The notes under the pieces were generated by a model. That model saw only the letters and a list, made by a program, of their open reading frames with translations. It had not been told where the DNA came from and searched no databases. Positions 1 to 64,000 of a DNA stretch of 64,000 bases are shown one piece after another (within the stretch, counting starts at the first letter, position 1; the number at the start of each line of letters is the position of its first letter). Made by a program: the position numbers and the translations under genes. Source of the stretch: a virus; the IMG/VR virus record IMGVR_UViG_3300043331_000919, positions 1 through 64,000 of that record; one strand, written 5' to 3'.

Positions 1-2
1 GT

Positions 3-242
3 GACGGAACCAACACCTACGCCCAGTCAGGAACATCGGCTGACCTCGCGGTCGGCGACGTGGTGCGCGTCGAGGTGCGCGAGACCTCCGCTGGGACGTT
101 CGAGTACCGCCTCTTGGTTAGCGGCGACGACATCATGGCTTGGGGCGGAATCACCGCCCACGCGGCCGGAACCCTCCAGGGGGTCGGCGGCAACAACGGA
201 TTCGCGTACACGGCCGAGGACTTCAAGGTCACGCCGATCTAG
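3..242 (+). CDS. 3' end of a beta-rich protein truncated by the window edge (possible tail fibre / lectin-like domain)
   Basis: Frame of ORF 60..242 is open back to the window start (DGTNTYAQSGTSADLAVGDVVRVEVR...); Gly/Thr/Val-rich. Confidence 0.45.
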   Translation, partial: DGTNTYAQSGTSADLAVGDVVRVEVRETSAGTFEYRLLVSGDDIMAWGGITAHAAGTLQGVGGNNGFAYTAEDFKVTPI

Positions 243-268
243 CCCCAACAGCGCCATAAGCCGGGGGA

Positions 269-985
269 TCATCCGAGTCGAGCCAGCCGAGCGAGTAGCT
301 GGATCCTGGTCTGCCGGCAGAGCTCGCTGGAGATACCCATCCGCTCCCCGGCCTCCTTCAGGTTGGCCCCGTCGCAGTAGAAGGCGATCACGAAGGCGCG
401 GGCCCGCGGGGGCAGCTTGGCGAGGCGCTCTGCCACTCGTACCCGGGCGTCCGTGAGGTGCAGCATGACCTCAGCCTCGGAGTCCTGCCCGCGGGTCTCC
501 ATGACGCTATTCTCGACGTCGAGAGATCCGGCGAGTGACTTCTGGTGCAGGAGTGCCTGGCGCACGGCGGCCACGTCCTCGCCGATGGTGTCGGCGATCT
601 CCTCCATGGTCGGGTCGCGTTGCAGGCGCTCCCAGAGCTCGTCGATGGCCGCCTGCACCAGCTTCACCTTGCGCCGCGTGGCGCGCGCCAGTGGATCCTG
701 CTTCCGCTGGCCGTCCACGATGGCGCCCGAGATCCGGCGCGTCGCGTAGGTCTCGAACTTCACGCCCTGCTCGGGGTCGAACCGCTGGATCGCGTCGATC
801 AAGCCATGCTGGGCGTACGAGAGGATGTCCTCGGAGTCCTGGTAGGCCGGCGCCTTGGCCAGCGCCCGGCGCGCAAGGTACGACGCGAGGCTGGAGTACT
901 GCCGCATCAGCAGCTCCATGGCGTCGGAGTTCTGGGTCTCACCGTAGACCGCCCAGACCTCGGCGAGCTCGTCGTCGCTCAGCAC
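269..985 (-). CDS. whiG: RNA polymerase sigma-70 factor, FliA/WhiG family
   Basis: Region 2 motif DILSYAQHGLIDAIQRFDPEQGVKFETYATRRISGAIVD, region 3 LQRDPTMEEIA, region 4 HTH; start placed at GTG overlapping the upstream stop. Confidence 0.85.
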   Translation of the reverse strand: MLSDDELAEVWAVYGETQNSDAMELLMRQYSSLASYLARRALAKAPAYQDSEDILSYAQHGLIDAIQRFDPEQGVKFETYATRRISGAIVDGQRKQDPLARATRRKVKLVQAAIDELWERLQRDPTMEEIADTIGEDVAAVRQALLHQKSLAGSLDVENSVMETRGQDSEAEVMLHLTDARVRVAERLAKLPPRARAFVIAFYCDGANLKEAGERMGISSELCRQTRIQLLARLARLG

Positions 986-1368
986 AGGCACTCGCAGCCG
1001 CGGGGCTGGCAGTAGCAGGCGCTGTTGTCGACCCAGTGGTGGCGCGAGATCCTCTGGCCGCTCGCGAGGTCGAGATGGGCCACCGTGTAGCAGTGCTCGC
1101 AGCCACACCGCGTCCCGCATCGCATCGTCGCGGTGTCGATCCGGGCTCGGTGCAACAGCTGGAAGTCCGGCCCGTTCAGCCAGCGCTCCATCGCCACGAC
1201 GTTCTCGACCCGATCCGGCCGTGGGACCGGGATCAGGTCTTCTACGTTCCAGCGGCCGGAGCGAGTCACCACCTGGTCGTTCGGCAGGTCGATCTCCCTG
1301 ATGGTCTCGACGACGCCTGACGGCACGCGCAGCGTGCTCACGCCGGGGCAGATGGGCAGGTGACTCAC
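979..1368 (-). CDS. Cys-rich hypothetical protein with an internal WLD-type motif (VVAMERWLN)
   Basis: Coding part of ORF 979..1587; CxxxCxCxxC and CxC..CxCxC; stop overlaps the sigma start. Confidence 0.6.
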   Translation of the reverse strand: MSHLPICPGVSTLRVPSGVVETIREIDLPNDQVVTRSGRWNVEDLIPVPRPDRVENVVAMERWLNGPDFQLLHRARIDTATMRCGTRCGCEHCYTVAHLDLASGQRISRHHWVDNSACYCQPRGCECLC

Positions 1369-1480
1369 GCTTCCATCATCACCCCAGCGTCCAGACCTTT
1401 GCCCCAGTCTGCGACTGAACGGGCGTTGAGATGGGAACAGGTCGAAGTGAGAGGTGTCCAACCGACCACGGAGGTTCGAG

Positions 1481-1738
1481 ATGACCGGACGCGAGAAGGG
1501 CACCGCCACGATGCCCTGCCCCCACTGCGGCAACGAGCTCGCTGCGATCGCCCAGGCGGACGGCAGCCTCGCTGGCGAGACCTGCAAGAAGTGCTACGGC
1601 GGCGTCGAGAAGGCGAGCCAGCAGGAGGAGGTCCAGGGCCGCGAGGTCGCGACCCCCGAGGCCGAGGGCGCTGTCACCACCGAGGCCGCCACCGAGGAGG
1701 CCCCCACCCGGAAGAAGAAGGAGCGCAGCGATGGCTGA
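1481..1738 (+). CDS. Small zinc-ribbon protein
   Basis: CPHC...CKKC; GGAGG RBS before ATG 1481. Confidence 0.7.
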   Translation: MTGREKGTATMPCPHCGNELAAIAQADGSLAGETCKKCYGGVEKASQQEEVQGREVATPEAEGAVTTEAATEEAPTRKKKERSDG

Positions 1739-1979
1739 CGAGAAGACCGGCGAGAAGAAGACCCAGGCCCCAGCCAAGAAGACCGCGGCCAAGAAGACCG
1801 CGGCCAAGAAGACCACCTCCGGTCGGGCTCTGCTCGCCCGCGGCAAGGGCGGCGGGAAGCACAAGGGCAGCGGGAAGCGCGGCACCGACCCGGTCCTCAC
1901 CCCGGGCCAGCTCTCCGGCCTCGCCGGCGGCCCGACGCAGGACGACCTCAACCCCGCCTTCGGCGGGCCGCAGGACTGA
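1731..1979 (+). CDS. Small basic histone-H1-like protein (AKK repeats)
   Basis: APAKKTAAKKTAAKKTT repeats; overlaps the upstream gene end. Confidence 0.65.
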   Translation: MADEKTGEKKTQAPAKKTAAKKTAAKKTTSGRALLARGKGGGKHKGSGKRGTDPVLTPGQLSGLAGGPTQDDLNPAFGGPQD

Positions 1980-1980
1980 C

Positions 1981-2157
1981 GTGAGCGGCGCCCCCGTCGT
2001 ACTCCGCATCTGGCTGCCCCACCACGAGCCATCGCTCGCGTGCTGGTGCCGACCGCGGAGTCTCGATGGGGGCGCCGTGCTGCACCGGCGGATCCTCGGC
2101 CGGCCGGGCAGTCAGGAGCGCTGCATGGTTCGCCTGATCGACGGCGTCCCGGCGTGA
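1981..2157 (+). CDS. Hypothetical protein
   Basis: GTG start right after the upstream stop; HHEPSLACWCRP. Confidence 0.4.
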   Translation: MSGAPVVLRIWLPHHEPSLACWCRPRSLDGGAVLHRRILGRPGSQERCMVRLIDGVPA

Positions 2158-2333
2158 CCTACGAGGACCAGTGGAAGTGCCGCGTCTGCCGAGTCGGTCA
2201 GGTCGTGCCCAGCCTGGCCCGGGACTGCGAGCGGCGCCACGGGGTCGACCCGAAAGGTCTTGACGACCCGGTGAAGATGGTCGCGCTCTGTAGTGGAGTG
2301 GGCGTCCCCGAGGAGGGGGCGGAGGTCGCTTAG
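2154..2333 (+). CDS. Hypothetical protein (CxxC)
   Basis: GTGA overlap start; WKCRVC...RDCERRH. Confidence 0.45.
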   Translation: MTYEDQWKCRVCRVGQVVPSLARDCERRHGVDPKGLDDPVKMVALCSGVGVPEEGAEVA

Positions 2334-2506
2334 ATCTCGGGCTTACAACGAACCGGACACCTCATTCGACGTGCGACGAGTGAATAACCGGAAAGGCTCC
2401 TTCCCCCTTTCTTGAAAAGTCATGGGGGGTAGGGGGGCCTTTCCAAATCCGTTTCCTAATCTCTCTGCTCCGAGTGGTGAAAAGCCACTACGGCTAGGAG
2501 AGGGAA

Positions 2507-2890
2507 ATGCTCGAACGCGATCTTCAGAATCTCATCGTCTCGTTCTGTCAGAGGCAGAAGCTGCTCGTCTACCACACGTTCGATAGTCGGAGATCCGAGC
2601 CGGGCTTCCCGGATCTGGTGATCGTCGGCGGCAACGGCGTGGTGTACCGCGAGCTGAAGAAGCAGGACGGCCGGCTCACCCGCGACCAGCAGCACTGGCT
2701 CGCCGCTCTGGAGGCCGCCGGCGAGAACGCGGGCGTGTGGCGGCCCTCCGACTGGCCCGACAACGTCCGTTCAGACCTGAGTCACCTCACCAGGCTGACC
2801 GTCGAGCGGCCGGCGCCGACCCAGGCAGAAGTCCGCCGCGCGCTGGCGCGTCGCGGTGCCAAGAATGTTCCACCTCCCGGTATGGTCTAG
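2507..2890 (+). CDS. VRR-NUC domain nuclease
   Basis: ERDLQ...GFPDLVIV...YRELK...GRLTRDQQHWL signature. Confidence 0.85.
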   Translation: MLERDLQNLIVSFCQRQKLLVYHTFDSRRSEPGFPDLVIVGGNGVVYRELKKQDGRLTRDQQHWLAALEAAGENAGVWRPSDWPDNVRSDLSHLTRLTVERPAPTQAEVRRALARRGAKNVPPPGMV

Positions 2891-2894
2891 ACCA
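2883..2894. promoter_or_regulatory. DasR/GntR-type operator palindrome TGGTCTAGACCA
   Basis: Perfect 12-bp palindrome just upstream of ORF 2915, overlapping a TATGGT -10-like hexamer. Confidence 0.5.
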
Positions 2895-2914
2895 GCAGCG
2901 GAAGGGGGCGGCGA

Positions 2915-3559
2915 ATGTCGCAGTCGAGCATCACGACCAGGCCAGCACGGCACAAGGTCGAGTCGATGAATGGTGAGCAGATCGAACTGCTCCACATCAA
3001 CGAGAAGAAGTTCTACGAGGGCGCGAAGCAGCGTTATCTCGACGAATACTCGTTCACGATGGCGAATGACCTTCGCACGCTCGACCGCCTTCTTCTCCTC
3101 GAAGTCCAGATGTACCGCTACCAGTGGTACTTGATGGCCGGCATGGACTACGAGTCGATCGACCTCGAAGCGAAGGAGGAGGTCGAGTACCGCCGGGCCG
3201 TGAAGGAGCTCACCGCCCAGATCAACGAGACCCAGGCGGCTCTCGGGCTCACCAAGGCGCAGCGCGACAAGCAGACGGTCGACTCGGTCGGCGGCTACAT
3301 CAAGCAGCTGCAGGAGGCCGCGCGGCACCACGGCGTGAAGCGCGAGAAGGAGCTCGGCCGGGCGATCGAGCTGGTGAAGGAGCTGTTCTCGCTGTGCGGG
3401 GCGTTCCAGCGCTCGAACGAGGCGGAGCGGCGCAAGCTCGGCTTCGAGTCGGCCGAGGACATCGTCACCTGGGTGCTGGAGTACATGAAGCCGGAGTACG
3501 ACGCGATCGACGAGCACTTCCGGCAGCACCAGCAGCGCTTCTACATCCGGAAGCTCTGA
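2915..3559 (+). CDS. Hypothetical helical protein, possible terminase small subunit
   Basis: 214-aa helical/coiled ORF with good codon usage upstream of terL; function inferred from position. Confidence 0.5.
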   Translation: MSQSSITTRPARHKVESMNGEQIELLHINEKKFYEGAKQRYLDEYSFTMANDLRTLDRLLLLEVQMYRYQWYLMAGMDYESIDLEAKEEVEYRRAVKELTAQINETQAALGLTKAQRDKQTVDSVGGYIKQLQEAARHHGVKREKELGRAIELVKELFSLCGAFQRSNEAERRKLGFESAEDIVTWVLEYMKPEYDAIDEHFRQHQQRFYIRKL

Positions 3560-3900
3560 TGACGGGACACACGGGCCCGCTGGGCATCGAGGCGCCGCCG
3601 GTCCGCCTCGCGGCCGGCGTCAAGCCTTGGCCCGAGAGCTGGGAGTTTCGCCCGGGGATCGACGACTGTGACCACCAGTGGCAGATCGCGGTCGTCACCT
3701 CGGCCGACACCATCGTGAGCGAGGCGGTCGTGCGCTGCGTGGACTGCTTCAGCCCGCGCTGCGGGAGCTCGGTGAATCGGGATCCGTGCATGCTGCGCCG
3801 CCATCACGAGCACAACCACCTGCCGTGGGGCGCGTGGGTGCGCACCCGACTGCCGGAGGCGCTGGACCGCGAGTCGGTGGAGAGGTGGCTGGACGCATGA
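3559..3900 (+). CDS. Cys/His-rich hypothetical protein ending in a WLD tag (DRESVERWLDA)
   Basis: TGATG overlap start; part of ORF 3124..3900. Confidence 0.7.
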   Translation: MTGHTGPLGIEAPPVRLAAGVKPWPESWEFRPGIDDCDHQWQIAVVTSADTIVSEAVVRCVDCFSPRCGSSVNRDPCMLRRHHEHNHLPWGAWVRTRLPEALDRESVERWLDA

Positions 3901-4442
3901 CTGCGACGTGGCAGAAGATCCTGGAGTCCCACCCGGCCGGCCCGAGGTCCGACGACCCTGACTTCTGGGAGGAGTACCTCGCCGAGCACCCCGACGTGCT
4001 CCACCGCCTGCTCGCCGACGTCTACCAGGCCACTTACGGCGCCGAGAAGCCGCCGACGCTGGACGACCTGTGGGCGATCATGGCGACGCCGCGGTTCACC
4101 AGCCAGGACTTCGGGGACGCGGTACTGGAGCTCCTCGGTGACCGCAGCATCCGCTGGCTCGCGCAGCAGGTCGGCATCGCTCACCCGCAGCTGTCGCGCT
4201 ACCTGTCCGGCCAGCGGCCGATCATCAGCGTGCACGACCACCGCGGCTCCATGCGCCGCATCGAGAGCGTTGCCCAGGCGCTCCACGTCCACCCCTCATA
4301 CTTCACCGAGTGGCGACGCCTCTGGATCATGTCGCTGATCGACTCGGCCTTCGCCAGCCAGCCGTCCCTCTCGGTCGGCATCTTCCGTCGCTTCTCGGGC
4401 TTCGAGGAGCGCAACGTCCGTTCAGATCGGAGTGCGTCGTGA
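3897..4442 (+). CDS. XRE-family helix-turn-helix DNA-binding protein
   Basis: SIRWLAQQVGIAHPQLSRYLSGQR HTH; ATGA overlap start. Confidence 0.75.
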   Translation: MTATWQKILESHPAGPRSDDPDFWEEYLAEHPDVLHRLLADVYQATYGAEKPPTLDDLWAIMATPRFTSQDFGDAVLELLGDRSIRWLAQQVGIAHPQLSRYLSGQRPIISVHDHRGSMRRIESVAQALHVHPSYFTEWRRLWIMSLIDSAFASQPSLSVGIFRRFSGFEERNVRSDRSAS

Positions 4443-5185
4443 AGCTGCATCCCCCCAAGGGCGTCCTCCGTCTCGGCGCCGGCAACATCTACGTGGCCAA
4501 CCCGAAGCCGGCGTACGCCGTCGACGTGGCTCTCGACTGGCACCCACACTCGTGGGGCTGGGCCGAGATGGGCACCGACGCACGACTGGCCCGACGCGAG
4601 GGGGCGCAGCGCGACTACCATGCGCTCACCGCGTTCGGCTTCGAGGACATGCGCGACGCGAACGACTGCATCATGCACGTCCGGAAGGCGCTCAACGTCC
4701 GCCACTTCTCGATGACCCAGGTCTGCGACGACGCCAACCCGGACAAGCTCGCCCACGACCGCACCTTCTCGATGCTCGCCTACGAGGCGCCCTGGCTGGG
4801 CAAGGTCGGCGGCGACCCTGCGGTGGCCTGCCACATCGCGATCCACCCGAACTGGGTCACCGGCTTCAGGAATCCCGACGCCCCGATCGTGCGCGAGTAC
4901 GTCGACTCGATGCGCGCGCTCGACGCCATGCTCCGCTTCGCCGACGCCATGGGTTGGCTGACCACCGTCACCGGCGACTTCAACCTCCCGAAGCGGCAGG
5001 GCGACCGGGCCTACCTGACGTCGTACGACGTCTTCGAGGCGTACCGGATGCGCGTGAAGATGGAGCACATCGACGGCATCGCCTACGACCGGCGACTGGA
5101 TCTGGTCGACTGGGCCGTCGTGCACAAGGCGCGGACCAAGTCCGACCACCCGTGGGTGCTCGGCGACTTCGAGCGGGTCGCATGA
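4439..5185 (+). CDS. Endonuclease/exonuclease/phosphatase (EEP) family protein
   Basis: GNI, GDFN, IDGI and SDH motifs in the correct order. Confidence 0.8.
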   Translation: MKLHPPKGVLRLGAGNIYVANPKPAYAVDVALDWHPHSWGWAEMGTDARLARREGAQRDYHALTAFGFEDMRDANDCIMHVRKALNVRHFSMTQVCDDANPDKLAHDRTFSMLAYEAPWLGKVGGDPAVACHIAIHPNWVTGFRNPDAPIVREYVDSMRALDAMLRFADAMGWLTTVTGDFNLPKRQGDRAYLTSYDVFEAYRMRVKMEHIDGIAYDRRLDLVDWAVVHKARTKSDHPWVLGDFERVA

Positions 5186-5307
5186 TCCACGACCACGCGC
5201 CCCAGCCAGGCCCGGACTACTGGTCCTGGCGCTGCCTGGCTTGCGGAGAGCCTGTGCGCGAGCACGTTGGCCTGATCCGCCGCCTGATCCGGAGGTGGTT
5301 CGGGTGA
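5182..5307 (+). CDS. Small hypothetical protein (CxxC)
   Basis: ATGA/GTGA overlaps on both sides; WRCLACG. Confidence 0.45.
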   Translation: MIHDHAPQPGPDYWSWRCLACGEPVREHVGLIRRLIRRWFG

Positions 5308-6971
5308 GCGCCATCCCGATGCTCACCGAGGACGAGATGTACCTGGCGGCCATCCTCGACGACGCTTCGGGCGTTGAGCTCGCCGAGTTCTGCTGGATCG
5401 ACGAGGAGCAGGAGGACGCCTGCTTCCGCCTCTGGGACTACCAGTGGGTCTGGTATCGCAACGAGGCCACCTACCAGATCGACTGGTGTGGCCGAGCCGT
5501 CGGCAAGTCCGTCGGCATCCAGATGCGTGCCTTCGCGTTCCCGTTCAACTACCCGGGTGCCGAGATGCTGATCACCGCGCCCGAGCTCAACCACCTGCGG
5601 CCCATCACCGACAAGGTCGAGCACCTGTTCCGCCACACCCGGCTCGGCTCCGCGATGCTGCCGGCCACCCGCGGCGGGGGCATCAACCACCAGCCCCAGT
5701 TCCAGGCGCACTTCATCAACAACTCCCGGATCATCAGTCGCCTCCCGAACCGCGACGGCCGCGGCGTGAAGGGCATGCACCCCCTCGTCATCGAGATGGA
5801 CGAGGGGCAGGACTACCCCGACGCTGGCTGGATCGAGATCATCGAGACGATGAAGGCCGGCTCGGTCGGCGCCCAGTGGCGGGTCCACGGGGTGTCCCGA
5901 GGCATCCGGGACCGCTACTACCGCTACACCATGGGCGAGGACCCGGACATCCCCTTCAAGGTGCACCGCTATATGGCCATGCACCGGCCCAGCTGGGGCC
6001 CGGACGAGCGCAAGGCCAAGATCGCGATCTACGGCGGCACCGAGGACAACGTCGACTACCGCCGCAACATCTACGGCGACCACGGCGACGCCACCAACCC
6101 GGTCTTCGTGCTCAGCCGACTCATGGCCTGCGTCCGGATCAACGAGAGCCCGTGGGCCTCGGAGTACAACGACACCGTCTACCGGCAGATCAAGATCAAC
6201 GACGAGCTGCTGCAGTCGATCGGCAACGTCGAGCACTTCCTCGACCTGCCCGGCAACCACCTGCACGAGCGCTACTCCTCGTACTGGGGCGGCATGGACG
6301 TCGGCTTCACGCGCGACCCCAGCGAGATCCTGATCTTCGGCGTGACCAAGCACCCCAGGGACAAGGACGCCGACCTCCACCGCCTGCTCGCCCGGGTCCA
6401 CATGATGCGGATCTCGGCCGACGACCAGGCCGAGGTGGTGAAGTTCCTGATGAACTTCTACGGCGACCGGCTCCGCGCGTTCGCCATGGACAAGACGGGC
6501 AACGGCCTGCCGCTGTGGCAGGCGCTCGACCCGGAGGCCGTTGGAACGTCCGTTCACCTGCGCCGCACGCCGCAGCACCTGGCCCGGAAGATCCGCGGCT
6601 ACGGCTTCTCGAACAAGGTCGCCGTCGAGTTCGACGACCGGGAACTGAAGGGCAAGGAGCGCCCCGAGGACGCCGTCATCCAGCGCAACGTCGTCGACTT
6701 CGCCACCGACGAGCTCCGCAAGCTGGTCGACCTCAACCGCATCGAGCTGCCGTACGACCGCGAGCTGCTCACCGAGTGGCAGGGCCAGGAGATCCAGTAC
6801 CAGCGCGACGAGGGGTCCGCGGCCGGCCTGAAGTCCCGACGCTACGGCGGCGGCTCCTTCCACACCCTCGACGCGGCCAAGATGTTCATCGCAGCCAAGC
6901 AGCTGGAGGCGATCGAGGCTGCGCTGAACATCACGAGGCAGCGGGGACCGGTTCTCGCCCGATTCGGATAG
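5304..6971 (+). CDS. terL: Terminase large subunit
   Basis: Walker A CGRAVGKS, Walker B IEMDEG, nuclease motifs GMDVG, DKTGNG and HTLDA. Confidence 0.88.
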   Translation: MSAIPMLTEDEMYLAAILDDASGVELAEFCWIDEEQEDACFRLWDYQWVWYRNEATYQIDWCGRAVGKSVGIQMRAFAFPFNYPGAEMLITAPELNHLRPITDKVEHLFRHTRLGSAMLPATRGGGINHQPQFQAHFINNSRIISRLPNRDGRGVKGMHPLVIEMDEGQDYPDAGWIEIIETMKAGSVGAQWRVHGVSRGIRDRYYRYTMGEDPDIPFKVHRYMAMHRPSWGPDERKAKIAIYGGTEDNVDYRRNIYGDHGDATNPVFVLSRLMACVRINESPWASEYNDTVYRQIKINDELLQSIGNVEHFLDLPGNHLHERYSSYWGGMDVGFTRDPSEILIFGVTKHPRDKDADLHRLLARVHMMRISADDQAEVVKFLMNFYGDRLRAFAMDKTGNGLPLWQALDPEAVGTSVHLRRTPQHLARKIRGYGFSNKVAVEFDDRELKGKERPEDAVIQRNVVDFATDELRKLVDLNRIELPYDRELLTEWQGQEIQYQRDEGSAAGLKSRRYGGGSFHTLDAAKMFIAAKQLEAIEAALNITRQRGPVLARFG

Positions 6972-7020
6972 ATCAGCGGGGTTCGCAGGCGTTCGCAGGC
7001 GTTGAGCCGAAGTCCCTGAC

Positions 7021-7428
7021 ATGCCGAGCACTCACATGGCGGAGGACCGCGACTTCTCGCCGATCGAGCCTGCGGCCGAGGCTTCGTTCCTCGGTGCCTG
7101 GAGTCCGGTCAGCGCCCTGGGCCCCGCCGGGCACATCGGGCCGCCGGCCGAGGTGGAGAAGGAACTCGACCTGATCGCTGCAGCCATCCGGGTCTTCCAC
7201 ATGAAGCCCGCCGACATGGTGATGCGCGAGTGCTCGGCGTACTCCGCGCGGCTCACCGAGCTCGCGGTGCTCATCCACCGCGTCGAGTCCCAGTCGCGGC
7301 ACTGGAGCAAGCTCCGCACCCAGCAGATCCAGCGGTTCCTCGACGAGATCGACCGCCAGTGGAAGACGGCGTCGCGCCTCATCGAGGTCTCGCGCCAGGA
7401 CATCGACCTCACGAGGGGCCAGCGATGA
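7021..7428 (+). CDS. Hypothetical protein (probably leaderless start)
   Basis: ORF between terminase and portal; GCCGAAGT ends 7 nt upstream of the ATG. Confidence 0.7.
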   Translation: MPSTHMAEDRDFSPIEPAAEASFLGAWSPVSALGPAGHIGPPAEVEKELDLIAAAIRVFHMKPADMVMRECSAYSARLTELAVLIHRVESQSRHWSKLRTQQIQRFLDEIDRQWKTASRLIEVSRQDIDLTRGQR

Positions 7429-9098
7429 CGATCGAGGTAATCGAGGGCGGCGGCGCCATGCCGACCCACACCGCGGAGGGCGGGATCCCGTGGGTCAACG
7501 CCTCTGGGCAGGAGGTCAACGTCGTCCAGTCCGCGGTGGACCGAGTCGGCCGCGAGATCGCCCGGTGGGTGCAGACCACCCGCGGGGCCGACCGGCCGAG
7601 CCTGTTCAACCGGGCCGCCTACCGCCACCCGTCCTCGCCGTACGCCCAGATGGAGACCGCCCGGTCGGCCGTCGAGAACGACGACGTCATCAGCGGCGCC
7701 TGCGACGTCACCGAGGCGCTCACCTTCCAGGGCGTGAAGTGGGAGGCCGAGGACGCCACCACCGCGGACATCTTCAACCAGATCAGCCGGGACCTGAACC
7801 TCGACGAGTTCGTCCGGATGTGGCACCGCGAGGACTTCACCTACTCGCAGGCTGTGGTCGGCGTCTGGTGGGGCGCCCGGGACTACACCCCGCGGACCCG
7901 GACCCAGACCGGGAAGCGCTCCAAGGCCCGGAAGCGGGTGGCCTGCCCGATCGCGCTCACCCTGCTCGACCCTCGCAAGGTGGTCCCGCTGAAGCCCGGC
8001 ATGTTCGGGCAGGACCGGCTCGCCTGGCACGTCACCGACGAGGAGTACGCGACCGCGATCGCGTCGTACGACGACGCCTTCGGCGACGAGGTGCTGCGCG
8101 AGTTCACCGTCGGCCCGATCCGGATCACCGACAAGGCCGAGATCAACGAGCTTGACGCCATGGGCATCGACCACCGGCGCCTGCTGCTGCTCAACCCCGC
8201 CTCGGTGTTCCGGATCACCCGGACCAAGGCCTCCTACGACCGGTTCGCCGCAGTGCGCCTGAAGTCGACGTTCCAGCTGCTCGACCTGAAGCTGCAGCTG
8301 ATGGAGGCCGACCGGGTCAGCCTCGTGGGCGCTGCCAACTTCATCCTGCTGGTCCGCCAGGGCTCCAAGGACGAGCCGGCCACGCAGGAGGAGATCGACA
8401 ACCTGAAGGACAACTTCAAGGTGGTCGCGAAGCTGCCCGTCGTGGTCGGCGACCACCGGCTCACCATCGACATCATCACCCCCGACCAGGACCACACTCT
8501 GGAGTCGAGCAAGTACGACACGCTCGACCGGCGGCTCATCGCCCGAGCGCTCGGCGCGATCGGCACCGGCGGTAGCAGCGAGCGGCGCGAGACCGGAATC
8601 AGCCCGGCCCGAGGCGTCGCCCGCCAGCTGGAGGGTCGCCGGCACATGATGAAGCGGGCCCTGGAGGAGCAGCTGGCCCGTCGGATCATCGACCACCCGG
8701 CCAACGACGGGATCTTCGAGAACGAGCCGAACCTCGTCTTCACCCCGCGCAACGTCCAGCTCGACTCCGACGCCGAGATCGCCCGGTCGATCCTCACCCT
8801 GCGCTCGACCCGCGACCTGTCGCGCGAGTCGACGCTGGAGTACTTCGGGTTCGACCAGGCCGTCGAGGCGCTGCGCCGGGAGTTCGAGGAGGAGGTCTAC
8901 GACGACATCTTCAAGACCCAGGTGCCCTTCTCGTCCCCCGACATGGGCGGCGACGGGGACGAAGGGGAAGGGGAGGCGTCGCAGGTCTCCGGGGCCAGGG
9001 GCGGGCGGCCGGCCGGGGGCGGCGAGTCCCCGCAGAGCCCGCAGGGACAGAGCGGCCGGCGCACCAGCCGGGGCACCCGATCGACGAGTGAGGACTGA
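7425..9098 (+). CDS. Portal protein
   Basis: About 557 aa, follows the terminase; acidic/Gly-rich C-terminal tail; synteny. Confidence 0.72.
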   Translation: MTIEVIEGGGAMPTHTAEGGIPWVNASGQEVNVVQSAVDRVGREIARWVQTTRGADRPSLFNRAAYRHPSSPYAQMETARSAVENDDVISGACDVTEALTFQGVKWEAEDATTADIFNQISRDLNLDEFVRMWHREDFTYSQAVVGVWWGARDYTPRTRTQTGKRSKARKRVACPIALTLLDPRKVVPLKPGMFGQDRLAWHVTDEEYATAIASYDDAFGDEVLREFTVGPIRITDKAEINELDAMGIDHRRLLLLNPASVFRITRTKASYDRFAAVRLKSTFQLLDLKLQLMEADRVSLVGAANFILLVRQGSKDEPATQEEIDNLKDNFKVVAKLPVVVGDHRLTIDIITPDQDHTLESSKYDTLDRRLIARALGAIGTGGSSERRETGISPARGVARQLEGRRHMMKRALEEQLARRIIDHPANDGIFENEPNLVFTPRNVQLDSDAEIARSILTLRSTRDLSRESTLEYFGFDQAVEALRREFEEEVYDDIFKTQVPFSSPDMGGDGDEGEGEASQVSGARGGRPAGGGESPQSPQGQSGRRTSRGTRSTSED

Positions 9099-9100
9099 CC

Positions 9101-9910
9101 ATGAGCAAGCTCGACCTGCTGGGCGACCTTCGGGAGCGCTACGGCACCAAGGCGGTAACGCCCGTTGTCACCCCGGCCGATGACCAGGTGAGCGTCGAGA
9201 AGGCGTTCGTCGTGCACGCCGACTCGGGGCGCACCGTGATCACCGCGCCGCTGCGCGAGATCGCGATGACCAACCCCGGCTTCATGTACCTGCGCGGCCG
9301 GTTCGTCGGCGCCGACACCCCCAACGGCAACGGCGCGCTGTGGTCCAGCGATGACCTGCGGCTCGGGGAGAACACCGTCGCCGGCGGCCCGCTGAACTGG
9401 CTCCACGACGAGACCCACATCATCGGCTGCCTCACCGACGGCCAGCTGGTCGGCGCGGAGAAGGCCGCCGAGGGCGTCAACGCCCACCTGTCGGCCACGG
9501 CCGCGGTGTGGCGCTTCCTGTTCCCCCGGGAGGCGCAGACCATCGAGAAGGCCGCCAACGACGGCGAGCTCTACTACTCGATGGAGTGCATCAGCCGCGA
9601 GGTCGCCTGCGTCGACACTCCGGGTCGGCCGGGCTGCGGGGAGACCTTCTCCTACGGCGACTACGACGCCGGGAAGTGCTGCACCCACCTGCGCGAGCGC
9701 TCCGCGGTGCGGCAGTTCGTCGACCCGATCTTCCTCGGTGGCGCGGTCGTCGTTCCGCCGATCCGGCCCGGGTGGCACCAGGCCAATGCTGAGGTGCTGC
9801 GCCAGGCCGCGTCGCTCGCCGAGGAGAACGGCCTGGCCGCCGGCAACCGCACGCAGGAGCAGGCCATGGGACTGGCGACCGCCGTGCTCGCCTGGGCCAA
9901 CCGCGACTGA
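9101..9910 (+). CDS. Capsid maturation protease / head morphogenesis protein
   Basis: Between portal and scaffold; NGNG...PLNWLH...IIG...SME pattern resembles prohead proteases. Confidence 0.55.
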   Translation: MSKLDLLGDLRERYGTKAVTPVVTPADDQVSVEKAFVVHADSGRTVITAPLREIAMTNPGFMYLRGRFVGADTPNGNGALWSSDDLRLGENTVAGGPLNWLHDETHIIGCLTDGQLVGAEKAAEGVNAHLSATAAVWRFLFPREAQTIEKAANDGELYYSMECISREVACVDTPGRPGCGETFSYGDYDAGKCCTHLRERSAVRQFVDPIFLGGAVVVPPIRPGWHQANAEVLRQAASLAEENGLAAGNRTQEQAMGLATAVLAWANRD

Positions 9911-10114
9911 CCCGACGCCTTAACCCGCCAAGCTGCCTGGCGAACCGCCGCCACGGGAACGCGCGTTCTGATCCGACCCCAAGGCGGGTCAAGACGTACC
10001 CAGCTGTTTCCTCAACGCCCGTTCTGTTGCGGGTCTCCCCCTCGCTGCCGAAGTGACCCACTGAACGCAGGTCGAGCCCGCCTCGACCCCAGATGAGCAG
10101 TGAGGAGGAGAGGC

Positions 10115-10642
10115 ATGGCTGACCCCAAGACGTTCACCGAGGACGAGCACCTCGCGATCCTTGCGGATCGGGTCACGAAGGAGACGGCGGAGCTGACCGG
10201 CACCGTCGAGACTCTCACGACCGAGCGCAACGAGCTGCAGAACAAGCTCGACGTCGCCGAGAGTGCCAAGGCCGCGGCTGAGCAGGAGCGCGACCAGGCC
10301 AAGCAGGAGCTCACCGACTTCCGCACGGAGGTCGAGGAGCGCGAGGCTGCCGCCCAGCGCAAGGAGGCCCGCCTGGGCCAGGTGAAGGAGGTGGCCGCCC
10401 ACCTGGGCGACGACTTCTTCGCCGACGACAAGCGCGTCGAGCGCATCGTCGCGATGTCCGACGAGGGCTTCGAGGGCTACCTCGACGACCTGAAGGCCAC
10501 CGCGCCGAGCAAGACCACCACGTCCAGCACCGCCCCCCGCGAGACGGCCATGGCCGGCGCGGGCAGCTCCACGGCCGACGAGGGCAAGCCCTCCGCCGCC
10601 AAGGAGCTGTTCCTCGGGCGCTTCCAGCCGAAGGGGGACTGA
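10115..10642 (+). CDS. Capsid scaffolding protein
   Basis: Acidic coiled coil before the capsid genes; strong GAGGAG RBS. Confidence 0.7.
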   Translation: MADPKTFTEDEHLAILADRVTKETAELTGTVETLTTERNELQNKLDVAESAKAAAEQERDQAKQELTDFRTEVEEREAAAQRKEARLGQVKEVAAHLGDDFFADDKRVERIVAMSDEGFEGYLDDLKATAPSKTTTSSTAPRETAMAGAGSSTADEGKPSAAKELFLGRFQPKGD

Positions 10643-10645
10643 CCC

Positions 10646-11173
10646 ATGGCTTCCGACTACGGCCTCAACTTCGGGTTCCGCCGGTCCGACGAGTCGATGG
10701 CGACCCGCGAGGGCCGCTTCAAGACCCCGGCCACCGGCAACCCGCTCCGCATCGGCACCGCGGTCGAGATCGACCCCGCCGAGCCCGGCTACATGAAGCA
10801 GTCCGCTGCCGACGCCGCTCCGGTGTCGGGTCTCCGCGGCCTGCTCGTCCAGGAGGAGTCGCACCTCCAGGTGATCGGCACCTTCGACGTGCCGGGCCAC
10901 GACTCCTACGACCTCGGCCTCGCCAAGCTCGACCAGCTCTCCGTGATCTGGGCGGGCGTCGGCACCAAGGTCTGGTTCCGCAACACGGCCGCGTACTCCC
11001 GGGGCACCCGCTCCAAGGCCGCGGTCACCATGGTCGACCTCACCGGCGTGAACGTCGGCGACCAGCTCGGGTGGGACGGCAGCAAGTGGGTGAAGTCGGA
11101 CGTCGACACGCCCGGCTGGCTGACCGTGACCGCCACGTCCACCGACTACTGCGAAGCAGTCGTCACGTTCTGA
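10646..11173 (+). CDS. Capsid decoration / minor head protein
   Basis: 175-aa beta-rich ORF between scaffold and major capsid. Confidence 0.55.
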   Translation: MASDYGLNFGFRRSDESMATREGRFKTPATGNPLRIGTAVEIDPAEPGYMKQSAADAAPVSGLRGLLVQEESHLQVIGTFDVPGHDSYDLGLAKLDQLSVIWAGVGTKVWFRNTAAYSRGTRSKAAVTMVDLTGVNVGDQLGWDGSKWVKSDVDTPGWLTVTATSTDYCEAVVTF

Positions 11174-11189
11174 GAGGGGGCAACCCACC

Positions 11190-12176
11190 ATGGCTAAGAC
11201 CATCGACGACCTGATGGCGGCCCGGGCCGGTCTCGACCCGTTCGGTCGCCCCCGCGCGGCCGACCTGGAGAAGTACGAGCGCGCCAAGGCCGCGCTCAAC
11301 CAGGAGGCCAAGGACAACTGGGACAACGAGTCCTGGCACCGCGAGCAGGCGGCCATCCTCAGCGAGCGCTGGGACTACGGCTTCCAGTTCGACAACCTGT
11401 TCCCGACCTACTTCGAGGTCCGCAACGTCGGCGAGTTCGACAGCGTGGAGATCGTTGAGCGCCGGGGCCTGAACGTCTTCTGGACCGCCCGTGGCGGCTA
11501 CATCGACGAGACCCAGCTGAAGACCGAGCGGTTCACGATCCCTCGTGACACCGTCGGTTTCCACGTCTCGGAGTTCGAGGACAAGCTGCGTGCGAACTAC
11601 GCGGAGACCCTGGAGCAGCTCGCTGAGCTCGCCAACCAGCGGCTCGACGCTGAGGTCAACCGCCGCATGTTCAACCTGCTCCAGTTCGCGATCCCGTCGT
11701 CCAGCCCGTACTACGTGAACGCCACCTCTGGCCTCACGAAGGACATCCTGGACACCGCGATTCGCGAGGTGGCCGACCAGGTCAAGCCGAACAACGGCAC
11801 GATGCCCCCGATCACGATCCTCGGTCGCGCGACCATGATCGACAAGATCTCGGACGTCGTGACCGACGCGGCGGCGCTGTTCGACCCCGAGGCCACCGCG
11901 GAGATCCGCCGCATGGGCCGCCTCGGCGTCTACCGCGGTGCCAACGTGGTCCGGATCCAGAACTACACCGACGAGAACGACCAGTCGTACATCCCGGAGA
12001 ACGAGCTCTGGGTGTTCGGCGGCACCGTCGGCGTCTTCGCCAAGTACGGCGGGATGATCACGAAGTCCTGGGCCGAGAACACGGTCGACTACCGCCACAT
12101 CCGCTCGCGGATGGACTGCGGTGGCCTGGTGTACGCCCCGCAGCGGGCGCGTCGCATCGTCGACGGCACCGTCTGA
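11190..12176 (+). CDS. Major capsid protein
   Basis: 328 aa, strongly biased codons, follows scaffold/decoration genes, followed by terminator hairpins. Confidence 0.78.
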   Translation: MAKTIDDLMAARAGLDPFGRPRAADLEKYERAKAALNQEAKDNWDNESWHREQAAILSERWDYGFQFDNLFPTYFEVRNVGEFDSVEIVERRGLNVFWTARGGYIDETQLKTERFTIPRDTVGFHVSEFEDKLRANYAETLEQLAELANQRLDAEVNRRMFNLLQFAIPSSSPYYVNATSGLTKDILDTAIREVADQVKPNNGTMPPITILGRATMIDKISDVVTDAAALFDPEATAEIRRMGRLGVYRGANVVRIQNYTDENDQSYIPENELWVFGGTVGVFAKYGGMITKSWAENTVDYRHIRSRMDCGGLVYAPQRARRIVDGTV

Positions 12177-12212
12177 CCCGCTACCCTCACTCTTGGGTGA
12201 GGGTCACAGCAG

Positions 12213-12245
12213 GAAAGCCCCCCGGCTCCGGCCGGGGGGCTTTCT
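12213..12245 (+). terminator. Intrinsic terminator after the major capsid gene
   Basis: GAAAGCCCCCCGG / CCGGGGGGCTTTC stem; preceded by hairpin ACCCTCAC/GTGAGGGT at 12183-12204. Confidence 0.75.
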
Positions 12246-12313
12246 GCATGCCTGGGGTAGCCCGTCTGGGCCATCGGGGTCGAAGTACTCGCTGGATCCA
12301 TAGGAGGTGCTCC

Positions 12314-12997
12314 ATGTCCTGGCGCGTAGCCCGTTCGCTCGACGTCCTGCTCGGCGAGATCAACGCCGCAGCCCCCGCCCGCAACAAGGCCTCCGACGGT
12401 TCGATCGGCGACGCCGCTCACGCCAGCAGGGACTCCGACCACAACCCGTGGGTGATCCACGGCGGCCAGGGCATCGTCCGGGCCCGGGACTTCACGCACG
12501 ACGTGGCCGGCGGCCTGGACTGCCACAAGCTCGCGAAGGCGCTGACGGAGCTGATCGCCCTGGGCGGCCACCCGGCCCTGCGGTCCGGCGCCTACGTCAT
12601 CTGGAACGGGCGGATCTACAGCTTCGACCGCCGCCACGAGGGCTGGCGCGACTACTCCGGCCCGAACCCGCACACGCACCACCTGCACCTGTCGGTCGCC
12701 ATCGACGCGGCCGGCTTCGACTCGAACCGACCCTGGTTCGTGATGACTGAGGAGGATCCGATGGCCGACTACGAGAAGCAGCTGAACGGCATGGACCGCA
12801 AGCTCGACCGGCTGCTCGCCCGTGACGAGCGGTTCCGGAAGACGGCCGCCCAGCGACACCAGAAGACGCTGGCCGCCCTCGACGAGATCGCCGAGCAGGC
12901 CAAGGACGACGCCACCAGGACGCAGATCCGTCGCCTGCGCGACCAGCTCGCCACCGAGACCCCGGAGAGCCCGGAGTCCCTCGCCGAGGAGGAGTGA
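12314..12997 (+). CDS. Endolysin (M15-like Zn peptidase domain of actinophage lysins) with C-terminal coiled coil
   Basis: DGSIGDAAH...SDHNP...ARDFT...YVIWNGRI...PHTHHLHLS motifs; GGAGGTG RBS. Confidence 0.75.
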   Translation: MSWRVARSLDVLLGEINAAAPARNKASDGSIGDAAHASRDSDHNPWVIHGGQGIVRARDFTHDVAGGLDCHKLAKALTELIALGGHPALRSGAYVIWNGRIYSFDRRHEGWRDYSGPNPHTHHLHLSVAIDAAGFDSNRPWFVMTEEDPMADYEKQLNGMDRKLDRLLARDERFRKTAAQRHQKTLAALDEIAEQAKDDATRTQIRRLRDQLATETPESPESLAEEE

Positions 12998-13500
12998 CAC
13001 CCATGGAGCAGTACCGAGAGCCCCAGCACACCCCGCTGCTGCAGCCCACCGTCGCGCCGAAGGCCGCCGAGGTGGTGCACGCCGCAGTCCCGGAAGGCGA
13101 GTCGCCCACCGGTGCGGTCGTCTCGCTCGCCGCGGTCCAGCCGACCCAGGTCCGTCGCCCGTGGCGCGCCACCCTGCGCACGGCGTTCGCCGGCGTCATC
13201 GGCTTCGCCGCGCTGCTGCCGTTCATCGTCGAGGCGACCGGCCTGGAGCCGGAGGTCTACCCATGGCTCGCCGGCATGCTCGCCGTGGCTGCCGCCGTCA
13301 CCCGAGTCATGGCGCTGCCGCAGGTCGAGGACTTCCTGCAGCGCTTCTTCCCGTTCCTCTCGGCCGCCGGCGGCAACCAGCCGGGCGTGCACCGGGGTGA
13401 GCGGGGGGCGTCGGCCAGCGAGCTGGCGCTGATCGTGCTCGCGGGCGTCGTGGTGGTCTGGTTCATCATCTGGCTGGTCGGCGGCCCGAACGCCCGTTGA
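12994..13500 (+). CDS. Holin, with an extra C-terminal pilin-like TM segment
   Basis: PWRATLRT...TM...AVTRVMALP motif typical of actinophage holins; directly follows the endolysin. Confidence 0.7.
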   Translation: MTPMEQYREPQHTPLLQPTVAPKAAEVVHAAVPEGESPTGAVVSLAAVQPTQVRRPWRATLRTAFAGVIGFAALLPFIVEATGLEPEVYPWLAGMLAVAAAVTRVMALPQVEDFLQRFFPFLSAAGGNQPGVHRGERGASASELALIVLAGVVVVWFIIWLVGGPNAR

Positions 13501-13596
13501 CGGTGCCAGAAAAGTTCCACGCCTGTGATTCGTCCCGAAAGGTGTTGACGGGTGGGGTTGAATGAGGCTCATCCCCACCCGCGCCAAGGAGGCACG

Positions 13597-14124
13597 ATGA
13601 CGCAGCAGCCCATGGTTCCGGCCGACAAGGAGATCTGGGAGTCCACGATCCCCGGCCGAATCGCCGTCACCACGATCGACGACCGCGGTCGCGAGCGTAC
13701 CCAGTCGATCCTCGGCAAGGGCCAGCGACTCCGCGTCACCGCCGAGGAGCGGGCGATCAACGAGGAGCGCATCCGGGATCAGCAGAACAACCCGTTCCGC
13801 AACGGGATGCTGCTCCACATCAACCGGAAGCCGGCCGAGGAGCCGTCCGGTGACGGGGAGGGCTCCGCGGCCCCGTCGTCGCGCCCCTCCGACCAGGAGT
13901 TGAGCGACGACGAGCTCGCCGCCACCTTCGAGTTCGAGGGCGACGACTTCGCCGACGCCGTCCGGGCGCTCTCCGAGGTCAACGTCCGTCGCCTGAAGGT
14001 GCTCGCCGCCGAGCGGGACGCGAAGACCAGCCAGGTCGTCTTCATCAACAGCCACATCGAGGAGACCTGGCCGATCGGCGGGGACACCCCGACCTACCGC
14101 GAGATGCAGGGCGCCCCGCAGTGA
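13597..14124 (+). CDS. Hypothetical protein
   Basis: AAGGAGG RBS; good codon usage. Confidence 0.7.
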   Translation: MTQQPMVPADKEIWESTIPGRIAVTTIDDRGRERTQSILGKGQRLRVTAEERAINEERIRDQQNNPFRNGMLLHINRKPAEEPSGDGEGSAAPSSRPSDQELSDDELAATFEFEGDDFADAVRALSEVNVRRLKVLAAERDAKTSQVVFINSHIEETWPIGGDTPTYREMQGAPQ

Positions 14125-14378
14125 GCGAGGCCCACCCCGAGACCGTCTCGGCCCGGGTCATCGTCGAGGTGCTCGCCGGACTGATCCCCGGTCAGCCCAT
14201 GCCCGAGCACACGCGGCGCTTCGCCATCACCTCGCCGGAGTGGCGGGAGGCGAACGAGAAGGGCACCGCGTCCGAGCTGCTCGCGCAGGTCAACGGCAAG
14301 GCGCAGGGCTACGCGGGCCTGCTGATGCTCCAGCCGGATCACCTGAACTGGGTCCGCACCGACTGGATCTGGCTCTGA
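14121..14378 (+). CDS. Hypothetical protein
   Basis: GTGA overlap start. Confidence 0.6.
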   Translation: MSEAHPETVSARVIVEVLAGLIPGQPMPEHTRRFAITSPEWREANEKGTASELLAQVNGKAQGYAGLLMLQPDHLNWVRTDWIWL

Positions 14379-14382
14379 AGAC

Positions 14383-14613
14383 TCCCTCCCGAGAGCGGTG
14401 ACGTCCCCCGTCGCCACGGCCGCTCTTGGGAGGGAAGGCGCCGGGCCTCCCCCAATGGGCTGGGGGAACCCCCGGGACTGGCGCCGACTGGGAACCTAGT
14501 GCACGAACGGATAGGGAGCGCACCGCTCGGCAGGTGAGGGTTTAGGCCGAGGCCCACGATCGCACACAGCCCCCGTAGACGGCTTGGGGAAGACGTCCGC
14601 GGGGGCTGTGTGC
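14383..14613 (+). ncRNA. Candidate structured non-coding RNA (multi-hairpin intergenic element)
   Basis: Stems 14383-14398/14420-14435, 14437-14444/14478-14485 and a perfect 14-bp 14562-14575/14600-14613; no credible ORF; strand assumed from operon direction. Confidence 0.45.
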
Positions 14614-14634
14614 TGCCCGGTCGAAGTCTGAGTC

Positions 14635-15156
14635 ATGACGGCCCTCAGCACGCTCATCGAGCCCCTGAAGCGTGAGCTCGCGGTGCCCGGGACGTTTCCG
14701 GACGTCTTCCCCGACACGAGTAATGCAGACCTGCTGGGCAGCCTCGCGGACGGCTTCGCCGAGGCCCGCCTCGCTGGCTTCTTCCCCGACGTCACCTTGA
14801 CCCAGGTCGGCGCGGCGCCGAGCCTCGACTACGAGACCGACCCGGACCTGTCGCTCGCCGGCACCGCGGTGGTCGTGATCCTCACCTCGATCCGGATCCT
14901 CCGGTCCCAGCTGCGGAACATCAACAGCGGCCAGCGCTACAAGGCTGGGCCCGTCGAGTTCGAGACCACCAAGGCCGCCTCCATGCTGAAGGCCGAGCTC
15001 GACTACCTCACCGGCCGGCTGGACAAGATCATCGAGAACGCCGACAAGGCCGCGCGCGCCTCGGCCGGACTCGCCACCGTCTTCGACGGGTACATCGCCC
15101 GCGGGGGCAGCATCGAGCGCGCCGGCGGTCTCTACGCCTACGAGTACCGGGGGTAG
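14635..15156 (+). CDS. Head-to-tail adaptor
   Basis: Size and synteny after the head genes; RYKAGPVEFE motif resembles adaptor proteins. Confidence 0.55.
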   Translation: MTALSTLIEPLKRELAVPGTFPDVFPDTSNADLLGSLADGFAEARLAGFFPDVTLTQVGAAPSLDYETDPDLSLAGTAVVVILTSIRILRSQLRNINSGQRYKAGPVEFETTKAASMLKAELDYLTGRLDKIIENADKAARASAGLATVFDGYIARGGSIERAGGLYAYEYRG

Positions 15157-15159
15157 CCC

Positions 15160-15606
15160 GTGCCGAAGGAACTGCCTCCCGGGTTCAACGCCGACGAGAT
15201 CCGGAGGGGTCTGCTGCAGGCGATGGAGTTCGGCGCGCCCACGCGCACCGAGGACCAGGCGACCTTCTACTTCGTGGCCCGCAGCGCCCCGACCGGGCCG
15301 GCGGACGACGAGGGTGTCCCGTTCGACCCCAGCGAGCGTCCGACGAACGAGGCGAGCCCCGACAAGCTCACCGTGCCGTGCGCGGTCGAGTACTACGACG
15401 CCACCGGAGTGATCGAGACCTTCGGCGTCATCACGCCGACCAAGATCCGGGTCACCCTGCAGGATCCGGAGTGGCAGCAGGTGAAGGACTTCGCCTACGT
15501 GGTCGCCGGTGGTGACAAGTACATCCGGGCCCGCGTCGAGCCGCCGGTGGCACTCGGCAGCCTCGACTTCTGGATGGTCTGGTGCAGAGCGGAGGACGAG
15601 CGATGA
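15160..15606 (+). CDS. Head-to-tail stopper
   Basis: Synteny; beta-rich, 148 aa. Confidence 0.5.
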   Translation: MPKELPPGFNADEIRRGLLQAMEFGAPTRTEDQATFYFVARSAPTGPADDEGVPFDPSERPTNEASPDKLTVPCAVEYYDATGVIETFGVITPTKIRVTLQDPEWQQVKDFAYVVAGGDKYIRARVEPPVALGSLDFWMVWCRAEDER

Positions 15607-16124
15607 CCTGGCTGCGACACGCCTCTCGACACGTCCACCACTCGGTGGCCGACTACCTGCGCGCCCAGCTCGACGCCCTGAACTGGACCGACGAGGCGAA
15701 CACGCCGTTCGGGGCGCCCGCCGTCGACCTGCGCACGAGCGCCTCGATCGTGGGCGAGAAGCTCGTCGAGGGTATCTCCGCCGGCGTCGTCACGATCACC
15801 CTCGGACCGGAGCTGGCCCCCGAGGAGGAGGAGCTCGGCGGTCCGCTGTCACTGCAGGAGTACCCCTTCTTCATCGACATCTTCCAGGAGTCCGAGGGCG
15901 TGTGCACTGCGCTCGCCTGCGACATCCGGGACATCTTCATGGGCCGCCTGGCGGGCACGCAGCGCTGGCTGCCCGTCACCAACCAGGCCACCGACGCGGT
16001 CGTCGCGGGCTGGAAGCTGGAGTTCGACGACGTCGAGCGCGTCACTCCGGACCAGCGCTTCACCCTGCCCTGGCAGGTGGTGAAGGTGACCGCGTCGGCG
16101 TACTTCCCCGAGGTGGTCTACTGA
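15603..16124 (+). CDS. Tail terminator-like protein
   Basis: Synteny; FFIDIF...ALACDIRDIF pattern. Confidence 0.5.
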   Translation: MTWLRHASRHVHHSVADYLRAQLDALNWTDEANTPFGAPAVDLRTSASIVGEKLVEGISAGVVTITLGPELAPEEEELGGPLSLQEYPFFIDIFQESEGVCTALACDIRDIFMGRLAGTQRWLPVTNQATDAVVAGWKLEFDDVERVTPDQRFTLPWQVVKVTASAYFPEVVY

Positions 16125-16411
16125 TGCAGTTCATCAAGAACCTGCTGAACGAGCAGCGCAAGCGGGCCGTGGGCAACCTGATGCGCCACATCGAGACCAA
16201 GGTCTACCCGCACCTGCCGCCGGCCGAGTGCGCCGATCTGCGCGCCAAGGTGATCGGGGCGCTCGGGCAGTACCACGACACCTGCCTCGACATCGTGAAG
16301 GCGTCCGTCGCTGACGGCAGCGTGCTCAACGACGAGGCGCTCGTGGTGCTCGCGCGCATGGAGGGCGCGCTCGCCGACCTGCGTCGCGAGGTGGACCATG
16401 CCGAGCGCTGA
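16124..16411 (+). CDS. Hypothetical protein
   Basis: TGATG overlap start (MQFIKNLL...). Confidence 0.6.
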   Translation: MQFIKNLLNEQRKRAVGNLMRHIETKVYPHLPPAECADLRAKVIGALGQYHDTCLDIVKASVADGSVLNDEALVVLARMEGALADLRREVDHAER

Positions 16412-17063
16412 GATCCGCCTCCGGGTCGACGAGACTCCGAACCTGCGCAACGAGCTCGGCCAGTACACCTCGGCCGGCGTGCAAGAGATGCGGGACCGCA
16501 ACCAGCGCTACGCCATCAGCCTGCAGTCCCAGGTCGCGCTCCGGATGCGCAACCACATCGCCTTCGGCCGCCGGCCCAACGTCTCCACCGGACGACTGCT
16601 GCGCAGCACCATCGACGCCCGCAACATCCTCGTCGACCAGTACTACGTCGGCGTCGGCCGCCCGGACTGGCTGGACAAGTCGGTCGCCCGGTACTGGCGC
16701 ACCTTCGAGGAGGGCTCGGCCGCGGTCTGGCGACGCCCGTTCGCCGGCATGCAGCTGCGTGGCCGGTTCGGCGGCAGCATCGTCGGCTGGGCCCCCACGC
16801 GCACCCCGGGACCGCAGCCCCAGCCGCTCGCCGGCGGCCCCTGGAACGCGCAGGGCGGCAAGCTCCGCTGGTACTGGACGATGCCGCTGAACGACAACTT
16901 CGTGGTCAAGCGCGAGATCCAGCCCGCCAACATCTACGCCGAGGTCGCCCGCGAGGGCAACCTCAACGAGTACGCCGTGGCCAGTGCGCTGCGCTGGTTC
17001 GACCGGGTCTTCTCCCGCGGACTCTCGCCGTCGACCCCGCCGTACTTCTACGGGATGCGCTGA
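16398..17063 (+). CDS. Neck / tail-completion protein
   Basis: Basic protein with STGRLLRS...YWRTFEEG motif, upstream of the major tail gene. Confidence 0.5.
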   Translation: MPSAEIRLRVDETPNLRNELGQYTSAGVQEMRDRNQRYAISLQSQVALRMRNHIAFGRRPNVSTGRLLRSTIDARNILVDQYYVGVGRPDWLDKSVARYWRTFEEGSAAVWRRPFAGMQLRGRFGGSIVGWAPTRTPGPQPQPLAGGPWNAQGGKLRWYWTMPLNDNFVVKREIQPANIYAEVAREGNLNEYAVASALRWFDRVFSRGLSPSTPPYFYGMR

Positions 17064-17167
17064 CGATCTGAACGGGCGTTCCAACGGCGTTGGCACTCGC
17101 CGGGGGCTTGGTCGAAGTCACCCCTGAAGGCGCCGTCTGGGCGCTACGCCCAAGGAGAGGAGCCTCG

Positions 17168-18616
17168 ATGGCGATCAAGGGTGGTCAGATCCTGCACGTC
17201 GGCAACGGCGTCTCGGTGATCGACCGTGTCCAGACCGGTGGCCCCGGTCAGCTGAACATCCCGACCGAGAAGATCAACGAGCTCGGCAACTACAAGAGCG
17301 TCGCCACCATCCGGGACACCCCGGACCTGACGTTCTCGCTGGAGTCGCTCGACGTCTCCACCGAGATCGAGGCGCTGATCACGCGAGCGTACGGCGGCCG
17401 AGAGGTCTCCGACGCCGACATGACCGTGGCCGACAACACGCTCACCTCGCTGACTGCAGCGTTCACGTCCGACGACGTGGGCCGCCAGGTGGTCGTGGCC
17501 GGCGCCGGTGCGAACGGTGGCGACCTCGTCACCACCATCGACACCGTCACCAGCGCCACCGAGGCCGAGCTCGCAGACCCGTCCGTCGGGGCCGTCACCG
17601 GTGCCGACCTGCGGATCACCGTCGGCGGCATCGACCTCGCGCTGGCCAAGCCCACCGACTTCGCCAGCCAGTTCAAGGCCGGTCGTGACGCGGCCGAGCC
17701 GTTCCGCGTCGTCTGCGGCGTCGCGATCCCGTACCTCAACCTGGAGTCGGTGTCGTACCGGTTCGGCCTGCGGGACAACGCCACGCAGACCGTGAACTTC
17801 CGCGGCGACTCGATCTTCTACAGCCCGGGCGGCGTCTACGTCCAGGAGGTCGCCGGCACCGGCACGGCGGACCAGGAGATCGTCACCGACCACCCGGCGT
17901 TCGAGGTGGCCGAGGGCGACGCCCGCCGCATCCTGTCGATCACTGCGGGCAGCAAGCGGCTCGCGTTCGGCGCCGACTACACCGAGGCGTACGGCGCGGT
18001 CGCCGGCGGCGCGGCCGTCACCACGGTCACCCTCGACGAGGCCGTGGCGACCACCGAGATGGTCCGGGTCGTCTACGCCTCGCCGGACGTGCTCACCTAC
18101 GACCAGTCGGTGCACGCCGACCCGGCGGTGAAGCCGGCGGCCGTGAAGGGTCGCGACATCGAGATCTACGTCGGCGGCTACGACCCGGCTGACCACGCCG
18201 GCTCGGCGGTCAACAAGCTGGCGTCGGTGCAGTCGGTCGGCGTCGACTGGCGCGTCACCCTGGACCGCGACGAGGAGCTGGGCAACCACTACGCCGTGGC
18301 CCAGGACCACCTCGACGTGCCCGCGGTGACCGGCTCGGTGGACATCAAGCCGCGCGACCCCGCGGACCTGACGGCGCTGATCCGGAAGTTCCAGGGCGTC
18401 GCCGACGCGACCAAGGTGCTCGGTCCGTCCAGCGCGGTCCCGCTGCCGCTGGACATCCTGATCAAGCACCCCGACACCGGCGCCGTCCTGAAGCGCCTGC
18501 ACGTCCCGGACGCCCGGTTCACCACCCCGGGCTACCAGGGTCGCGCGGCGCAGAAGGCGACCGTCACTGTGCCCTTCGAGTCCGACGAGGGCAGCCTGCT
18601 CGTCTTCGAGCGCTGA
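17168..18616 (+). CDS. Major tail (tube) protein
   Basis: 482 aa, beta-rich, AAGGAGAGG RBS, precedes chaperones and tape measure. Confidence 0.72.
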   Translation: MAIKGGQILHVGNGVSVIDRVQTGGPGQLNIPTEKINELGNYKSVATIRDTPDLTFSLESLDVSTEIEALITRAYGGREVSDADMTVADNTLTSLTAAFTSDDVGRQVVVAGAGANGGDLVTTIDTVTSATEAELADPSVGAVTGADLRITVGGIDLALAKPTDFASQFKAGRDAAEPFRVVCGVAIPYLNLESVSYRFGLRDNATQTVNFRGDSIFYSPGGVYVQEVAGTGTADQEIVTDHPAFEVAEGDARRILSITAGSKRLAFGADYTEAYGAVAGGAAVTTVTLDEAVATTEMVRVVYASPDVLTYDQSVHADPAVKPAAVKGRDIEIYVGGYDPADHAGSAVNKLASVQSVGVDWRVTLDRDEELGNHYAVAQDHLDVPAVTGSVDIKPRDPADLTALIRKFQGVADATKVLGPSSAVPLPLDILIKHPDTGAVLKRLHVPDARFTTPGYQGRAAQKATVTVPFESDEGSLLVFER

Positions 18617-18633
18617 TCGGACAGCTGGAACTC

Positions 18634-18665
18634 GCCCCGGAGCCCACCCGAGAGGGCTCCGGGGC
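18634..18665 (+). terminator. Hairpin/terminator after the major tail gene
   Basis: GCCCCGGAGCCC / GGGCTCCGGGGC perfect 12-bp stem. Confidence 0.6.
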
Positions 18666-18712
18666 GGTCCCGATTCGGGACTGGAATGGAACAGGACTAG
18701 GACAGGAGCACC

Positions 18713-19621
18713 ATGAACATCAGCGAGCGCCTGCGGCGGGTCACGGACCTGTTCGTGGAGGGCACCGAGGTCTACCTCGGTGACGACGAGGCCGGGCAGC
18801 CGGTCGTCATCTGGGTCAACAAGCTGAACTCCTTCGAGGTCGAGGAGGCCCGCCGCGACGGCCAGGCCCGCCGCGGTCTCCGCATGGTCGAGCTCGGCAA
18901 GGAGGACAACCCCGAGCGTGCCGGCATCGTCGCCGAGATGGCGCTGTGGGACGACGACCAGCTCGCCAAGAACTACGTCGGCCAGAAGGCGGACGAGATC
19001 GACCTGGAGGCGTACAACGACCACTACGCCGACCCCGAGCAGCGCGAGCTGCTGGAGACCATCACCCGGATGCCGCAGCTGCTCGACGAGGCTGGAGTCG
19101 CTGAGGACGACCCGCGGCGCACCGAGCTGATGAACGCGCAGGCCGCCTGGATGCAGGCCCTCGCCGACCGAACCAAGAAGCTGCGGAGCCGCGCGCTGGA
19201 GGACGCCCGCGCCGAGGAGCGCGAGGCGCTGGAACGGGCGTTCATCGAGAACTGGCGCCAGCGCGAGACGCTCGACGTGTTCATGGCCGAGCGTCGCAAC
19301 ACCCAGCTGTTCTACGCGCTGCGCGAGTGCAAGGCCCAGGACGTCTCCACCGGCGCCCGGCCCGGCAAGGTCTGGGACCACAGCGCCTGCGACCACAGTC
19401 AGCGACTCGTCGAGGATCGCGCCGAGGTCCGGATGCTCCCGGACACGATCATGGCGAGGTGCATCGAGACGCTCGACGAGATCACCGTCCCGCAGCGTGA
19501 AGCGGGAAACTCGGACGCTCCGGCGAGTTCCTCCGCGTCGTCGGAGCCTGCAAGGCAGCCGGAGGCGACGTCACAGGGATCTTCCCCGGAGGTAGCCCCC
19601 TCCGAGCCCCCCACGAGCTGA
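18713..19621 (+). CDS. Tail assembly chaperone (G)
   Basis: Between major tail and tape measure; contains in-frame slippery site G GGA AAC. Confidence 0.75.
   Translation: MNISERLRRVTDLFVEGTEVYLGDDEAGQPVVIWVNKLNSFEVEEARRDGQARRGLRMVELGKEDNPERAGIVAEMALWDDDQLAKNYVGQKADEIDLEAYNDHYADPEQRELLETITRMPQLLDEAGVAEDDPRRTELMNAQAAWMQALADRTKKLRSRALEDARAEEREALERAFIENWRQRETLDVFMAERRNTQLFYALRECKAQDVSTGARPGKVWDHSACDHSQRLVEDRAEVRMLPDTIMARCIETLDEITVPQREAGNSDAPASSSASSEPARQPEATSQGSSPEVAPSEPPTS
19504..19510 (+). other. Programmed -1 ribosomal frameshift site GGGAAAC
   Basis: X XXY YYZ heptamer in frame; the -1 frame is open through to ORF 19630..19836. Confidence 0.8.
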
Positions 19622-19836
19622 CGATCGCGGTGGCCGAGGCGCTGCGGGTGCTCGGCTACTTCTCCGCGCCGGAGGACGAAGTACCCAGCGAGAACATCTG
19701 GCACCACCCCCAGCGCTTGGAGGAGTGGTTCGAGGCGGTCAAGCAGCGCCGAGAGAACGGGATGCAGCCGGTCGAGGCTGCGGACGACGCGGACATGACC
19801 GGCAACGAGCTGGCACGGGAGCTGAGAGGGGACTGA
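19504..19836 (+). CDS. Tail assembly chaperone, frameshifted C-terminal part (GT)
   Basis: -1 frame reads GKLGRSGEFLRVVGACK...AVAEALRVLGYF...LRGD*. Confidence 0.7.
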   Translation, partial: GKLGRSGEFLRVVGACKAAGGDVTGIFPGGSPLRAPHELTIAVAEALRVLGYFSAPEDEVPSENIWHHPQRLEEWFEAVKQRRENGMQPVEAADDADMTGNELARELRGD

Positions 19837-19837
19837 C

Positions 19838-22800
19838 ATGGCGGGCGATGTGCGCCGGTTCAACGTCATCGTCGGGATGGCGTTCAACCCCGGGGACGCG
19901 GTGCAGCAGGCCGCTCGAACGGCCGACCAGATCACCGACGTGTTCCGGCGCGCCTCGGCCGTCCCGGTCGGCATGTTCGACCGGCAGATGGCGGTCAACT
20001 TCGGCAACGAGCTCCGTGCGCAGGTCCAGCGCGCGGTCGGCGCCGACGTCCGCAACAGCCCGCTGTTCCAGTCGATGCGCCCGGTCGACCAGGCCGCGGT
20101 CCGCAGCACCGCGCCCACCGACACCAGCCGCTACCTCGCCGAGCAGATCGCGCTGACCCGGGCCCACCTCGCACAGGCCGCCACCGAGCGGAAGGCCGCG
20201 AAGCCGCTGGGCAGCGAGGGTGGCTTCGCCAACAAGTACGAGCGCCAGGACGCCCTCCTGGCCTCCACGCAGCGCGTCGAGCAGGCCAACCGACGTCTCG
20301 CCGCCGCTCAGGAGAAGCACGCCGCCCAGGCCGAGCGGCAGGCCACCAGCGAGGCGAACCTCGCCAACCGGCAGATGCAGGCGATGGGTCGCGAGATCAA
20401 CGCGATCCTCGACCGCGAGCGCAACGACCGCCGCATGATGGACCGGGAGTTCAACACCCGGGGGCAGACGATCCTCGCGATGCAGCGCCGCAAGGACGCC
20501 GAGGACGCCGCCACCGCCGCCCTCCAGCGGCAGACCGCGAGCCAGCAGGCCGCCGACCGGGCCGCGGCCGGCTTCGGGACGCCGGGCGTGCCGACCACCG
20601 CGCTCGGCCGCGCGCAGGCCGGCGTCACCTCGGCCGGCATCGCCCTGGAGTCGGCGCAGATGGCGTACGCCCGGGTGCTGCAGTCGGAGACCCGGACCGC
20701 CGAGCAGGTCATGGCCGCCCAGCGCCGCGTCATCAACGCCTCGAACCAGCTCGCCAGCGCTCGCTCCCGGGTCGCCGCACTGGAGTCTGCTGCCACCAGC
20801 CTCGGCTCCGGTGGCAGCGGGTCGTTCCGCGGCGACTTCATGACCGGCTTCCACGGACGCGGCGACCGACCGTACGCCGAGCAGATCGGTCAGGCGTTCA
20901 AGTTCTCGATCTTCTACGGCACCGCCTACAAGCTGCTGTTCGGGATCACGCAGACCTTCCAGGCCACGCTGCAGGAGGGCATCGCCTTCCAGCAGGGCAT
21001 CACCGAGCTCCGGCTCGCCACCGGCCGTTCCGTCGAAGCCGCGGCCGAGCTCGCGAACAAGCTCGGCGAGTCGTCGGCGAACTACGGCTTCGGCCCGTCG
21101 GCGGGCATCGAGATCGGCGCCCGGTCGATCGGGCTGTACGGCGCCACCGGTGCCGACCAGGCGACGCAGGACCGGATCGCCCAGATGAGTGCCGAGACGG
21201 TCTCGAAGATCGCGTTCAACTCCGGCATGCAGGCCTCCGACATCCAGGCGAACGTCGCCGCGATCACGCAGGCGTTCGGCATGGGGGCCGCCGGGCAGTA
21301 CCGCGTCGCGGATCTCGACGCCTACTTCTCCCGGGTCTTCGGTATCGGCACCGGTCAGACGCTGGAGACGGTCGCCCAGGCGGGCACCGTGGGCCGGGCG
21401 GCCGGCTTCTCGCAGGAGGAGGTCTCCGCGATCGCCGCGGACATGATCTCTCGGACCGGCCAGACTCCGGCCGCCGTCGCGGGCTTCATGGCGCAGATCT
21501 TCTCCCGCGGTGGCGAGGGGTCGCTGACCTCGGTGGCCGGGAAGTACGGCATCGACCCGACGCTGACGCTCGCCGACCAGATCGACGCGCTCGCTCGGGT
21601 CTACCAGGAGGCCACGAACCAGGAGCGCGCCGAGATCTCCGCCGCCTTCGGTCGCGGCAAGGTCCAGAACGCCGCCATCGCCCTGCTGCAGGACTACGAG
21701 GCCGTGCGACAGGCATCGCGAGACGCCCGCACCGACGCCACCGGTGCTGCGGACCGTGCCACCCAGATGCGCCTCGGCGACATCGGCGGTCAGCTGCAGG
21801 TCACGCTCGGTTCGATGAAGGAGTTCGCCTCCGTGCTCGGCCAGTCCGGGCTGCTGGAGGTGCTCGGCGTCGGTGTGCTGGTCTTCCGCGAGCTCATCGA
21901 GGGCGCCACCGAGCTGATCCGCCTGTGGAACGAGCTGGACGGACCCCTGAAGGCCGCGGCTGCCGGACTGGTCGCCCTCGCCCTCGCGGCCCGGGGCGGC
22001 GCGCTGACGAGCGTTGCCAGCGGCGCGCTCGGCAACGCCGCGCTGTTCCGCTCGGCTGGCGGCATGTACGCCGGTGGCGTCCCCATCGCGGCCGGCCGGA
22101 TGGGCATCGCGACCGCTGGTGGTGCCGTGGCCCCGCTCGCCTCCCGTGCTGGCCTCGCCGCCGGCGCTGGCGCACTGCTCGGTGCTGGCGGTGGCATCCT
22201 GCCGATCGCAGCCGCCGTCGGCGGGCTGTACGCCGTCGGCGAGCTGGCCGGCTCCTCCCGGCGACTCCGGGAGGCCCAGGAGAGCGCATCCGAGGCACTC
22301 CAGAACAGCGACCTCGCCCCCGGCGCGGGCCCCGACAGCTACCGGACCCGCGCGGCCGAGCTCACCGCCCAGGCCGCAGCCCAGCGCGAGGCCGCCTCCG
22401 GCTGGGCCGCCCGGATCGTCGGTGGCGGCTCCCAGCGCTCTGAGGCGCTCGACATGGCCAGCGCGCTCTCCGAGGAGGCCGCCCGCCTGGAGCGGGTCGC
22501 CCGGCGCGCCGAGCAGCTCTACGTCGAGCCCGAGCGTCCGCTGATCGAGTCGTTCGACGCCGACGGACTCGCCCAGAGCCTCGACCTGATCAGCGCCTCC
22601 GGGGGCACCGCCCGGGAGCGCCTCGACGCGCTGCAGGCCGCCCTGCTCGGGACCGCCGACGCCGCCCGCACCGCTGAGCAGGGCTTCGACCGCCGCCTGT
22701 TCGCGGGCGAGAACGCCCAGGGCGTCTTCGAGGCGATCTCCGGGCAGCAGTACGGCCGCGTCCTGCGCTCCGAGCCGGGCATGAAGGAGATCTTCGGGTC

Positions 22801-24661
22801 GCTGCTCACCTACTCGGGCACCGGGCCGCTGATCGAGGACCGCGAGTACAAGGACATCACCGGCGACCTGATCTCCAAGGCGCTCACCCAGAGCGATGTC
22901 GAGGGTCGCCTGCGCGAGCAGCTGGCCGGCATCACCGACCTCGGCGAGCTCGACCGCGGCAAGATCAACGAGATCGCCCAGCAGGTCGTCGGCGACACCG
23001 CCAACTCGCTCAGCGAGGACGCCATCGGCGAGGGCGGCCTCAGCGCCGAGGACGTGGCCAAGGTGCAGGAGGTCATGATCGGCCGCGTCCGGCGCTACCT
23101 GCTTGGTCAGACCCGCGGCCTCCGCGTGGCGCTCCAGAAGGGCCTGCGACTCACGCAGGCCGAGGGTGACGCTGCGATCGCGGCGCTCATGAACGAGTCC
23201 GCAGCGCTCGTCGACTCACTGCCCGAGACCGACTACTCCGGCCGCGTCGCCGAGGGCCGGCGGCTGATCCGGACCATCCGGGCCACGATCCGGCGCACCG
23301 CGGGCGGGGGCACCCCGCAGATGCTCGCCGCCCTCGCCTCGGCCGAACGCCAGCTCGCCGAGATGGAGTTCAACCGCCTGGAGAACGCCCGCCGCGTCGC
23401 ACAGCAGAACGCGCGTTCGCGCGCCGAGGTAGCGCGGATCGGCCGATCCTTCCTGCGCCGCGAGCTCCGCGCCGCGATCCGCGGAGGCAACCAGGATCTG
23501 CTCGCCCAGATCATCGGACAGGCGGGCAGCGCGGCCCTGCGCATCGCCCGAGAGATGATCCAGGAGGCCATCAACGCCGCCCGGGCCGCCAACCAGATCC
23601 GTCTGGAGATGCTGCAGGTGCAGCGCGAGGCGCAGGGCGCGCTGAGCAACCTCGACTTCGTGCGTGGCGGCCAGGGCCCCGGCCTGCAGCCGACCGTCAC
23701 TCCGGAGAACCAGGGGCTGCTCGACGTCATCAACAACACCCCGACCGCCGGGTCGCGCGAGGATGACGTCTACACCAGCGGTTCCGACGTGCCTGGTTAC
23801 AAGCCCCCGCCGAGCGCGGGCGAGGCGGCAGCGAAGGACAAGGAGACCGCGGCCGAGCGGGCTGCCGCTGCCCAGGCGGCGTACGCCGTGCGGTCGGAGT
23901 CCAGCATCGCTGCGGCTCGTGCCGAGATCTCCGCGGCTCGCGCCGCCATGGCCGAGGCCAAGAAGGGCACCGTCGCCTACTACGACGCGCTCGGGCAGTA
24001 CTTTGCGGCGCGGAACTCGCTGACCGACGCCATCCTGGAGTACCGCAACACCAAGATGATGCTCGGCATCGACATCACCAACCCGCTGGCTACCGCCCGC
24101 GTGGCGCTCCGGGCCGCCGAGCAGCAGCTCCGCTCGAACCGCGGCAAGGGCGAGGACGTGGTCGCGCAGAGCAAGCTCGACGTCCGACAGGCCCAGGCCG
24201 ACCTGGAGGCCCAGAAGTTCCAGCAGCGGCTCGACGCGGTCACGGTCGCCGAGGAGCTCGGCCGCATCTCGCACCGCGCCTACATCAACTACCTGGAGAA
24301 CGAGCGGCGCCGGCTGAACCGGATCAAGGACCGCTCCTACCAGCAGCAGCAGCAGCTCAACCAGATCGACCAGCTGCTGCAGTCGGCCGCCGAGGCGATG
24401 CAGGGGCAGTGGAACTTCGGCGACATCAACCTGCCGACGCCGTACCAGATCCGCCGGCGCGTCGAGGAGATGGGTCAGGCCACCGGGCTCAGCGGCCAGC
24501 AGGGCTGGACGAACTACTGGCAGCAGGGTGGCGCGTCGACCGGCCAGAGCATCACCAACATCAACATCGACGGTGCCGACGTCGGCATGGTGAAGAAGAT
24601 CCTGCGCGAGGTGGTGGGCGAGTACGCCCGCACCACCGGCTCGCGGCCCAGGCACAGGTAG
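19838..24661 (+). CDS. Tape measure protein
   Basis: 1607 aa, Ala-rich helical with central hydrophobic segments; follows the chaperones. Confidence 0.9.
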   Translation: MAGDVRRFNVIVGMAFNPGDAVQQAARTADQITDVFRRASAVPVGMFDRQMAVNFGNELRAQVQRAVGADVRNSPLFQSMRPVDQAAVRSTAPTDTSRYLAEQIALTRAHLAQAATERKAAKPLGSEGGFANKYERQDALLASTQRVEQANRRLAAAQEKHAAQAERQATSEANLANRQMQAMGREINAILDRERNDRRMMDREFNTRGQTILAMQRRKDAEDAATAALQRQTASQQAADRAAAGFGTPGVPTTALGRAQAGVTSAGIALESAQMAYARVLQSETRTAEQVMAAQRRVINASNQLASARSRVAALESAATSLGSGGSGSFRGDFMTGFHGRGDRPYAEQIGQAFKFSIFYGTAYKLLFGITQTFQATLQEGIAFQQGITELRLATGRSVEAAAELANKLGESSANYGFGPSAGIEIGARSIGLYGATGADQATQDRIAQMSAETVSKIAFNSGMQASDIQANVAAITQAFGMGAAGQYRVADLDAYFSRVFGIGTGQTLETVAQAGTVGRAAGFSQEEVSAIAADMISRTGQTPAAVAGFMAQIFSRGGEGSLTSVAGKYGIDPTLTLADQIDALARVYQEATNQERAEISAAFGRGKVQNAAIALLQDYEAVRQASRDARTDATGAADRATQMRLGDIGGQLQVTLGSMKEFASVLGQSGLLEVLGVGVLVFRELIEGATELIRLWNELDGPLKAAAAGLVALALAARGGALTSVASGALGNAALFRSAGGMYAGGVPIAAGRMGIATAGGAVAPLASRAGLAAGAGALLGAGGGILPIAAAVGGLYAVGELAGSSRRLREAQESASEALQNSDLAPGAGPDSYRTRAAELTAQAAAQREAASGWAARIVGGGSQRSEALDMASALSEEAARLERVARRAEQLYVEPERPLIESFDADGLAQSLDLISASGGTARERLDALQAALLGTADAARTAEQGFDRRLFAGENAQGVFEAISGQQYGRVLRSEPGMKEIFGSLLTYSGTGPLIEDREYKDITGDLISKALTQSDVEGRLREQLAGITDLGELDRGKINEIAQQVVGDTANSLSEDAIGEGGLSAEDVAKVQEVMIGRVRRYLLGQTRGLRVALQKGLRLTQAEGDAAIAALMNESAALVDSLPETDYSGRVAEGRRLIRTIRATIRRTAGGGTPQMLAALASAERQLAEMEFNRLENARRVAQQNARSRAEVARIGRSFLRRELRAAIRGGNQDLLAQIIGQAGSAALRIAREMIQEAINAARAANQIRLEMLQVQREAQGALSNLDFVRGGQGPGLQPTVTPENQGLLDVINNTPTAGSREDDVYTSGSDVPGYKPPPSAGEAAAKDKETAAERAAAAQAAYAVRSESSIAAARAEISAARAAMAEAKKGTVAYYDALGQYFAARNSLTDAILEYRNTKMMLGIDITNPLATARVALRAAEQQLRSNRGKGEDVVAQSKLDVRQAQADLEAQKFQQRLDAVTVAEELGRISHRAYINYLENERRRLNRIKDRSYQQQQQLNQIDQLLQSAAEAMQGQWNFGDINLPTPYQIRRRVEEMGQATGLSGQQGWTNYWQQGGASTGQSITNINIDGADVGMVKKILREVVGEYARTTGSRPRHR

Positions 24662-24670
24662 GAGGTAGCG

Positions 24671-25093
24671 ATGGGTGTCTACGGTTCATGGGTCGCCCAG
24701 GCCCTGGGGGACTATCTGTCCGGGAAGACGGTGAAGGCGCTGCTGGTCGACGAGACCTTCACCTTCGAGCCAGATCATCAGTTTCGTTCTTCGATCTTCA
24801 CGGAGGTGTCCGGCTCGGGCTACACCCCTGGCGGGGTCGGGGTCACTGGAGTGGTGGTCACCTACGACGCCATGAGCGACCGGGTCGTACTCAACTGCGA
24901 CGACGTGACGTTCGGACTCGCCGACATCCCGCTCGTTGGCGGGATCGTCTTCTACGTCTCCACCGGCGTGGCTTCGGCGGACCCACTCCTTGCGGTGGAC
25001 ACCTTCGCCCCGGTCGAGGTGACTAGCGCAGCCAACCTGGTCTACACCGTGGCCACCGGGGGGCTTGTCGCCGCAACTCTCGGGACGCCCTGA
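24671..25093 (+). CDS. Minor tail protein
   Basis: KALLVD...EVSGSGYTPGG motif common in phage tail proteins. Confidence 0.65.
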   Translation: MGVYGSWVAQALGDYLSGKTVKALLVDETFTFEPDHQFRSSIFTEVSGSGYTPGGVGVTGVVVTYDAMSDRVVLNCDDVTFGLADIPLVGGIVFYVSTGVASADPLLAVDTFAPVEVTSAANLVYTVATGGLVAATLGTP

Positions 25094-25914
25094 TGACCGT
25101 CGTAGCAGGTGAGACTCAGTCGATCCCCTTCGTCGTGGGCGAGGGTGATCTGGGTGTTACGCCGGCCATCTACGTCAACGTGTTGGACCCCACCATCGAG
25201 CGCGCCCCCGCGTCGCTGCGGGTCGACGTCGCTGCAGCCACTCCGCTCGGCGAGGTGATCTTCGAGGTGGATGGAGTCGAGGTGTGGCGCGCAACCGCGG
25301 ACGTTGACGGAGAGCTGCCCCGGGTGCCCGTGCCGATCAGCCGCGTTGCAGCGCCTGCGGCCGGCACGTACACGCTGACCGTCACCGACGCGACAACGGG
25401 CGTTGGGAGTGGCACCTTCGTCGCTCTCAGGGCTCCCGCCGCGCTGCCCGCGGCGTTGCCTGCGGACGTCAGTCCGATGATCGTGCCGAACTCGACGGGG
25501 CGCTGGGTGCTGCAGGATCTCGCCCCCGGCGGCCTTGGCTCCTGGGTGATGCCAGTGAATCCACAGTCGATGACCTCGCCACACTTCGAGCGGGTGGTGC
25601 AGTTCGACCACACGACCGCTGTCGACACCGGCCAGGCGCACGTCAGCGAGGGGGCGGTCGAGGCTCGCGCGTGGCGACTTGCGGGCTACTACCCGGACGA
25701 GAGCTACCACGACCAGCTCGCCGCCTATGCGGGGTTGAAGCGACGCTTCTACGTCATCGACCACCGAGGGCGAGCCTGGAAGGTCGCCGCGCGCGCCCTC
25801 AGCGCCCTCCCACGGAAGCGACAGAGGGACGAAGTCAGTCAGGACAACGACTGGGCCGGAGCCTGGCAGCTGGAGCTCGTGATCTACGACCAGATCCCGG
25901 AGGTGCCGGTGTGA
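25093..25914 (+). CDS. Minor tail protein (Ig-like N-terminus plus distal-tail-like domain)
   Basis: Synteny; GTYTLTVTD Ig-like motif; WVMPVNP motif shared with the next gene. Confidence 0.55.
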   Translation: MTVVAGETQSIPFVVGEGDLGVTPAIYVNVLDPTIERAPASLRVDVAAATPLGEVIFEVDGVEVWRATADVDGELPRVPVPISRVAAPAAGTYTLTVTDATTGVGSGTFVALRAPAALPAALPADVSPMIVPNSTGRWVLQDLAPGGLGSWVMPVNPQSMTSPHFERVVQFDHTTAVDTGQAHVSEGAVEARAWRLAGYYPDESYHDQLAAYAGLKRRFYVIDHRGRAWKVAARALSALPRKRQRDEVSQDNDWAGAWQLELVIYDQIPEVPV

Positions 25915-26300
25915 CCACGCAGCGATGGGTGCTTCACGACCCCGTGGCCGACGAGACCTGGACCATGCCGATCAACCCCGACAGCGTTACCGACCTCAAC
26001 CTCCTTGCGCGCTCGATGCAGTTCGCTCGGGGGGCGCGCGACCAGCGGGTCCGCACGTTCGTGGGCAAGCCCGGCGAGAAGCCGTACAACTGGGGCGGTG
26101 TCATCCGCACTCAGGCGCACTACGACCAGCTGGTCGCCTGGGCGGAGAAGACCAATCCGATCGAGGTCACTGATCACCTGAGCCGAACGATGCGGGTCTT
26201 CGTCGTCGCGTTCGAGCCTGCCGACCGGCCCCCGACCAAGCTCCTGAACTGGCGACTGCGCTACACGATGAAGACGATCCTGCTGGGAGGGCTGACATGA
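25911..26300 (+). CDS. Minor tail protein (distal-tail-like)
   Basis: WTMPINP motif; GTGA overlap. Confidence 0.55.
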   Translation: MTTQRWVLHDPVADETWTMPINPDSVTDLNLLARSMQFARGARDQRVRTFVGKPGEKPYNWGGVIRTQAHYDQLVAWAEKTNPIEVTDHLSRTMRVFVVAFEPADRPPTKLLNWRLRYTMKTILLGGLT

Positions 26301-28504
26301 GGGTGATCACGCCGGAGACCGACGAGGCATGGCGTAGCGAAGTCAAGGCCGGCCCGACTCGACCGGTCGTCCGGGCTACCGTGCAGAAGGCTCACATGCG
26401 GACCTATCCCTACAACACGGAGAACGCGCCGGGCGCGGACTACGACCACGAGCGGCCTCGGCGTGGGCACTTCGCAAACCTGCTGTTCGGCGGCGAGGAG
26501 GCCATCCGGGAGATCCGCGGCCTGCGTCGCTGCAGCTGGAGCCGCTCGGTGGACCAGGATGTTGCCGAGTGCACGCTGACCGTACTTAATAGCGAGCTGG
26601 TCTCGATCGGCGATCTGGACGAGTCTGACGACTTCGAGTTGCCTGGCTACTTCACCTTCTCCCGCGGCACTACGCTGCCCTCGGAGAACCGCTGGGGGTT
26701 CACCTCCGAGACCGGCTGGAATGACGTCCTCGCCCCGGATCGACTGGTCCGGACGTACGAGGGCTACGGCAGCGACATGGACGTGGCGCCGGGCGACGAC
26801 CCGAACCTCTACATCAGTGGCACCTGGCTGATCGACGAGGTGTCGTATGCCAGCAACGGCGACATCGAGATCCAGATGCGTGACCTGGGCCGACTGCTGG
26901 TGGACGCGATTGCCTTCCCTCCGATCGTGCCTCGCGACGATTATCCGATGACGTGGTCTCGGATTCGCACCGAACAGGTCGAGGGTCGAGATGCCACCGG
27001 CGGCGACTGGGGCGTGCCCAAGTCCACCGTGCAGACGTCGAACGACTACTACGTGGGTGCCGGCATTCAGGACACCCCGAAGTACGTGCAGGCGAGCGGC
27101 GTCGTCATGGGCCACAAGCCGAGGGATCCACTTCGTGATGACGAGGAGGATGAGCGCAAGTACTGGCTCAGCACCGGCCAGGAGTCCCCGGACAGCATGG
27201 TCTGGTGGCAGCAGACTTTCGACAACCCCGAGGGACTCGCGGCGATCCGGTTCCGCACCTCGGGCGGTCCGTTCAAGGTCTATGTCTCGGTACAGCGGGA
27301 CGACGGGAAGTGGTACGGCAAGAAGAAGATCCCCTACAAGGTGACCACCGAGGGCATCGACATCGAGGCCAAGATCCCCTTCGTGCAGAGCCTCACTGCC
27401 GAGCGCGGCCGACTGTTCGACCTGGTGCTGCGGCGGAAGTACGCCAACGTCAAGCGGATCCGCCTCACTTTCACGCACCTTCGTCGGATGTGGCCGGGCG
27501 GCACCTACCGGTGGCGTGCCGGGTTGCACCGCGTCCGGGTCTACACCGGCCCATTCAACGCTCTCGACTTCGCACCCGGCACCAAGCTGAAGGCGGTCGG
27601 CAACTACCGCGACTTCAGCGACATCGTGAGGTGGTGTGCCGCCTGGGCTGGCTTCTGGTGGCCCGAGTCGAACAGCATCGACTGGATGCGCTTCTCCACC
27701 GACGGACCCAAGGAGCACTACACCTACCCGATCAACGACGCGGCGTTGCCGCGGGGACGCGTGTGGGGCACCTTCCAGAACACCGGCACCGGTGGTGAGG
27801 CGGACCTTACGGCTGAACAGTTCGACAAGCAGCCGCTGCTGAGCATGATCCAGCACGTCAAGGACATCGTCGGCTTCAACTTCTGGATCGACGAGGCTGG
27901 CGGCGTTGTGTGGCGCATGCCCAACCTTTACGAGGCCGGGAACTATGTCACTCGGGACCACAAGAGTTCGCGGTTCCAGCCGCCGCGTACCACTGACTTT
28001 GTCACTATCGACGAGGAGGAGACGCTCCTCGACTACTCGACCCGAGTGTCCAGCCGCAACCTGCGCGAGCGCATCTTCGTCTCGGACGCGATGGGCAAGC
28101 ATGGCGCCGTCGTGAAGGGCTACACCCCGTACAGAACTGGCCTGCGCCGCATCGCCGGCTGGTCGGACCAGCACTTCCGCGGCAACCGGGAGTGTCGCGT
28201 GGCTGCCGACATGATCGCCGCCCGGCAGATGTTCGACTTCCGGCGCTCCCGGGTCTCCATCTGGGGGAACCCCGCGATCCAGGTTGACGACCAGATCAGG
28301 ATCTTCGAGCGCGTCACCAATGAGACGTACTTCCACTACGTGCTGGGCGTCTCCTCCGATCTCGACATGGATCAGGGCACCTGGTCGTACGCCCTGGAGA
28401 CGCATTGGCTGGGCGAGCGCCGCTCCGACGCCTGGGTGATCGACCCTGAGGTGCTCGACGGGGCCACGCAGAGCTACTTGAACCTGTTGGGGTCGGTGGA
28501 CTGA
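26297..28504 (+). CDS. Minor tail / baseplate hub protein
   Basis: 735 aa; C-terminal GNPAIQVDDQIRI hub motif. Confidence 0.65.
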   Translation: MRVITPETDEAWRSEVKAGPTRPVVRATVQKAHMRTYPYNTENAPGADYDHERPRRGHFANLLFGGEEAIREIRGLRRCSWSRSVDQDVAECTLTVLNSELVSIGDLDESDDFELPGYFTFSRGTTLPSENRWGFTSETGWNDVLAPDRLVRTYEGYGSDMDVAPGDDPNLYISGTWLIDEVSYASNGDIEIQMRDLGRLLVDAIAFPPIVPRDDYPMTWSRIRTEQVEGRDATGGDWGVPKSTVQTSNDYYVGAGIQDTPKYVQASGVVMGHKPRDPLRDDEEDERKYWLSTGQESPDSMVWWQQTFDNPEGLAAIRFRTSGGPFKVYVSVQRDDGKWYGKKKIPYKVTTEGIDIEAKIPFVQSLTAERGRLFDLVLRRKYANVKRIRLTFTHLRRMWPGGTYRWRAGLHRVRVYTGPFNALDFAPGTKLKAVGNYRDFSDIVRWCAAWAGFWWPESNSIDWMRFSTDGPKEHYTYPINDAALPRGRVWGTFQNTGTGGEADLTAEQFDKQPLLSMIQHVKDIVGFNFWIDEAGGVVWRMPNLYEAGNYVTRDHKSSRFQPPRTTDFVTIDEEETLLDYSTRVSSRNLRERIFVSDAMGKHGAVVKGYTPYRTGLRRIAGWSDQHFRGNRECRVAADMIAARQMFDFRRSRVSIWGNPAIQVDDQIRIFERVTNETYFHYVLGVSSDLDMDQGTWSYALETHWLGERRSDAWVIDPEVLDGATQSYLNLLGSVD

Positions 28505-28935
28505 TGGAGTTCAACGCGCTGCAGCGCCGCGAGGAGGAGCTCGCTCGTCACCGAGAGAACGCCGGGCGACTGGCGGTCTGCCAGAAGGAGTGGGTCACGA
28601 CCGGCCAGGGCGTCGTCGAGGTGGAAGATCGCTTCGACTTCGGCCTGATCTTCGTCGATAAGCCGTTCCCCTCCTTCGGTTGCGAGATCGACCCTGACGA
28701 TGTTCGCGATGTGCTCGCCCTGGAGCCTGACGTCACGCCGCCGGTGCTCCCGCAGGTCACGGTCTACGTCAGCGAGTGGGACCGGGACGAACGAGGTCAC
28801 TATGTCGGCTGCTGGGTCAGTATTGCCGTGCTCTACCCCGCGCCGATCCCGGTCGATGCGCAAATCGCAGTGCGACACGGCCTCCAGCTGCAGGGTCTCG
28901 CACTGAAGGAGATCCCGGTCCACGAGGACGACTGA
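28504..28935 (+). CDS. Hypothetical (minor tail) protein
   Basis: TGATG overlap with the hub gene. Confidence 0.55.
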   Translation: MEFNALQRREEELARHRENAGRLAVCQKEWVTTGQGVVEVEDRFDFGLIFVDKPFPSFGCEIDPDDVRDVLALEPDVTPPVLPQVTVYVSEWDRDERGHYVGCWVSIAVLYPAPIPVDAQIAVRHGLQLQGLALKEIPVHEDD

Positions 28936-28977
28936 GCCGAAGTACACCGGTGAGAGCCGTCGCCAGGGGAGGTGGAC

Positions 28978-29439
28978 ATGAGACTGGATCGCACCCACGT
29001 CACTCGGGCTTCGCGAGTGATGCTGCCGACGTACGTCGTCTTCAGCATCGCCCTCGGAGAAGCGTGGATCCTGCAGGACCCCTCGCGCCACTCCTACGCC
29101 CTGCAGCAGCTCGACCAGGTGTGGCCCCTCGCGGGAACGGGCGTTCTACTCATCGCGCTGGGGTCCTGGCTGGCATGCGGCCTCCTGGTCCACTCTCGCG
29201 TCGTCGCCGCCACCGCGCTGGCGACCGGGGCCGTGGCCTACTTCCTGCTCGGCGTCATCTTCGTCTACGACGCCGGCTACCAGCCGACCGACACCTTCCC
29301 CTTCTTCCGTGCGGGCGTTCCCGAGGCGTCACTCTCCGCGCCGTTCTGGCCATGGTTCGTCATGGTCGCCCATCTCGCCAGCCTGCTCTCCCTCACTCGG
29401 GACGAGGTCGGCGACTTCCGCGAGAGGAGCCGGCGATGA
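28978..29439 (+). CDS. Membrane protein (about 4 TM)
   Basis: Several hydrophobic segments; GGAGGTG RBS. Confidence 0.6.
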   Translation: MRLDRTHVTRASRVMLPTYVVFSIALGEAWILQDPSRHSYALQQLDQVWPLAGTGVLLIALGSWLACGLLVHSRVVAATALATGAVAYFLLGVIFVYDAGYQPTDTFPFFRAGVPEASLSAPFWPWFVMVAHLASLLSLTRDEVGDFRERSRR

Positions 29440-29810
29440 TCTCGCAGGCCATCGACCTCAGCCCCCTCCAGGCCGCGATCGCAGTGATCCTCGGCCTGGC
29501 CACGCTTGCCACCATCGGGGGTGGCTTGTACGCCGTCTTCCGCTCGGCCGCGCAGGACTCCCGCATCAAGCGGCTGCAGGACGAGCGAGACGACTACCTG
29601 TCGAGGCTCAACTACGTCGAGCCTCGACTCGTCAGGGCCGAGGAGCAGAATGAGATGCTTCGCGAGCTGCACAATCCCACGCAACACCTCGTGGATCTGA
29701 AGGGGCAGGAGCAGCGCAACCACGACGAGATCGTCAAGATCCTTGACGACCAGACGCGCACGCTCCGTGACGCCATCAGCCACAGCCACCCTCCCGATAG
29801 GACGAGCTGA
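29436..29810 (+). CDS. Membrane protein with coiled coil (lysis accessory?)
   Basis: N-terminal TM then coiled coil; ATGA overlap. Confidence 0.6.
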   Translation: MISQAIDLSPLQAAIAVILGLATLATIGGGLYAVFRSAAQDSRIKRLQDERDDYLSRLNYVEPRLVRAEEQNEMLRELHNPTQHLVDLKGQEQRNHDEIVKILDDQTRTLRDAISHSHPPDRTS

Positions 29811-30247
29811 TGATCGACTACCCCCCCAACATGGAGCGTGAGTGGAGCGAGGAGGACGAGGCGACCTACCGTCGCGCCCTCTGGCTGAAGCGTGCCGTGG
29901 TGTTCTTGTGCGGCACCGTGGCGCTACTCAGCGTCGCCGTGGCCACAATCGTGACGGTCTCCATCCGGCTCGACCAGCTGGACAACACCGCGGCCATCGA
30001 GGCGTCGACCGTAGCGGCGGAGAACGCCAGGAAGACCGTCGAGCGCATCGAGGACTGCACCACCCCGGGGCAGAAGTGCTTCGAGGACGGGCAGCGCCGC
30101 GCCGGCGTCCTGGTGCAGAACCTCAGCGACGTGATCATCCTCGCCTCGGCCTGCGCCTCGAAGCCGTACGAGCAGACGCCAGCCCAGATCGAGGTCTGCG
30201 TGCGCCAGAAGCTGGCCGCTCAGATCGCGGCCCAGAAGCAGCGCTGA
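29810..30247 (+). CDS. Single-TM membrane protein (lysis accessory?)
   Basis: TM plus IEDCTTPGQKC disulfide-type motif. Confidence 0.6.
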   Translation: MIDYPPNMEREWSEEDEATYRRALWLKRAVVFLCGTVALLSVAVATIVTVSIRLDQLDNTAAIEASTVAAENARKTVERIEDCTTPGQKCFEDGQRRAGVLVQNLSDVIILASACASKPYEQTPAQIEVCVRQKLAAQIAAQKQR

Positions 30248-30423
30248 CTCACCTGGGTGGACTAGGTCACCGGGACCATCGGGACCAGTTCCGGCCTCAA
30301 CGGGCGTTCGCTCAACGACACGCCGAAAGGTCTTGAATCCGCCGGGTGACATGCGTGTAACGTCCCGTCTGCCGAACTGAGAACAGCGAATCTCAGTCAC
30401 ACCATCTCAGCAGCGGGGGATCA

Positions 30424-30624
30424 GTGAAGTATCTCGGGGACCGGACCGGGCATTACGACCACGGCCGGGGCACCGGCCTTGTGGGCAAGGTCGTCGGGCC
30501 GAACGTCAACGGCCAGTGGTTCGTCGTTGTCGGCGCCTCCTACGACGATGAGACCGACACGACGCACGTCGAGGTGGAGCCGATCCTCGACCCCGCCACC
30601 ATGCTCGACAGGAAGGCCCAGTGA
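30424..30624 (+). CDS. Hypothetical protein
   Basis: First ORF after the 30248-30423 promoter-like region. Confidence 0.6.
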   Translation: MKYLGDRTGHYDHGRGTGLVGKVVGPNVNGQWFVVVGASYDDETDTTHVEVEPILDPATMLDRKAQ

Positions 30625-31631
30625 CCTTGCAGCAGCTCGACGTCGACCTCGACTACGCCGAGGGGAACTACCTGAAGCCCAACGGGCTCGGTGGCTACAT
30701 CATCAGCGTCTCGGCCCTCCAGTCCTGGTCCCGCTGCCAGCTGCAGCGCTTCTACGAGCTCCGGGCCCGCCACGACCCCGAGGCGCCACAGGGGGACGTC
30801 CTGTCCGCCAGCGCCTACGGCAACGTCGTGCACTACGCCCTGCAGGCCATGGAGCTCGCCATGCACGAGGGCCGCGAGGACGCGCTGGAGGTCGGCCTGC
30901 GGACCTTCGAGCACTACTGGCACCCCGACAACATCACCGCGGTCACCCCGCGGATCACCGAGTGGCTCCCGCGGCAGACCTACGGCGGTCTCCGCGAGCG
31001 GGGCCGGCTCACCATCCGCGACCACCACTCGATGCTCCAGAGCGACAAGTCCTACGTGCTCGGCCTGGAGTACCCGTTCGCGGTCCCGATCGAGATCCGC
31101 GGCCGGGTGCACACCCTCCACGGCTTCGTCGACCGGCTCGCGATCCGGCAGCACTACCGCAAGCCCTACGTCAGCCTCGACGACAACAAGACCGGCAAGC
31201 AGCCGACCTTCCTGCGCTACCACATGCAGGGCACCGTCTACGGCTACGCCAGCACGCTCCCGGAGTTCTGGTGCGGCTGGCCCGAGTCCGGGCTCGGGGA
31301 GATGGAGCACTTCGACGAGGCCGAGGTCGAGCGGCTGGAGAAGCTGTTCGCCAGCTGGGACTTCCGACTCCACCGCGGCCTCCCCGGCGACGAGCCGCTC
31401 GCCTCGCGACGGTTCCGCTGGATCAACCTGCAGGAGATCAAGTTCGCCGACGGCGGCTGGCGCACCGAGCAGGACTACGCCCGCATGTTCCTCGGCGTCG
31501 ACGCCTACGTCCGGTCCAGCGAGGCCGGCATCTACTCCGTGAACACCACCGGCGAGGTCTGCCGCTACTGCTCGTTCCGCAAGGACTGTGGCGGCGTCGG
31601 CCTCCCCCACGAGACGGCGGGAGCCCCCTGA
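30621..31631 (+). CDS. Cas4/RecB-like PD-(D/E)XK exonuclease with Fe-S cysteines
   Basis: SVSALQSWSRC, GNVVH, GFVDRL, DNKTG, QGTVY, CRYCSFRKDC. Confidence 0.85.
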   Translation: MTLQQLDVDLDYAEGNYLKPNGLGGYIISVSALQSWSRCQLQRFYELRARHDPEAPQGDVLSASAYGNVVHYALQAMELAMHEGREDALEVGLRTFEHYWHPDNITAVTPRITEWLPRQTYGGLRERGRLTIRDHHSMLQSDKSYVLGLEYPFAVPIEIRGRVHTLHGFVDRLAIRQHYRKPYVSLDDNKTGKQPTFLRYHMQGTVYGYASTLPEFWCGWPESGLGEMEHFDEAEVERLEKLFASWDFRLHRGLPGDEPLASRRFRWINLQEIKFADGGWRTEQDYARMFLGVDAYVRSSEAGIYSVNTTGEVCRYCSFRKDCGGVGLPHETAGAP

Positions 31632-31634
31632 GCC

Positions 31635-31955
31635 ATGTACCACGGACAGCAGCCTGAGCACGTCGACGTCGACGTCTACCTCCTCGTCGAGCCCCGCTGG
31701 GCCGACACCCGCTACTCCCGGGGCAGCGACGCCCAGGGGCGGCCAGTCCTCGAAGGGGGCAAGGTCGTCAAGGCCACACAGAGTCGCCCCACCGTAGGGA
31801 AGGCCGGTGGGGTGATCGCCAAGGTCACCATGCGCATCGACGCCGGATGCTTCCTCCCGCTGCAGCCGGAGGCCGTCATCCACATCCACCCGGGCAACGC
31901 CGAGACCATCGAGGTCGAGGCCATCGACCCCCGCATCGACGAGCCGGAGGTGTAG
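31635..31955 (+). CDS. Hypothetical protein
   Basis: ORF with good codon usage inside the operon. Confidence 0.6.
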   Translation: MYHGQQPEHVDVDVYLLVEPRWADTRYSRGSDAQGRPVLEGGKVVKATQSRPTVGKAGGVIAKVTMRIDAGCFLPLQPEAVIHIHPGNAETIEVEAIDPRIDEPEV

Positions 31956-31960
31956 GCGGC

Positions 31961-33004
31961 GTGGATCTCTCCTCTCGGGACGTGGCTGAGTCATGGCTCG
32001 ACGCTCCCGTCGCAACGGGCGTTGTCGACCTGCAGTCGACCGGTCTCGTCGCCACCGATCAGGACGTCGCGAGGCTCTCGCGGCCCCAGCGCGAGGACCG
32101 CGTCACGCGCCTGCTGGAGGTCAGCCACCAGCTGGTCGACTACGCGATCCGGGAGCACATCACCGACGCCGGCAAGACCCACGTCGGCACCGCGGTGCTC
32201 TACTCCGGCGGCAACGACTCCACGACCCTCGCCCACATTTTCCGGCAGCGCGCCACCCACGCGATCCACGCCAACACCGGCATCGGCGTCGAGGCCACCC
32301 GCGAGTTCGTCCGCGAGACCTGCGACCTGTGGGGTCTGCCGCTGATCGAGAAGCACCCGCCGACGTCGTTCCGCGACCTCGTGCTCGACCAGGGCTTCCC
32401 CGGTCCGGCGCACCACTACAAGATGTACCAGCGCCTGAAGGAGCGGTGCCTCCGTCAGGCCCGCCGCGACCTGGTTGCGAACGGTCGGAAGCAGCGGGTC
32501 GTGTTCCTCGCTGGCCGCCGACGGGAGGAGTCCGCCCGGCGCGCCAGCGTCCCCGAGATGGAGCGCGACGGCGCTGTCGTCTGGGTCTCGCCGCTGGTGC
32601 TGTGGACCAAGCTCGACCTGAACACCTACCGCCTGATGATGCAGGCCGTCGGTGACGACGTGCCGCGCAACAAGGTCTCCGACCTGATCCACATGAGCGG
32701 CGAGTGCCTGTGCGGCTCGTTCGCTCACGCCGGAGAGCTGGAGGAGATCGGTGAGTGGTTCCCGGAGGTTCGCGCGGAGATCGAGGCGCTGGAGGCCGAG
32801 GTGCTCGCCACCGGCAAGCATCCGGAGTGGCGCTGTCGCTGGGGCTGGGGCGCCGACAAGGACGTCATCCAGAAGCTGCGCAAGCAGGGCATGCCGGACG
32901 CCGAGATCGCGGCGCTGTTCGAGCGCTCCACGTCGGGCCCGCTCTGCTCGTCCTGCGACTCCCGGGCGGACGGCGGCACGGTGATCTCGGGAGGGGGCTC
33001 CTGA
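31961..33004 (+). CDS. PAPS-reductase-like PP-loop protein with N-terminal WLD tag
   Basis: YSGGNDS PP-loop, NTG, GRRREESARR, SPL, SGECLC. Confidence 0.8.
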   Translation: MDLSSRDVAESWLDAPVATGVVDLQSTGLVATDQDVARLSRPQREDRVTRLLEVSHQLVDYAIREHITDAGKTHVGTAVLYSGGNDSTTLAHIFRQRATHAIHANTGIGVEATREFVRETCDLWGLPLIEKHPPTSFRDLVLDQGFPGPAHHYKMYQRLKERCLRQARRDLVANGRKQRVVFLAGRRREESARRASVPEMERDGAVVWVSPLVLWTKLDLNTYRLMMQAVGDDVPRNKVSDLIHMSGECLCGSFAHAGELEEIGEWFPEVRAEIEALEAEVLATGKHPEWRCRWGWGADKDVIQKLRKQGMPDAEIAALFERSTSGPLCSSCDSRADGGTVISGGGS

Positions 33005-33867
33005 TGGTGGACCTGACCTCTCGGGCCGCGGTCGAGTCATGGCTCGATCACCCCTCGCCAACGGTCGTTGTCATGTACTCGGGCGGCAAGGGCTCCTGGG
33101 CCGCTGCTCGCCACGTCCGCGACATCTGGGGCATCCCGGCCGACCAGATGAAGCTGCTGTTCACCGACACCAACGGCGAGGACCCCGACCTCTACCGGTT
33201 CCTGCAGGAGTCCGCTGACGACATCGGTGCCGAGCTGATCGTGCTCGACAACGACGGGCGGACGATCTGGGACGTCTTCCGCAAGCAGCGCATGATCGGC
33301 AACACCCGGCTCAGCGTCTGCTCGCGGGTGCTGAAGCAGGAGCCGGCCCGGCGGTGGCTCGAAGCCAACACCGACCCGGACCGCACCGGCGTGATCGTGG
33401 GCATCGACTGGACCGAGACGCACCGACTGCCGGCGATCGAGCGGAACTACCTGCCGTGGACCGCGCTCGCGCCGCTCTGCGAGCCCGGAGCGTGGTCGAA
33501 GGACCGGATCTCCAAGGAACTCGCTGCCGTCGGCATCGCGGAGCCGCGGCTGTACGCCATGGGCTTCCCGCACAACAACTGCGCCGGCGCCTGCGTTCGC
33601 GGCGGGCAGGGCCAGTGGGCGCTGCTGCTCCAGCACAACCCCGAGCGGTACGCCCAGGAGGAGGCGGAGGAGAACCGGTTCCGCGAGGAGACCGGCAAGG
33701 ACGTCGCGATCCTGCGAGATCGCCGCGGGGGCACCACCAAGCCCCTCACCCTCACTGCGCTGCGTAAGCGCATCGAGGGTGAGGGCGAGGTCGACATGGA
33801 TGACCTCGGTGGTTGCGGGTGCATGACCGACCTCACGAGTGAGGAGCAGGCACGAGCCCCCGGATGA
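33004..33867 (+). CDS. Second PAPS-reductase-like PP-loop protein with N-terminal WLD tag
   Basis: YSGGKGS, FTDT..ED, CSRVLK, GFPHNNCAGACV, GGCGC. Confidence 0.78.
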   Translation: MVDLTSRAAVESWLDHPSPTVVVMYSGGKGSWAAARHVRDIWGIPADQMKLLFTDTNGEDPDLYRFLQESADDIGAELIVLDNDGRTIWDVFRKQRMIGNTRLSVCSRVLKQEPARRWLEANTDPDRTGVIVGIDWTETHRLPAIERNYLPWTALAPLCEPGAWSKDRISKELAAVGIAEPRLYAMGFPHNNCAGACVRGGQGQWALLLQHNPERYAQEEAEENRFREETGKDVAILRDRRGGTTKPLTLTALRKRIEGEGEVDMDDLGGCGCMTDLTSEEQARAPG

Positions 33868-33974
33868 CCGCTGCATGAACGACGACGTTCCACGATCGTC
33901 ACGCCCAGCACCAGACCTACCGACCGGTATACCCAACATTGGGTAGGCCGACACCCACCAGAGAGAAGGAACCA

Positions 33975-35483
33975 GTGGCCCCACTGCTGATCAAGACGAC
34001 CGGGCTCGACGAGTACCTCGACCCGACCGGCGAGGCCTACATCAAGATGCTGCTGATGGGCGAGCCCGGGTCGGGGAAGACCCCCTCGGCCGCCTGCTGG
34101 CCGAAGCCGATCTTCGCTGACTGCGAGAACGGCCTGGCGTCGATCGCCCGACAGAAGGTGCCGTACGCCAGCATCCAGACCTCCCACGACATGGAGGCGT
34201 TCCTCGACCACCTGCGCCGCGACAGCCTGATGCCGGCCGAGCGCCGCAAGTACAAGACGGTCGTGATCGACACCATCGACTCCTACCAGCGCAAGCTCAT
34301 CGAGCAGCGCAAGCGGGAGGAGCGGAAGGACAGCATCAGCGGCTGGGCCGACTGGGGTTGGCTCGACGGCAAGATGGTCCAGCTCATCGAGGGCCTGATC
34401 AACCTCCGCATGAACGTCATCGTGAACATGCACGTCAAGGACTTCGAGGAGTCCGAGGGCGAGGGCGACAGCAAGAACACCACCCTGGTGAAGAAGGCCA
34501 AGCTGAAGGGCGACATCAAGGACTCGATCTGGCAGGACTTCGACCTCATTGGCCTGATGGAGAAGACCTACGTCGCTGAGAATGGCGAGCGGGTCCAGAA
34601 GCGCCACATCCGCTGGCACTCCGAGCCGAAGTACCCGAACCTGCGGGACCGGTTCAACGTGCTCCCTCGCTTCACCGACGTCGACTTCACCGAGCGGGAC
34701 TACCTGCAGATCTTCGAGGCGATCGCCAACAGCCTCGACGAGATCCCGGAGTCGGGCGTCGCCGAGGAGATCGAGACCCAGGAGGATCCCGAGCCGGCGC
34801 CCGCGGACGCCAAGGGCGGTCCGGTCGACTCGCCGAAGCTCCCGCCCAAGAAGACCACGAAGAAGGCGGCTGCGAAGAAGGCGGCCCCGGCGAAGAAGCC
34901 GGAGCCCGAGCCGGAGCCCGAGAAGGCCCCGGAGCCGGCAACGCCCGTCGCCGAGGAGCCCGCGGGGCCGGCCAGGGCCGAGGAGGCGCCGACAACGGAC
35001 GTTCCGACCGAGGAGCCTGCGGCCCAGCCCGAGCCCACCGAGGACCCCGAGACGCTCCTCACGGAGCAGCTGGGCGCGGAGAAGATCGAGGAGCAGGTCA
35101 ACGGCCGCGGGACCGCCGAGGAGCCCGTCACGCTCCCCGAGGGCCTGGCCATGGCCCAGGAGTCCAAGGCGCTGGAGGCCCTCGACCACGTCCACATGCC
35201 CGACGGCACCTGCCGGAAGAACACCTTCGGTGGGAAGTGCGGCACCGACGAGGGCAAGGTCACCGCCACTGCTCCGGCCAGCGACGAGGGCATGGCCGCT
35301 CCGGAGCGCAAGGCGGGAGCCAAGCACTGCGGTGACCAGCCCGCCACCATGGCCGGCAAGTACGCCCCGGCCCCGGGCTGCGGGGCCGAGCTCTCCGCGG
35401 CCAACGGCTCGCGAGCCCAGATCGCGATGCTCCGCCTGAAGACCTTCCTCTGCGACGACTGCCACGCGGCAGCGTCCGCCTGA
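33975..35483 (+). CDS. Sak4-like AAA ATPase (recombinase) with long low-complexity and Cys/His C-terminal extension
   Basis: GEPGSGKT Walker A, DCENG, VVIDTID; lies between the exonuclease and SSB. Confidence 0.75.
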   Translation: MAPLLIKTTGLDEYLDPTGEAYIKMLLMGEPGSGKTPSAACWPKPIFADCENGLASIARQKVPYASIQTSHDMEAFLDHLRRDSLMPAERRKYKTVVIDTIDSYQRKLIEQRKREERKDSISGWADWGWLDGKMVQLIEGLINLRMNVIVNMHVKDFEESEGEGDSKNTTLVKKAKLKGDIKDSIWQDFDLIGLMEKTYVAENGERVQKRHIRWHSEPKYPNLRDRFNVLPRFTDVDFTERDYLQIFEAIANSLDEIPESGVAEEIETQEDPEPAPADAKGGPVDSPKLPPKKTTKKAAAKKAAPAKKPEPEPEPEKAPEPATPVAEEPAGPARAEEAPTTDVPTEEPAAQPEPTEDPETLLTEQLGAEKIEEQVNGRGTAEEPVTLPEGLAMAQESKALEALDHVHMPDGTCRKNTFGGKCGTDEGKVTATAPASDEGMAAPERKAGAKHCGDQPATMAGKYAPAPGCGAELSAANGSRAQIAMLRLKTFLCDDCHAAASA

Positions 35484-35511
35484 CCCTCACCACCACCAAG
35501 AAAGGAACACC

Positions 35512-35943
35512 ATGCCCAAGGACACCATGTCCCACGAGGACGAGTGGAAGCTCCCCAAGGACGTCCCGCTCCCCGCCGAGCTCACTGCTGTCAGCGTGCG
35601 CGAGATCCCGTACGTGAAGGACGGGGAGAAGAAGACCTTCACCAAGTGGGAGTGGGAGTTCAAGATCACCGAGGGCGAGTACGCCGGCCTGCGGGCCTGG
35701 GGTGACACCGACCCGCGGCTGACCAACCACCCCGACAACAAGGTCCGGCAGTGGGCGGAGACGCTCCGCGGCCGGGAGTTCGAGATGGGTGAGGGGCTCG
35801 ACACCGACGACCTGCTCGGCCTGCCCTGCACGATCGTCGTGGACAACACGATCCACACGAAGAAGGCCACCGGCGAGAAGTCCTACATCTGCCCGGTGGT
35901 GGACGTCCTCCCGTCCGGCATCGACAGCGAGCCGCCCTTCTGA
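35512..35943 (+). CDS. Single-stranded DNA-binding protein (phage type)
   Basis: OB-like beta pattern, acidic C-terminal DSEPPF tail, follows the Sak4-like gene. Confidence 0.65.
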   Translation: MPKDTMSHEDEWKLPKDVPLPAELTAVSVREIPYVKDGEKKTFTKWEWEFKITEGEYAGLRAWGDTDPRLTNHPDNKVRQWAETLRGREFEMGEGLDTDDLLGLPCTIVVDNTIHTKKATGEKSYICPVVDVLPSGIDSEPPF

Positions 35944-35956
35944 TCGACCTCTCCTA

Positions 35957-36010
35957 GCGCTGCATGTGGCCGCCCCTCGGGGGGCTCCGGGTTCGACTCC
36001 CGGCAGCGCA
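35957..36010 (+). ncRNA. tRNA-like minimal element (acceptor stem plus T-arm, no anticodon arm)
   Basis: GCGCTG/CAGCGC stem, CCGGG-TTCGACT-CCCGG T-arm, internal GCCCC-TCGG-GGGGC hairpin. Confidence 0.5.
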
Positions 36011-36050
36011 CAGCGTCAGCCATGCCTACTCACAGAAACGGGAACGTGCG

Positions 36051-38009
36051 TTGATCGACGAACTTGATCTGGTCGCCTACCTGACCAGCAAGGGTCTGCA
36101 GGTCCACCGGGCCGCGGGCAACGAGGTCACGGTGCACTGCATCTTCTGCGCCGACGGCGACCCGAAGGGCAAGGGCAAGCTCTACCTGAACACCGAGTCC
36201 TGGCTCTGGGACTGCAAGCGCTGCGGCGCCACCGGGAACCGGAAGGTGTTGCTGGAGCACTTCGGCGACGAGGACGCGATCCAGCACGCCGCCGGCAGCG
36301 ATCCGATGCTGAAGCGCCGCCTGCTCACCGAGGCCGCCGAGCTCGCTCACGAGATGCTGCTCGCCAACGAGAAGAAGCTCTCCTACCTGCTCGACCGCGG
36401 CATCCACCCCGACCTGATCATCAGCCAGAAGCTGGGGTACGTCCCGAAGAACGTCGGCCTCTCCGAGATGCTGCCGAGCCGCTCCAGCCTGAAGGGGTAC
36501 GTCGACCTGCAGGCGGCCGGGCTCATCACCCTCGGCGGCCGGGAGTTCTTCAGCGACTCGATCACGATCCCGTACTTCTCGCACGGCACGGTCATCCAGA
36601 TCCGCGAGAAGAACATCGACGGCAAGTACCGGACCACCGGCGGCGACGTCGCCCGGCTCTACAACGGCGACGCCCTGTTCGGCGCGGACCGGGTGCTCAT
36701 CACCGAGGGCGAGTTCGACTCCCTGGCGGTGCGCTCGCAGATCATCGAGTCCGGTGACCGCTGGTTCGAGGGCCTCGCCGTGGTCGGCCTGCCGGGCGCC
36801 GGCTCCTGGCCCGATGGCTTCGTCGAGATGCTCGGGCAGGCCCGGAAGGTCTTCATCGGCCTGGACCCCGACGACACCGGCGAGAAGTTCGCGAAGAAGC
36901 TGAAGGAGGAGGTCGGCAACCGGGCCCGGATCGTCAACCTCCCCGGCGGCGAGCCGAAGACGGACTGGACTGACTACTTCCTGCCGCGCACGGCGAAGAA
37001 CCCGAACGGCGGCCACGACTGGCGGGACCTGAAGTCGCTGCTGATCGAGGCCGACCTCGCCGGCAAGCAGCTGTTCAACATCGCCGACATCTCCACGAAG
37101 TGGCAGCGCCACCGGAAGCTGGCGCCCGGCCTGAAGCTCGGGTGGCCGTCGCTCGACACCGTGATCCGTCCCGGCCTGCGGCCCGGCCAGGTGATGATCC
37201 CGCTCGCCAAGTCCGGCACCGGCAAGACGGTCTTCCTCTCGAACATCGCCCACAACCTGCACAAGCACCGCGTGCTCTACGTGTCGCTGGAGATGACCGC
37301 GGCCGAGGTCTACGAGCACCTGCGCCGGATCCACCACTTCTGGAACCCGGCCGCCGGCCACGACCAGCTGCTGGAGGACTACGAGCGCCTGCACGTCGTG
37401 GAGCGCAACCGAGTGGGCCGTGGCGACCTCGGGGACTTCGTGAACGAGTACGCCGAGCTGGTCGGCGACGCGCCCGAGGTCATCATCGTCGACTACCTGC
37501 AGTACTACGCCCGGGCGTTCCGGGGCGGCACGCCGTACGAGCGCGCCAGTGACGCGGTGATGGAGCTGAAGGCGGTCGGCAAGGACGCCGCCTGCTCGCT
37601 GATCGTTCCCTCGCAGGTGAACCGGGGCGCCGAGCACGGCAAGCCGATCTCCGCGGACGACGCCCGAGACTCCGGTGTGGTCGAGGAGACCGGCGACTTC
37701 CTGATCTCGCTGTTCCGGCCCGACCAGGTCGTGGACAAGCAGTCGGCCACCGGCGAGCTCCCGATGCAGACCGGCGACTTCCGCGGCCAGATCCTGAAGT
37801 CCCGACACGGCGGCAAGGGCCGCACCTTCTCGTTCAAGATGTCGCTGCTCTCGCTCGCGATCGTCGACTCCAGCCCGCTCGGTGACCGGATCGCCTCCAG
37901 CAAGGTCGACCAGGAGAACAGCCTCTACCGGCAGGGCATCCACTACGAGGACTACCGCCGCGAGCAGCTCAACGACGCCTCCGCGGTGCCGCTCTGGGAG
38001 GGCGCATGA
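36051..38009 (+). CDS. DNA primase-helicase (Zn finger, TOPRIM, DnaB-like helicase)
   Basis: HCIFC...DCKRC, ITEGEFD, LDPDDTG, AKSGTGKT, IIVDYLQ, SQVNR, KSRHG. Confidence 0.9.
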   Translation: MIDELDLVAYLTSKGLQVHRAAGNEVTVHCIFCADGDPKGKGKLYLNTESWLWDCKRCGATGNRKVLLEHFGDEDAIQHAAGSDPMLKRRLLTEAAELAHEMLLANEKKLSYLLDRGIHPDLIISQKLGYVPKNVGLSEMLPSRSSLKGYVDLQAAGLITLGGREFFSDSITIPYFSHGTVIQIREKNIDGKYRTTGGDVARLYNGDALFGADRVLITEGEFDSLAVRSQIIESGDRWFEGLAVVGLPGAGSWPDGFVEMLGQARKVFIGLDPDDTGEKFAKKLKEEVGNRARIVNLPGGEPKTDWTDYFLPRTAKNPNGGHDWRDLKSLLIEADLAGKQLFNIADISTKWQRHRKLAPGLKLGWPSLDTVIRPGLRPGQVMIPLAKSGTGKTVFLSNIAHNLHKHRVLYVSLEMTAAEVYEHLRRIHHFWNPAAGHDQLLEDYERLHVVERNRVGRGDLGDFVNEYAELVGDAPEVIIVDYLQYYARAFRGGTPYERASDAVMELKAVGKDAACSLIVPSQVNRGAEHGKPISADDARDSGVVEETGDFLISLFRPDQVVDKQSATGELPMQTGDFRGQILKSRHGGKGRTFSFKMSLLSLAIVDSSPLGDRIASSKVDQENSLYRQGIHYEDYRREQLNDASAVPLWEGA

Positions 38010-38224
38010 AGACGAAGGCCACCACCCGCCCGTGGCTCAGCGGCCACTGCAACCCGTCGAACCCTGCGCACATCCACCTGCAGTGCCGGGGCTCCGCCGC
38101 GGGCCTGACGGCAACGCTCGTTTGTGCCTGCGCCTGCCACCTGGCCAGGGCCGCCGAGCCCACGCTAACGCCCGTTCCCGCATCGGAGCGGATCGAACAG
38201 ATGTTCGCGGAGGGGTCGTGGTGA
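38006..38224 (+). CDS. Small Cys/His-rich protein
   Basis: SGHC...C...CACACH; ATGA overlap. Confidence 0.55.
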   Translation: MKTKATTRPWLSGHCNPSNPAHIHLQCRGSAAGLTATLVCACACHLARAAEPTLTPVPASERIEQMFAEGSW

Positions 38225-38640
38225 CTGAGCAGCCGAAGACGGAGGCCGCCCTCTACGACCTGCTCCAGCAGCGGTTCGGGATCGGCTCCTGGGACGAGGC
38301 CACCGCCAAGGTGCCCTTCTACCGGGCGCGCATGACCGAGATCTCCAAGCTGAAGGCGATGATGAAGCGCCGCCGGGTGCGCATCGAGGAGATCGTGCTG
38401 GCCGCCGACTACGCCTCGGCCCGCCAGATCCCGATCCGCGAGACCTGGCAGATCTTCGAGCTCGTCCCTGACGCGCTGAAGGACCAGCGCATGAACGGTC
38501 GCGCGGACATCGAGGAGCGGCTCCAGAAGGCCGCGGAGGAGGCGATGGCGCTCGGACGCCAGGACTGGGCCGTGCGCCTCTACAACACCGACCGACGGTC
38601 CGGAGAGGCCGTCCTTGCCGAGTGGGAGCAGCAGCGATGA
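38221..38640 (+). CDS. Hypothetical protein
   Basis: GTGA overlap; good codon usage. Confidence 0.65.
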   Translation: MTEQPKTEAALYDLLQQRFGIGSWDEATAKVPFYRARMTEISKLKAMMKRRRVRIEEIVLAADYASARQIPIRETWQIFELVPDALKDQRMNGRADIEERLQKAAEEAMALGRQDWAVRLYNTDRRSGEAVLAEWEQQR

Positions 38641-38825
38641 GCGACACCAGCATGTTCGAGGAGCAGCGGGCGGCAGCCGCGGAGTTCATCCGCAAGGTGG
38701 CCGGCACCCACCCGACGCTGCGCGCGGCGTACGACGATGCGAAGAAGCGGGCCCGCAAGCGGCCGATCCTGCGCGAGCGGGTCTACTACGCCGGCTGGCT
38801 GCTCGGCTTCGAGGAGAAGTCCTGA
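38637..38825 (+). CDS. Hypothetical protein
   Basis: ATGA overlap. Confidence 0.55.
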   Translation: MSDTSMFEEQRAAAAEFIRKVAGTHPTLRAAYDDAKKRARKRPILRERVYYAGWLLGFEEKS

Positions 38826-38959
38826 TGGCCGAGTACTACGCCTACGACGAGACGACCCTCGCTCGTGCCGAGGTGCACGGGTGTCTGGACGAGGACGTGA
38901 GCACGGGCGACCCGGTGGTCTGCCGTGAGTGCGCCTACCCCGACGAGGTGCCCTGCTGA
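38825..38959 (+). CDS. Small hypothetical protein
   Basis: TGATG overlaps on both sides. Confidence 0.5.
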   Translation: MAEYYAYDETTLARAEVHGCLDEDVSTGDPVVCRECAYPDEVPC

Positions 38960-39333
38960 TGGCCAGGGTCACCCAGAAGGTCAAGCGCACGCTGGCGCAC
39001 ACCTCCAAGGCCACCGTGAAGATCTCGATGTCCGGGCTCTACAACCAGGTCCGGGAGAAGCACCACTTCCACTTCTGCTCCGATCGCGCCTGCCGGCTGA
39101 TCTACGAGGACAACTGCGCGGACCCCGAGCGCAACGGGCGTTGCCCGTCATGCCGCGGGACCACCCGCAACAACCTGCTGGTCCGAGACCCGCAGGAGTG
39201 CTGCCTGGACAACTGCGTCCAGATCACCGACCGCGACGTCCTGCTGGCACACAAGCTCGCCGGCCCGGGCCCGTGGTTCATCTGCAAGACCTGTGCCCGC
39301 TCGCACGGCTGGCCGTGCGTCACCACCACCTGA
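38959..39333 (+). CDS. Cys-rich zinc-finger protein
   Basis: Multiple CxxC motifs. Confidence 0.65.
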   Translation: MARVTQKVKRTLAHTSKATVKISMSGLYNQVREKHHFHFCSDRACRLIYEDNCADPERNGRCPSCRGTTRNNLLVRDPQECCLDNCVQITDRDVLLAHKLAGPGPWFICKTCARSHGWPCVTTT

Positions 39334-39343
39334 GAGGACCCTC

Positions 39344-39670
39344 ATGACCGACCGCATCCCCGCCTTCGAGGGGCACCCCGTCGACGGCACCGCCGTCAAG
39401 ATGTCGGGAGCCGCGCCGCTCGACGATCTCGACGGCGAGGTCATCAGCGTCGACGACGTCGTGCAGATGATCAGCCAGTTCCGCTGCGTCGGCGTGCACC
39501 ACCAGGTCGACAAGAACACCGGCAAGCTGATCCGCGTGCAGGTGCTCCGGCCCGTGCTGATGGCGCTGGTGCCGATCGACCCGAACGACCCGAACGACAC
39601 CGGCATCCGGCGCTCCATGCCGAAGTCGGTGCTCGGCTCGGTCGAGAGCAGCCGGGAGGACCAGTCGTGA
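39344..39670 (+). CDS. Hypothetical protein
   Basis: GAGG RBS; good codon usage. Confidence 0.6.
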   Translation: MTDRIPAFEGHPVDGTAVKMSGAAPLDDLDGEVISVDDVVQMISQFRCVGVHHQVDKNTGKLIRVQVLRPVLMALVPIDPNDPNDTGIRRSMPKSVLGSVESSREDQS

Positions 39671-39924
39671 GGCGCATCCTGATCTTCGAGGAGGAGCGGA
39701 TCGCGATCGACATCGAGGAGATCGCCAAGGTCGAGGCCGTCGAGCCCGGCGAGCGCCAGACCCTCAACCGCTTCGGTGACCGCGACCCGCAGGACGCGCA
39801 GACCCGGGTCACGACGAAGTCGTCCGGCTTCTTCTACACCTCCCTGCCCTTCGAGGAGGTCATGGAGCGGATCACCACGTTCCGCCCGGCCCCCCACCCT
39901 CTGAGCGGAGACACCCGTGGCTGA
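39667..39924 (+). CDS. Hypothetical protein
   Basis: GTGA overlap. Confidence 0.55.
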   Translation: MRRILIFEEERIAIDIEEIAKVEAVEPGERQTLNRFGDRDPQDAQTRVTTKSSGFFYTSLPFEEVMERITTFRPAPHPLSGDTRG

Positions 39925-40210
39925 CAACGCGCGTTACGAGATCCAGCAGATCATGTTCGAGCCCGCCGGCCAGGCGCTCCACATCTCCTACGTCTGCGTG
40001 CCCGACGACATCCGGGTGCAGGGCGCCGTGGTGATGCAGCGACAGGTGCGGCTCGCCGCCGGCCACCCCGACTACGCCGACGACATCGAGGGGCTGCACA
40101 GCCGCGTCGTTCGGATCCTTCGCTCGGCACTGGAGGACTTCGAGGCCTCGGAGCCGTTCGATCCGGACGAGGACGAGGACGAGGACGACGAGCGGGGAAT
40201 GGGGGAGTGA
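39917..40210 (+). CDS. Hypothetical acidic protein
   Basis: ORF in operon with an acidic tail. Confidence 0.6.
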   Translation: MADNARYEIQQIMFEPAGQALHISYVCVPDDIRVQGAVVMQRQVRLAAGHPDYADDIEGLHSRVVRILRSALEDFEASEPFDPDEDEDEDDERGMGE

Positions 40211-40494
40211 TGGCAGTCAGCGGGGGACTCATGCTTGGGCCGGAGTACGCGTGGCACGCGCAGGCCCGGTGCAGCCAGCGCAAGGAGAGCGCCAAGGCCA
40301 CCCAGGAGCACGCCGATCGCTTCTTCCCGAACGGGCGTCCGTCGTCCGCGCTGAAGAAGCTGATGTGCGGCACCTGCCCGGTCCGCGAGGAATGCCTCGC
40401 CTGGGCTATTGCGAATGACGCGCATGGCATTTGGGGCGGGATGACCGAGAAGGAGCGTGCCGCGATGCAGGGGAAGGACGAAGTACACCGATGA
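40207..40494 (+). CDS. whiB: WhiB family transcription factor (divergent)
   Basis: C...CGTCPVREEC...GIWGGMTEKER. Confidence 0.85.
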   Translation: MMAVSGGLMLGPEYAWHAQARCSQRKESAKATQEHADRFFPNGRPSSALKKLMCGTCPVREECLAWAIANDAHGIWGGMTEKERAAMQGKDEVHR

Positions 40495-40715
40495 CGACTG
40501 GCACCACTCGGGACGCCCAGGAGGCACCGATGACGATGGATGACGGCACCACGCTCCTCCTCCCGGAGGAGGCCGCCAGCTTGCTGCAGGTGCCCGTCTC
40601 CTGGCTCTACGCCGCAGCGCGCGAGGGCCGCTTTCCCTGCGTCCGCGTCGGCCGCTACGTGCGATTCCGCCGGGCCGACGTGGAGAACTACATCGCCGAA
40701 GGGGGCGCAGCATGA
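40491..40715 (+). CDS. Excisionase-like (HTH_17/MerR-type) DNA-binding protein
   Basis: LLLPEEAASLLQVPVSWLY...GRFPCVRVGRYVRFRRADVE. Confidence 0.8.
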   Translation: MTTGTTRDAQEAPMTMDDGTTLLLPEEAASLLQVPVSWLYAAAREGRFPCVRVGRYVRFRRADVENYIAEGGAA

Positions 40716-41020
40716 CCACTCGGAACGTCTTCACCATGTCCCGCACCGTCGGGGGGGCCGGCCGGGGCGGTGGTGCGCTGCCGTTCGAGCCGAGCTCGCC
40801 GGACTGGGAGGGCCGGGCGCTCTGCGCCCAGACCGACCCCGAGGGCTTCTACCCGGAGAAGGGTGGCTCGACGAAGGCGGCGAAGCAGGTCTGCCTGGGC
40901 TGCGAGGTCCGCGAGCAGTGCCTGCAGTACGCCCTGGCCAACGACGAGCGGTTCGGGATCTGGGGCGGCCTCTCGGAGCGCGAGAGGCGCAAGCTGAAGA
41001 AGGAGCGGGTGGAGTCATGA
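40712..41020 (+). CDS. whiB: WhiB family transcription factor (WhiB/WhiB2-like)
   Basis: ALCAQTDPEGFYPEKGGSTKAAKQVCLGCEVREQCLQYALANDERFGIWGGLSERERRKL. Confidence 0.92.
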   Translation: MTTRNVFTMSRTVGGAGRGGGALPFEPSSPDWEGRALCAQTDPEGFYPEKGGSTKAAKQVCLGCEVREQCLQYALANDERFGIWGGLSERERRKLKKERVES

Positions 41021-41268
41021 CCCACCGTCGGTTCGTCTTGCAGCGCGACCACGATGTGTCCGGCATCAGCGGGACGGGCGTGGTCGCCGAAGGTGTCGAG
41101 TTCTCCTCGGGCGTCGTCGCCTTGACCTGGCTGTCCGAGTGGCCCACGTCCGTCGTGTTCCACGATCGAGGCGTCGAGTCTGTTGAGGCCATCCACGGCC
41201 ACGGCGGCGCGACGCAGATCGTGTGGCTGGACGAGGAGGGTCAGCGCAGGAGAGAGGCCGGGCCGTGA
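41017..41268 (+). CDS. Hypothetical actinophage protein
   Basis: RFVLQRDHDVSGISGTGVVAEGVEF...HGHGG; ATGA overlap. Confidence 0.7.
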   Translation: MTHRRFVLQRDHDVSGISGTGVVAEGVEFSSGVVALTWLSEWPTSVVFHDRGVESVEAIHGHGGATQIVWLDEEGQRRREAGP

Positions 41269-41537
41269 TTCCCGGCTACCGGGTGCCGCTCGCGGGTCCG
41301 CCGCGGTGGCTGGTCGGCGAGACCATCGTCGTGATCGAGCTGCCAACGGGCGTTTACCGGGTGACCGATGACGCGGATGGCGCCACGGTCCACATCGACG
41401 CCGACGAGGTTCGACGCGCCGCATCCGGTGTGGCCAACCTGATCGCAGCGAAGCTCCACGAGGCACGCCGGACAGCGCCGGCCGACGAGCCTGAGCCTGA
41501 TGTCCGGCGCCTGCTGCAGAGGGAATGGGGTGCGTGA
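41265..41537 (+). CDS. Hypothetical protein
   Basis: GTGA overlap. Confidence 0.5.
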   Translation: MIPGYRVPLAGPPRWLVGETIVVIELPTGVYRVTDDADGATVHIDADEVRRAASGVANLIAAKLHEARRTAPADEPEPDVRRLLQREWGA

Positions 41538-41713
41538 TGGACGAGGATGAGCAGGGCTGGGTGGGCACGGTGCTGATCGAGCCGCTGAGCGTGGTCGCAG
41601 GGGCGGTGCTCGCCGGCGCACTGGTGACGTACGTGTGCTGGCGGGCGATGTGGGCGGGCTTCAACAAGCGCGACCTGGCCTACCAGGACGCGTGTCTGGC
41701 GGCCCGACGATGA
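41537..41713 (+). CDS. Small membrane protein
   Basis: One TM segment. Confidence 0.5.
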   Translation: MDEDEQGWVGTVLIEPLSVVAGAVLAGALVTYVCWRAMWAGFNKRDLAYQDACLAARR

Positions 41714-42090
41714 GCACCGAGCATCACGACATCGTGCTCGCGATCGACGCGCAGGGCATGGTGCACGCGAAGGCGGTGTGCACGGCCCCGCCGGAGGCGC
41801 AGTGCCGATGGGAGTCGAAGTGCGACTGCGAGGTCTACTACCACCTCGCGGTCGACGAGCACGGGCCGTTCCACGTCGCTGAGGGTCCGCCGCCGATCCG
41901 GGACCGCGTCGAGCTGGAGGACTGGCTGGAGGCGAAGCACCGCATGGCGTACGGCGGCGAGTGCCGGGTGGTCGCGTGGATCAACGCTGAGGACGCGCTG
42001 GAGGTCTACGACGGCGACGCCCGGGAGCTGTTCCGGCAGAAGATCGAGACCGCCTGGAACGGCGACTGCTACGTCTGGAAGGCGGCGTGA
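41710..42090 (+). CDS. Hypothetical protein with internal WLD tag (DRVELEDWLEA)
   Basis: ATGA overlap. Confidence 0.6.
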   Translation: MSTEHHDIVLAIDAQGMVHAKAVCTAPPEAQCRWESKCDCEVYYHLAVDEHGPFHVAEGPPPIRDRVELEDWLEAKHRMAYGGECRVVAWINAEDALEVYDGDARELFRQKIETAWNGDCYVWKAA

Positions 42091-42284
42091 TGGACGAGCT
42101 GTTCGAGGTGGAGCCGGTGGAGCCGCTCCGCGAGGGCGATCGAGTGTGGGCCCGGACGATCTCCGGCGACCGGCTGGCAACGTTCGTTGGCCACGCGGAC
42201 GATCATGGCTGGCCCCTGGGCGAGGTGGAGTTCGCCAGTGGGGAACGCGCGTTGCTGAACATCTGCAGCATCCGGAGGCGCTAG
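42087..42284 (+). CDS. Small SH3/KOW-like protein
   Basis: LREGDRVWAR... pattern; last rightward gene. Confidence 0.5.
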   Translation: MMDELFEVEPVEPLREGDRVWARTISGDRLATFVGHADDHGWPLGEVEFASGERALLNICSIRRR

Positions 42285-42309
42285 ACTCCTCGCGGCGAAA
42301 GCCACCGAC

Positions 42310-42356
42310 ACGGAAGCCCTGCTCCTCACACCGCTGCGGGGGGCAGGGCTTCTGTC
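42310..42356. terminator. Terminator hairpin at the convergence of the rightward and leftward arms
   Basis: GAAGCCCTGCTCC / GGGGCAGGGCTTC stem between convergent operons. Confidence 0.6.
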
Positions 42357-42661
42357 TTTGCGGCGTGGTAGTCGCGCTTCTTGCGCTCGCGGTCGCGCTT
42401 GCGCCGGCACTTCAGGCAGAACCGTCCGCCGCGCGACGGTGCCGGCCGCCCCCACTCGGCCATGTCGTGCCCTTGGGCGCACTCGTCCTTCGGCGCCGGG
42501 CCGCGCCGCCCGGGCGTGGGAACATGGAGGCCCTCGCGGGTCAGGTGGTTGTAGATCGTGCCGCGGGGGATCCCGGTCTGGCGGGAGATCGCGAGCACGC
42601 TGACACCGTCCTCGAACTGCTGCTCGACCCACGCCCAGAGGACGTCACCCTCGGTGATCAC
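42326..42661 (-). CDS. HTH DNA-binding protein with C-terminal Zn-binding motif
   Basis: GVSVLAISRQTGIPRGTIYNHL HTH; ECAQGH...FCLKC. Confidence 0.7.
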   Translation of the reverse strand: MITEGDVLWAWVEQQFEDGVSVLAISRQTGIPRGTIYNHLTREGLHVPTPGRRGPAPKDECAQGHDMAEWGRPAPSRGGRFCLKCRRKRDRERKKRDYHAAKTEALPPAAV

Positions 42662-43035
42662 CGCGAGCCTCCCGTCAGGACGTGGGCGTGCTGCCGGAGC
42701 CATGCCATGAGGGCACGCTGCTCGGCGGCAACGGCGTCGGCGTTGGCCCGGAGGATCGCCTCCCGGTCGCGGCCCGCGGCGTTGCGGGCGGCGCGCTCGG
42801 CCGTGCGTGCGTGGTAGCGGTCGGCCTGCTCCTTGGCCCATGCCTTCTGGTATCGGCTGTTGTGGGGCCGCTTGGTGGGCGTGCCCGCCCGGTCCATGAG
42901 CGCGAGGATGCCCGGGGTCAGCCAGTCGTGCCGGACTCGGGGGCTGCCGTCCCAGTCCTTCGGCCACAGGTAGGTGCACCCCTTCCCCTTGCGGGCTTGG
43001 CAGTCCGGGCAGGAGACGGTCAGCGGGTCAGTCAC
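42658..43035 (-). CDS. Zinc-finger hypothetical protein
   Basis: CPDCQARKGKGC...PH; GTGA overlap. Confidence 0.55.
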   Translation of the reverse strand: MTDPLTVSCPDCQARKGKGCTYLWPKDWDGSPRVRHDWLTPGILALMDRAGTPTKRPHNSRYQKAWAKEQADRYHARTAERAARNAAGRDREAILRANADAVAAEQRALMAWLRQHAHVLTGGSR

Positions 43036-43293
43036 CTGCCCTCCTCCCAGCACGGTCGGACGTCCGGCCAGTAGATGGTCACGTCGGCGTCGAGCGGGAA
43101 CAGCGGGCGCGTAGTCCACACGTCCTTCACGAGGGCCATCCGTCAGGCTCTGCGTCGTAGCGCGACCCGGACCGGACCGGCGGTGACGGCGAGTAGAGGA
43201 CGGCCTTCTTGCAGCGGCGGCACAAGTTGAGTTGCCAGCCTCGGAGGACGACGCAGCACCAGGCGCAGCGGCGACGGAAGCCGAACCGGGCAC

Positions 43294-43587
43294 TCATGAC
43301 TCCAGCCACTCGTCGAGCGCCTCGGCGTCGCTGAAGTCCGGCACGAGCTCGCCGGCGAGCACGGTGGACTGTGGGAAGGGAATGGGATCACTCCCGCTCC
43401 CGTCGGACATCCAGTAGTTGCCCTGGCGCGACCGGGGCGCCTCGGCGATGGTCAGCATGCGCTGATGTCTGCCGTCGTCCAGCAACACTCGTTGGCCGAC
43501 CGGGAGCGGCCGGAACTCCAGGTCCGGGTCGTAGGAGTCGGGGAAGTCCTGTGCCTCGTCGTAGTACCCCCTCACGAATCCAGCCAC
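43294..43587 (-). CDS. Small protein with C-terminal WLD tag (DFSDAEALDEWLES)
   Basis: ORF track; SH3-like LPVGQRVLL. Confidence 0.6.
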   Translation of the reverse strand: MAGFVRGYYDEAQDFPDSYDPDLEFRPLPVGQRVLLDDGRHQRMLTIAEAPRSRQGNYWMSDGSGSDPIPFPQSTVLAGELVPDFSDAEALDEWLES

Positions 43588-43829
43588 CTCTCCAGGTCGT
43601 CACGGTTGGCCATGTCCACTCTCCTCACCTTGCTCTCGTGTACGTCGTAGCGCACGAACCCTTCGTCCTCGCAGTCGACGTCGTAGAGCATCCCCTCCGG
43701 CGTGGAGGAGCGCCCCACGATGCGCCCGCTGGCCACGAAGTCTCCGAGGGCGAGCTCGATGAGAACGTGCGTTCCCTTCTCCAGTGCACCCTCGCTCAGC
43801 GGCTGCCACGGCTCCATCTCGTCGCCCAT
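43572..43829 (-). CDS. Small SH3-like protein with C-terminal WLD tag (DMANRDDLERWLDS)
   Basis: TGATG overlap start. Confidence 0.65.
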   Translation of the reverse strand: MGDEMEPWQPLSEGALEKGTHVLIELALGDFVASGRIVGRSSTPEGMLYDVDCEDEGFVRYDVHESKVRRVDMANRDDLERWLDS

Positions 43830-44461
43830 CAGAACGGCAGATCCTGAATCGGGATGCGACCCTGCGTGCGCTGGCTGAGCTCGCCGTCCTCGTCCTCCAG
43901 CCACTCCTCGAACGCGGCCCGGGCGTCCTCGCGCTCATAGCCCTTGCGCACCCACGGCATCCGCAGAAACGTCCGGCCGCGGGCGAGACTGGCGTCGGCG
44001 TACCCCTGCTCGATCAGGCCCACCTCGGCGCACACCGTGATGAACTTCTCCCACTGCTCATGGCTGAGCTGGTGGTCGACGATCAGGTGGTGGTGGTCCG
44101 CCGTGGTCGACGGGAGCAGCACCGCGGGAAAGTCCAGGTCGAGTGCGATGACGTGGTAGTCGTCGCCACAGCCGTCTGGGCCCGAGAGCCGTGACCCGAG
44201 CACCTCGGCCTGAGCAACGGACGTTGTCGGCTTCCGCACCTCGGCCTCGACCCGCTCGGGCATGAGGCCATCGCTGTCGCGCTCGCCCTCCCAGTCGATG
44301 CCGTGGAACAGCTCGACCTGACGGACGAGGAGGTACGACAGCCAGGCCGGCGCCTCCATCAGGAACGAGCGCAGGGTACGGGTCCGGCTCCGGTCGGCGT
44401 TCTGTTGCCGGTGCTGCCCCTCGCCGGTCCAGTCGTCGAGCAACTCCTTCAGGCTCCTCAC
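43829..44461 (-). CDS. Hypothetical protein (near-terminal AAFEEWLED; C-terminal DLPF)
   Basis: GTGA overlap; HVIALDLD...LLPSTT..HHHL. Confidence 0.65.
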   Translation of the reverse strand: MRSLKELLDDWTGEGQHRQQNADRSRTRTLRSFLMEAPAWLSYLLVRQVELFHGIDWEGERDSDGLMPERVEAEVRKPTTSVAQAEVLGSRLSGPDGCGDDYHVIALDLDFPAVLLPSTTADHHHLIVDHQLSHEQWEKFITVCAEVGLIEQGYADASLARGRTFLRMPWVRKGYEREDARAAFEEWLEDEDGELSQRTQGRIPIQDLPF

Positions 44462-45021
44462 AGCGGCTTCCCCTGCGGGTCGAAGGTGGGCCGGTCGACG
44501 ATCTCGGTCAGCTCGCGCTCCCAGTCGACGACGCTGCCCGGCTCTCGGACGACCTGGTAGCCCCAGACGTGCGGGCACTGGGAGATCCAGGCGTCGAACC
44601 AGACCCGGCTCTGCGTGGCCAGGGTGATCGACAACGTCGTGCCGCGGTGGATCTCGGCGAGCCGCGAGAGCTCCTCGGCCACCTGATCCGCGGCCAGCTG
44701 CGCGGCGCCCCACTCCAGGTCGCCCCCGAGGGGTGCCGAGGGCATCCCGAAGATGTTGCCCTGAACGGGCGTTGTCGGCATGTTGAGGATGACCTCGAAC
44801 AGGTAGGTCGACTGCAGCTCGACGATGCCGGTGACGACGTCGCCGGAGAGGGCGAGCAGGTCACCGGGGGCGAGCGGCAGGTCGCTGGCGAACGAGATCA
44901 GTCGGCCGACGCCGGCCCGAACCGGCTCGATGTCGACGTTGACGCCGGCCACCCCGAGGGCCGCGGCGACGACGTTGCCGGGGGCGTAGGGGATCAGGGC
45001 GCGCATGGTGGTCTTCTTCAT
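44458..45021 (-). CDS. Hypothetical protein
   Basis: TGATG overlap start (MKKTTMRA...). Confidence 0.6.
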   Translation of the reverse strand: MKKTTMRALIPYAPGNVVAAALGVAGVNVDIEPVRAGVGRLISFASDLPLAPGDLLALSGDVVTGIVELQSTYLFEVILNMPTTPVQGNIFGMPSAPLGGDLEWGAAQLAADQVAEELSRLAEIHRGTTLSITLATQSRVWFDAWISQCPHVWGYQVVREPGSVVDWERELTEIVDRPTFDPQGKPL

Positions 45022-45269
45022 CAGATCTCGATTCCCGAGCGTCGGAGTTTGGCGATGGCGTTGCGGTCCCCACGCCAGTCGGAGGGCGTGCGCGCGAAGG
45101 TCACCGGGGTGAGCCGGTCTCCCTGCCCGTCGCGCCGGCCCCGCGGGGGCGTGAGTCGCGGATGGTTCTTCGCGGTCTGGTCGAGCGTCCAACCCGCCTC
45201 CAGGGCGGCGTCGATGGCCTGCTCGCGAGTGGGCCGGGTGATCCGTCGCTGCACGGTCGCCGCCCCCAT
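45021..45269 (-). CDS. HicA-like toxin
   Basis: AGWTLDQTAKNHPRL...VTFARTPSDWRGDRNAIAKLRRSG pattern of actinophage HicA-like proteins. Confidence 0.65.
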   Translation of the reverse strand: MGAATVQRRITRPTREQAIDAALEAGWTLDQTAKNHPRLTPPRGRRDGQGDRLTPVTFARTPSDWRGDRNAIAKLRRSGIEI

Positions 45270-45712
45270 CAGGTGTGGACCCGCTGCTGCCGGGGCCCGA
45301 TCTTGCAGTCCGGGTCACCCGGGAACGTCCCGGTGTCGTCCGGCCAGACCAGCTGCAGCGCGGTGATCACCCCGAAGGTGCCGACCGCGGCCACCATGTC
45401 GGCACGCCACGGGTCGATCGCGATCGGGAAGCCCGGCACGCCAGCGTCGAAGGCATCCGGCACCGGCCGGCCATGCTCGAACGGGCGTTGGGTGTCGAGC
45501 TCGACCAGGTGGCGCAGCAGATCCTCGGCGTGCTCGGGCGAGAACGGGCCGCTGATCAGCAGCTCCGGCCGGCCGTGCATGGTCCGCCCCACGGTGTAGG
45601 CGTACGCGACGCCCAGGTGGTCGTGGCCGAAGTGCACGCCGTAGCCGTGGTCGAGGATCAGCTGCTGGAACAACTCCCGCAGCTCCTCCAGCGACTTCTT
45701 CGGGTCAGTCAC
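45269..45712 (-). CDS. DUF4262 domain protein
   Basis: AYTVGRT..GRPELLISG...ALQLVWPD..G.FP. Confidence 0.75.
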   Translation of the reverse strand: MTDPKKSLEELRELFQQLILDHGYGVHFGHDHLGVAYAYTVGRTMHGRPELLISGPFSPEHAEDLLRHLVELDTQRPFEHGRPVPDAFDAGVPGFPIAIDPWRADMVAAVGTFGVITALQLVWPDDTGTFPGDPDCKIGPRQQRVHT

Positions 45713-46085
45713 GCGGGACTCCTTCCGTTACGAGGTCAACGAGGCGTCGACCGCATCGTTCCCCGGGGTCGACCGCGGGGCCGTAGTCGTCGTTGAACTC
45801 GCCGCGATCGCCGTCGCTGGCCCGGGCGGACCAGGAGACGCAGCAACGAGGGCAGGCGAAGGAGTCGCCGTCACCCTCGACCTCTTGCCGACAGCCGGTG
45901 CAGACCGGGTACGTGAACTCGATCTGAGGTGGCTCGGTCTTGCCGTTGAGCTCGCGGCGACGCTTCGAGCAGTGGCAGAGGCTCGACCGCTCGCGCTGCT
46001 CGCAGTCGTCGTCGTGCAGCCCGCGTGCGAGCGCGTCGGCGTAGCGATCCAGGTGCTGCGCGTTCCAGCTGACGAGGTCGACCAT
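45705..46085 (-). CDS. Cys-rich hypothetical protein
   Basis: Several CxxC motifs. Confidence 0.6.
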   Translation of the reverse strand: MVDLVSWNAQHLDRYADALARGLHDDDCEQRERSSLCHCSKRRRELNGKTEPPQIEFTYPVCTGCRQEVEGDGDSFACPRCCVSWSARASDGDRGEFNDDYGPAVDPGERCGRRLVDLVTEGVPRD

Positions 46086-46480
46086 CAGTCGCGCACCTCC
46101 CCGCGGGGCGGGCCGGCGATGACCTCGCCGAGCCGGTACGGAATCATCGCGTCGTCGTAGAGCGGGTTCTCCGGATCGTCGGGTCGGTCGAGCTGAGTGG
46201 CGGCGCTGATGCGGAGGACGTGTGCGGCGGAGAGCGCGAGGTGCCGGCGGGACGTGGCCGCGGGCTTGACGACGAGCACGTCGGTGACCAGTCCGCCGGG
46301 CGCGAAGGCGACGCCAACGAGCCGGGCAAGGATAGAGGTGGCGCCCTCGACCTTCCGGTCGTGGCCGTACTCGATGAGCACGGGATGGCCGTGGGAGCTG
46401 GCGACGACAGCCTCCAGCATGCCGCGACGCTCCTTGACGGGAAGGCGGGCGATGAGTCGGTCGTGCATGGCCTTACCCAT
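46085..46480 (-). CDS. Hypothetical protein
   Basis: GGAGGTG RBS. Confidence 0.6.
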   Translation of the reverse strand: MGKAMHDRLIARLPVKERRGMLEAVVASSHGHPVLIEYGHDRKVEGATSILARLVGVAFAPGGLVTDVLVVKPAATSRRHLALSAAHVLRISAATQLDRPDDPENPLYDDAMIPYRLGEVIAGPPRGEVRD

Positions 46481-46838
46481 CGTGCACCTCCCCGCGCGGC
46501 GCGGTGCCGCCGCCCGCGATCGGGTAGTGCTCGAACGGGTCGCCCAAGAAGGCGTCGGTGCAGTCGGGGCAACGCACGTCCTCCTTGCGGCCGTGACGCT
46601 CCTCGCTGACCAGGCGTCGGTTCTTGCAGGTTGCGCAGTCGCCGTACCGGATGGCCGCGGTGACGTCGCGCAGGTTGGCGAAGGCGTGGTTGATCACCGC
46701 CCGGGCGAAGTCGGCCTGCTCGCGCGGCGGGATCTTCCCGGTGAACACCCGCTCGCCAGTCGTGGCGTCTGAGGCGTTGATCAGGAGGTTGCGATCGGGA
46801 TCATGGTCGACCCCGAAGATCAGGTTCTGCTTGCCCAT
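46473..46838 (-). CDS. Hypothetical protein with zinc finger
   Basis: CATC...CPDC; GGAGG RBS. Confidence 0.6.
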   Translation of the reverse strand: MGKQNLIFGVDHDPDRNLLINASDATTGERVFTGKIPPREQADFARAVINHAFANLRDVTAAIRYGDCATCKNRRLVSEERHGRKEDVRCPDCTDAFLGDPFEHYPIAGGGTAPRGEVHDG

Positions 46839-46862
46839 TGACGGGCCTCCTACGGTAGATGG

Positions 46863-47204
46863 GTGAGCACTGCTGAGTTGGAGCTGGAACGCCTCGGGCT
46901 GGTCCCAACGGACGTTCGGGACTACGTGCTGGAGCGGGATCACTCCTGCTGTCGCGTCTGCGGTCGCTACGTCGAGGAGCCAGCCCTCCACCACGTCGTC
47001 TTCAGGAGCCAGGGCGGCCTGGACGTGCCCAGCAACCTGATCACCATCGGCTGGGTGCCGTGGCACGACTGCCACCTCCCCATCGCCCATGGTCCCGAGT
47101 CCCGGACGTGGCGGGAGATCTTCCTCGCCATCGCCGACCGGCCCGGCATCACGGCTCTTCAGGCTCGTCGGTGGCAAGCCACGCCTCCACCGACTCTCGG
47201 CTGA
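46863..47204 (+). CDS. HNH endonuclease
   Basis: VLERDHSCCRVC...LHHVVFRSQGG...NLIT...CH...H. Confidence 0.8.
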   Translation: MSTAELELERLGLVPTDVRDYVLERDHSCCRVCGRYVEEPALHHVVFRSQGGLDVPSNLITIGWVPWHDCHLPIAHGPESRTWREIFLAIADRPGITALQARRWQATPPPTLG

Positions 47205-47436
47205 GCTCGGCCGGCGGCGCGTCCACTCGCTCCAGGCAGTCCGCGTCGAGCACGATCCCCTTGGAGCCCGAGTCGTCGGGGGCCTTCACGAACAGCAGGG
47301 TGACGACCCCGTCCTCGCGCAGCTCAGGCACCTCGGCGCGGGCGAGCACCACCTCGCCGACGTCCCACCAGCAGTTGCGGTGGGCGCCGTACAGCGTGGG
47401 CGACTTCACGACGCGGTAGCGCAGCCAGGCGCTCAC
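47149..47436 (-). CDS. Small protein with C-terminal WLD tag (ELSRESVEAWLAT)
   Basis: GTGA overlap with the ruvB stop. Confidence 0.6.
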   Translation of the reverse strand: MSAWLRYRVVKSPTLYGAHRNCWWDVGEVVLARAEVPELREDGVVTLLFVKAPDDSGSKGIVLDADCLERVDAPPAELSRESVEAWLATDEPEEP

Positions 47437-48452
47437 GAACCCTCCCGGATCGCCTTGGCCTCCTCGCGAGCCCGCGCGAAGCCGTAGTCGGTGAGCTTGC
47501 GGCCCCGGCCGGTGATCGTGATGAGCCCGCGCTGCAGCAGCTGCTGCTCGTGGTGGTGGATCGGGCCCGGCTCGTTGAGGTTCGCCCGGATCGAGTCAGC
47601 CGACATGGTCCGCCCCTCGGCGAACGCGAGCAGGATCAGGATCTCCCGAGCGATCACGGTCAGGCCGTCGGCGGAGACGCCGGCCCACCGAAACGCCGTG
47701 GCCAGGTCGGGGTGACCCTCGGGCGCGGCGTACGACAGGTCCCGCACCCCGGTGAGGATCTGCCTCATCACCCGCGGGTTGCAGTCGGCGGCCCGGGCGA
47801 TCTGCCGGAAGTGCTCGTCGGCGAGGCCGGCTACCTGCATCCGCTCGGCGAGCGATGCGGCGATGCAGGCGCCCTCCTGGTCGGAGTACGGCACGATCGT
47901 GGGCTGAACCATGAAGCGGGAGATGAGGGTCTGGGGCAGGCGGCCAACGTCCGTTGTCGCCGCCACCACCGTGATGTGGGGCATCTCCTCGGCGCCGCGG
48001 CTGGTGTAGAGCACGCCCTCGGTCATGAACGGCAGCAGCCAGTCGGCGCGGTTCCGGTTCCCCGAGGTGAGCAGGTGCGCCTCGTCGATGAACAGGATGT
48101 CCCGATCCTCCATCGCCGACATCAGCGACTTCGCCTCGCCGGCGGTCAGCGGGCCGGTGGTCTGTACGAGACCCACCTCGGCGTGCCCGGCGATCAGTGC
48201 GGCCAGCGTCGACTTGCCGACGCCGTGCAGGCCCGACGCGAGCAGCGTGTGGTCGATCCGCGCGCCACGGGCTCGGGCTGACGCGATCGCGACCTGCAGC
48301 TGGTGCTTGGCCTCGGTCTGGCCGACGAAGCCGTCCCAGGTGCGCGGGTAGTCGGTGCCCTCGAAGATGGCCTCGCCGCGCTTCGGCGCCGGCGTGGCCG
48401 TGTCTTGGTCACTGAACAGGTCGTCCAGGATGTGCTGCGGGATGCCTCCCAC
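47433..48452 (-). CDS. ruvB: RuvB-like Holliday junction branch-migration ATPase
   Basis: PRTWDGFVGQ...HTLL.GLHGVGKST, ILFIDEAH, VAATT..G.L...LISRF, C-terminal TGRGR. Confidence 0.85.
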   Translation of the reverse strand: MGGIPQHILDDLFSDQDTATPAPKRGEAIFEGTDYPRTWDGFVGQTEAKHQLQVAIASARARGARIDHTLLASGLHGVGKSTLAALIAGHAEVGLVQTTGPLTAGEAKSLMSAMEDRDILFIDEAHLLTSGNRNRADWLLPFMTEGVLYTSRGAEEMPHITVVAATTDVGRLPQTLISRFMVQPTIVPYSDQEGACIAASLAERMQVAGLADEHFRQIARAADCNPRVMRQILTGVRDLSYAAPEGHPDLATAFRWAGVSADGLTVIAREILILLAFAEGRTMSADSIRANLNEPGPIHHHEQQLLQRGLITITGRGRKLTDYGFARAREEAKAIREGS

Positions 48453-48564
48453 GGGGACTCCTCTCTCTCGGTGTGGCGATCAGGTGGGCGAGGCGACTGC
48501 GGAGCCGCCTCACGCCGTGGTCACCTCGCTGGCTGGGCACGCAACCCGACACCAGCAGTAGCGC

Positions 48565-48939
48565 TCACCCATCGCCGTTCCTGGTGGCCTCGCGGGCAAC
48601 AGCGCGGAGGTCCAGCTCGATGCAGGCAAAGCAGTCGGGCTCGCCCTCACACCCGGAGTTGTGCTCCCAGCCCGAGTCGCCGTGGATGCTGTCCGCGATG
48701 GCGCTGACCCGCCCGGCGAGGGCGGTGATCTTCGCGGCGAGGTCGGCGGCACCCGCAGCACGAGCCTCGGCCTTGATGCGGGCGACCGAGGCGAGCAGGT
48801 CGCTGACCTCGTGCTCCACGTAGCCGTCGGATGCCTCGTTGTGCAGCGGGCAGATCGCCTCGTGGCATCGGCAGGCAAGGGCGTCCTGCTCCAGCTCGGT
48901 CAGGGTGTCGGTGTGCGCGGCGGCGTCAGGCGTGGTCAT
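48565..48939 (-). CDS. Hypothetical protein
   Basis: Cys/His clusters; RBS upstream of ATG. Confidence 0.55.
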   Translation of the reverse strand: MTTPDAAAHTDTLTELEQDALACRCHEAICPLHNEASDGYVEHEVSDLLASVARIKAEARAAGAADLAAKITALAGRVSAIADSIHGDSGWEHNSGCEGEPDCFACIELDLRAVAREATRNGDG

Positions 48940-49369
48940 CGGCCACCACTCCCTTGCCTCGGCACCGCCAGCACGGCACGTCGCTTCCTTGCTGGTGGTC
49001 GATTCCGGCCCCCTTGCACCACGAACAGGTGGTGTCGGCCTCGCGGGTGGGCTGACTGTCGGGCACAGGGTCGAAGGCGGCGCGAGGGCAGTCGGGAAAG
49101 TGCCACCACTGGTTCGCCGCGAACGCCTCGGAGCCACAGGTGCAGGGCTGGCTGTCGGCGGACCCAGCGAGACGGTCCTGGGCGAGCAGGTCTCCGACGA
49201 TGCTCTCAGCCTCGGCGCGCAGGCGCTCCCAGCCCTCGGCTGTCCCCTTCGGATCGTCCGGGTCGGGGTCGTCGTACCCGTCGGCGAAGTGCTCGGGGAT
49301 GTTCGCCGACTTGGTGAACTGGAGCGCGTCGAGGATGACGTGCAGGTGGTCGACTGACAGGTCGCTCAC
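48926..49369 (-). CDS. Hypothetical protein with Zn fingers
   Basis: CSWCKGAG...CWRCRGKG; GTGA overlap. Confidence 0.55.
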   Translation of the reverse strand: MSDLSVDHLHVILDALQFTKSANIPEHFADGYDDPDPDDPKGTAEGWERLRAEAESIVGDLLAQDRLAGSADSQPCTCGSEAFAANQWWHFPDCPRAAFDPVPDSQPTREADTTCSWCKGAGIDHQQGSDVPCWRCRGKGVVADDHA

Positions 49370-50049
49370 TCGATCTCCTCTCTCAGGACGTGCTTGATGC
49401 TGGCCTCGTCGACCGGCCAGAGCATGTCGTGCAGCGTGAACGTGTGCTTCTCGGCGAGCCACATCACGGTGCCGTTGGCGTCGAACACGGCGAGCGGCTC
49501 GTTCTCTGCGTCGCGGAGCACCATCGCTGCCACTCCGTGGTAGGCGTCTGGGCCCTTGTTCGTCGCGCGGAAGCCGCTGGGCGCGAACGAGCCGCGAGCG
49601 TGCGCGCCGTAGGCGTCCTCGAACGACTCCCGGGCGAGTCGCAGGTTCTCGATCGTGGGCGCAAGGTACGGCGGGCACTGCCAGGCCCAGTCGACCATCT
49701 GCTCGCCGTCCTGGTAGGCCACGGCGAACAGTGCGATCGGCTTGCCGTCCGGGCCGGTGAGCGACTCCCAGCGCCACTCGGTGCCGTCCGGCGCCTGGTA
49801 ACGCACGTTCGCAGGATCCTTCGCCTGCTCCTTCAACATCGCCTTCCTCTCCGGCCACGCGTCGATGGTGGCCGTGATCTTCTTGTAGCCGGAGGCGCCG
49901 ATGCCTCGCAGTCTGCGGACCTGCTTGTTGTCGACCAGCTCGGCGAGCTGTTCGAGCGTGGTGATGCCCGACTGCGCCAACGCGTTGAGCTCCCGAGTTC
50001 CCAGCGCACCCCACGGCTCGGTTGCCCCGAGTTCCACTGAAGTGCTCAT
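49366..50049 (-). CDS. Hypothetical protein with N-terminal HhH / RNAP alpha-CTD-like motif
   Basis: LGTRELNALAQSGITTLEQL...LRGIGASGYKKI. Confidence 0.6.
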   Translation of the reverse strand: MSTSVELGATEPWGALGTRELNALAQSGITTLEQLAELVDNKQVRRLRGIGASGYKKITATIDAWPERKAMLKEQAKDPANVRYQAPDGTEWRWESLTGPDGKPIALFAVAYQDGEQMVDWAWQCPPYLAPTIENLRLARESFEDAYGAHARGSFAPSGFRATNKGPDAYHGVAAMVLRDAENEPLAVFDANGTVMWLAEKHTFTLHDMLWPVDEASIKHVLREEIE

Positions 50050-50306
50050 TCCTCTCCTCCTTCTCGATTGCGGTTGAGCGGGTCGCTCTCCCCGCGGGCG
50101 ACCCAGTACTCGTTCATCACGAGCCCGTGAGCGAGGATCAGTCGGTCGGCGAGCAGCTGCAGCTGACGCGACTGCTGCACCCTGGCCTCCCGCTCCCGCT
50201 TCGGGCCTCTGTTGTCTCCCGAGTCACGGTGATCGGCACCGTGAAGTTCATCGGTCAGGTCCAGCACGTCGTCGAGCACGCTCTGCACCTTGGACAGGTC
50301 GATCAC
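50046..50306 (-). CDS. Hypothetical protein
   Basis: Overlapping start/stop coupling. Confidence 0.55.
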   Translation of the reverse strand: MIDLSKVQSVLDDVLDLTDELHGADHRDSGDNRGPKREREARVQQSRQLQLLADRLILAHGLVMNEYWVARGESDPLNRNREGGEE

Positions 50307-50620
50307 CCGTCACCTCCATCCAGCCAGAGCTCTACGAGCTCGCGGTTGTCCAGGTCGATGGGGGCCTCGTGGATCGTGTCCGACTCCGGCCACCAGAAGG
50401 GATCGCGAGTGCAGGTGTCCGGTCGATCTGCGAGTGGCTCGAAGACGATGTGCGCCCCGCCCGTAGTTGGTCGCGTCAGGTTGGCGAAGCGATCCCGAGT
50501 CTTCGCAGGCAGCTCTGAGAGGTCGCGAACGACACCGGGCAGCCCGATCCACTCGAACTGATTCAGGGGTGGCGAGGCGCGCGAGATCAGCACACGGTCG
50601 CCGGGGCGGAACCTACTCAT
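50303..50620 (-). CDS. SH3-like protein with C-terminal WLD tag (DLDNRELVELWLDG)
   Basis: MSRFRPGDRVLI start overlapping the upstream gene end. Confidence 0.6.
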   Translation of the reverse strand: MSRFRPGDRVLISRASPPLNQFEWIGLPGVVRDLSELPAKTRDRFANLTRPTTGGAHIVFEPLADRPDTCTRDPFWWPESDTIHEAPIDLDNRELVELWLDGGDG

Positions 50621-50888
50621 CGAGCCACTCCTCCAATGCCTCGCGGTCGTCGATCGGCACCACGCGGCCGAGGTAGGCGACCCGCTGCTCGCGGGTGACC
50701 TCCAGCACGTTGCCTTCGACCGGAAGGGCGTAGACGCGTTCCCCATTGACGAAGGGCCCGGGCCGGAGCGGGTCGACGCACAGCCAGGTCTCGGCGAATG
50801 GCCGCATGCGCCGGTCTACGCGCGCGAACCGGTCGCCGGGCCGCAGGTCGATCGCAAGGATGATGGGCGGCGCGAGGTCGTCAGTCAT
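50613..50888 (-). CDS. SH3-like protein with C-terminal WLD tag (PIDDREALEEWLDE)
   Basis: DLRPGDRF pattern. Confidence 0.6.
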   Translation of the reverse strand: MTDDLAPPIILAIDLRPGDRFARVDRRMRPFAETWLCVDPLRPGPFVNGERVYALPVEGNVLEVTREQRVAYLGRVVPIDDREALEEWLDE

Positions 50889-51027
50889 CGAGGAACTCCT
50901 CCGCTCCATCGCGGGTCGACAGGTCAGGACGCTCGGCCACCCGTTCGGACTCCTGGATCCGGCGGGTCGCCGGGCAGTCGCGGGGCTCATGGTCTCCGTC
51001 GCAAAGTCCGCAGTATGCGTCAGTCAT
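50881..51027 (-). CDS. 48-aa micro-protein with tag variant (DLSTRDGAEEFLDD)
   Basis: Hand-translated: MTDAYCGLCDGDHEPRDCPATRRIQESERVAERPDLSTRDGAEEFLDD*; fills the gap with overlaps on both sides. Confidence 0.6.
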   Translation of the reverse strand: MTDAYCGLCDGDHEPRDCPATRRIQESERVAERPDLSTRDGAEEFLDD

Positions 51028-52006
51028 CGAGCATCGCCTCCCGCAGGCCGCGGAGCGCCTCGTGCGCCACCTCCGCGGCAGCCGCCGTCACGTCCTGGTT
51101 CACCTGCAGGTTCTCCATGTGCTCCGTCGCGTTGTTGAGCACCTCGTCGTAGCGGGCCTGCAGCTTGGCGTACGCCGCCGGCGTGATCGACTTCCGCGTC
51201 GACAGCAGCTCGTCGACCTCGCGCGTCAGGTCGCGCAGCGACTGGCTGGCCTCCCGCTCGAACACCTTCGCCATGAACGCGCGTTCCCGCTCTAGGTCGA
51301 CCATCGGGATCATGTTCATGTGGCAGCCACCGCCGAAGCGGCTGACCAGATCTGCGACCCGGGCGAGCTCGTCGTCACGACTGGAGTGCACGAAGTAGAC
51401 GCCGCCCTTGATCTCGATGGCGTTGAGCTTCTTCAGGTAGCTGCGGATGCAGCCGCGGACCTTCTGGCCGTCGAGGAAGTCGTAGTAGTCGTGGTAGCGC
51501 GACACGATGTCCTTCGCCACCTGCTGCACCAGGGTGAGCTCGCCCTTCTCCAGGTTGGTCGGGTTCACCTGCACGCGCAGGTGGGCGGCGCTCTGGTCGT
51601 CGGCCTTGGTGGGCCGGTAGAAGGTGCAGGTGATCGCCTCGGTGTAGGAGAGCCGGCGCTTGCCGCCGTCCTTGACCTCCCGGGTGATCTGGCGGGTGAT
51701 GTAGTTCGGCGTCGAGGAGACCTCGCGGCACAGCAGGTTGCCGGTGCGGTCCTTGGACATCGGGTAGGTGTCCTTGGTGTCCGAGGTGGCCTTCTTGAAG
51801 GCGTCGAGGTACTTGTTCGGCGCCGGCAGGTAGGCCTCGTCGAGGTCGAGGTCGCGGAACCACTTCACCATGTCGTCGCGTCGGATGGGCTCGTCGGTGA
51901 TCGTGAACAGCACGATCCGGCCGAGCAGAACGTCCGTTGGTAGGTCGTTCAGCTCGTCGATGTACGCCCGGAGCTCGGACGGCTTGGACTTCTTCGCTGT
52001 GGCCAT
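51020..52006 (-). CDS. Conserved hypothetical protein (possibly DUF6744/DUF3150-like, near the AAA-vWA module)
   Basis: 328 aa, strong codon bias, GGVYFV motif; family assignment tentative. Confidence 0.6.
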   Translation of the reverse strand: MATAKKSKPSELRAYIDELNDLPTDVLLGRIVLFTITDEPIRRDDMVKWFRDLDLDEAYLPAPNKYLDAFKKATSDTKDTYPMSKDRTGNLLCREVSSTPNYITRQITREVKDGGKRRLSYTEAITCTFYRPTKADDQSAAHLRVQVNPTNLEKGELTLVQQVAKDIVSRYHDYYDFLDGQKVRGCIRSYLKKLNAIEIKGGVYFVHSSRDDELARVADLVSRFGGGCHMNMIPMVDLERERAFMAKVFEREASQSLRDLTREVDELLSTRKSITPAAYAKLQARYDEVLNNATEHMENLQVNQDVTAAAAEVAHEALRGLREAMLDD

Positions 52007-52030
52007 GGGCCAGCCTCCCGTTGAGGTCTG

Positions 52031-52258
52031 TCAGAGGACGGAGTCGATGTACTCGCGGAGCACCTTCCCGCACAACTCGCAGCGCTCGGTGATGCGCAGA
52101 GAGCCGTTCCGGTCCGGGCTAGGGGCTTCCTCGACCATGTGGTCGTGGCAGTCGTGGTTGGTGATGTTCTCCTCGCGGAACTCGTCGTCCTCGGCCTCGG
52201 CGCGCTCGTACTCGGCCTGGATCGAGTGTGCCCAGGCGATCGGGTCGCGCTCGCTCAC
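52031..52258 (-). CDS. Hypothetical protein (CxxC)
   Basis: GTGA overlap. Confidence 0.55.
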   Translation of the reverse strand: MSERDPIAWAHSIQAEYERAEAEDDEFREENITNHDCHDHMVEEAPSPDRNGSLRITERCELCGKVLREYIDSVL

Positions 52259-52647
52259 GAGCTCGCCCACCCGAAGAAGACGAACTGGTGGCTCTGCCTG
52301 ACGGGCGCGTCGAGCCACTCGTCCAGGCTTTGACCCGGCGCCGGCTTGTCACTGCCGTCGGCGCGCGGCGGGGCGTCGGGCTCCAGGATCGGGATGCAGC
52401 CGGCCGGGCCCCACTTGTCGGCGATCAGGTGGTGGTCCTCGCTGCACATCCGCTCGGCCAGCGCGATCGCGTCGTGGTGGAGCAGGCCGTTCTTGTGCTC
52501 TGGGATGAGCGTGAACTCGTCCTTCTCGGCGATCGTGCCGGTGTAGCCACCGTGGCCGTGCTCGTAGGCGGCGTCGGACACCGCGCGTTGGAACGCGGTC
52601 TTCGCGTCCGTCCCGGTGGCAACGGTGATGAAGGTCTCGGCTCCCAT
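52255..52647 (-). CDS. Hypothetical protein with inserted WLD tag (QSLDEWLDA)
   Basis: MGAETF...YEHGHGGYTGTIAEK...DKWGPAGCI...FFGWASS. Confidence 0.7.
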   Translation of the reverse strand: MGAETFITVATGTDAKTAFQRAVSDAAYEHGHGGYTGTIAEKDEFTLIPEHKNGLLHHDAIALAERMCSEDHHLIADKWGPAGCIPILEPDAPPRADGSDKPAPGQSLDEWLDAPVRQSHQFVFFGWASS

Positions 52648-52650
52648 GTG

Positions 52651-52968
52651 TCAGTCCTCCTTGTCGAGCCAGCGCTCGACTGCGTGCGTGTCGTTCATGT
52701 CGGGGATCGCAGACTCGACGACCTCCAGGCAGCGGAAGTCGACGCCGATCGCCATGCTGTCCTCGTCGAGGTCTGTCCCGTTCGAGGCGTAGACGCCGTC
52801 GCCCCAGAGAACCCAGGCGATGCCGGGGCTGCTGGTGTCGATCTCGGTGACCTCGCCCATCGCGCCGATCCCGGCGTATGGCCTGCAGAGACCCTCCGTC
52901 GCTCCGCGGAAGGTCAGGTTGGTCGCGAGGCGCACTCGGTCGCCCTCGCGGATCACGAGTCGAGCCAT
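52651..52968 (-). CDS. SH3-like protein with C-terminal WLD tag (DMNDTHAVERWLDK)
   Basis: IREGDRVRL pattern. Confidence 0.65.
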   Translation of the reverse strand: MARLVIREGDRVRLATNLTFRGATEGLCRPYAGIGAMGEVTEIDTSSPGIAWVLWGDGVYASNGTDLDEDSMAIGVDFRCLEVVESAIPDMNDTHAVERWLDKED

Positions 52969-53285
52969 GCCTCCACCTCCTCGCGGTCTGTGCTCTCCGG
53001 AGCGTCGTACTTCCTGGTGGGCAGGGCCACCCCGGCGTAGCTCTGGATGCAAGCCCAGAGTCGCTCGCCGGCGTCCTTGCACTTGCGGCGCTCCATCGAC
53101 TGGCCGCGCGCCGTGGTGGCCGCGGCGACCGCGTAGAAGACCGCGTTGCGTGCATCTTCGAGCGGGACGCTCTCGCCCTCCGCGAGGCGGAGCAGCACGT
53201 TGCGCCACTCGTCGAGCACCTTCCGCAGCGTGCTCAACTCCCGCGCGTCAGCCCGCCGGGGCTCGGCGAGGTGAATGAACAGCAT
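52953..53285 (-). CDS. Hypothetical protein with C-terminal WLD tag (STDREEVEAWLDS)
   Basis: GAGGAG RBS after the vWA stop. Confidence 0.65.
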   Translation of the reverse strand: MLFIHLAEPRRADARELSTLRKVLDEWRNVLLRLAEGESVPLEDARNAVFYAVAAATTARGQSMERRKCKDAGERLWACIQSYAGVALPTRKYDAPESTDREEVEAWLDS

Positions 53286-53293
53286 GGCTCTCC

Positions 53294-54847
53294 TCAGATC
53301 GTCCGGAACAGTTCCTGCACGCCCTCGGGGGAGGCGTTCAGGCTGTTGATGTTCATGCAGCGGTCGGCGAGATCCTTCAGGTTGTTGCGGAACGGCTCGC
53401 CACCGATCTGCAGCCCGTAGCAGCGGATGCCGGCGGACTCGCGCAGCTCGCGCCACTCCTCGATGAACTCGGGGCTGACCCGGCAGTCGTCGTCGGTGAT
53501 GAAGACGACGTCGGGCAGGTCGCGCCCGCCGCGCTGGTAGTCGCGCACGATGTTCGCGGCCATGGCGATGGGCCGCTCGTACTGCGTGCCGCCGGAGAAG
53601 AAGTGCTCGGTGAACTCGATGACCTTCTCGATCGCCATGACGCCGCCGGGGAAGTCGATGCGCCACTGCTGGCTCGGGCTGGAGAAGCCGATGTAGGTGA
53701 AGTCCCGGCCGCCCCGGCGCGCCTGGTCGCACAGCGCCAGCGCCACGGCCTTCGACCACGCCTCGCGGGTGTTGCCCTCGTCGTCGACGCGAGCGCCCAT
53801 CGAGCCGGACTCGTCGCAGACCACGATGATCGGGCCCTTGCCGGCGCGCTCCGGGCCCACGGTCTCCCACTGCATGAGCTGGTGCCGGTGGTAGCGCAGC
53901 CAGAACTGGTCCTCCAGCTCAGGGATCGCCAGCGCGTTGATCTCGTTGGCGACCAGCTTCGCGATGTCGCGGCCAGTGGTGACGTCGCGGCGCTCGGCCG
54001 GCGCGCCGGTGACCTTGCGACGACGCTCGGCGTCCGCGAACTGGCGGAACGCGCCCACGAGGTCGGCGAGCTGCTTGATCTTGCCCCGGTCCAGGCGCTC
54101 CGCGAGGCGCCGGCGCTCCTCGAACGACATGCGCTGCAGCGTGCCGTCCTCCACGCCGTAGCCCTGCATGGCCTCCTGCTCGGCCTCGATCTTGTCCGCG
54201 GCGTCCTTCAGGCCCTTCTTCACCTGCTCCTTGGCCTGCTCGGCGTTCGCCTCGGCGTCGCCCTCGGCCTGCGCCATGGCGGCCATCGCCTGCGCGAGCG
54301 ACTCCGCGGCCTCCTCCTGGCCCTCGCCACTCTGCTGGGCCGCCTGCGCCGCTGCCAGCGCCTCCTGCAGCGCCTGCTGTGCTTGCGCGACGGCCTCGTT
54401 GATCTCGTCGGCGGCCTGCATCATGTCGTCCATGCGGTCGCGCATCGTGATCATGGCCAGCGCGGTGTTGTACTCGTCGAGCTTGGTGTGTGACCGGATG
54501 TAGGAGAACTCCTCGTCCTCGAACATCTGCCCGAGCATCGCGTGCTGCGCGACGTACTCCGGCTTCATCCGCGCCTGCTCGGTGAACCGCGGGTCTGCCT
54601 GGTTGAGCAGGTTGAACAGATCCTGGTAGCCGGCGCGCGCGGTGTCACGCTCCTCGGCGGCCTCGTTGACCTGCTCAGCGAGCGCGGGCACCTGGTCCAG
54701 CGTGGTGAGGTAGGCGAACCGGTCGAACCGGTCGAACTTCACCGCGTGCGTCTCGGTCGGTGTGACCGGCTTCGACGCGGCGACGGGGTCGTCCCAGAAG
54801 TCGTCGCCCTGCGCCTTCGCGATCATCTTGTCGAGGTACTCGCTCAT
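53294..54847 (-). CDS. vWA domain protein (ViaA-like)
   Basis: GPIIVVCDESGSM MIDAS, GGTQY, DVVFITD. Confidence 0.85.
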   Translation of the reverse strand: MSEYLDKMIAKAQGDDFWDDPVAASKPVTPTETHAVKFDRFDRFAYLTTLDQVPALAEQVNEAAEERDTARAGYQDLFNLLNQADPRFTEQARMKPEYVAQHAMLGQMFEDEEFSYIRSHTKLDEYNTALAMITMRDRMDDMMQAADEINEAVAQAQQALQEALAAAQAAQQSGEGQEEAAESLAQAMAAMAQAEGDAEANAEQAKEQVKKGLKDAADKIEAEQEAMQGYGVEDGTLQRMSFEERRRLAERLDRGKIKQLADLVGAFRQFADAERRRKVTGAPAERRDVTTGRDIAKLVANEINALAIPELEDQFWLRYHRHQLMQWETVGPERAGKGPIIVVCDESGSMGARVDDEGNTREAWSKAVALALCDQARRGGRDFTYIGFSSPSQQWRIDFPGGVMAIEKVIEFTEHFFSGGTQYERPIAMAANIVRDYQRGGRDLPDVVFITDDDCRVSPEFIEEWRELRESAGIRCYGLQIGGEPFRNNLKDLADRCMNINSLNASPEGVQELFRTI

Positions 54848-55173
54848 GTGAGCCCTTCCTGCTGCTTGAACTGACGGAGAGCCTTGCGTAGGCCCTCCTC
54901 GTTGTACTCGCTGTCGATCGGGCCGAACTCAGCGCCAAGCGCGAACCGCCACGCGGTGGCTGCGTCGGGCCCGCGGCCCCAGTTGCCGCTGAACTCGACT
55001 TGGTAGACGTCGTCGCTGACCCAGCCCTCGGTGACGCCGTCACCGACGTCCACCAGCCACTTGCCGGCGTCGAGGTCGCCGAGAAAGTAGGCGTCCCCCT
55101 TGCGCTCCTCCAGCAGCGGCTCCGTGTCGTCGAGCCACTCCTCGACCGCGTCGCGATCGCTCGGATCAGGCAT
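54844..55173 (-). CDS. Acidic protein with N-terminal WLD tag (DPSDRDAVEEWLDD)
   Basis: Coding part of ORF 54844..55314. Confidence 0.65.
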   Translation of the reverse strand: MPDPSDRDAVEEWLDDTEPLLEERKGDAYFLGDLDAGKWLVDVGDGVTEGWVSDDVYQVEFSGNWGRGPDAATAWRFALGAEFGPIDSEYNEEGLRKALRQFKQQEGLT

Positions 55174-55453
55174 CAGCATCGAGGAACTCCTCCGCCTTCG
55201 CGCGGGTGGACAGGTCGAACGCCGACACCCTGATGAGGCACGGGTCGATCCAGAAGTGCTGGCCGGTGCCGAGCACCTCGACGTGGACGTCGTGCCACTC
55301 TTCGACGTGACCACGCACGATGCCGACCGTGCCGGCGTCGACGTACTGCTCGGTCTCCGAGCCGGGCTCGCGCCACACCTCGCCGGCCCTCGTGGAAACG
55401 AGCGTTCCCTCGTCCGGGAACACCGGCGTGTCGACGCAGGCCCAGCCGCTCAT
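55166..55453 (-). CDS. SH3-like protein with tag variant (DLSTRAKAEEFLDA)
   Basis: ATGA overlap start. Confidence 0.6.
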   Translation of the reverse strand: MSGWACVDTPVFPDEGTLVSTRAGEVWREPGSETEQYVDAGTVGIVRGHVEEWHDVHVEVLGTGQHFWIDPCLIRVSAFDLSTRAKAEEFLDADA

Positions 55454-55710
55454 CCCGCCCGCTCCTCGTCCCACCTGACCTGATCGCCGAGCACGTCGCG
55501 GGTCAACGACAGCGCCTCGCCGCGGATCGCGCCCTTCAGCGCCTTCAGGGCCTCCATCACGAGCGGGCTGGCGGTCTCCACGACCACCACCGCGGAGCCG
55601 TGCTCCACGCTGGAGCCGAGGCAGACCTGCGCCTGCACGCCGCGCTTCAGCTCGCGGATCCCGCGCACCTCGCCCTTCAGCATCGAGGTGCCGTTGCTGA
55701 CGGTGCTCAT
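55450..55710 (-). CDS. Hypothetical protein
   Basis: ATGA overlap with the AAA gene stop. Confidence 0.55.
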   Translation of the reverse strand: MSTVSNGTSMLKGEVRGIRELKRGVQAQVCLGSSVEHGSAVVVVETASPLVMEALKALKGAIRGEALSLTRDVLGDQVRWDEERAG

Positions 55711-56936
55711 CGCTGGCCCCCGTCGCCCATGCCCAGGCGCTTCTGGAGCATGATCTCGGCCTCGGCCTCCGGCTGCTCCAGGCAGACCATGAAGGCGCGC
55801 TTCAGGGTCCGGCGGTGCAGGTCGGAGACCTCCTTGAACTGCGGGATGCGGCGGCCGTCGGCCTCCATCAGCATCGTGTCGAGGCGGTTGCGGGCGTCGG
55901 CGAGCTTGCGGTTCGCCTCCTTGCCGTACGCCTGTCGCGCGTCGGTCTGGTCGTTGCCGCTCGCGTCCGGCCCGGTGCGCTCGGTGATGCCGTCGTCGAC
56001 CTGCTTGATCGCGTCGCGGATCTCCAGCAGCGGCTCGACGAACGGGTTGGCGGCCGACAGGCACAGCCGCGAGACCTTGTCGATCTGCTCGACGGTGTCC
56101 CACAGCGTGAAGCGGAGCACGACCAGGTCGTCCTCCAGCACCTCGTCGCGACCGTCGAGGAAGGCGTGCGCCTGCAGCGCGCGCATCGAGGCGCGCCAGC
56201 GACGGTCGGAGGGGTAGAGGTGCTCGCGGGTGAACGCGGCCTTCAGGCTGGCGAGCGCCTGGAGTGCGCGCTCGTCGATCTTCACGGCCGGCACGACGTC
56301 GTCGATGACGTCCTTCAGCTCCATCCACTCGATCTCGGTCTCGGGCGCCTTCATGTCGCCCACGAGCAGCTGGCGGAAGTTGTCGGTGTCCTGCAGGTAG
56401 TCCACGACCACCCGGAACAGGAGTCGGTCCCACAGGGCCGCGGCGTCGTCGGACTCCGCGGTCACCATCTCGTTGGACGCGGTGAACGCCGTCGACAGCG
56501 GCGCCGGGTGGCTGGAACGCCCGTTCTCGACCTCGTGGTAGAGCCGCTCGTTGAGCAGCGCCAGCAGGTCGTGGCCGAGGATGCTCGACATCTTGCCGAT
56601 CTCGTCCAGGAAGGCGAACTCCACCTGCGAGGCGAAGTGCTCGCGCTTCAGCACGTAGTCACCGGTCTCGCGGAACCGCTTCACGTCCAGCGGGCCCATG
56701 ACCGCCTCGGTGGGGCGGGTCTTGGAGAGCAGGGTCTCGAAGTAGCGCGCGCCCATGAAGGTGCGCACCATGGCGCGGACCAGGTCCGACTTCGCGGTGC
56801 CCGGAGGGCCCAGCAGGAAGACGTGCTGGCCGCTCAGGACCGCTAGGAGCATCGCGAGGATGGCGTCCGAGCGCTCCAGGTAGGTCGCGTTCAGCTCGTC
56901 CCGCAGGGCGTTGAGCTTGGTGGCGATGGGGTGCAT
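55707..56936 (-). CDS. MoxR-family AAA+ ATPase (RavA-like)
   Basis: HVFLLGPPGTAKS, AFLDEIGK, ASNE, ALWDRLLFR, SDRRW. Confidence 0.88.
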   Translation of the reverse strand: MHPIATKLNALRDELNATYLERSDAILAMLLAVLSGQHVFLLGPPGTAKSDLVRAMVRTFMGARYFETLLSKTRPTEAVMGPLDVKRFRETGDYVLKREHFASQVEFAFLDEIGKMSSILGHDLLALLNERLYHEVENGRSSHPAPLSTAFTASNEMVTAESDDAAALWDRLLFRVVVDYLQDTDNFRQLLVGDMKAPETEIEWMELKDVIDDVVPAVKIDERALQALASLKAAFTREHLYPSDRRWRASMRALQAHAFLDGRDEVLEDDLVVLRFTLWDTVEQIDKVSRLCLSAANPFVEPLLEIRDAIKQVDDGITERTGPDASGNDQTDARQAYGKEANRKLADARNRLDTMLMEADGRRIPQFKEVSDLHRRTLKRAFMVCLEQPEAEAEIMLQKRLGMGDGGQR

Positions 56937-56945
56937 GGTGTCCTC

Positions 56946-57848
56946 TCAGCAGCGCGGCAGGGCCGCGAGTTGGGTGGTGGTGCAGTCGGCGGGTGCAACG
57001 TCCGTTCGCAACCCGCGGAAGACCGGGAACCGCAGGGTGCCCCCGGACGTGATGTTGATGGTCTCGATCTCGCCGACGAGGAGCTCGCCAGCGTCGAGAC
57101 GGGACTTCAGGTCGTGCGTCTGGCGCTCGGTGAACCCAGAGCCACAACGACCGACTGGGACCACGGTCCCGCGCTCGTCCACCAGGGCGAGCAGCAGGGC
57201 GCCGAAGTGCTCGCGCGAGCCGCTGCCGGGCGTGTAGCCGGCGAGCAGGCACGAGACGCGGTGCAGGTGCTTGAACTTCACCCAGTCGCGCGAGCGACGG
57301 CCGAAGCGGTAGCGGGAGACGAGTCGCTTCGCGATCACGCCCTCCATGCCCATGGCGCGGGTCTGCGTCCACAGGCTCATGTCGTACGACACCGGCGCGA
57401 TCAGCACGCCGTCGTCGGCGAGGCGCTCCAGGCGCTCGCGACGCTCGCTCCACGGCTGCTTCGCGAGCGCCGGCAGGTCGAAGGCCACGAATCGACAGGG
57501 GTGCTCGTCAGCGGCCCGGCGGATCTTCGCGGTGATCGACTGCGACTCGCGCATGAGCGTGGTCTCGAACGATCCGTTGACGGCCACGATCTCGCCGTCG
57601 AGCCAGCCGTGTCGGCTGCCCCCGGATTGGTCCGTCATGGCGGCGACGACCTCCGGGAAGATCCGGGCCACGTCGACGCCCTTGCGGTTCAGGATCCGGC
57701 CGTCCGGCATCAGCATGGCCCGCACGCCGTCGAGCTTCGTGTCCAGCACCCAGTCGCCGGTCGCCATGAGTTGGTCCACCTGGACCGGGTCGCGACCGGA
57801 GGCGCCGGTACTGGCGCTCGCGAGCATGGGGAGGAACTCGGCCTGCAT
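56946..57848 (-). CDS. ATP-dependent DNA ligase (LigD/LigC-type ligase domain)
   Basis: KLDGVR, LDGEIV, FVAFD, EGVIAKR, WVKFK, CGSGF, LRFPVF. Confidence 0.92.
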   Translation of the reverse strand: MQAEFLPMLASASTGASGRDPVQVDQLMATGDWVLDTKLDGVRAMLMPDGRILNRKGVDVARIFPEVVAAMTDQSGGSRHGWLDGEIVAVNGSFETTLMRESQSITAKIRRAADEHPCRFVAFDLPALAKQPWSERRERLERLADDGVLIAPVSYDMSLWTQTRAMGMEGVIAKRLVSRYRFGRRSRDWVKFKHLHRVSCLLAGYTPGSGSREHFGALLLALVDERGTVVPVGRCGSGFTERQTHDLKSRLDAGELLVGEIETINITSGGTLRFPVFRGLRTDVAPADCTTTQLAALPRC

Positions 57849-58213
57849 CAGTTCTCCCAGATCCGCCACTCGGCGGACTCGACCTCGCCCGCGAACATCA
57901 GGCGCTCCTGAATCTCGGGGTCACTGGGGCCACCCTCGCCGAGCGAGTCCTCGGCGTCGCCGGCGTGCGACACGTCGCCCTCGTCCCAACGGACGTTGGG
58001 GAAGACCTCGCGCATCTCGGCCTCGGTCAGCGTGATGCTGCGTACGACCTTCTCGGTCTTGCAGATCGTGAACGTCCGCGGGGCGCGGACCTCCTCAGCC
58101 TCCCAGTGCCAACCGTTGCCGATCTTGTCGCAGGCTCGGTCGATGGCCTCCTCCTCGGTCTCGGCCTCCACGTTCATCGTGTAGTGGCCGGACACCTGAA
58201 ACTGCTTGCTCAT
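57848..58213 (-). CDS. Hypothetical acidic protein
   Basis: VEAETEEEAI motif; coupled overlaps. Confidence 0.6.
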   Translation of the reverse strand: MSKQFQVSGHYTMNVEAETEEEAIDRACDKIGNGWHWEAEEVRAPRTFTICKTEKVVRSITLTEAEMREVFPNVRWDEGDVSHAGDAEDSLGEGGPSDPEIQERLMFAGEVESAEWRIWEN

Positions 58214-58554
58214 GACTCCCCCTCTCCGAAGTCGAAGTTCTCGTCGCCGACGATCTCGCGGAACGCGCGCGTCGACTCCAGCTCGGCACCGACCAGCAGC
58301 CCGAGCTCGAATGCGGCCAGCGGGATCGTCGCCTCGGCGCGCTGCTCCGCGGTCTCGCGGTCCACGCCCTCGCGCAGCAGCTGCATCTTGATGAGCGTCT
58401 GCCCACCGCCGAACAGCGCCTGCAGCGCCTGTGCAGTCTCGGCGTTCATCCAGCCGATCTGGATGCCCTGGCTGTGCATGATCCGCTTCGCGATCGTGAT
58501 GACCTGCTCGCTGCGCCGGTTGTTCGGCGGCGGGCCGGCTGGGGTGGCGGTCAC
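58210..58554 (-). CDS. Hypothetical protein
   Basis: GTGA overlap with the ku stop. Confidence 0.55.
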   Translation of the reverse strand: MTATPAGPPPNNRRSEQVITIAKRIMHSQGIQIGWMNAETAQALQALFGGGQTLIKMQLLREGVDRETAEQRAEATIPLAAFELGLLVGAELESTRAFREIVGDENFDFGEGES

Positions 58555-59348
58555 TTCTTCTTCGCTCCCTTCGCGAGCTTCTGCATCTGCGCGATCAGGT
58601 CGTCGTCGCTGACCTTGGCGGCCACGGCCGGCGCGTCCTTGCCCGGCAGGGCCACGGTCTCGCCCTCGGCGAGCATCGCGTCGAGCGCCTGCCCGTACTT
58701 GTCCTCGTACGCCGCAGGGTCGTAGTCGGTCAGGAGGCTCGGCAGCATGCCGTCGAGAGCCGCGTACAGGGCATCGTTCACCACGCCACCGACACTCGGG
58801 GCGGGCTTCACGTTGTCCTGTCGCGCCCGCTTCTCCAGGCACAGCACGCCCTCGCGGACGGTGAGTCGGAACAGCGCGGTCGCGCTCGACGGCGTGTAGA
58901 GCCCGGCGAAGGCCAGCTCGGGGTGCTCGGCCACCAGCCGGGTGAGCAGCTGGTAGTGGTCCGCGGCGCCCGCGTCGGCCGGCGTCAGGTAGTGCAGCGT
59001 GTCGCCCGGGCCGGTGGCGGTGAGGAACTGCTCCGCGGGGTGGGCGACCAGGGACAGGGCGTCCTTGTACTGGCCGCTGTACTCCTCGCGCGCCTCGCCG
59101 ATCGCCTCCTTGTCCACCAGCGTGTAGGTCGAGCCGGTCTTGATGCCCTTGGAGAGGGTGTCGTAGTCGGTGATCGGACCGCACTTCGCGCACTGCTTCG
59201 GCGCCTGCACCGGCAGGTGCTCGTGCTCGGGCTTGCCCGGCTGACCGGAGCACAGGTTGCTCATGGTCGGGGGCCTGGTGATCGCGACCTCGGACTTCGC
59301 GGCGACTGAGAGCAGCCCGAACTGCAGGGTGATCTTGCGTGCTGCCAT
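58551..59348 (-). CDS. ku: Ku-like DNA end-binding protein
   Basis: LQFGLLSV, KGIK..STYTLVD, YDPAAYEDKY, DLIAQM motifs of prokaryotic Ku. Confidence 0.8.
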   Translation of the reverse strand: MAARKITLQFGLLSVAAKSEVAITRPPTMSNLCSGQPGKPEHEHLPVQAPKQCAKCGPITDYDTLSKGIKTGSTYTLVDKEAIGEAREEYSGQYKDALSLVAHPAEQFLTATGPGDTLHYLTPADAGAADHYQLLTRLVAEHPELAFAGLYTPSSATALFRLTVREGVLCLEKRARQDNVKPAPSVGGVVNDALYAALDGMLPSLLTDYDPAAYEDKYGQALDAMLAEGETVALPGKDAPAVAAKVSDDDLIAQMQKLAKGAKKK

Positions 59349-59425
59349 GGGGTGAAACCTCCCGTTGAGGCTTGGGTGATGGGTCGATCATGGTCGCGAA
59401 TGACACGCGTGTCGATCCGCGAGGG

Positions 59426-59443
59426 GACTGGTCTAGACCAGTC
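59426..59443. promoter_or_regulatory. Perfect DasR-responsive element (dre)-like palindrome GACTGGTCTAGACCAGTC
   Basis: 18-bp perfect palindrome upstream of ku; core matches the Streptomyces dre consensus ACTGGTCTAGACCAGT. Confidence 0.6.
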
Positions 59444-59678
59444 AGACAGCGTTGAGGTTCGAGGGGCGCTCGGTGAGGCGCGCGGTCTCGTCCTGAGTGA
59501 TGCTGCCGTGGAGCTTCTCGCCGTGCTGGCGGGCGTGGTGGGCGCACCAGAGAAGGTCGCCGGCCTCGTGCTGCGTGCGCACGTACGCCTGCGCGCCGCA
59601 CCGGTCGCACCGGTCCAGCGCCGTCAGGGGCGCCGTGCTCTCCACGTCCGGTACTTCGACCGCAACGGGCGTTGTCAT
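59442..59678 (-). CDS. Small conserved actinobacterial Zn-binding protein
   Basis: LTALDRCDRCGAQAYV...LLWCAHH. Confidence 0.7.
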   Translation of the reverse strand: MTTPVAVEVPDVESTAPLTALDRCDRCGAQAYVRTQHEAGDLLWCAHHARQHGEKLHGSITQDETARLTERPSNLNAV

Positions 59679-60184
59679 CCGTTCTCCTTCGTCTCGTCGG
59701 ACTCCATGTCGTCCAGCCACTTCCCGATCGCGGCCAGATCGCCCGGGTTGGGCATGGGGTCGAGCGCGGCTGCGTGGGGCGTGAGCCACTCGATCGCCTC
59801 GCGGGGGTCGAACTCGTAGTAGGGCCCGGTCTCCGGGCTGGGAGCCGTGACGAAGCCCCACTGGGAGACCTGCGAGGAGTCGAGGCTGGAGGCGAAGTCC
59901 CACAGCGAGTTCTCGTCGAGACCCGCCTCCTCGGCGTCCAGCGACTCGCCGAACACGAACAGGCATGCGAAGGTCATGCTGGAGAAGTCCTGATCGCTCT
60001 GGTCGAGCGCGATCTTGATCTGGCTCTCGGGGCGCAGCGAGAGCACGTAGTGGCTCAGCGCCAGGAGCACGGCGATCTCAGAGAGCTCGCGCACCTTGCG
60101 GTAGATCTCCCACAGGCCGCCCGGTCCGCCGAGCGCCTTGCTCAGTCGCTCCTGCGCGACCTCGTGCTGCTCCGGCGTCATCAC
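59675..60184 (-). CDS. Hypothetical protein with WLD-like tag (GDLAAIGKWLDD)
   Basis: ORF track; coupled overlaps. Confidence 0.6.
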   Translation of the reverse strand: MMTPEQHEVAQERLSKALGGPGGLWEIYRKVRELSEIAVLLALSHYVLSLRPESQIKIALDQSDQDFSSMTFACLFVFGESLDAEEAGLDENSLWDFASSLDSSQVSQWGFVTAPSPETGPYYEFDPREAIEWLTPHAAALDPMPNPGDLAAIGKWLDDMESDETKENG

Positions 60185-60546
60185 GGCTGCCCCGAGATCT
60201 CAGGGCGGTAGTGGCGGAAGCCGCGGTCGACCAGCTCCTCCATGCTGCGCGGGTGGCCCTCGTCGTCTTCCACGGCGCGCAGCGCGTCGAGTAGGTGGTG
60301 CAGGTCGCCCATGAGGTCGCCGATCGCGAGGAACACCGACTCTCCACTGGCAACGCCCGTTGTGACGGCGTAGTGGTGGACGGCCTTCGCGGCGAAGTGG
60401 GCCCGCCGTTCGTTCTCCTCTCGCGGCGCGATCCCGTGCAGCGGGATACCGGTGTCGGGCAGCGCGTCGAGCGCGTCGGTGGCGCTGAAGACTGCCTTGT
60501 CGACGGGGCGGGCGCGGTAGTCGCTGCCACCCTCGGGTGTGCTCAT
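60181..60546 (-). CDS. Hypothetical protein
   Basis: NERRAHFA...IGDLMGDLHH pattern. Confidence 0.6.
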   Translation of the reverse strand: MSTPEGGSDYRARPVDKAVFSATDALDALPDTGIPLHGIAPREENERRAHFAAKAVHHYAVTTGVASGESVFLAIGDLMGDLHHLLDALRAVEDDEGHPRSMEELVDRGFRHYRPEISGQP

Positions 60547-60704
60547 CGCAGGTTCTCCTCTCGTGGTTCGTGCTCGGCGACGAATGTGTCGTGGGCGTCG
60601 CAGGTCTCGCGCCACAGGCGGTCGTCCCCCGTCGCCTCGGGGTCCACCCAGCGGCCGTCCTCGTCCAGGCAGATCGACCGGCCACAGTGCTTGCAGATCC
60701 TCAC
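60543..60704 (-). CDS. Small Cys/His protein
   Basis: CKHCGRSI...CDAH...HEP. Confidence 0.55.
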   Translation of the reverse strand: MRICKHCGRSICLDEDGRWVDPEATGDDRLWRETCDAHDTFVAEHEPREENLR

Positions 60705-61663
60705 AGCTTCCCCCCTCCGATCAGCGTGACGGCCGCGTGAGCCGCGGCCAGGCGGTGTCCGAGCCACTCGGCCATGCCGACGTGCATGGCGTTGCCGAGC
60801 ATCTGGTAGCGCGCGGAGTCCGGGGCGCCGGTGCCAGCGGTCCAGTCGTCCGGGAAGCCTTGGAGCCGCTCCCACTCGGTCAGGGTCAGCGTTCGCAGGT
60901 GTCCGCCCTGCGAGATCAGGTGGGTCTGCCGGGCCGGACCGCCGCCATCGAAGCCGGTCAGCGTGTTCGCCATGCCGTCGGCGACCCAGGTCTCGTAGCC
61001 ACCCTTGCTCACGGCTGCTCGGGCTCGGGCGGACTTTCGCCAGACAGCATCGAACGCAGCGCCTCCAGCAGGTGCGGGTCCGCACGGTGCCCGCCGGACT
61101 CGATCCGCGGCAGCAGTTTCTCCGCCGAGCTCGGGGTCACCCAGAACCGACCATGCGAGTCGGGGGTCGCCTCCACGATGTCCGACCACGAGGACTCGCT
61201 CGCGTCGCTGGGGCGTGCCGAGGTGTCGCCCGTCCACCACTCGATACGCCCACCCATACCCGAGGTCCCCCAGGACACCGAAGATGGTGGCTGCGTCCCG
61301 CCCCCCGTTGCTCCGGAGGAGTCCGGTGGGGTTCTCGATGACCACCCAGCGGGGCTTGGTGTCGTCGAGGATCCGGGCGAACTCGAAGAAGTGCCCGGAT
61401 CGTCTTCCCGCGAGGCCGGAGCGATGCGGGGCGGCGATGGAGGTGTCCTGGCAGGGGAAGCCTCCTGCGGCGACGTCAGCGCGCGGTAGATCCGATCCGG
61501 CAACGTCACTGATATCTCCCATCAGTTGGGTGTGTGAGAAGTGGCGGCGCAGCACGCGCTGGCAGTGGGCGTCCCACTCGACCTGGCATGCGGTCTCGAT
61601 GCCGGCGCGACTGAAGCCGAGCTCGAATCCGCCGATGCCGGCGAAGAAGGAGTTGGCGATCAC
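60701..61663 (-). CDS. dcm: DNA (cytosine-5)-methyltransferase
   Basis: FAGIGG, GFPCQD, ENP, PQRRERV, EWERLQGFP, LGNAM. Confidence 0.92.
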   Translation of the reverse strand: MIANSFFAGIGGFELGFSRAGIETACQVEWDAHCQRVLRRHFSHTQLMGDISDVAGSDLPRADVAAGGFPCQDTSIAAPHRSGLAGRRSGHFFEFARILDDTKPRWVVIENPTGLLRSNGGRDAATIFGVLGDLGYGWAYRVVDGRHLGTPQRRERVLVVGHRGGDPRLAWSVLGDPELGGETAAADRVRRAPCGPAPAGGAAFDAVWRKSARARAAVSKGGYETWVADGMANTLTGFDGGGPARQTHLISQGGHLRTLTLTEWERLQGFPDDWTAGTGAPDSARYQMLGNAMHVGMAEWLGHRLAAAHAAVTLIGGGKL

Positions 61664-62133
61664 AGGCCCACGTCCTCGCGGTCGGCGGTGATGGTGCGGT
61701 GGGAGCCGTCCTCGCGGGCTGCGTGCCAGTCCTCGTCGCGCTCGACCTCGGTTGCGAAGACCATCTCGCCCTGCGGGTAGAACCCGGCGACCAGGTCGCC
61801 GTTCGCGAGCCGGAACCAGCGCCATTCCGAGCGTGTGTCGTCGCTGTCGGGCAGCGACGTGAGCAACTGCGTGACGGTCGCGTGGTCACGGATCGGGAAG
61901 GATTCTGCGATGAAGAAGGTCTCGCTGCCGCTGGCATCGACGGCCTCGATCATGGCCTCGTGACGCAGCGCCTCGTAGTACCCAAGCACGACGGAGTCGG
62001 CCGGGTTGAGAGCGCCCACGCCAGCGAGGGAGCGCAACGCCTGCGCGACTCCGTGTGGTGTGATCGGCGCGCTGGCGTCGGCCAGGTGTTTGCGCACCGC
62101 GTCGAGCACGACCGTGTCTGGGGAGAAAGTCAC
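61660..62133 (-). CDS. Hypothetical protein
   Basis: GTGA overlaps; WRWFRLANGDLVAGFYPQGE. Confidence 0.55.
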   Translation of the reverse strand: MTFSPDTVVLDAVRKHLADASAPITPHGVAQALRSLAGVGALNPADSVVLGYYEALRHEAMIEAVDASGSETFFIAESFPIRDHATVTQLLTSLPDSDDTRSEWRWFRLANGDLVAGFYPQGEMVFATEVERDEDWHAAREDGSHRTITADREDVGL

Positions 62134-62348
62134 AGGGCCTCCTGGGCGTAGCGCAGCACCGGGCCGCGGCGCCGCCGGAGCGTGACCACGATCCCCGCCG
62201 CTGCACGGGGGTCCACCTTGACGTCGATCAGGGCGAGGTAGGCACCGTACTGCTCGAACACGGTTCGCACAGCTGCGAAGTCGCGCTTCGCGAGTGCCTG
62301 CGTGCGTTTGGACTCGAACGCCCTGTCGGCCTTGGTCTTGTGACTCAT
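62130..62348 (-). CDS. Hypothetical basic protein
   Basis: ATGA overlap. Confidence 0.5.
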   Translation of the reverse strand: MSHKTKADRAFESKRTQALAKRDFAAVRTVFEQYGAYLALIDVKVDPRAAAGIVVTLRRRRGPVLRYAQEAL

Positions 62349-62797
62349 CGCCACATCCTTTCGCCGCCCGCGGCGACCCGGTCGAACGCCTTGTAGTCCC
62401 GGGTCGCGTGGTCGGTGTAGTGGTAGTGCGAGCCGAGCGCAGTGCGCACCGACCCCTGGTGCTGGCCCGTGGTGGGCGAGTAGCGGACCGCCGGCATGAC
62501 CCAGCGACCCAGCGGCCCCGCGGTCTCCAGCCACTCGTCAACTGCGTGCGGGTCGTCGAGTGACGGCAGGATCGCGAGTGTCGGGTCGAACCACGCGATC
62601 GGCGTGGCGTAGGACCAGACCGCGTAGGTCGCGGCCATGAGCGAGTCGTGCCAGCGCTGCGGCAGGCAGCCCGTGGTGAGGCCGAGCCAGGAGTGCTCGT
62701 CGAGCCGCTGCCCGGAGAAGGACTCGCGGTAGTTCGTGAACGAGCGTTGCTCGCGGATCATCGCGATCGCGTCGTCGTTCACGCGGATCTTCTTCAC
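62345..62797 (-). CDS. Hypothetical protein with inserted WLD tag (LDDPHAVDEWLET)
   Basis: YAVWSYATPIAW...[tag]...W.MP..RYSPTTGQHQ. Confidence 0.65.
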   Translation of the reverse strand: MKKIRVNDDAIAMIREQRSFTNYRESFSGQRLDEHSWLGLTTGCLPQRWHDSLMAATYAVWSYATPIAWFDPTLAILPSLDDPHAVDEWLETAGPLGRWVMPAVRYSPTTGQHQGSVRTALGSHYHYTDHATRDYKAFDRVAAGGERMWR

Positions 62798-63339
62798 GGC
62801 GTCTCCAGCCATGCGTCCACCACCTTCGTGTCGTGCAGCGGCACCAGCTGCCGCGCGGGGTAGATCCGGTCGACCAGGGCGAACGGCGAGCCGGTGTCCT
62901 TGGGGTCGCGCGCCGGGTCGCTGATGTGGTTCGGCCACCACGAGGCGTACTCGCGCGCGAAGTTCTTCACGCTCGGGTCCTTGGCGCGCCAGCCTCGCGT
63001 GGCGACCATGACTCGGGTCTGCTCCAGGAAGTTCGCACGGCCGGCGTACTGGCCGATGATCGCGTCGGGGTCGTAGCGGAACATCACCGCGATCCACCAG
63101 CCCCACTCCATCCAGGTGGCGGCGGCGCCGAAGGATTCGGCGCCGTAGCGGCCGGTGTTGCGCCGGCGCCTGCGGTGCGGCGCCTCCTGCCCCTCCAGCG
63201 CGGTGTCGAACTTCCGGGCGCGGCTCCGTGAGCCGGACTCGTCGCAGCGGTCTAGGTAGACGCCGGCGTCGACCAGACCCGCATCCTTCAGGGCTAGGTG
63301 CAGGTCGCGGTAGGTCATGCGGTCGGTGTGGATCAGCAC
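62794..63339 (-). CDS. Hypothetical protein with C-terminal WLD tag (LHDTKVVDAWLETP)
   Basis: GSRSRARKF...AATWMEWGWW...DPDA. Confidence 0.65.
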   Translation of the reverse strand: MLIHTDRMTYRDLHLALKDAGLVDAGVYLDRCDESGSRSRARKFDTALEGQEAPHRRRRRNTGRYGAESFGAAATWMEWGWWIAVMFRYDPDAIIGQYAGRANFLEQTRVMVATRGWRAKDPSVKNFAREYASWWPNHISDPARDPKDTGSPFALVDRIYPARQLVPLHDTKVVDAWLETP

Positions 63340-63716
63340 GACTCGTCCTCCTCCTCGATCTCGCAGAGTGCGATCGCGATCTCGTCCTCGTTCATGTACG
63401 CCCACTCCTGCACGCGCGCCACGAACGGACTGTCGTCGTCGGGCTTCATCTCGGCGCGGTAGGACTCTGCGGCAGCCGAGAGGAAGGCGAGCAGCGTCAC
63501 GACCATGTCGCCGGGGCTGAGGTTTCGCCGGGCCGGCGCGTACAGGTCCGCGGCGGAGTCAGCGAGACCTTCGCCGTCGATCCACACCTCCCAGGCGTAG
63601 GTCATGTGTCCCCCGTTGGACCAGTCGCCGGTGCGGCGGACCTTCAGGACAGCGTCGCCAACGCGCGTTGACGCGAGGTCGTCGTCGAACAGGTCGACGG
63701 TCACCCGGTCAGTCAT
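63333..63716 (-). CDS. Hypothetical protein
   Basis: ORF track; TLLAFLSAAAES. Confidence 0.6.
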   Translation of the reverse strand: MTDRVTVDLFDDDLASTRVGDAVLKVRRTGDWSNGGHMTYAWEVWIDGEGLADSAADLYAPARRNLSPGDMVVTLLAFLSAAAESYRAEMKPDDDSPFVARVQEWAYMNEDEIAIALCEIEEEDESC

Positions 63717-63945
63717 CGGATCCCGGCAGCGGGGTGAAGACCACCTCGCGCACCGTCTCCCCGTCGGGGCTGGTCGACTTCGTGTAGATCACGCCGTCGC
63801 GCCGCCGGCGCATGACCTCGGTGCCGCCCAGGTTCTCGAAGAACTCGCGCGTGCCCTTGCTGGTGAAGTTCTGGACGAACTCCGCGGTCACGGTCTCGTC
63901 CGGCTTGCGCTCGCCATTGACGCGCTCGCTCATCAGGTACTTCAT
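63709..63945 (-). CDS. Hypothetical protein
   Basis: GAGGAG RBS. Confidence 0.6.
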   Translation of the reverse strand: MKYLMSERVNGERKPDETVTAEFVQNFTSKGTREFFENLGGTEVMRRRRDGVIYTKSTSPDGETVREVVFTPLPGSDD

Positions 63946-64000
63946 GACTCCTCCTCGTGGAGCAGGTCGAGCTGGGTGGTGGGGTCGGTCGCGAGACGCA

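Follow-up and report, generated by a model that had tools for sequence, protein, structure and literature searches.

What does a short acidic peptide do that recurs on about one in five of the proteins of a single phage, and what reads it? The phage in question is an uncultured soil actinophage, known only from soil metagenomes, with a genome of 79,506 bp; the window analysed here is the first 64 kb of that genome. An earlier note on this DNA had described an acidic helix shared by about 20 unrelated proteins and proposed that it is a portable docking or sorting signal. The observation of the tag is confirmed and is stronger than first described, and the interpretation as a whole is partly supported. 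The tag comprises 15 residues with the consensus P-D-[LM]-S-x-R-x-x-[VA]-E-x-[WF]-L-[DE]-x (about PDLSxRxxVExWLD; consensus sequence PDLSDREAVEEWLDS).

Copies were called using a position matrix built from the tag copies themselves, which was scanned over the 79,506-bp genome. This gave 26 strong copies on as many proteins, with 16 inside the window (Table 1) and 10 beyond it, clustered at 71.8–76.3 kb. The motif is clearly enriched over shuffled controls, since residue-shuffled proteomes gave a mean of 0.04 copies each at the identical threshold, and for the bare pattern E.[WF]L[DE] there are 18 occurrences where 0.9 would be expected. Leave-one-out scores of the copies run from 13.6 to 38.8 bits. 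Every one of the 26 lies in the frame of a plausible gene, and the matrix scan of the genome found no copy that was out of frame, antisense or in non-coding DNA. Twenty copies are C-terminal, three N-terminal and three internal, and there is no carrier within the structural block 5304–30247, which agrees with the claim that virion genes lack the tag. Relative to the W/F residue (position 0), position −2 is E in 22 copies and D in four, position +2 is mostly D or E, and proline is both the consensus and the best-scoring residue at −11, with a proline-rich linker preceding the tag. The helix has a net charge of about −3.3, and C-terminal copies are followed by one to seven variable, often acidic, residues. 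We found no published description of such a tag in the literature, and it behaves like a previously undescribed address label.

Table 1 Strong tag copies in the window and the genes of the MoxR-vWA-DUF6744 block.
Feature	Position	Strand	Score or evidence
Tag, C-terminus of gene 3559-3900 (113 aa)	3853..3897	+	32.2 bits
Tag, N-terminus of PAPS-reductase-like gene 31961-33004	31961..32005	+	matrix match; GGAGG 10 nt upstream of GTG start
Tag, N-terminus of PAPS-reductase-like gene 33004-33867	33007..33051	+	34.5 bits
Tag, internal (residues 67-81) in gene 41692-42090	41890..41934	+	27.3 bits
Tag, C-terminus of gene 43294-43575 (93 aa)	43297..43341	-	31.8 bits
Tag, C-terminus of gene 43572-43829 (85 aa)	43575..43619	-	32.6 bits
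Tag near C-terminus of gene 47149-47436, directly downstream of RuvB-like gene	47170..47214	-	27.1 bits
Tag, C-terminus of small ORF 50303-50620 (105 aa)	50315..50359	-	29.1 bits
Tag, C-terminus of gene 50613-50888 (91 aa)	50616..50660	-	32.9 bits
Tag (F variant), C-terminus of mini-ORF 50881-51027 (48 aa), adjoining DUF6744	50884..50928	-	35.5 bits
DUF6744 protein	51020..52006	-	adjoins vWA in all eight related phages
Tag, C-terminus of gene 52651-52968 (105 aa)	52660..52704	-	36.0 bits
Tag, C-terminus of gene 52953-53285, directly downstream of vWA	52956..53000	-	32.8 bits
vWA protein (517 aa), leading receptor candidate	53294..54847	-	Pfam VWA_2
Tag, N-terminus of gene 54844-55179, directly upstream of vWA, overlapping vWA start	55126..55170	-	40.3 bits
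Tag (F variant), C-terminus of gene 55166-55453, between MoxR and vWA	55175..55219	-	31.4 bits
MoxR-type AAA+ ATPase (409 aa), vWA partner	55707..56936	-	Pfam bpMoxR 1.3e-35, AAA_5, AAA_lid_8
Tag, internal (residues 78-92) in gene 62345-62797	62522..62566	-	29.7 bits
Tag, C-terminus of gene 62794-63339 (181 aa)	62800..62844	-	25.9 bits; leave-one-out 13.6 bits

Sixteen of the 20 copies first reported are thus strong, the 10 beyond the window had been missed, and four are not retained. The stretch at 979 (VENVVAMERWLN) scores −9.8 bits and was rejected, as was QSLDEWLDA at 52255 as a strong copy (−0.3 bits), being half a motif. The stretch at 59675 (GDLAAIGKWLDD, 5.7 bits) is kept by the orthologue in a tag-less relative and is therefore a property of its protein family. 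That at 43829 (DARAAFEEWLED, 6.3 bits), likewise rejected as a strong copy, sits in a C-terminal extension past the conserved domain and may be a decayed tag.

The carriers were described as unrelated, and with the tag masked they indeed show no significant similarity to one another (best E 0.008); no Pfam family was found for the small ones. Their bodies include beta-rich proteins, CxxC minis, all-alpha folds, a multi-TM protein and two PAPS-reductase-like enzymes. Orthologues lack the tag: it is present in none of 119 homologues (49–77% identity) of the PAPS-reductase-like protein 33004-33867, and the orthologue of 41692-42090 in the related phage G406 has an 11-residue gap exactly at the tag. 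The tag is an add-on and is independent of the carrier fold. Two known domains were considered and rejected as its identity. The FecR N-terminal anti-sigma domain (DUF4880) matched one of 20 carriers over 17 residues (16.1 bits against a cut-off of 25, E 0.01), and the peripheral subunit-binding domain (E3_binding) resembles the tag in its second helix alone (TREDVEKWLA in 2btg), at E 1, the whole helix-loop-helix being absent.

Elsewhere the tag is rare. Two other metagenomic carriers were found: an unrelated body of 74 aa that ends in a perfect tag (P0124), and a contig (L167) with a tagged gene at the same position as 47149-47436, downstream of a RuvB-like gene, the carrier bodies there including a WGR domain. 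A variant, PPKF-x-[ST]-x-EEAD-x-W[LM][ED], is present in two of seven related phages, with three copies in G406 and one in G001/G003. The other five, which have the same MoxR-vWA module, show no detectable tag, and none was found within 1.5 kb of the vWA gene at six actinobacterial loci. The tag proper is thus confined to this lineage, while relatives have variants of it.

Could the peptide be incidental, a by-product of gene junctions? It might be encoded by a DNA or RNA cassette carrying the next ribosome-binding site and start, or be the nascent peptide of termination-reinitiation, spread with mini-genes. For 15 of the 20 C-terminal copies the following start is overlapping or at most 10 nt away, and in eight the next ATG is embedded in L-D-x, 7 nt after GAGGAG, as in gene 50613-50888, where it falls inside the L-D-E codons. 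In gene 3559-3900 the stop overlaps the next start as GCATGA, and the tag residues E-R-W are encoded by GAG AGG TGG. Codon choice in the tags also serves the ribosome-binding site and start of the next gene: GAT accounts for 10 of 17 Asp codons at +2 (8.7% genome-wide) and AGG for three of six Arg codons at −1 (4% genome-wide). However, close spacing is the norm in this genome, with gaps of at most 10 nt in 92 of 127 adjacent gene pairs, and the tag is seen neither in non-coding DNA nor out of frame. Its upstream half, P-D-L-S-x-R, is 18–33 nt ahead of any Shine-Dalgarno (SD) sequence and is conserved as amino acids only. The spacing between W and the next start varies from −1 to over 1000 nt, and six N-terminal or internal copies have no start behind them; the nucleotide conservation and fixed distance to a start that mark a Start-associated or SD element are not seen. 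Codons differ between copies, as had been observed. At the DNA level the copies average 56% identity, and where the first two positions of a codon are invariant the third holds little information. Both codon families for Ser (TCN and AGY) are in use, the choice of Leu codon is not fixed either, and W (TGG) interchanges with F (TTC). Selection acts on the tag peptide. SD requirements shape the tag codons and do not explain the tag, in agreement with the earlier note, and the by-product reading is the least probable of the alternatives weighed here. Every start of an N-terminal copy has a good SD upstream (in 33004-33867 the SD precedes the ATG start, and a later in-frame ATG has none), so that these copies are translated. 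It is also improbable that the tag is the integral last helix of one fast-diverging family, descended from old duplicates of a small beta-barrel-plus-helix protein. About ten carriers do resemble small beta-rich domains with a G-D/Q-x-V start, a low-confidence model of 43572-43829 has five strands followed by a helix at residues 76–84 that coincides with the tag, and five tagged mini-genes stand in tandem at 71.8–72.9 kb. Such descent is difficult to reconcile with a tag that also occurs on CxxC minis, all-alpha and multi-TM bodies, the WGR protein and two enzymes, that can be N-terminal or inserted in a loop, that carrier homologues lack, and that follows a proline-rich linker.

Two further alternatives accept a selected peptide. 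It may be a host-directed mimic, a multi-copy decoy or inhibitor of a host hub such as an RNA polymerase partner, the Pup-proteasome or the divisome, rather than an address for its carrier. Acidic helices with W/F-L are typical of hub-binding peptides, the F variant (AEEFLD) resembles what we take to be the AEDFV stretch of Pup, and the tag sequence varies between phage lineages, as would be expected if it tracked a host target. A decoy, however, requires one abundant carrier and not 26 different bodies, and its insertion into enzymes is hard to explain, so we regard mimicry as unlikely, if less so than either alternative above. The likeliest of the four, though still with little probability, is homotypic co-assembly, in which the tags would bundle as short amphipathic helices and gather their carriers into an assembly or condensate without a dedicated receptor. 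The W/L face of the amphipathic helix, its occurrence at either end or in a loop, and the small size of many carriers fit this, and the effector-associated adaptor domains of MoxR-vWA conflict systems act homotypically (PMC7159879). Yet a three-turn helix of such negative charge should repel its own kind, and MoxR, vWA and DUF6744 are untagged (best tag scores −8.7, −8.8 and −9.3 bits), whereas adaptor domains also sit on the core component.

On balance, we think it probable that the tag is a portable address label read in trans by a putative common receptor. It would form an acidic amphipathic helix of three turns, N-capped and preceded by proline, with V/A (−3), W/F (0) and L (+1) displayed beside the invariant acidic residue at −2. 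Evolution has attached the tag to the C-terminus (20), the N-terminus (three) or a loop (three) of 26 unrelated early or non-structural proteins, and one receptor would read it in trans, so that a fifth of the phage proteome would be handled as one group. We infer both the existence of this receptor and its identity. The leading candidate is the phage vWA-MoxR pair, in which the acidic helix would be caught on the MIDAS face of vWA, leaving the AAA+ ring to remodel, load or release the client; among all possibilities, we consider this identification a tentative one, well short of probable. There is a small chance that the receptor is instead a host protease or unfoldase and the tag a degron, and a smaller one that it is another host hub; a procapsid receptor is very improbable. 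A capsid-loading signal of the T4 type, as the earlier note had suggested, fits poorly because most copies are C-terminal, lie on early-region genes and are absent from the structural block. Its suggestion of a degron is contradicted for any type needing a free C-terminus, since some copies are N-terminal or internal and the residues that follow the motif vary.

The further suggestion of a client tag for the AAA+/vWA chaperone gains some support from gene order, from the metal site and, weakly, from fold predictions. MoxR and vWA are encoded together, and the pair is kept in all seven relatives. The MIDAS of the vWA protein is intact (D-E-S-G-S at 345–349, T421 and D452), with residues invariant or nearly so across 60 homologues, and the E or D at position −2 gives the tag an exposed acidic residue that could complete the metal site, as a MIDAS ligand needs. 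The DUF6744 model (pLDDT 82) has no clear structural match. Seven of the 26 copies lie within the MoxR-vWA-DUF6744 block and both genes abutting vWA are tagged; the other 19 copies, including the 10-copy cluster, are far from vWA. In G001/G003 a small ORF at the position of 52953-53285 ends in the variant tag, and in G406 a variant-tag gene occupies the position of 54844-55179, so a tagged gene directly flanks vWA in three lineages. Matches of at least 9.4 bits occur about once per 256 kb of comparable DNA. At that rate the windows flanking vWA at 15 loci should hold about 0.05, and two were seen, in a window chosen after the matches were known. All whole-record tag-bearing genomes (this phage, G000; G406; G001/G003) have MoxR-vWA. 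The module is also present, tag-less, in the five relatives and six bacterial loci, and therefore works without tags.

A predicted complex of vWA, Mg and the tag scored 0.40 against 0.00 for the best control. Three runs of vWA with the tag gave 0.00, 0.40 and 0.56, with 0% of contacts in common and a partner pLDDT of at least 41. In calibration, 58 of 80 solved complexes and two of 110 mismatched pairs reached the mark, but at scores of 0.60 or below only seven of the 80 did so, along with both passing mismatches. A pass at such a score is therefore wrong in most cases, except for a guess that was already likely. These models weakly suggest that vWA may bind the tag.

Several known systems bear comparison with the proposed address label. 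Start-associated sequences of Cluster K mycobacteriophages are repeated elements just upstream of many starts and conserved as DNA. The tag codons similarly supply an SD and start, but the tag DNA has diverged beneath a conserved peptide, and no start follows six of the copies. The T4 capsid targeting sequence, too, is a short portable peptide that brings unrelated phage proteins to one destination. It is N-terminal, cleaved by the prohead protease and found on virion proteins, whereas the present tag is mostly C-terminal and on non-structural genes. C-terminal degrons (ssrA-type for ClpX) and the Pup helix recognised by Mpa also direct many proteins to one AAA+ machine through a short tail that they share. 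Unlike these, the phage tag needs no free C-terminus, is followed by variable and often acidic residues, and has no non-polar LAA-like end. Comparable in layout are hub-binding terminal peptides, such as the tails of T4 gp43, gp33 and gp55 for gp45, the bacterial QL[SD]LF motif and the acidic tips of SSB, where one hub reads a short motif that many unrelated proteins carry terminally or in a loop. The beta-clamp motif (QL[SD]LF or QLxLxL) was rejected as an identity for the tag, its pattern being absent from the consensus, which fits none of the hub motifs compared; no clamp gene was recognised among the phage genes run through Pfam or PHROGs.

In actinobacterial VMAP ternary systems, adjacent small fast-diverging proteins carry a conserved C-terminal peptide (FxSxx-COOH, RxD and acidic types); a zincin peptidase encoded alongside frees this peptide, which a radical-SAM enzyme often modifies (PMC7159879). 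The phage likewise has variable small proteins with a conserved terminal peptide beside MoxR-vWA genes in an actinobacterial setting. Its tag differs in motif and is also N-terminal and internal; no peptidase family was found among the phage proteins scanned, and the single HExxH of the proteome is a chance HEHNH within a carrier of 113 aa. To our knowledge, no MoxR-vWA system has a defined, transferable recognition peptide common to dozens of clients. In the present case, moreover, five relatives have the same module and no tags, and binding to the tag is weakly predicted. In the published systems the MIDAS of the vWA domain is where a substrate peptide is captured, and the task of remodelling falls to MoxR, the MIDAS ligands being described as extended or unstructured (PMC7159879); the tag looks helical, which counts against a vWA reader. 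Substrate capture of this kind is documented for RavA-ViaA, CbbQ-CbbO with Rubisco, the Midasin MIDAS with Ytm1/Rsa4, and ATV p618/p892 (Kaur, Burroughs, Iyer and Aravind 2020, PMC7159879). Like these pairs, the phage has a MoxR AAA+ ATPase and a vWA protein with an intact MIDAS, to which the tag would offer an invariant acidic residue beside hydrophobic anchors.

The recurring element is a tag of about 15 residues, P-D-[LM]-S-x-R-x-x-[VA]-E-x-[WF]-L-[DE]-x, in which we number the W/F as position 0. A six-frame scan gives 26 copies, all read in frame with plausible genes. The window has 16 of them and ten fall at 71.8–76.3 kb; an independent profile search over the whole record recovers the same 26. 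When proteins were residue-shuffled, each separately, a mean of 0.04 tag matches was obtained; for the core E.[WF]L[DE] there are 18 occurrences where 0.9 would be expected, and leave-one-out scores run from 13.6 to 38.8 bits. The tag is thus a real feature. The tagged proteins, or carriers, are 48–347 aa long (median 100 aa), and none lies in the structural block. The earlier note, made from the sequence alone, had listed 20 copies, four of which (979, 52255, 59675 and 43829) are weak or wrong; the recurrence itself stands and spans the whole record, the enrichment over shuffled controls by which it was to be judged is seen, and the reported absence of copies from virion structural genes is borne out. 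The acidic C-terminal stretch KWLDDMESDE of the gene at 59675 is kept as QLWLDDMEGDD in the orthologue of G002, a related tag-less phage, and on this alignment reads as a feature of its own protein family, not a tag copy. Beyond the window, five consecutive mini-genes of 65–87 aa all end in the tag; four of the next starts fall inside the L-D-x codons, and the bodies have no detectable mutual similarity.

The tag is a portable add-on. Masking it leaves no significant similarity among the 26 carriers (best E 0.008), and no Pfam family was found for the small ones. Their bodies include beta-rich and CxxC minis, one all-alpha and one multi-TM protein, and two enzymes. Comparison with orthologues, suggested in the earlier note, gives the expected result twice. 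All 119 homologues of one tagged PAPS-reductase-like enzyme, at identities of up to 77%, lack the tag and begin a few residues ahead of the SGGKGS loop, and the orthologue of an internally tagged gene in the related phage G406 aligns on both sides with an 11-residue gap exactly at the tag. No tags were found in the flanks of PAPS-reductase homologues in ~1 Mb over 80 viral contigs.

Two adjacent PAPS-reductase-like genes, otherwise dissimilar, both begin with the tag, and by inspection their tag-encoding leaders are the most alike among all copies; it looks as though the leader of one was recently copied to the other. Elsewhere, a 77%-identical homologue is without the leader. Several tiny CxxC-type carriers resemble zinc ribbons, and in other carriers the first residues follow G-D/Q-x-V, as is typical of small beta-barrels.

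Position −11 of the tag has proline as its consensus and best-scoring residue, often with more prolines ahead of it. S/T/D at −8/−7 and E/D at −5 form a helix N-cap box, and L/M at −9 may provide a hydrophobic staple. One face of the helix carries V/A(−3), W/F(0) and L(+1), beside E/D(−2) and D/E(+2), and the mean net charge is −3.3. For one carrier a single-sequence model was of low confidence (pLDDT 51), so only its secondary structure was used: five strands, then a terminal helix exactly over the tag. Together these features suggest a short, self-capping, exposed docking helix.

The virus record is linear, 79,506 bp long (the window being its first 64,000 bases) and 68% G+C, and calling by codon-position G+C and a codon model gave 134 genes. 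Megablast with two 7-kb pieces as queries found no match in the phage collection. The nearest terminase, from a mangrove-soil phage, is 38% identical, and the closest relatives of other proteins are a vWA protein (P0128, 72%) and a PAPS-reductase (P0002, 77%). A Nocardioides genome encodes a vWA homologue at 47% identity, and soil Actinomycetota are candidate hosts. A terminase-to-Ku core is common to seven related phage records at 25–62% amino-acid identity, and no gene is confined to tag bearers by presence or absence across eight related phages. Near-identical sequence occurs only in soil metagenomes, and the sequencing runs listed as containing the phage are four soil-metagenome DNA sets and no RNA set. 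Run contigs placed at 80% likeness show no variant within any tag, at depths of 2–8 and with much unrelated GC-rich noise, hence no usable population data. One stretch beyond the window is far more sparsely filled than elsewhere, the gene caller giving only two genes in ~4.3 kb.

Features of the phage genome that bear on the tag (L003, stretch beyond the window)
Feature	Position	Strand	Tag
Sigma factor	269–985		
Virion and tail genes	up to ~30 kb	+	
PD-(D/E)XK nuclease, two PAPS-reductase-like enzymes, AAA_24 ATPase, primase-helicase	after virion block		
Adjacent PAPS-reductase-like gene pair	31961–33867		N-terminal, both
PAPS-reductase-like enzyme compared with 119 homologues	33004–33867		N-terminal
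Gene with gapped G406 orthologue	41692–42090		internal
Carrier with single-sequence model	43572–43829		terminal
Long leftward arm: RuvB-like ATPase, DUF6744, vWA protein, MoxR-type AAA+ ATPase, ATP-dependent ligase, Ku			
Gene matched in position by the L167 WGR gene	47149–47436		
CxxC-type, zinc-ribbon-like carriers	50881–51027; L003:8460–8925; L003:10227–10397		present
DUF6744	51020–52006		
Gene abutting vWA	52953–53285		C-terminal
vWA protein	53294–54847	−	
Gene abutting vWA	54844–55179		N-terminal
MoxR-type AAA+ ATPase	55707–56936	−	
Gene with family-specific acidic C-terminus	59675–60181		none
Sparsely called stretch	66989–71258		
Five consecutive mini-genes	71794–72925 (L003:7794–8925)		C-terminal, all

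Beyond this phage the tag is rare and lineage-restricted. Among 1.84 billion representative proteins, a profile search gave four matches at E 0.001 or better: one of the phage's own proteins, the metagenomic protein P0124 (74 aa, an unrelated body and a perfect C-terminal tag), and two repeat proteins that we discount. As only one of the phage's 26 copies passes E 0.001, such a search misses most true copies. A DNA-pattern scan added L167, a 1343-bp metagenome contig on which a RuvB-like gene is followed directly 3' by a WGR-domain protein whose end, PDLSNREAVEAWLDA, is a perfect tag. The strict DNA pattern gave at least 120 matches in each of the metagenome and genome collections, nearly all pattern-forced and internal to large proteins, and L167 is the sole real copy among those listed. 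No copy was confirmed among 256 stretches from a peptide-pattern scan of IMG/VR or in a metagenome scan with P0124 as query, and with the tag profile a word-index search retrieved no proteins other than those of this phage. With a relaxed pattern we find 24 copies in this phage, three in G406, one in G001/G003 and none in the related phages G002, G407, G408 and G410. Because the G406 and G001 copies follow their own consensus, PPKF-x-[ST]-x-EEAD-x-W[LM][ED], the tag constitutes a small family with lineage-specific versions, one that by these sequence counts is greatly expanded in this phage.

On L167, the stop of the tagged WGR gene is overlapped by the next start, and its position is that of a gene in the window. 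In the related phages G409 and G410, small, very acidic ORFs directly upstream of MoxR (stretches L370 and L375) contain LERWLT and FEQWLS; these could be remote forms of the tag in lineages counted as tag-less, a likeness that is suggestive only. Several other candidates were rejected. The repeat protein P0121 (989 aa, sulfotransferase-like) has four tag-like repeats of ~115 aa, each with GP[IM]D[FL]xNTxx[VI]E[EG]WL, a likeness taken as chance; both it and the low-complexity P0122 are taken as sums of weak repeated matches, not as homologues. Two strict-pattern matches in IMG/VR were chance, and one extra doubtful relaxed-pattern match in each of G409, G406 and G001 was discounted. DUF4880 (the FecR N-terminal domain; E 0.01) and the second helix alone of the E3-binding domain (E 1) resemble the tag weakly and fall short of membership.

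Selection on the tag acts on the peptide, as the earlier note had argued from its differing codons. As DNA the copies are on average only 56% identical; at invariant residues codon positions 1 and 2 carry 2 bits and the third little; serine is encoded by both TCN and AGY and leucine by CTG, CTC and CTT, and F (TTC) takes the place of W (TGG) in some copies. What is conserved, therefore, cannot be a DNA or RNA element. A second layer of coding is also evident, since 15 of the 20 C-terminal copies are overlapped by the next start or have it no more than 10 nt away, and in eight copies E-E-[WF]-L-D-x is written as GAGGAG, a 7-nt spacer and then ATG. Of the 17 Asp codons at +2, 10 are GAT (59%, against a genome-wide 8.7%), and of the six Arg codons at −1, three are AGG (50%, against 4%). 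These rare codons create the ATG and Shine–Dalgarno sequence of the next gene: clear dual coding. That the tag is a by-product of such junctions, or of a nascent peptide, is nevertheless decidedly improbable. Gaps of 10 nt or less separate 92 of 127 adjacent gene pairs; gene overlap is thus ordinary in this genome, and the junction explains codon choice, not the motif. Downstream Shine–Dalgarno sequences, proposed earlier as a possible refutation, leave unexplained the upstream half of the motif and the six N-terminal and internal copies; a good ribosome-binding site precedes the tag in each of the three N-terminal ones.

We lean towards an address tag that is read in trans by one receptor. 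Beside the masked carriers and the untagged orthologues, it is improbable that the tag is an integral helix of one diverged family. The docking helix might alternatively serve homotypic co-assembly of the tags, which we think unlikely, or be a host-directed mimic, which appears quite unlikely. That a reader for the address tag exists, which one it is and what becomes of its clients are inferences. A host protease or unfoldase, making the tag a degron, is a doubtful receptor, another host hub quite a doubtful one, and the procapsid a highly improbable one. The phage's own vWA–MoxR pair, with the tag as the client-recognition signal of this machine, is the leading candidate receptor, which we put forward tentatively.

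Genomic context hints at this pair. Seven copies lie within the MoxR–vWA–DUF6744 block, and both genes abutting vWA are tagged. G406 has a variant tag near the start of the gene directly upstream of vWA, and in G001/G003 one forms the end of a 49-aa ORF directly downstream of vWA. In comparable DNA a match of 9.4 bits or more turns up about once per 256 kb, which puts the expectation for the flanks of 15 vWA loci at ~0.05, where two are seen; as the flank window was picked after the fact, the adjacency is suggestive only. Five related phages and six bacterial loci that have the module without the tag count against the link (no tag was found within 1.5 kb of the six actinobacterial vWA loci), as does the location of most copies elsewhere in the genome. 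The residues of the vWA metal site (MIDAS) are intact and conserved. vWA domains are described as capturing a substrate peptide there, after which remodelling of the substrate falls to MoxR, and actinobacterial MoxR–vWA systems have fast-diverging small proteins with conserved terminal peptides alongside (PMC7159879). Folding vWA with Mg and the tag profile gave a score of 0.40 (runs 0.00, 0.40 and 0.56) against 0.00 for three controls, with 0% of contacts agreeing between runs and a partner pLDDT of at least 41. In calibration, 58 of 80 solved complexes and two of 110 mismatched pairs attained the mark used; only seven of the 80 complexes did so at 0.60 or under, as did both of the passing mismatches. 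The verdict of the folding test on vWA–tag binding is weak support.

DUF6744 is kept beside vWA in all eight related phages and may be a third component of the module. Its model (pLDDT 82) is alpha/beta towards the N-terminus and has a three-helix bundle at the C-terminal end; Foldseek gave no match at E 0.001 or better and no clear structural relative, and by VIA-align residues 235–328 match only generic three-helix bundles.

Were vWA–MoxR the reader, a single ATP-driven remodeller would receive about one fifth of the proteome via the tag. The clients so routed would be mostly fast-evolving mini-proteins together with two DNA-modification-type enzymes, and the lineage-specific tag versions would have co-evolved with the vWA receptor. 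MoxR-type chaperones are, to our knowledge, a large and poorly understood class with mostly unknown substrates; this would be a rare case of a defined, transferable recognition code for them, and synthetic recruitment would gain a transferable module. Any single reader would make the tag the mark of a functional group among otherwise unannotatable ORFan proteins, and the 15-mer, which can be fused, mutated or used as bait, a direct handle on their common pathway. The locus also illustrates dual coding, in which a single stretch spells out a conserved helix and, by way of the rare codons GAT and AGG, the next gene's start and the ribosome-binding site ahead of it.

Known shared peptide addresses include degrons, clamp-binding tails and capsid-targeting leaders. 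We know of no description in actinophages of one tag on a fifth of a phage's proteins, and searches of the literature on shared terminal motifs of phage proteins, capsid-targeting sequences and phage MoxR–vWA found no description of this tag, in agreement with the earlier note, which knew of no equivalent in actinophages. The tag works like hub-binding terminal peptides, degrons and the T4 capsid-targeting leader but has the defining features of none of them; the capsid-loading reading offered earlier fits poorly, and the degron one is doubtful. It fits the general logic of substrate capture by MoxR–vWA systems, although binding is here predicted only weakly.

Follow-up and report, generated by a model that had tools for sequence, protein, structure and literature searches.

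The DNA considered here is a window of 64,000 nucleotides within a phage contig (G000) of 79,506 bp, the completeness of which is estimated at 81%. The phage is uncultured and apparently lytic, with a host group that is apparently the actinobacteria. The window encodes a sigma-70-family factor, an XRE-type regulator-like protein, structural and replication genes and a cytosine methyltransferase, and the phage carries genes for Ku and an ATP-dependent ligase. Dispersed within and between these genes is the palindrome AACGNNCGTT (AACG-NN-CGTT), of which exact matching finds 42 copies in the window and 49 across the whole contig (Table 1). A sequence-only reading of this DNA had listed 40 of these positions, all of which are exact, and the copies at 9157 and 39926 are added here; the spacer bias that it described (GG/CC 17 and GA/TC 10 of 40) becomes GG/CC 18 and GA/TC 10 on recounting the window. 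The observation itself is confirmed, and the interpretation built on it is partly supported.

Table 1. Sites and related features of the window. All 42 site rows are exact matches to AACGNNCGTT and are entered without strand (.).
Feature	Position	Strand	Context
Sigma-70-family factor (regions 2, 3, 4)	269..985	-
Site AACGGGCGTT	1418..1427	.	intergenic; divergent promoter region, sigma-factor operon (-) / gene 1481 (+); GTCGAAGT 14 nt downstream; place retained in G003/4 and G016
Further intergenic G[CT]CGAAGT	1441, 7006, 12279, 14620, 17111, 28936
85-aa CPxC...CxxC zinc-ribbon protein	1481..1738	+	first gene behind site 1418; clade-specific
Site	2762..2771	.	VRR-NUC gene 2507-2890, frame 0; relatives carry nearby site, upstream of TerS-like gene
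Candidate binder, 181-aa XRE/Cro-C1-type HTH	3897..4442	+	between TerS-like gene and terL
Site	4413..4422	.	20 nt ahead of stop of XRE-type gene; orthologous site in G002 with other spacer; G016 site 66 nt ahead of stop of orthologue
Site	6545..6554	.	terL, frame 2 (G-T-S-V); orthologous in G003/4 with other spacer; absent from G001, G002, G005
Site (added)	9157..9166	.	+56 in gene 9101-9910; relatives have site within about 100 nt
Site	9958..9967	.	intergenic; first of pair 56 bp apart (with 10014)
Site	10014..10023	.	intergenic; upstream of scaffold/capsid operon (gene 10115); GCCGAAGT 24 nt downstream; place occupied in all relatives covering the region, G016 included
Promoter-like G[CT]CGAAGT	10047..10054	+	intergenic
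Site	13489..13498	.	3' end of gene 13003-13500; same place in G003/4
Site	17071..17080	.	intergenic; upstream of gene 17168 (508-aa tail-region protein); GTCGAAGT 31 nt downstream; place retained in G001, G004, G005
Site	19233..19242	.	CDS 18713-19621, frame 1
Site	23408..23417	.	tape-measure gene 19838-24661
Site	25395..25404	.	stretch without confident gene call (25094-25569)
Site	29136..29145	.	CDS 29020-29439
Site	30299..30308	.	intergenic; head of replication/recombination module; G002 site at equivalent place
Site	32014..32023	.	+53 of PAPS-reductase-like gene 31961-33004
Site	33060..33069	.	+56 of second PAPS-reductase-like gene 33004-33867
Site	34994..35003	.	AAA_24 gene 33975-35483
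Site	36043..36052	.	at start of primase-helicase gene, which may begin at 35964 or 36051
Site	38113..38122	.	intergenic, downstream of primase-helicase; first of pair 54 bp apart
Site	38167..38176	.	intergenic; 51 nt upstream of gene 38218
Site	39133..39142	.	CDS 38959-39333
Site (added)	39926..39935	.	+9 of gene 39917-40210
Site	41345..41354	.	weakly called CDS 41283-41537
Site	42179..42188	.	first of pair 65 bp apart; convergence of two arms
Site	42244..42253	.	second of pair with 42179
Site	43764..43773	.	CDS 43572-43829 (-)
Site	44216..44225	.	CDS 43829-44461 (-)
Site	44764..44773	.	CDS 44458-45021 (-)
Site	45480..45489	.	DUF4262 gene 45269-45712 (-)
Site	46907..46916	.	stretch without confident gene call
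Site	47946..47955	.	RuvB-like AAA+ gene 47433-48452 (-)
Site	49800..49809	.	CDS 49366-49980 (-)
Site	51276..51285	.	DUF6744 gene 51020-52006 (-)
Site	51929..51938	.	second in DUF6744 gene (-), +68
Site	55397..55406	.	CDS 55166-55453 (-), +47
Site	56516..56525	.	MoxR AAA+ gene 55707-56936 (-)
Site	56997..57006	.	ATP-dependent DNA ligase gene 56946-57848 (-)
Site	57988..57997	.	CDS 57848-58213 (-)
Leftward intergenic G[CT]CGAAGT	59653	-
Site	59664..59673	.	intergenic; 4 nt from leftward TCGAAGT (3 nt from 8-mer GTCGAAGT)
Site	60352..60361	.	CDS 60181-60546 (-)
C5 cytosine methyltransferase, full-length	60701-61825
Site	62739..62748	.	CDS 62345-62797 (-), +49
Site	63660..63669	.	CDS 63333-63716 (-), +47

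The excess over chance claimed for the word holds under every null model: 100 dinucleotide shuffles give 0.42 ± 0.64 copies (maximum 2), half-site frequencies predict 0.83, and 300 codon-preserving shuffles, in which the amino-acid sequence and codon set of each gene are held constant, yield 1.45 ± 1.03 (maximum 6), far below the observed number. The excess is approximately 60-fold against the half-site expectation and 34-fold against the codon-preserving shuffles. Enrichment is found at a gap of 2 only, the same half-sites with gaps of 0, 1, and 3-12 occurring in 0-3 copies each. The core AACG/CGTT is exact in all 49 sites around 11 different spacers, and the spacer GC is used by none of them, against approximately 5.8 expected. 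One-mismatch variants (24 kinds) total 10 in the contig versus approximately 20-24 expected; so sharp a cut-off is uncommon among transcription factors and counts against one. The sites have a mean spacing of 1.6 kb and are spread more evenly than random (CV 0.66 vs 0.97, p about 0.001; largest gap 4.2 kb vs 7.1 kb expected, p 0.007), and the closest pairs lie 54-91 bp apart without any tandem array.

The flank preferences of the sites are two-fold symmetric (Y at -4, G at -3, and S at -1), which fits the dimeric binder that had been proposed from the dyad symmetry. Complementarity between flank pairs equals the base-frequency expectation in this contig, in its distant relative G016, and in five other relatives, and none of these exhibits base-pairing covariation in the flanks; thus, no hairpin or cruciform has been selected, and what is recognized is the sequence of the word rather than a folded structure. 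A terminator, processing site, or cruciform made of RNA or DNA is accordingly not supported, there being no flank covariation beyond the conserved letters. The LexA box (TCGAAC-N4-GTTCGA or CGAAC-N4-GTTCG), from which the word had already been distinguished, is also rejected, because its TCGAAC/GTTCGA flanks are lacking: position -1 is C (46%) or G (43%) about equally, and positions -3/-2 are not TC.

On the gene map of the contig, 32 of the 49 sites fall in coding sequences, as the description of mostly intragenic sites implied, with frames 0, 1, and 2 represented 9, 5, and 18 times. These sites force the rare codons GTT, CGT, GAA, and CAA, and the rare-codon usage remarked on previously is clearest for GTT, which accounts for 3.8% of valine codons and is used by 18 of 18 frame-2 sites. 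The other 17 sites occupy the 13% of the contig without a coding call (binomial p = 8e-5), and intergenic enrichment amounts to 2.7-4 times (p 8e-5 and 2e-12). Selection on the DNA itself keeps the word. The overlap of site 36043 with the start codon of the primase-helicase gene, suggested by the sequence-only reading, stands if translation begins at the TTG at 36051 and falls if it begins at the ATG at 35964, which would place the site 80 nt inside the gene.

The promoter-like element G[CT]CGAAGT occurs in 25 copies in the contig, 11 of which are intergenic and face the next gene, mostly at 7-88 nt. Only 5 of the 49 sites adjoin such an element, so that for the majority no connection with transcription initiation is apparent, and the distance between site and element ranges from 4 to 38 nt, which counts against a fixed activator geometry. 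Genes 1481, 10115, 17168, and 30481 each have a conserved site position ahead of them, with varying exact distances to the element; at operon heads, a conserved subset of sites either overlaps the -35 region of putative late promoters or lies a short way upstream of it.

The same network is present in nine distinct relatives. AACGNNCGTT ranks first among the palindromes of G001-G006, G016, and L171, with 5-43 copies each, and the outgroups G010 (136 kb), L011-L013, and GX15bay hold 0-1 copies. The sigma-70-family factor is shared by the motif-bearing clade and did not turn up in the outgroups. The network-bearing phages span 63-69% GC and many samples, and in the phage and its close relatives the density is approximately one copy per 1.6-2.4 kb. 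Intragenic sites turn over rapidly between relatives with the density kept, whereas the sites at late-operon heads hold their position just upstream of G[CT]CGAAGT; the clade as a whole retains the network while single intragenic copies come and go. Part of the network thus belongs to promoter regions, to which the earlier reading had drawn attention, that are conserved across relatives. In G016, the word is extended to TGCS-AACGNNCGTT-SGCA, a flank preference, TGC(C/G), that differs from that of the phage under study, and single core mismatches are tolerated, with 31 of 48 one-mismatch cores retaining the flank signature. This indicates a binding energy spread over about 18 bp and the behavior of a dimeric transcription-factor site rather than enzyme recognition.

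The sites may be docking sites for a dimeric sequence-specific DNA-binding protein, a reading to which we assign about an even chance. The 49 copies would be high-affinity sites for a single homodimeric protein, each monomer of which would read AACG and a few flanking bases, giving a footprint of about 18-22 bp. The likeliest source of the binder is the phage itself, and the protein would be peculiar to this clade. Its role would be to modulate how the sigma-dependent operons of the phage are transcribed. Intragenic copies may act as further road-blocks, form a reservoir, or make cooperative contacts along the genome, and the lattice would act in lytic growth, not in prophage silencing. Taken by itself, the transcriptional role is rather doubtful.

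The best candidate for the binder of AACGNNCGTT, proposed tentatively and at well below an even chance, is the XRE-type protein already named in the sequence-only reading. It matches Pfam HTH_31 (E 1.9e-4), its AF2 model reaches a pLDDT of 78 overall and 93-98 over the HTH, and Foldseek matches it to P22 c2, DdrO, ClgR, C.AhdI, and SinR (prob 1.0). The Cro/C1-type fold is thus real and orthologues occur in all motif-bearing relatives, but distant homologues are also found in motif-free outgroups, the location of the gene between TerS and TerL may point to packaging instead, and the putative tie between binder and word is no stronger than phylogenetic co-occurrence. The second protein formerly proposed, encoded at 42326-42661, is not retained: it matches HNH-endonuclease PHROGs at E 1e-9 versus E 0.0099 for an HTH, and it has no counterpart in G016.

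A function in which one site every 1-2 kb matters, and not location, is unlikely. Independently of transcription initiation, a protein that organizes, condenses, packages, or marks as self the phage DNA would be loaded or anchored at the sites, on the models of ParB/KorB clamp loading sites, Noc sites, or multiple pac-like sites. The even spacing in this contig and the two thirds of sites that are intragenic and turn over at constant density favor it, as does the location of the conserved XRE-type gene between the TerS-like and TerL genes. G016, however, shows no such evenness (CV 0.90, largest gap 9.2 kb), and the positional conservation of the operon-head sites is unpredicted by a pure density function. 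A ParB/KorB/Noc network proper is not supported, as it requires an encoded ParB_N (CTPase) domain and a profile search of the contig with PF02195 gave nothing at E <= 1.

It is improbable that a replication initiator or a component of the primosome recognizes the scattered sites or is loaded there, as the arrangement of related arrays elsewhere would suggest. S-AACGNNCGTT units recur in tandem with an 11-bp period inside DUF1376 N-domain genes in 4 of 4 tested unrelated phages, a layout resembling the lambda origin inside gene O; the search selected for AACGNNCGTT itself, so this use of the word may be coincidence. The primase-helicase gene is flanked by sites (36043; 38113/38167), and the mean spacing is in the size range of Okazaki fragments. 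Against this, primase recognition words are typically 3-5 nt, and the iterons share the unit with our phage but lie at one locus in an initiator gene (lambda O type), whereas here the sites are single and dispersed. Origin iterons of a DUF1376 initiator are ruled out for this contig, in which no DUF1376 was found and the closest pairs are 54-91 bp apart.

A host protein, such as a TetR/PaaR-like or other global regulator put to use or titrated by the phages of this clade, has an equally small probability. The TetR-family regulator PaaR of Thermus thermophilus binds CNAACGNNCGTTNG as a dimer at about 1 nM, acting at two operators in the bacterial genome that serve one catabolic regulon (PMC9493321, PMC6651687). 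Its operator has the identical 8-base core and 2-base spacer, showing that the word suits an HTH dimer; on the phage side, the binder is so far a candidate only, and the clade boundary of the motif could match a host boundary. No TetR_N domain was detected in approximately 90 phage proteins scanned, which covered the small genes in part. The flank differences between our phage and G016 are easier to explain by a protein co-evolving in each phage, and the breadth of GC content and samples across which the network occurs also weighs against a host protein.

Modification, nicking, or cutting of the word by the C5 methyltransferase, a restriction-like nuclease, or the HNH-like protein is highly improbable. 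The all-or-none core in this contig (49 exact, 10 one-off), the presence of the full-length methyltransferase and HNH-like genes, and the encoded Ku and ligase would fit, but neither enzyme gene is shared with the network-bearing G016, where the contributing flanks and tolerated core mismatches are unlike Type II recognition, and the methyltransferase has a target domain without a match among solved enzymes. Restriction-system recognition sites are, moreover, normally avoided in genomes, not enriched 60-fold. A restriction-modification or methyltransferase target is therefore rejected: the enzyme does not co-occur, and recognition is not confined to the word.

Stoperators of Cluster A mycobacteriophages (L5 gp71, Bxb1 gp69) comprise dozens of near-invariant sites, one per 1.5-2 kb in both arms, all recognized by one phage HTH protein (as cited in PMC4351075). 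They are asymmetric, oriented with transcription, mostly in short intergenic gaps, and bound by the monomeric immunity repressor of temperate phages that carry an integrase or parABS; the bound repressor stops RNA polymerase during elongation. The sites described here share the near-invariance, the density of about one per 1.6 kb, and the occurrence in both arms, within and between genes, yet a prophage-silencing network of this type, which the sequence-only reading had named as the known analogue, is very unlikely because the sites are dyads without orientation and two thirds intragenic, no lysogeny genes were found, with neither a tyrosine/serine integrase (PF00589, PF00239) nor ParB detected in the contig (an absence that is not final at 81% completeness), and a TerL query of 185,579 species genomes returned no prophage relative.

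Among known systems, the 17-bp dyad repeat of Cluster O mycobacteriophages comes closest. In Corndog it reads TGTTCGGNNNCCGAACA and is present in 34 invariant copies (14 intergenic, 10 5'-proximal, and 10 mid-gene), for which a dimeric binder was likewise proposed and no function assigned (Cresawn et al., 2015, PMC4351075). Both networks consist of invariant inverted half-sites around a short variable spacer (49 of 49 here), exceed 30 copies through an actinophage genome of 70-80 kb, mix intergenic with intragenic positions, include very few one-off copies, and occur in phages with Ku and without an integrase or partition system. The words differ, with 8 specified bases here versus 14 there, and the lineages are unrelated: TerL and major capsid protein searches retrieved only GX15bay and distant Bacillus phages, and no Cluster O phage. 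Beyond the Cluster O case, the present network is traceable across diverged relatives, in which sites are seen to turn over, those at operon heads to be conserved, and the flank specificity to drift.

The window, the initial 64 kb of a 79,506-bp IMG/VR virus contig of 69% GC, contains 42 copies of the palindrome AACGNNCGTT, an AACG and CGTT core with a two-base spacer; the whole contig contains 49. The expected number is 0.4 from dinucleotide shuffles and 0.8 from half-site frequencies, and shuffles preserving all proteins and the codon set of each gene give a mean of 1.45 and a maximum of 6 copies against the 49 observed in the contig. The sequence-only reading had listed 40 copies as far above expectation; this excess is borne out, and chance and codon usage are excluded as its source by the dinucleotide and codon-preserving shuffles. 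The same half-sites at other gaps occur 0–3 times per gap, no other gapped palindrome in the contig approaches this abundance, and one-mismatch variants are not enriched (10 vs. approximately 20 expected). Intragenic sites are spread over the three reading frames, and their translations are unrelated peptides; the rare codons previously noticed in genic sites are confirmed, as GTT comprises 3.8% of valine codons, yet ends 18 of 18 frame-2 sites. Non-coding DNA, 13% of the contig, contains 17 of the 49 sites (p = 8e-5), and the sites are spaced more evenly than at random (CV 0.66, largest gap 4.2 kb). A preferred position 47–68 nt past the start codon was rejected (9/32 CDS sites here, 4/56 in five relatives). 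The spacer GC, yielding AACGGCCGTT, is found at none of the 49 sites vs. approximately 5.8 expected, and is frequent in relatives (4/9 sites in G001, 5/43 in the distant relative G016); GGCC is not avoided (889 copies). One idea is that spacer GC creates a word that the phage C5 methyltransferase would modify. This methyltransferase has atypical codon usage, and the codon-based gene caller retained no more than the final 103 codons; the nearest genomic relatives, 52–54% identical, are located in unrelated MAGs.

Nine distinct related genomes (including G001, G002, G003, which is the same phage as G004 at 99.9% identity, G005, G006, G016, and L171) were gathered via TerL, the XRE-type protein, and a site-pair scan. 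Their TerL proteins are 61–80% identical to that of the present phage, and most other proteins 30–85%. In every relative, AACGNNCGTT is by far the top over-represented palindrome (5–43 copies, one per 1.4–3.4 kb), whereas the outgroups G010 (136 kb, 95% complete), L011–L013, and GX15bay, with TerL identities of 43–47% or less, have 0 or 1 copy each. Codon alignments mostly show 3–6 mismatches in the genome opposite a site; few sites are common to aligned genomes, and there the spacers differ. Approximate places are retained chiefly in the intergenic DNA ahead of genes 1481, 10115, 17168, and 30481, and the intergenic enrichment is repeated in the relatives (32/88 sites in approximately 9% of DNA). 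Conservation holds for the word network and its operon-head places, but not for individual intragenic copies. G010 has its own palindrome, TTCAG-N3/4-CTGAA, with approximately 18 copies 0.6–2 kb apart (L159–L160, G010:894-28500); a homologous network with an altered word was rejected because these copies are confined to one 28-kb arm and the layout differs.

The lattice is best read as clade-specific sites at which a dimeric DNA-binding protein docks, a subset of them conserved and close to promoters, in a lytic-looking phage; the binder, and a purpose for the intragenic majority of sites, are presumed. Complementarity of the core-flanking bases is no higher than base frequencies predict in this phage, G016, and five more relatives, and what is read is therefore the sequence; a hairpin or cruciform is rejected because the flanks do not covary. 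Weak two-fold symmetric preferences are present in the flanks (Y at -4, G at -3, S at -1), and those in G016 are strong, the word being TGC(C/G)-AACGNNCGTT-(G/C)GCA; both agree with the earlier suggestion that dyad symmetry implies a dimeric binder. In G016, 31 of 48 one-mismatch cores retain the TGC(C/G) signature; recognition is thus spread over approximately 18–22 bp with tolerance of single mismatches, which is the behavior of a dimeric DNA-binding protein and not of a Type II-like enzyme. A longer repeat or mobile cassette is rejected, as the flanks in the present phage are nearly without information, and, as the sequence-only reading held, the site differs from the LexA box, which the flanks do not match.

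Approximately 40 genes are common to the present phage and G016, including that of the XRE-type protein, the candidate binder, which has 77 metagenomic homologues. Small proteins 38218-38640, 39344-39670, and 41710-42090 are also conserved. Its Cro/C1-type HTH domain is confidently modelled and matches P22 c2, DdrO, ClgR, C.AhdI (an R-M controller), and SinR, all with a probability of 1.0; proteins of these types bind DNA dyads as dimers. In every relative, the gene lies between terL and a TerS-like gene (2915-3559), the product of which is strongly conserved, has 155 metagenomic homologues, and has its nearest, albeit weak, structural match in the HK97 small terminase. The proposal of this protein as binder is upheld in its fold and in its presence in all motif-bearing relatives; with distant homologues also present in motif-free outgroups, it is no more than a candidate. 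The second proposed binder (42326-42661) matches HNH-endonuclease PHROGs (E 1e-9) and looks like part of such an enzyme. The sigma factor, a zinc-ribbon protein (1481-1738), 41710-42090, 50046-50306, VWA, and MoxR are found in the word-bearing clade and were not found in G010 or GX15bay. Neither the C5 methyltransferase nor the PAPS-reductase-like genes are common to G016, and a link of either to the word was rejected.

A second element, G[CT]CGAAGT, has 25 copies in the contig, 11 of which lie between genes and face the following gene, mostly at 7–88 nt; its form is YCGAAGW in relatives and CCGATAT in G016, and it is found downstream of the conserved intergenic palindromes. It resembles the sigma-28/WhiG -10 element GCCGATAA and probably serves as the -10 element in promoters recognized by the presumably group-3-like sigma factor that the phage itself encodes. 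Five palindromes sit 4–31 nt upstream of this element, and most sites have no such neighbor. The palindrome as a -35 element for the phage sigma factor was rejected on these grounds, and the variable distance (4–38 nt) argues both against this role and against an activator site of fixed geometry.

The gene map, made from codon statistics, contains 132 genes, which together occupy 87% of the contig. The rightward arm (1.5–42.3 kb) carries packaging, head, tail, and replication genes, and the leftward arm (42.3–71.5 kb) mostly small genes. WhiB points to a putative actinobacterial (Actinomycetota) host; searches for a host returned no prophage with TerL and only unrelated MAGs with the methyltransferase. 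The closest cultured phages are very distant, i.e., GX15bay (38–42% identity), followed by Bacillus Basilisk-like phages. Neither kind of integrase nor ParB was found in the contig, and the phage appears lytic, lysogeny genes not having been found.

Features of the phage contig and of comparison loci (L015, same contig beyond the window)
Feature	Position	Strand	Remark
Sigma-70-family factor	269-985		annotated gene in window
VRR-NUC			annotated gene in window
XRE-type HTH protein	3897-4442		annotated gene in window
TerL			annotated gene in window
PD-(D/E)XK nuclease			annotated gene in window
Two PAPS-reductase-like genes	31961-33867		annotated in window
AAA_24			annotated gene in window
Primase-helicase			annotated gene in window
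WhiB			annotated gene in window
RuvB-like AAA+ protein			annotated gene in window
DUF6744			annotated gene in window
VWA and MoxR			annotated genes in window
ATP-dependent DNA ligase			annotated gene in window
Ku			annotated gene in window
C5 cytosine methyltransferase	60701-61825	-	374 aa, full-length, Pfam E 9e-52
DUF4192 + MerR-type HTH protein	directly past window end		
G[CT]CGAAGT	window 1441, 7006, 10047, 12279, 14620, 17111, 28936, 59653(-); L015 12928, 16405, 16818		
D-x-S/D-x-R-x-x-x-E-x-[WF]-L-D motif	window 3559-3900, 31961-33867, 52953-55453; L015 11794-12925		
S-AACGNNCGTT 11-bp arrays	L029:2642-2740, L036:2455-2557, L116:1249-1515, L094:6044-6408		
Dispersed AACGGCCGTT	L024:1077-14629		example

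The stoperator-like reading previously offered is unlikely in the sense of prophage silencing; stoperators differ from these sites in symmetry, orientation, and lifestyle. Among described cases, the 17-bp dyad repeat of Cluster O mycobacteriophages comes closest, with 34 invariant and three one-off copies at intergenic, 5'-proximal, and internal positions, in phages that encode Ku and have no integrase or partition genes; its authors inferred a dimeric binder with a role other than transcription initiation, and such dispersed invariant palindromes of cultured Cluster O phages have been in the literature since 2015 without an assigned function (PMC4351075). Furthermore, the AACGNNCGTT core is a proven operator of a TetR-family dimer, Thermus PaaR (PMC9493321, PMC6651687). 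A Cluster O-like design is now seen in an unrelated, widespread soil-phage clade, and the comparative facts constrain its mechanism: selection acts on DNA sequence and not on DNA or RNA structure, binder specificity drifts among relatives, operon-head sites stay put while intragenic sites turn over, and the phage has no lysogeny genes seen. Establishing the identity of the binder would open a way to study how such genomes are controlled or organized as a whole.

The nearest motif-free relatives have neither the lattice, the phage sigma factor, nor the zinc-ribbon protein. It is conceivable, though improbable, that the lattice, the sigma-28-like factor, and the small zinc-ribbon protein arrived together as a self-addressing transcription system, in which a dimeric protein docked every 1–2 kb would mark phage DNA and would concentrate or gate the phage sigma-holoenzyme on it. 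If true, Cluster O repeats would belong to the same mode of controlling a whole genome, one that is common in lytic phages and undescribed so far.

The same word is also found in unrelated phages. In IMG/VR phages of 45–69% GC, S-AACGNNCGTT is arranged head to tail in 4–9 copies with an 11-bp period, inside genes with an N-terminal DUF1376, where it is translated as NGRSTDVQR-like repeats; the layout is like that of the lambda origin within gene O, and approximately 25 further loci of the same scan are candidate clusters of this kind. No DUF1376 initiator was found in the present contig by Pfam six-frame search and a custom HMM. In another unrelated group (L140–L152, records G011–G014; 51–57% GC), the full palindrome AACGGCCGTT is dispersed at up to one per kb (36/40 kb, 22/21.6 kb, 32/100 kb, 14/31 kb), often as GGAAACGGCCGTTTCC beside a Shine-Dalgarno sequence. 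These phages have no DUF1376, no protein common to the present phage, and no blastn match to cultured phages; a common binder was rejected, as profile searches revealed no shared DNA-binding protein.

The motif D-x-S/D-x-R-x-x-x-E-x-[WF]-L-D recurs as an N- or C-terminal segment in at least 10 unrelated small proteins. It is followed by the palindrome only in the two PAPS-reductase-like genes, and a "peptide tag plus site" cassette was rejected on that confinement. The XhoI word CTCGAG has 0 copies in 79.5 kb at 69% GC, and CTCG-N-CGAG has 42 vs. 12.5 expected in the contig. Finally, a 2.3-kb stretch (L015:8400-10700, contig 68.4–70.7 kb) of 72–79% GC without a convincing ORF adjoins the divergent early-promoter region and may be an origin or control region; it is packed with short degenerate repeats (GGACCGGGGCGACCG and similar) and contains three 40-nt repeats, ACAmCTAGCAACGTGACC...TAGGGACCACGG, 83–106 bp apart.
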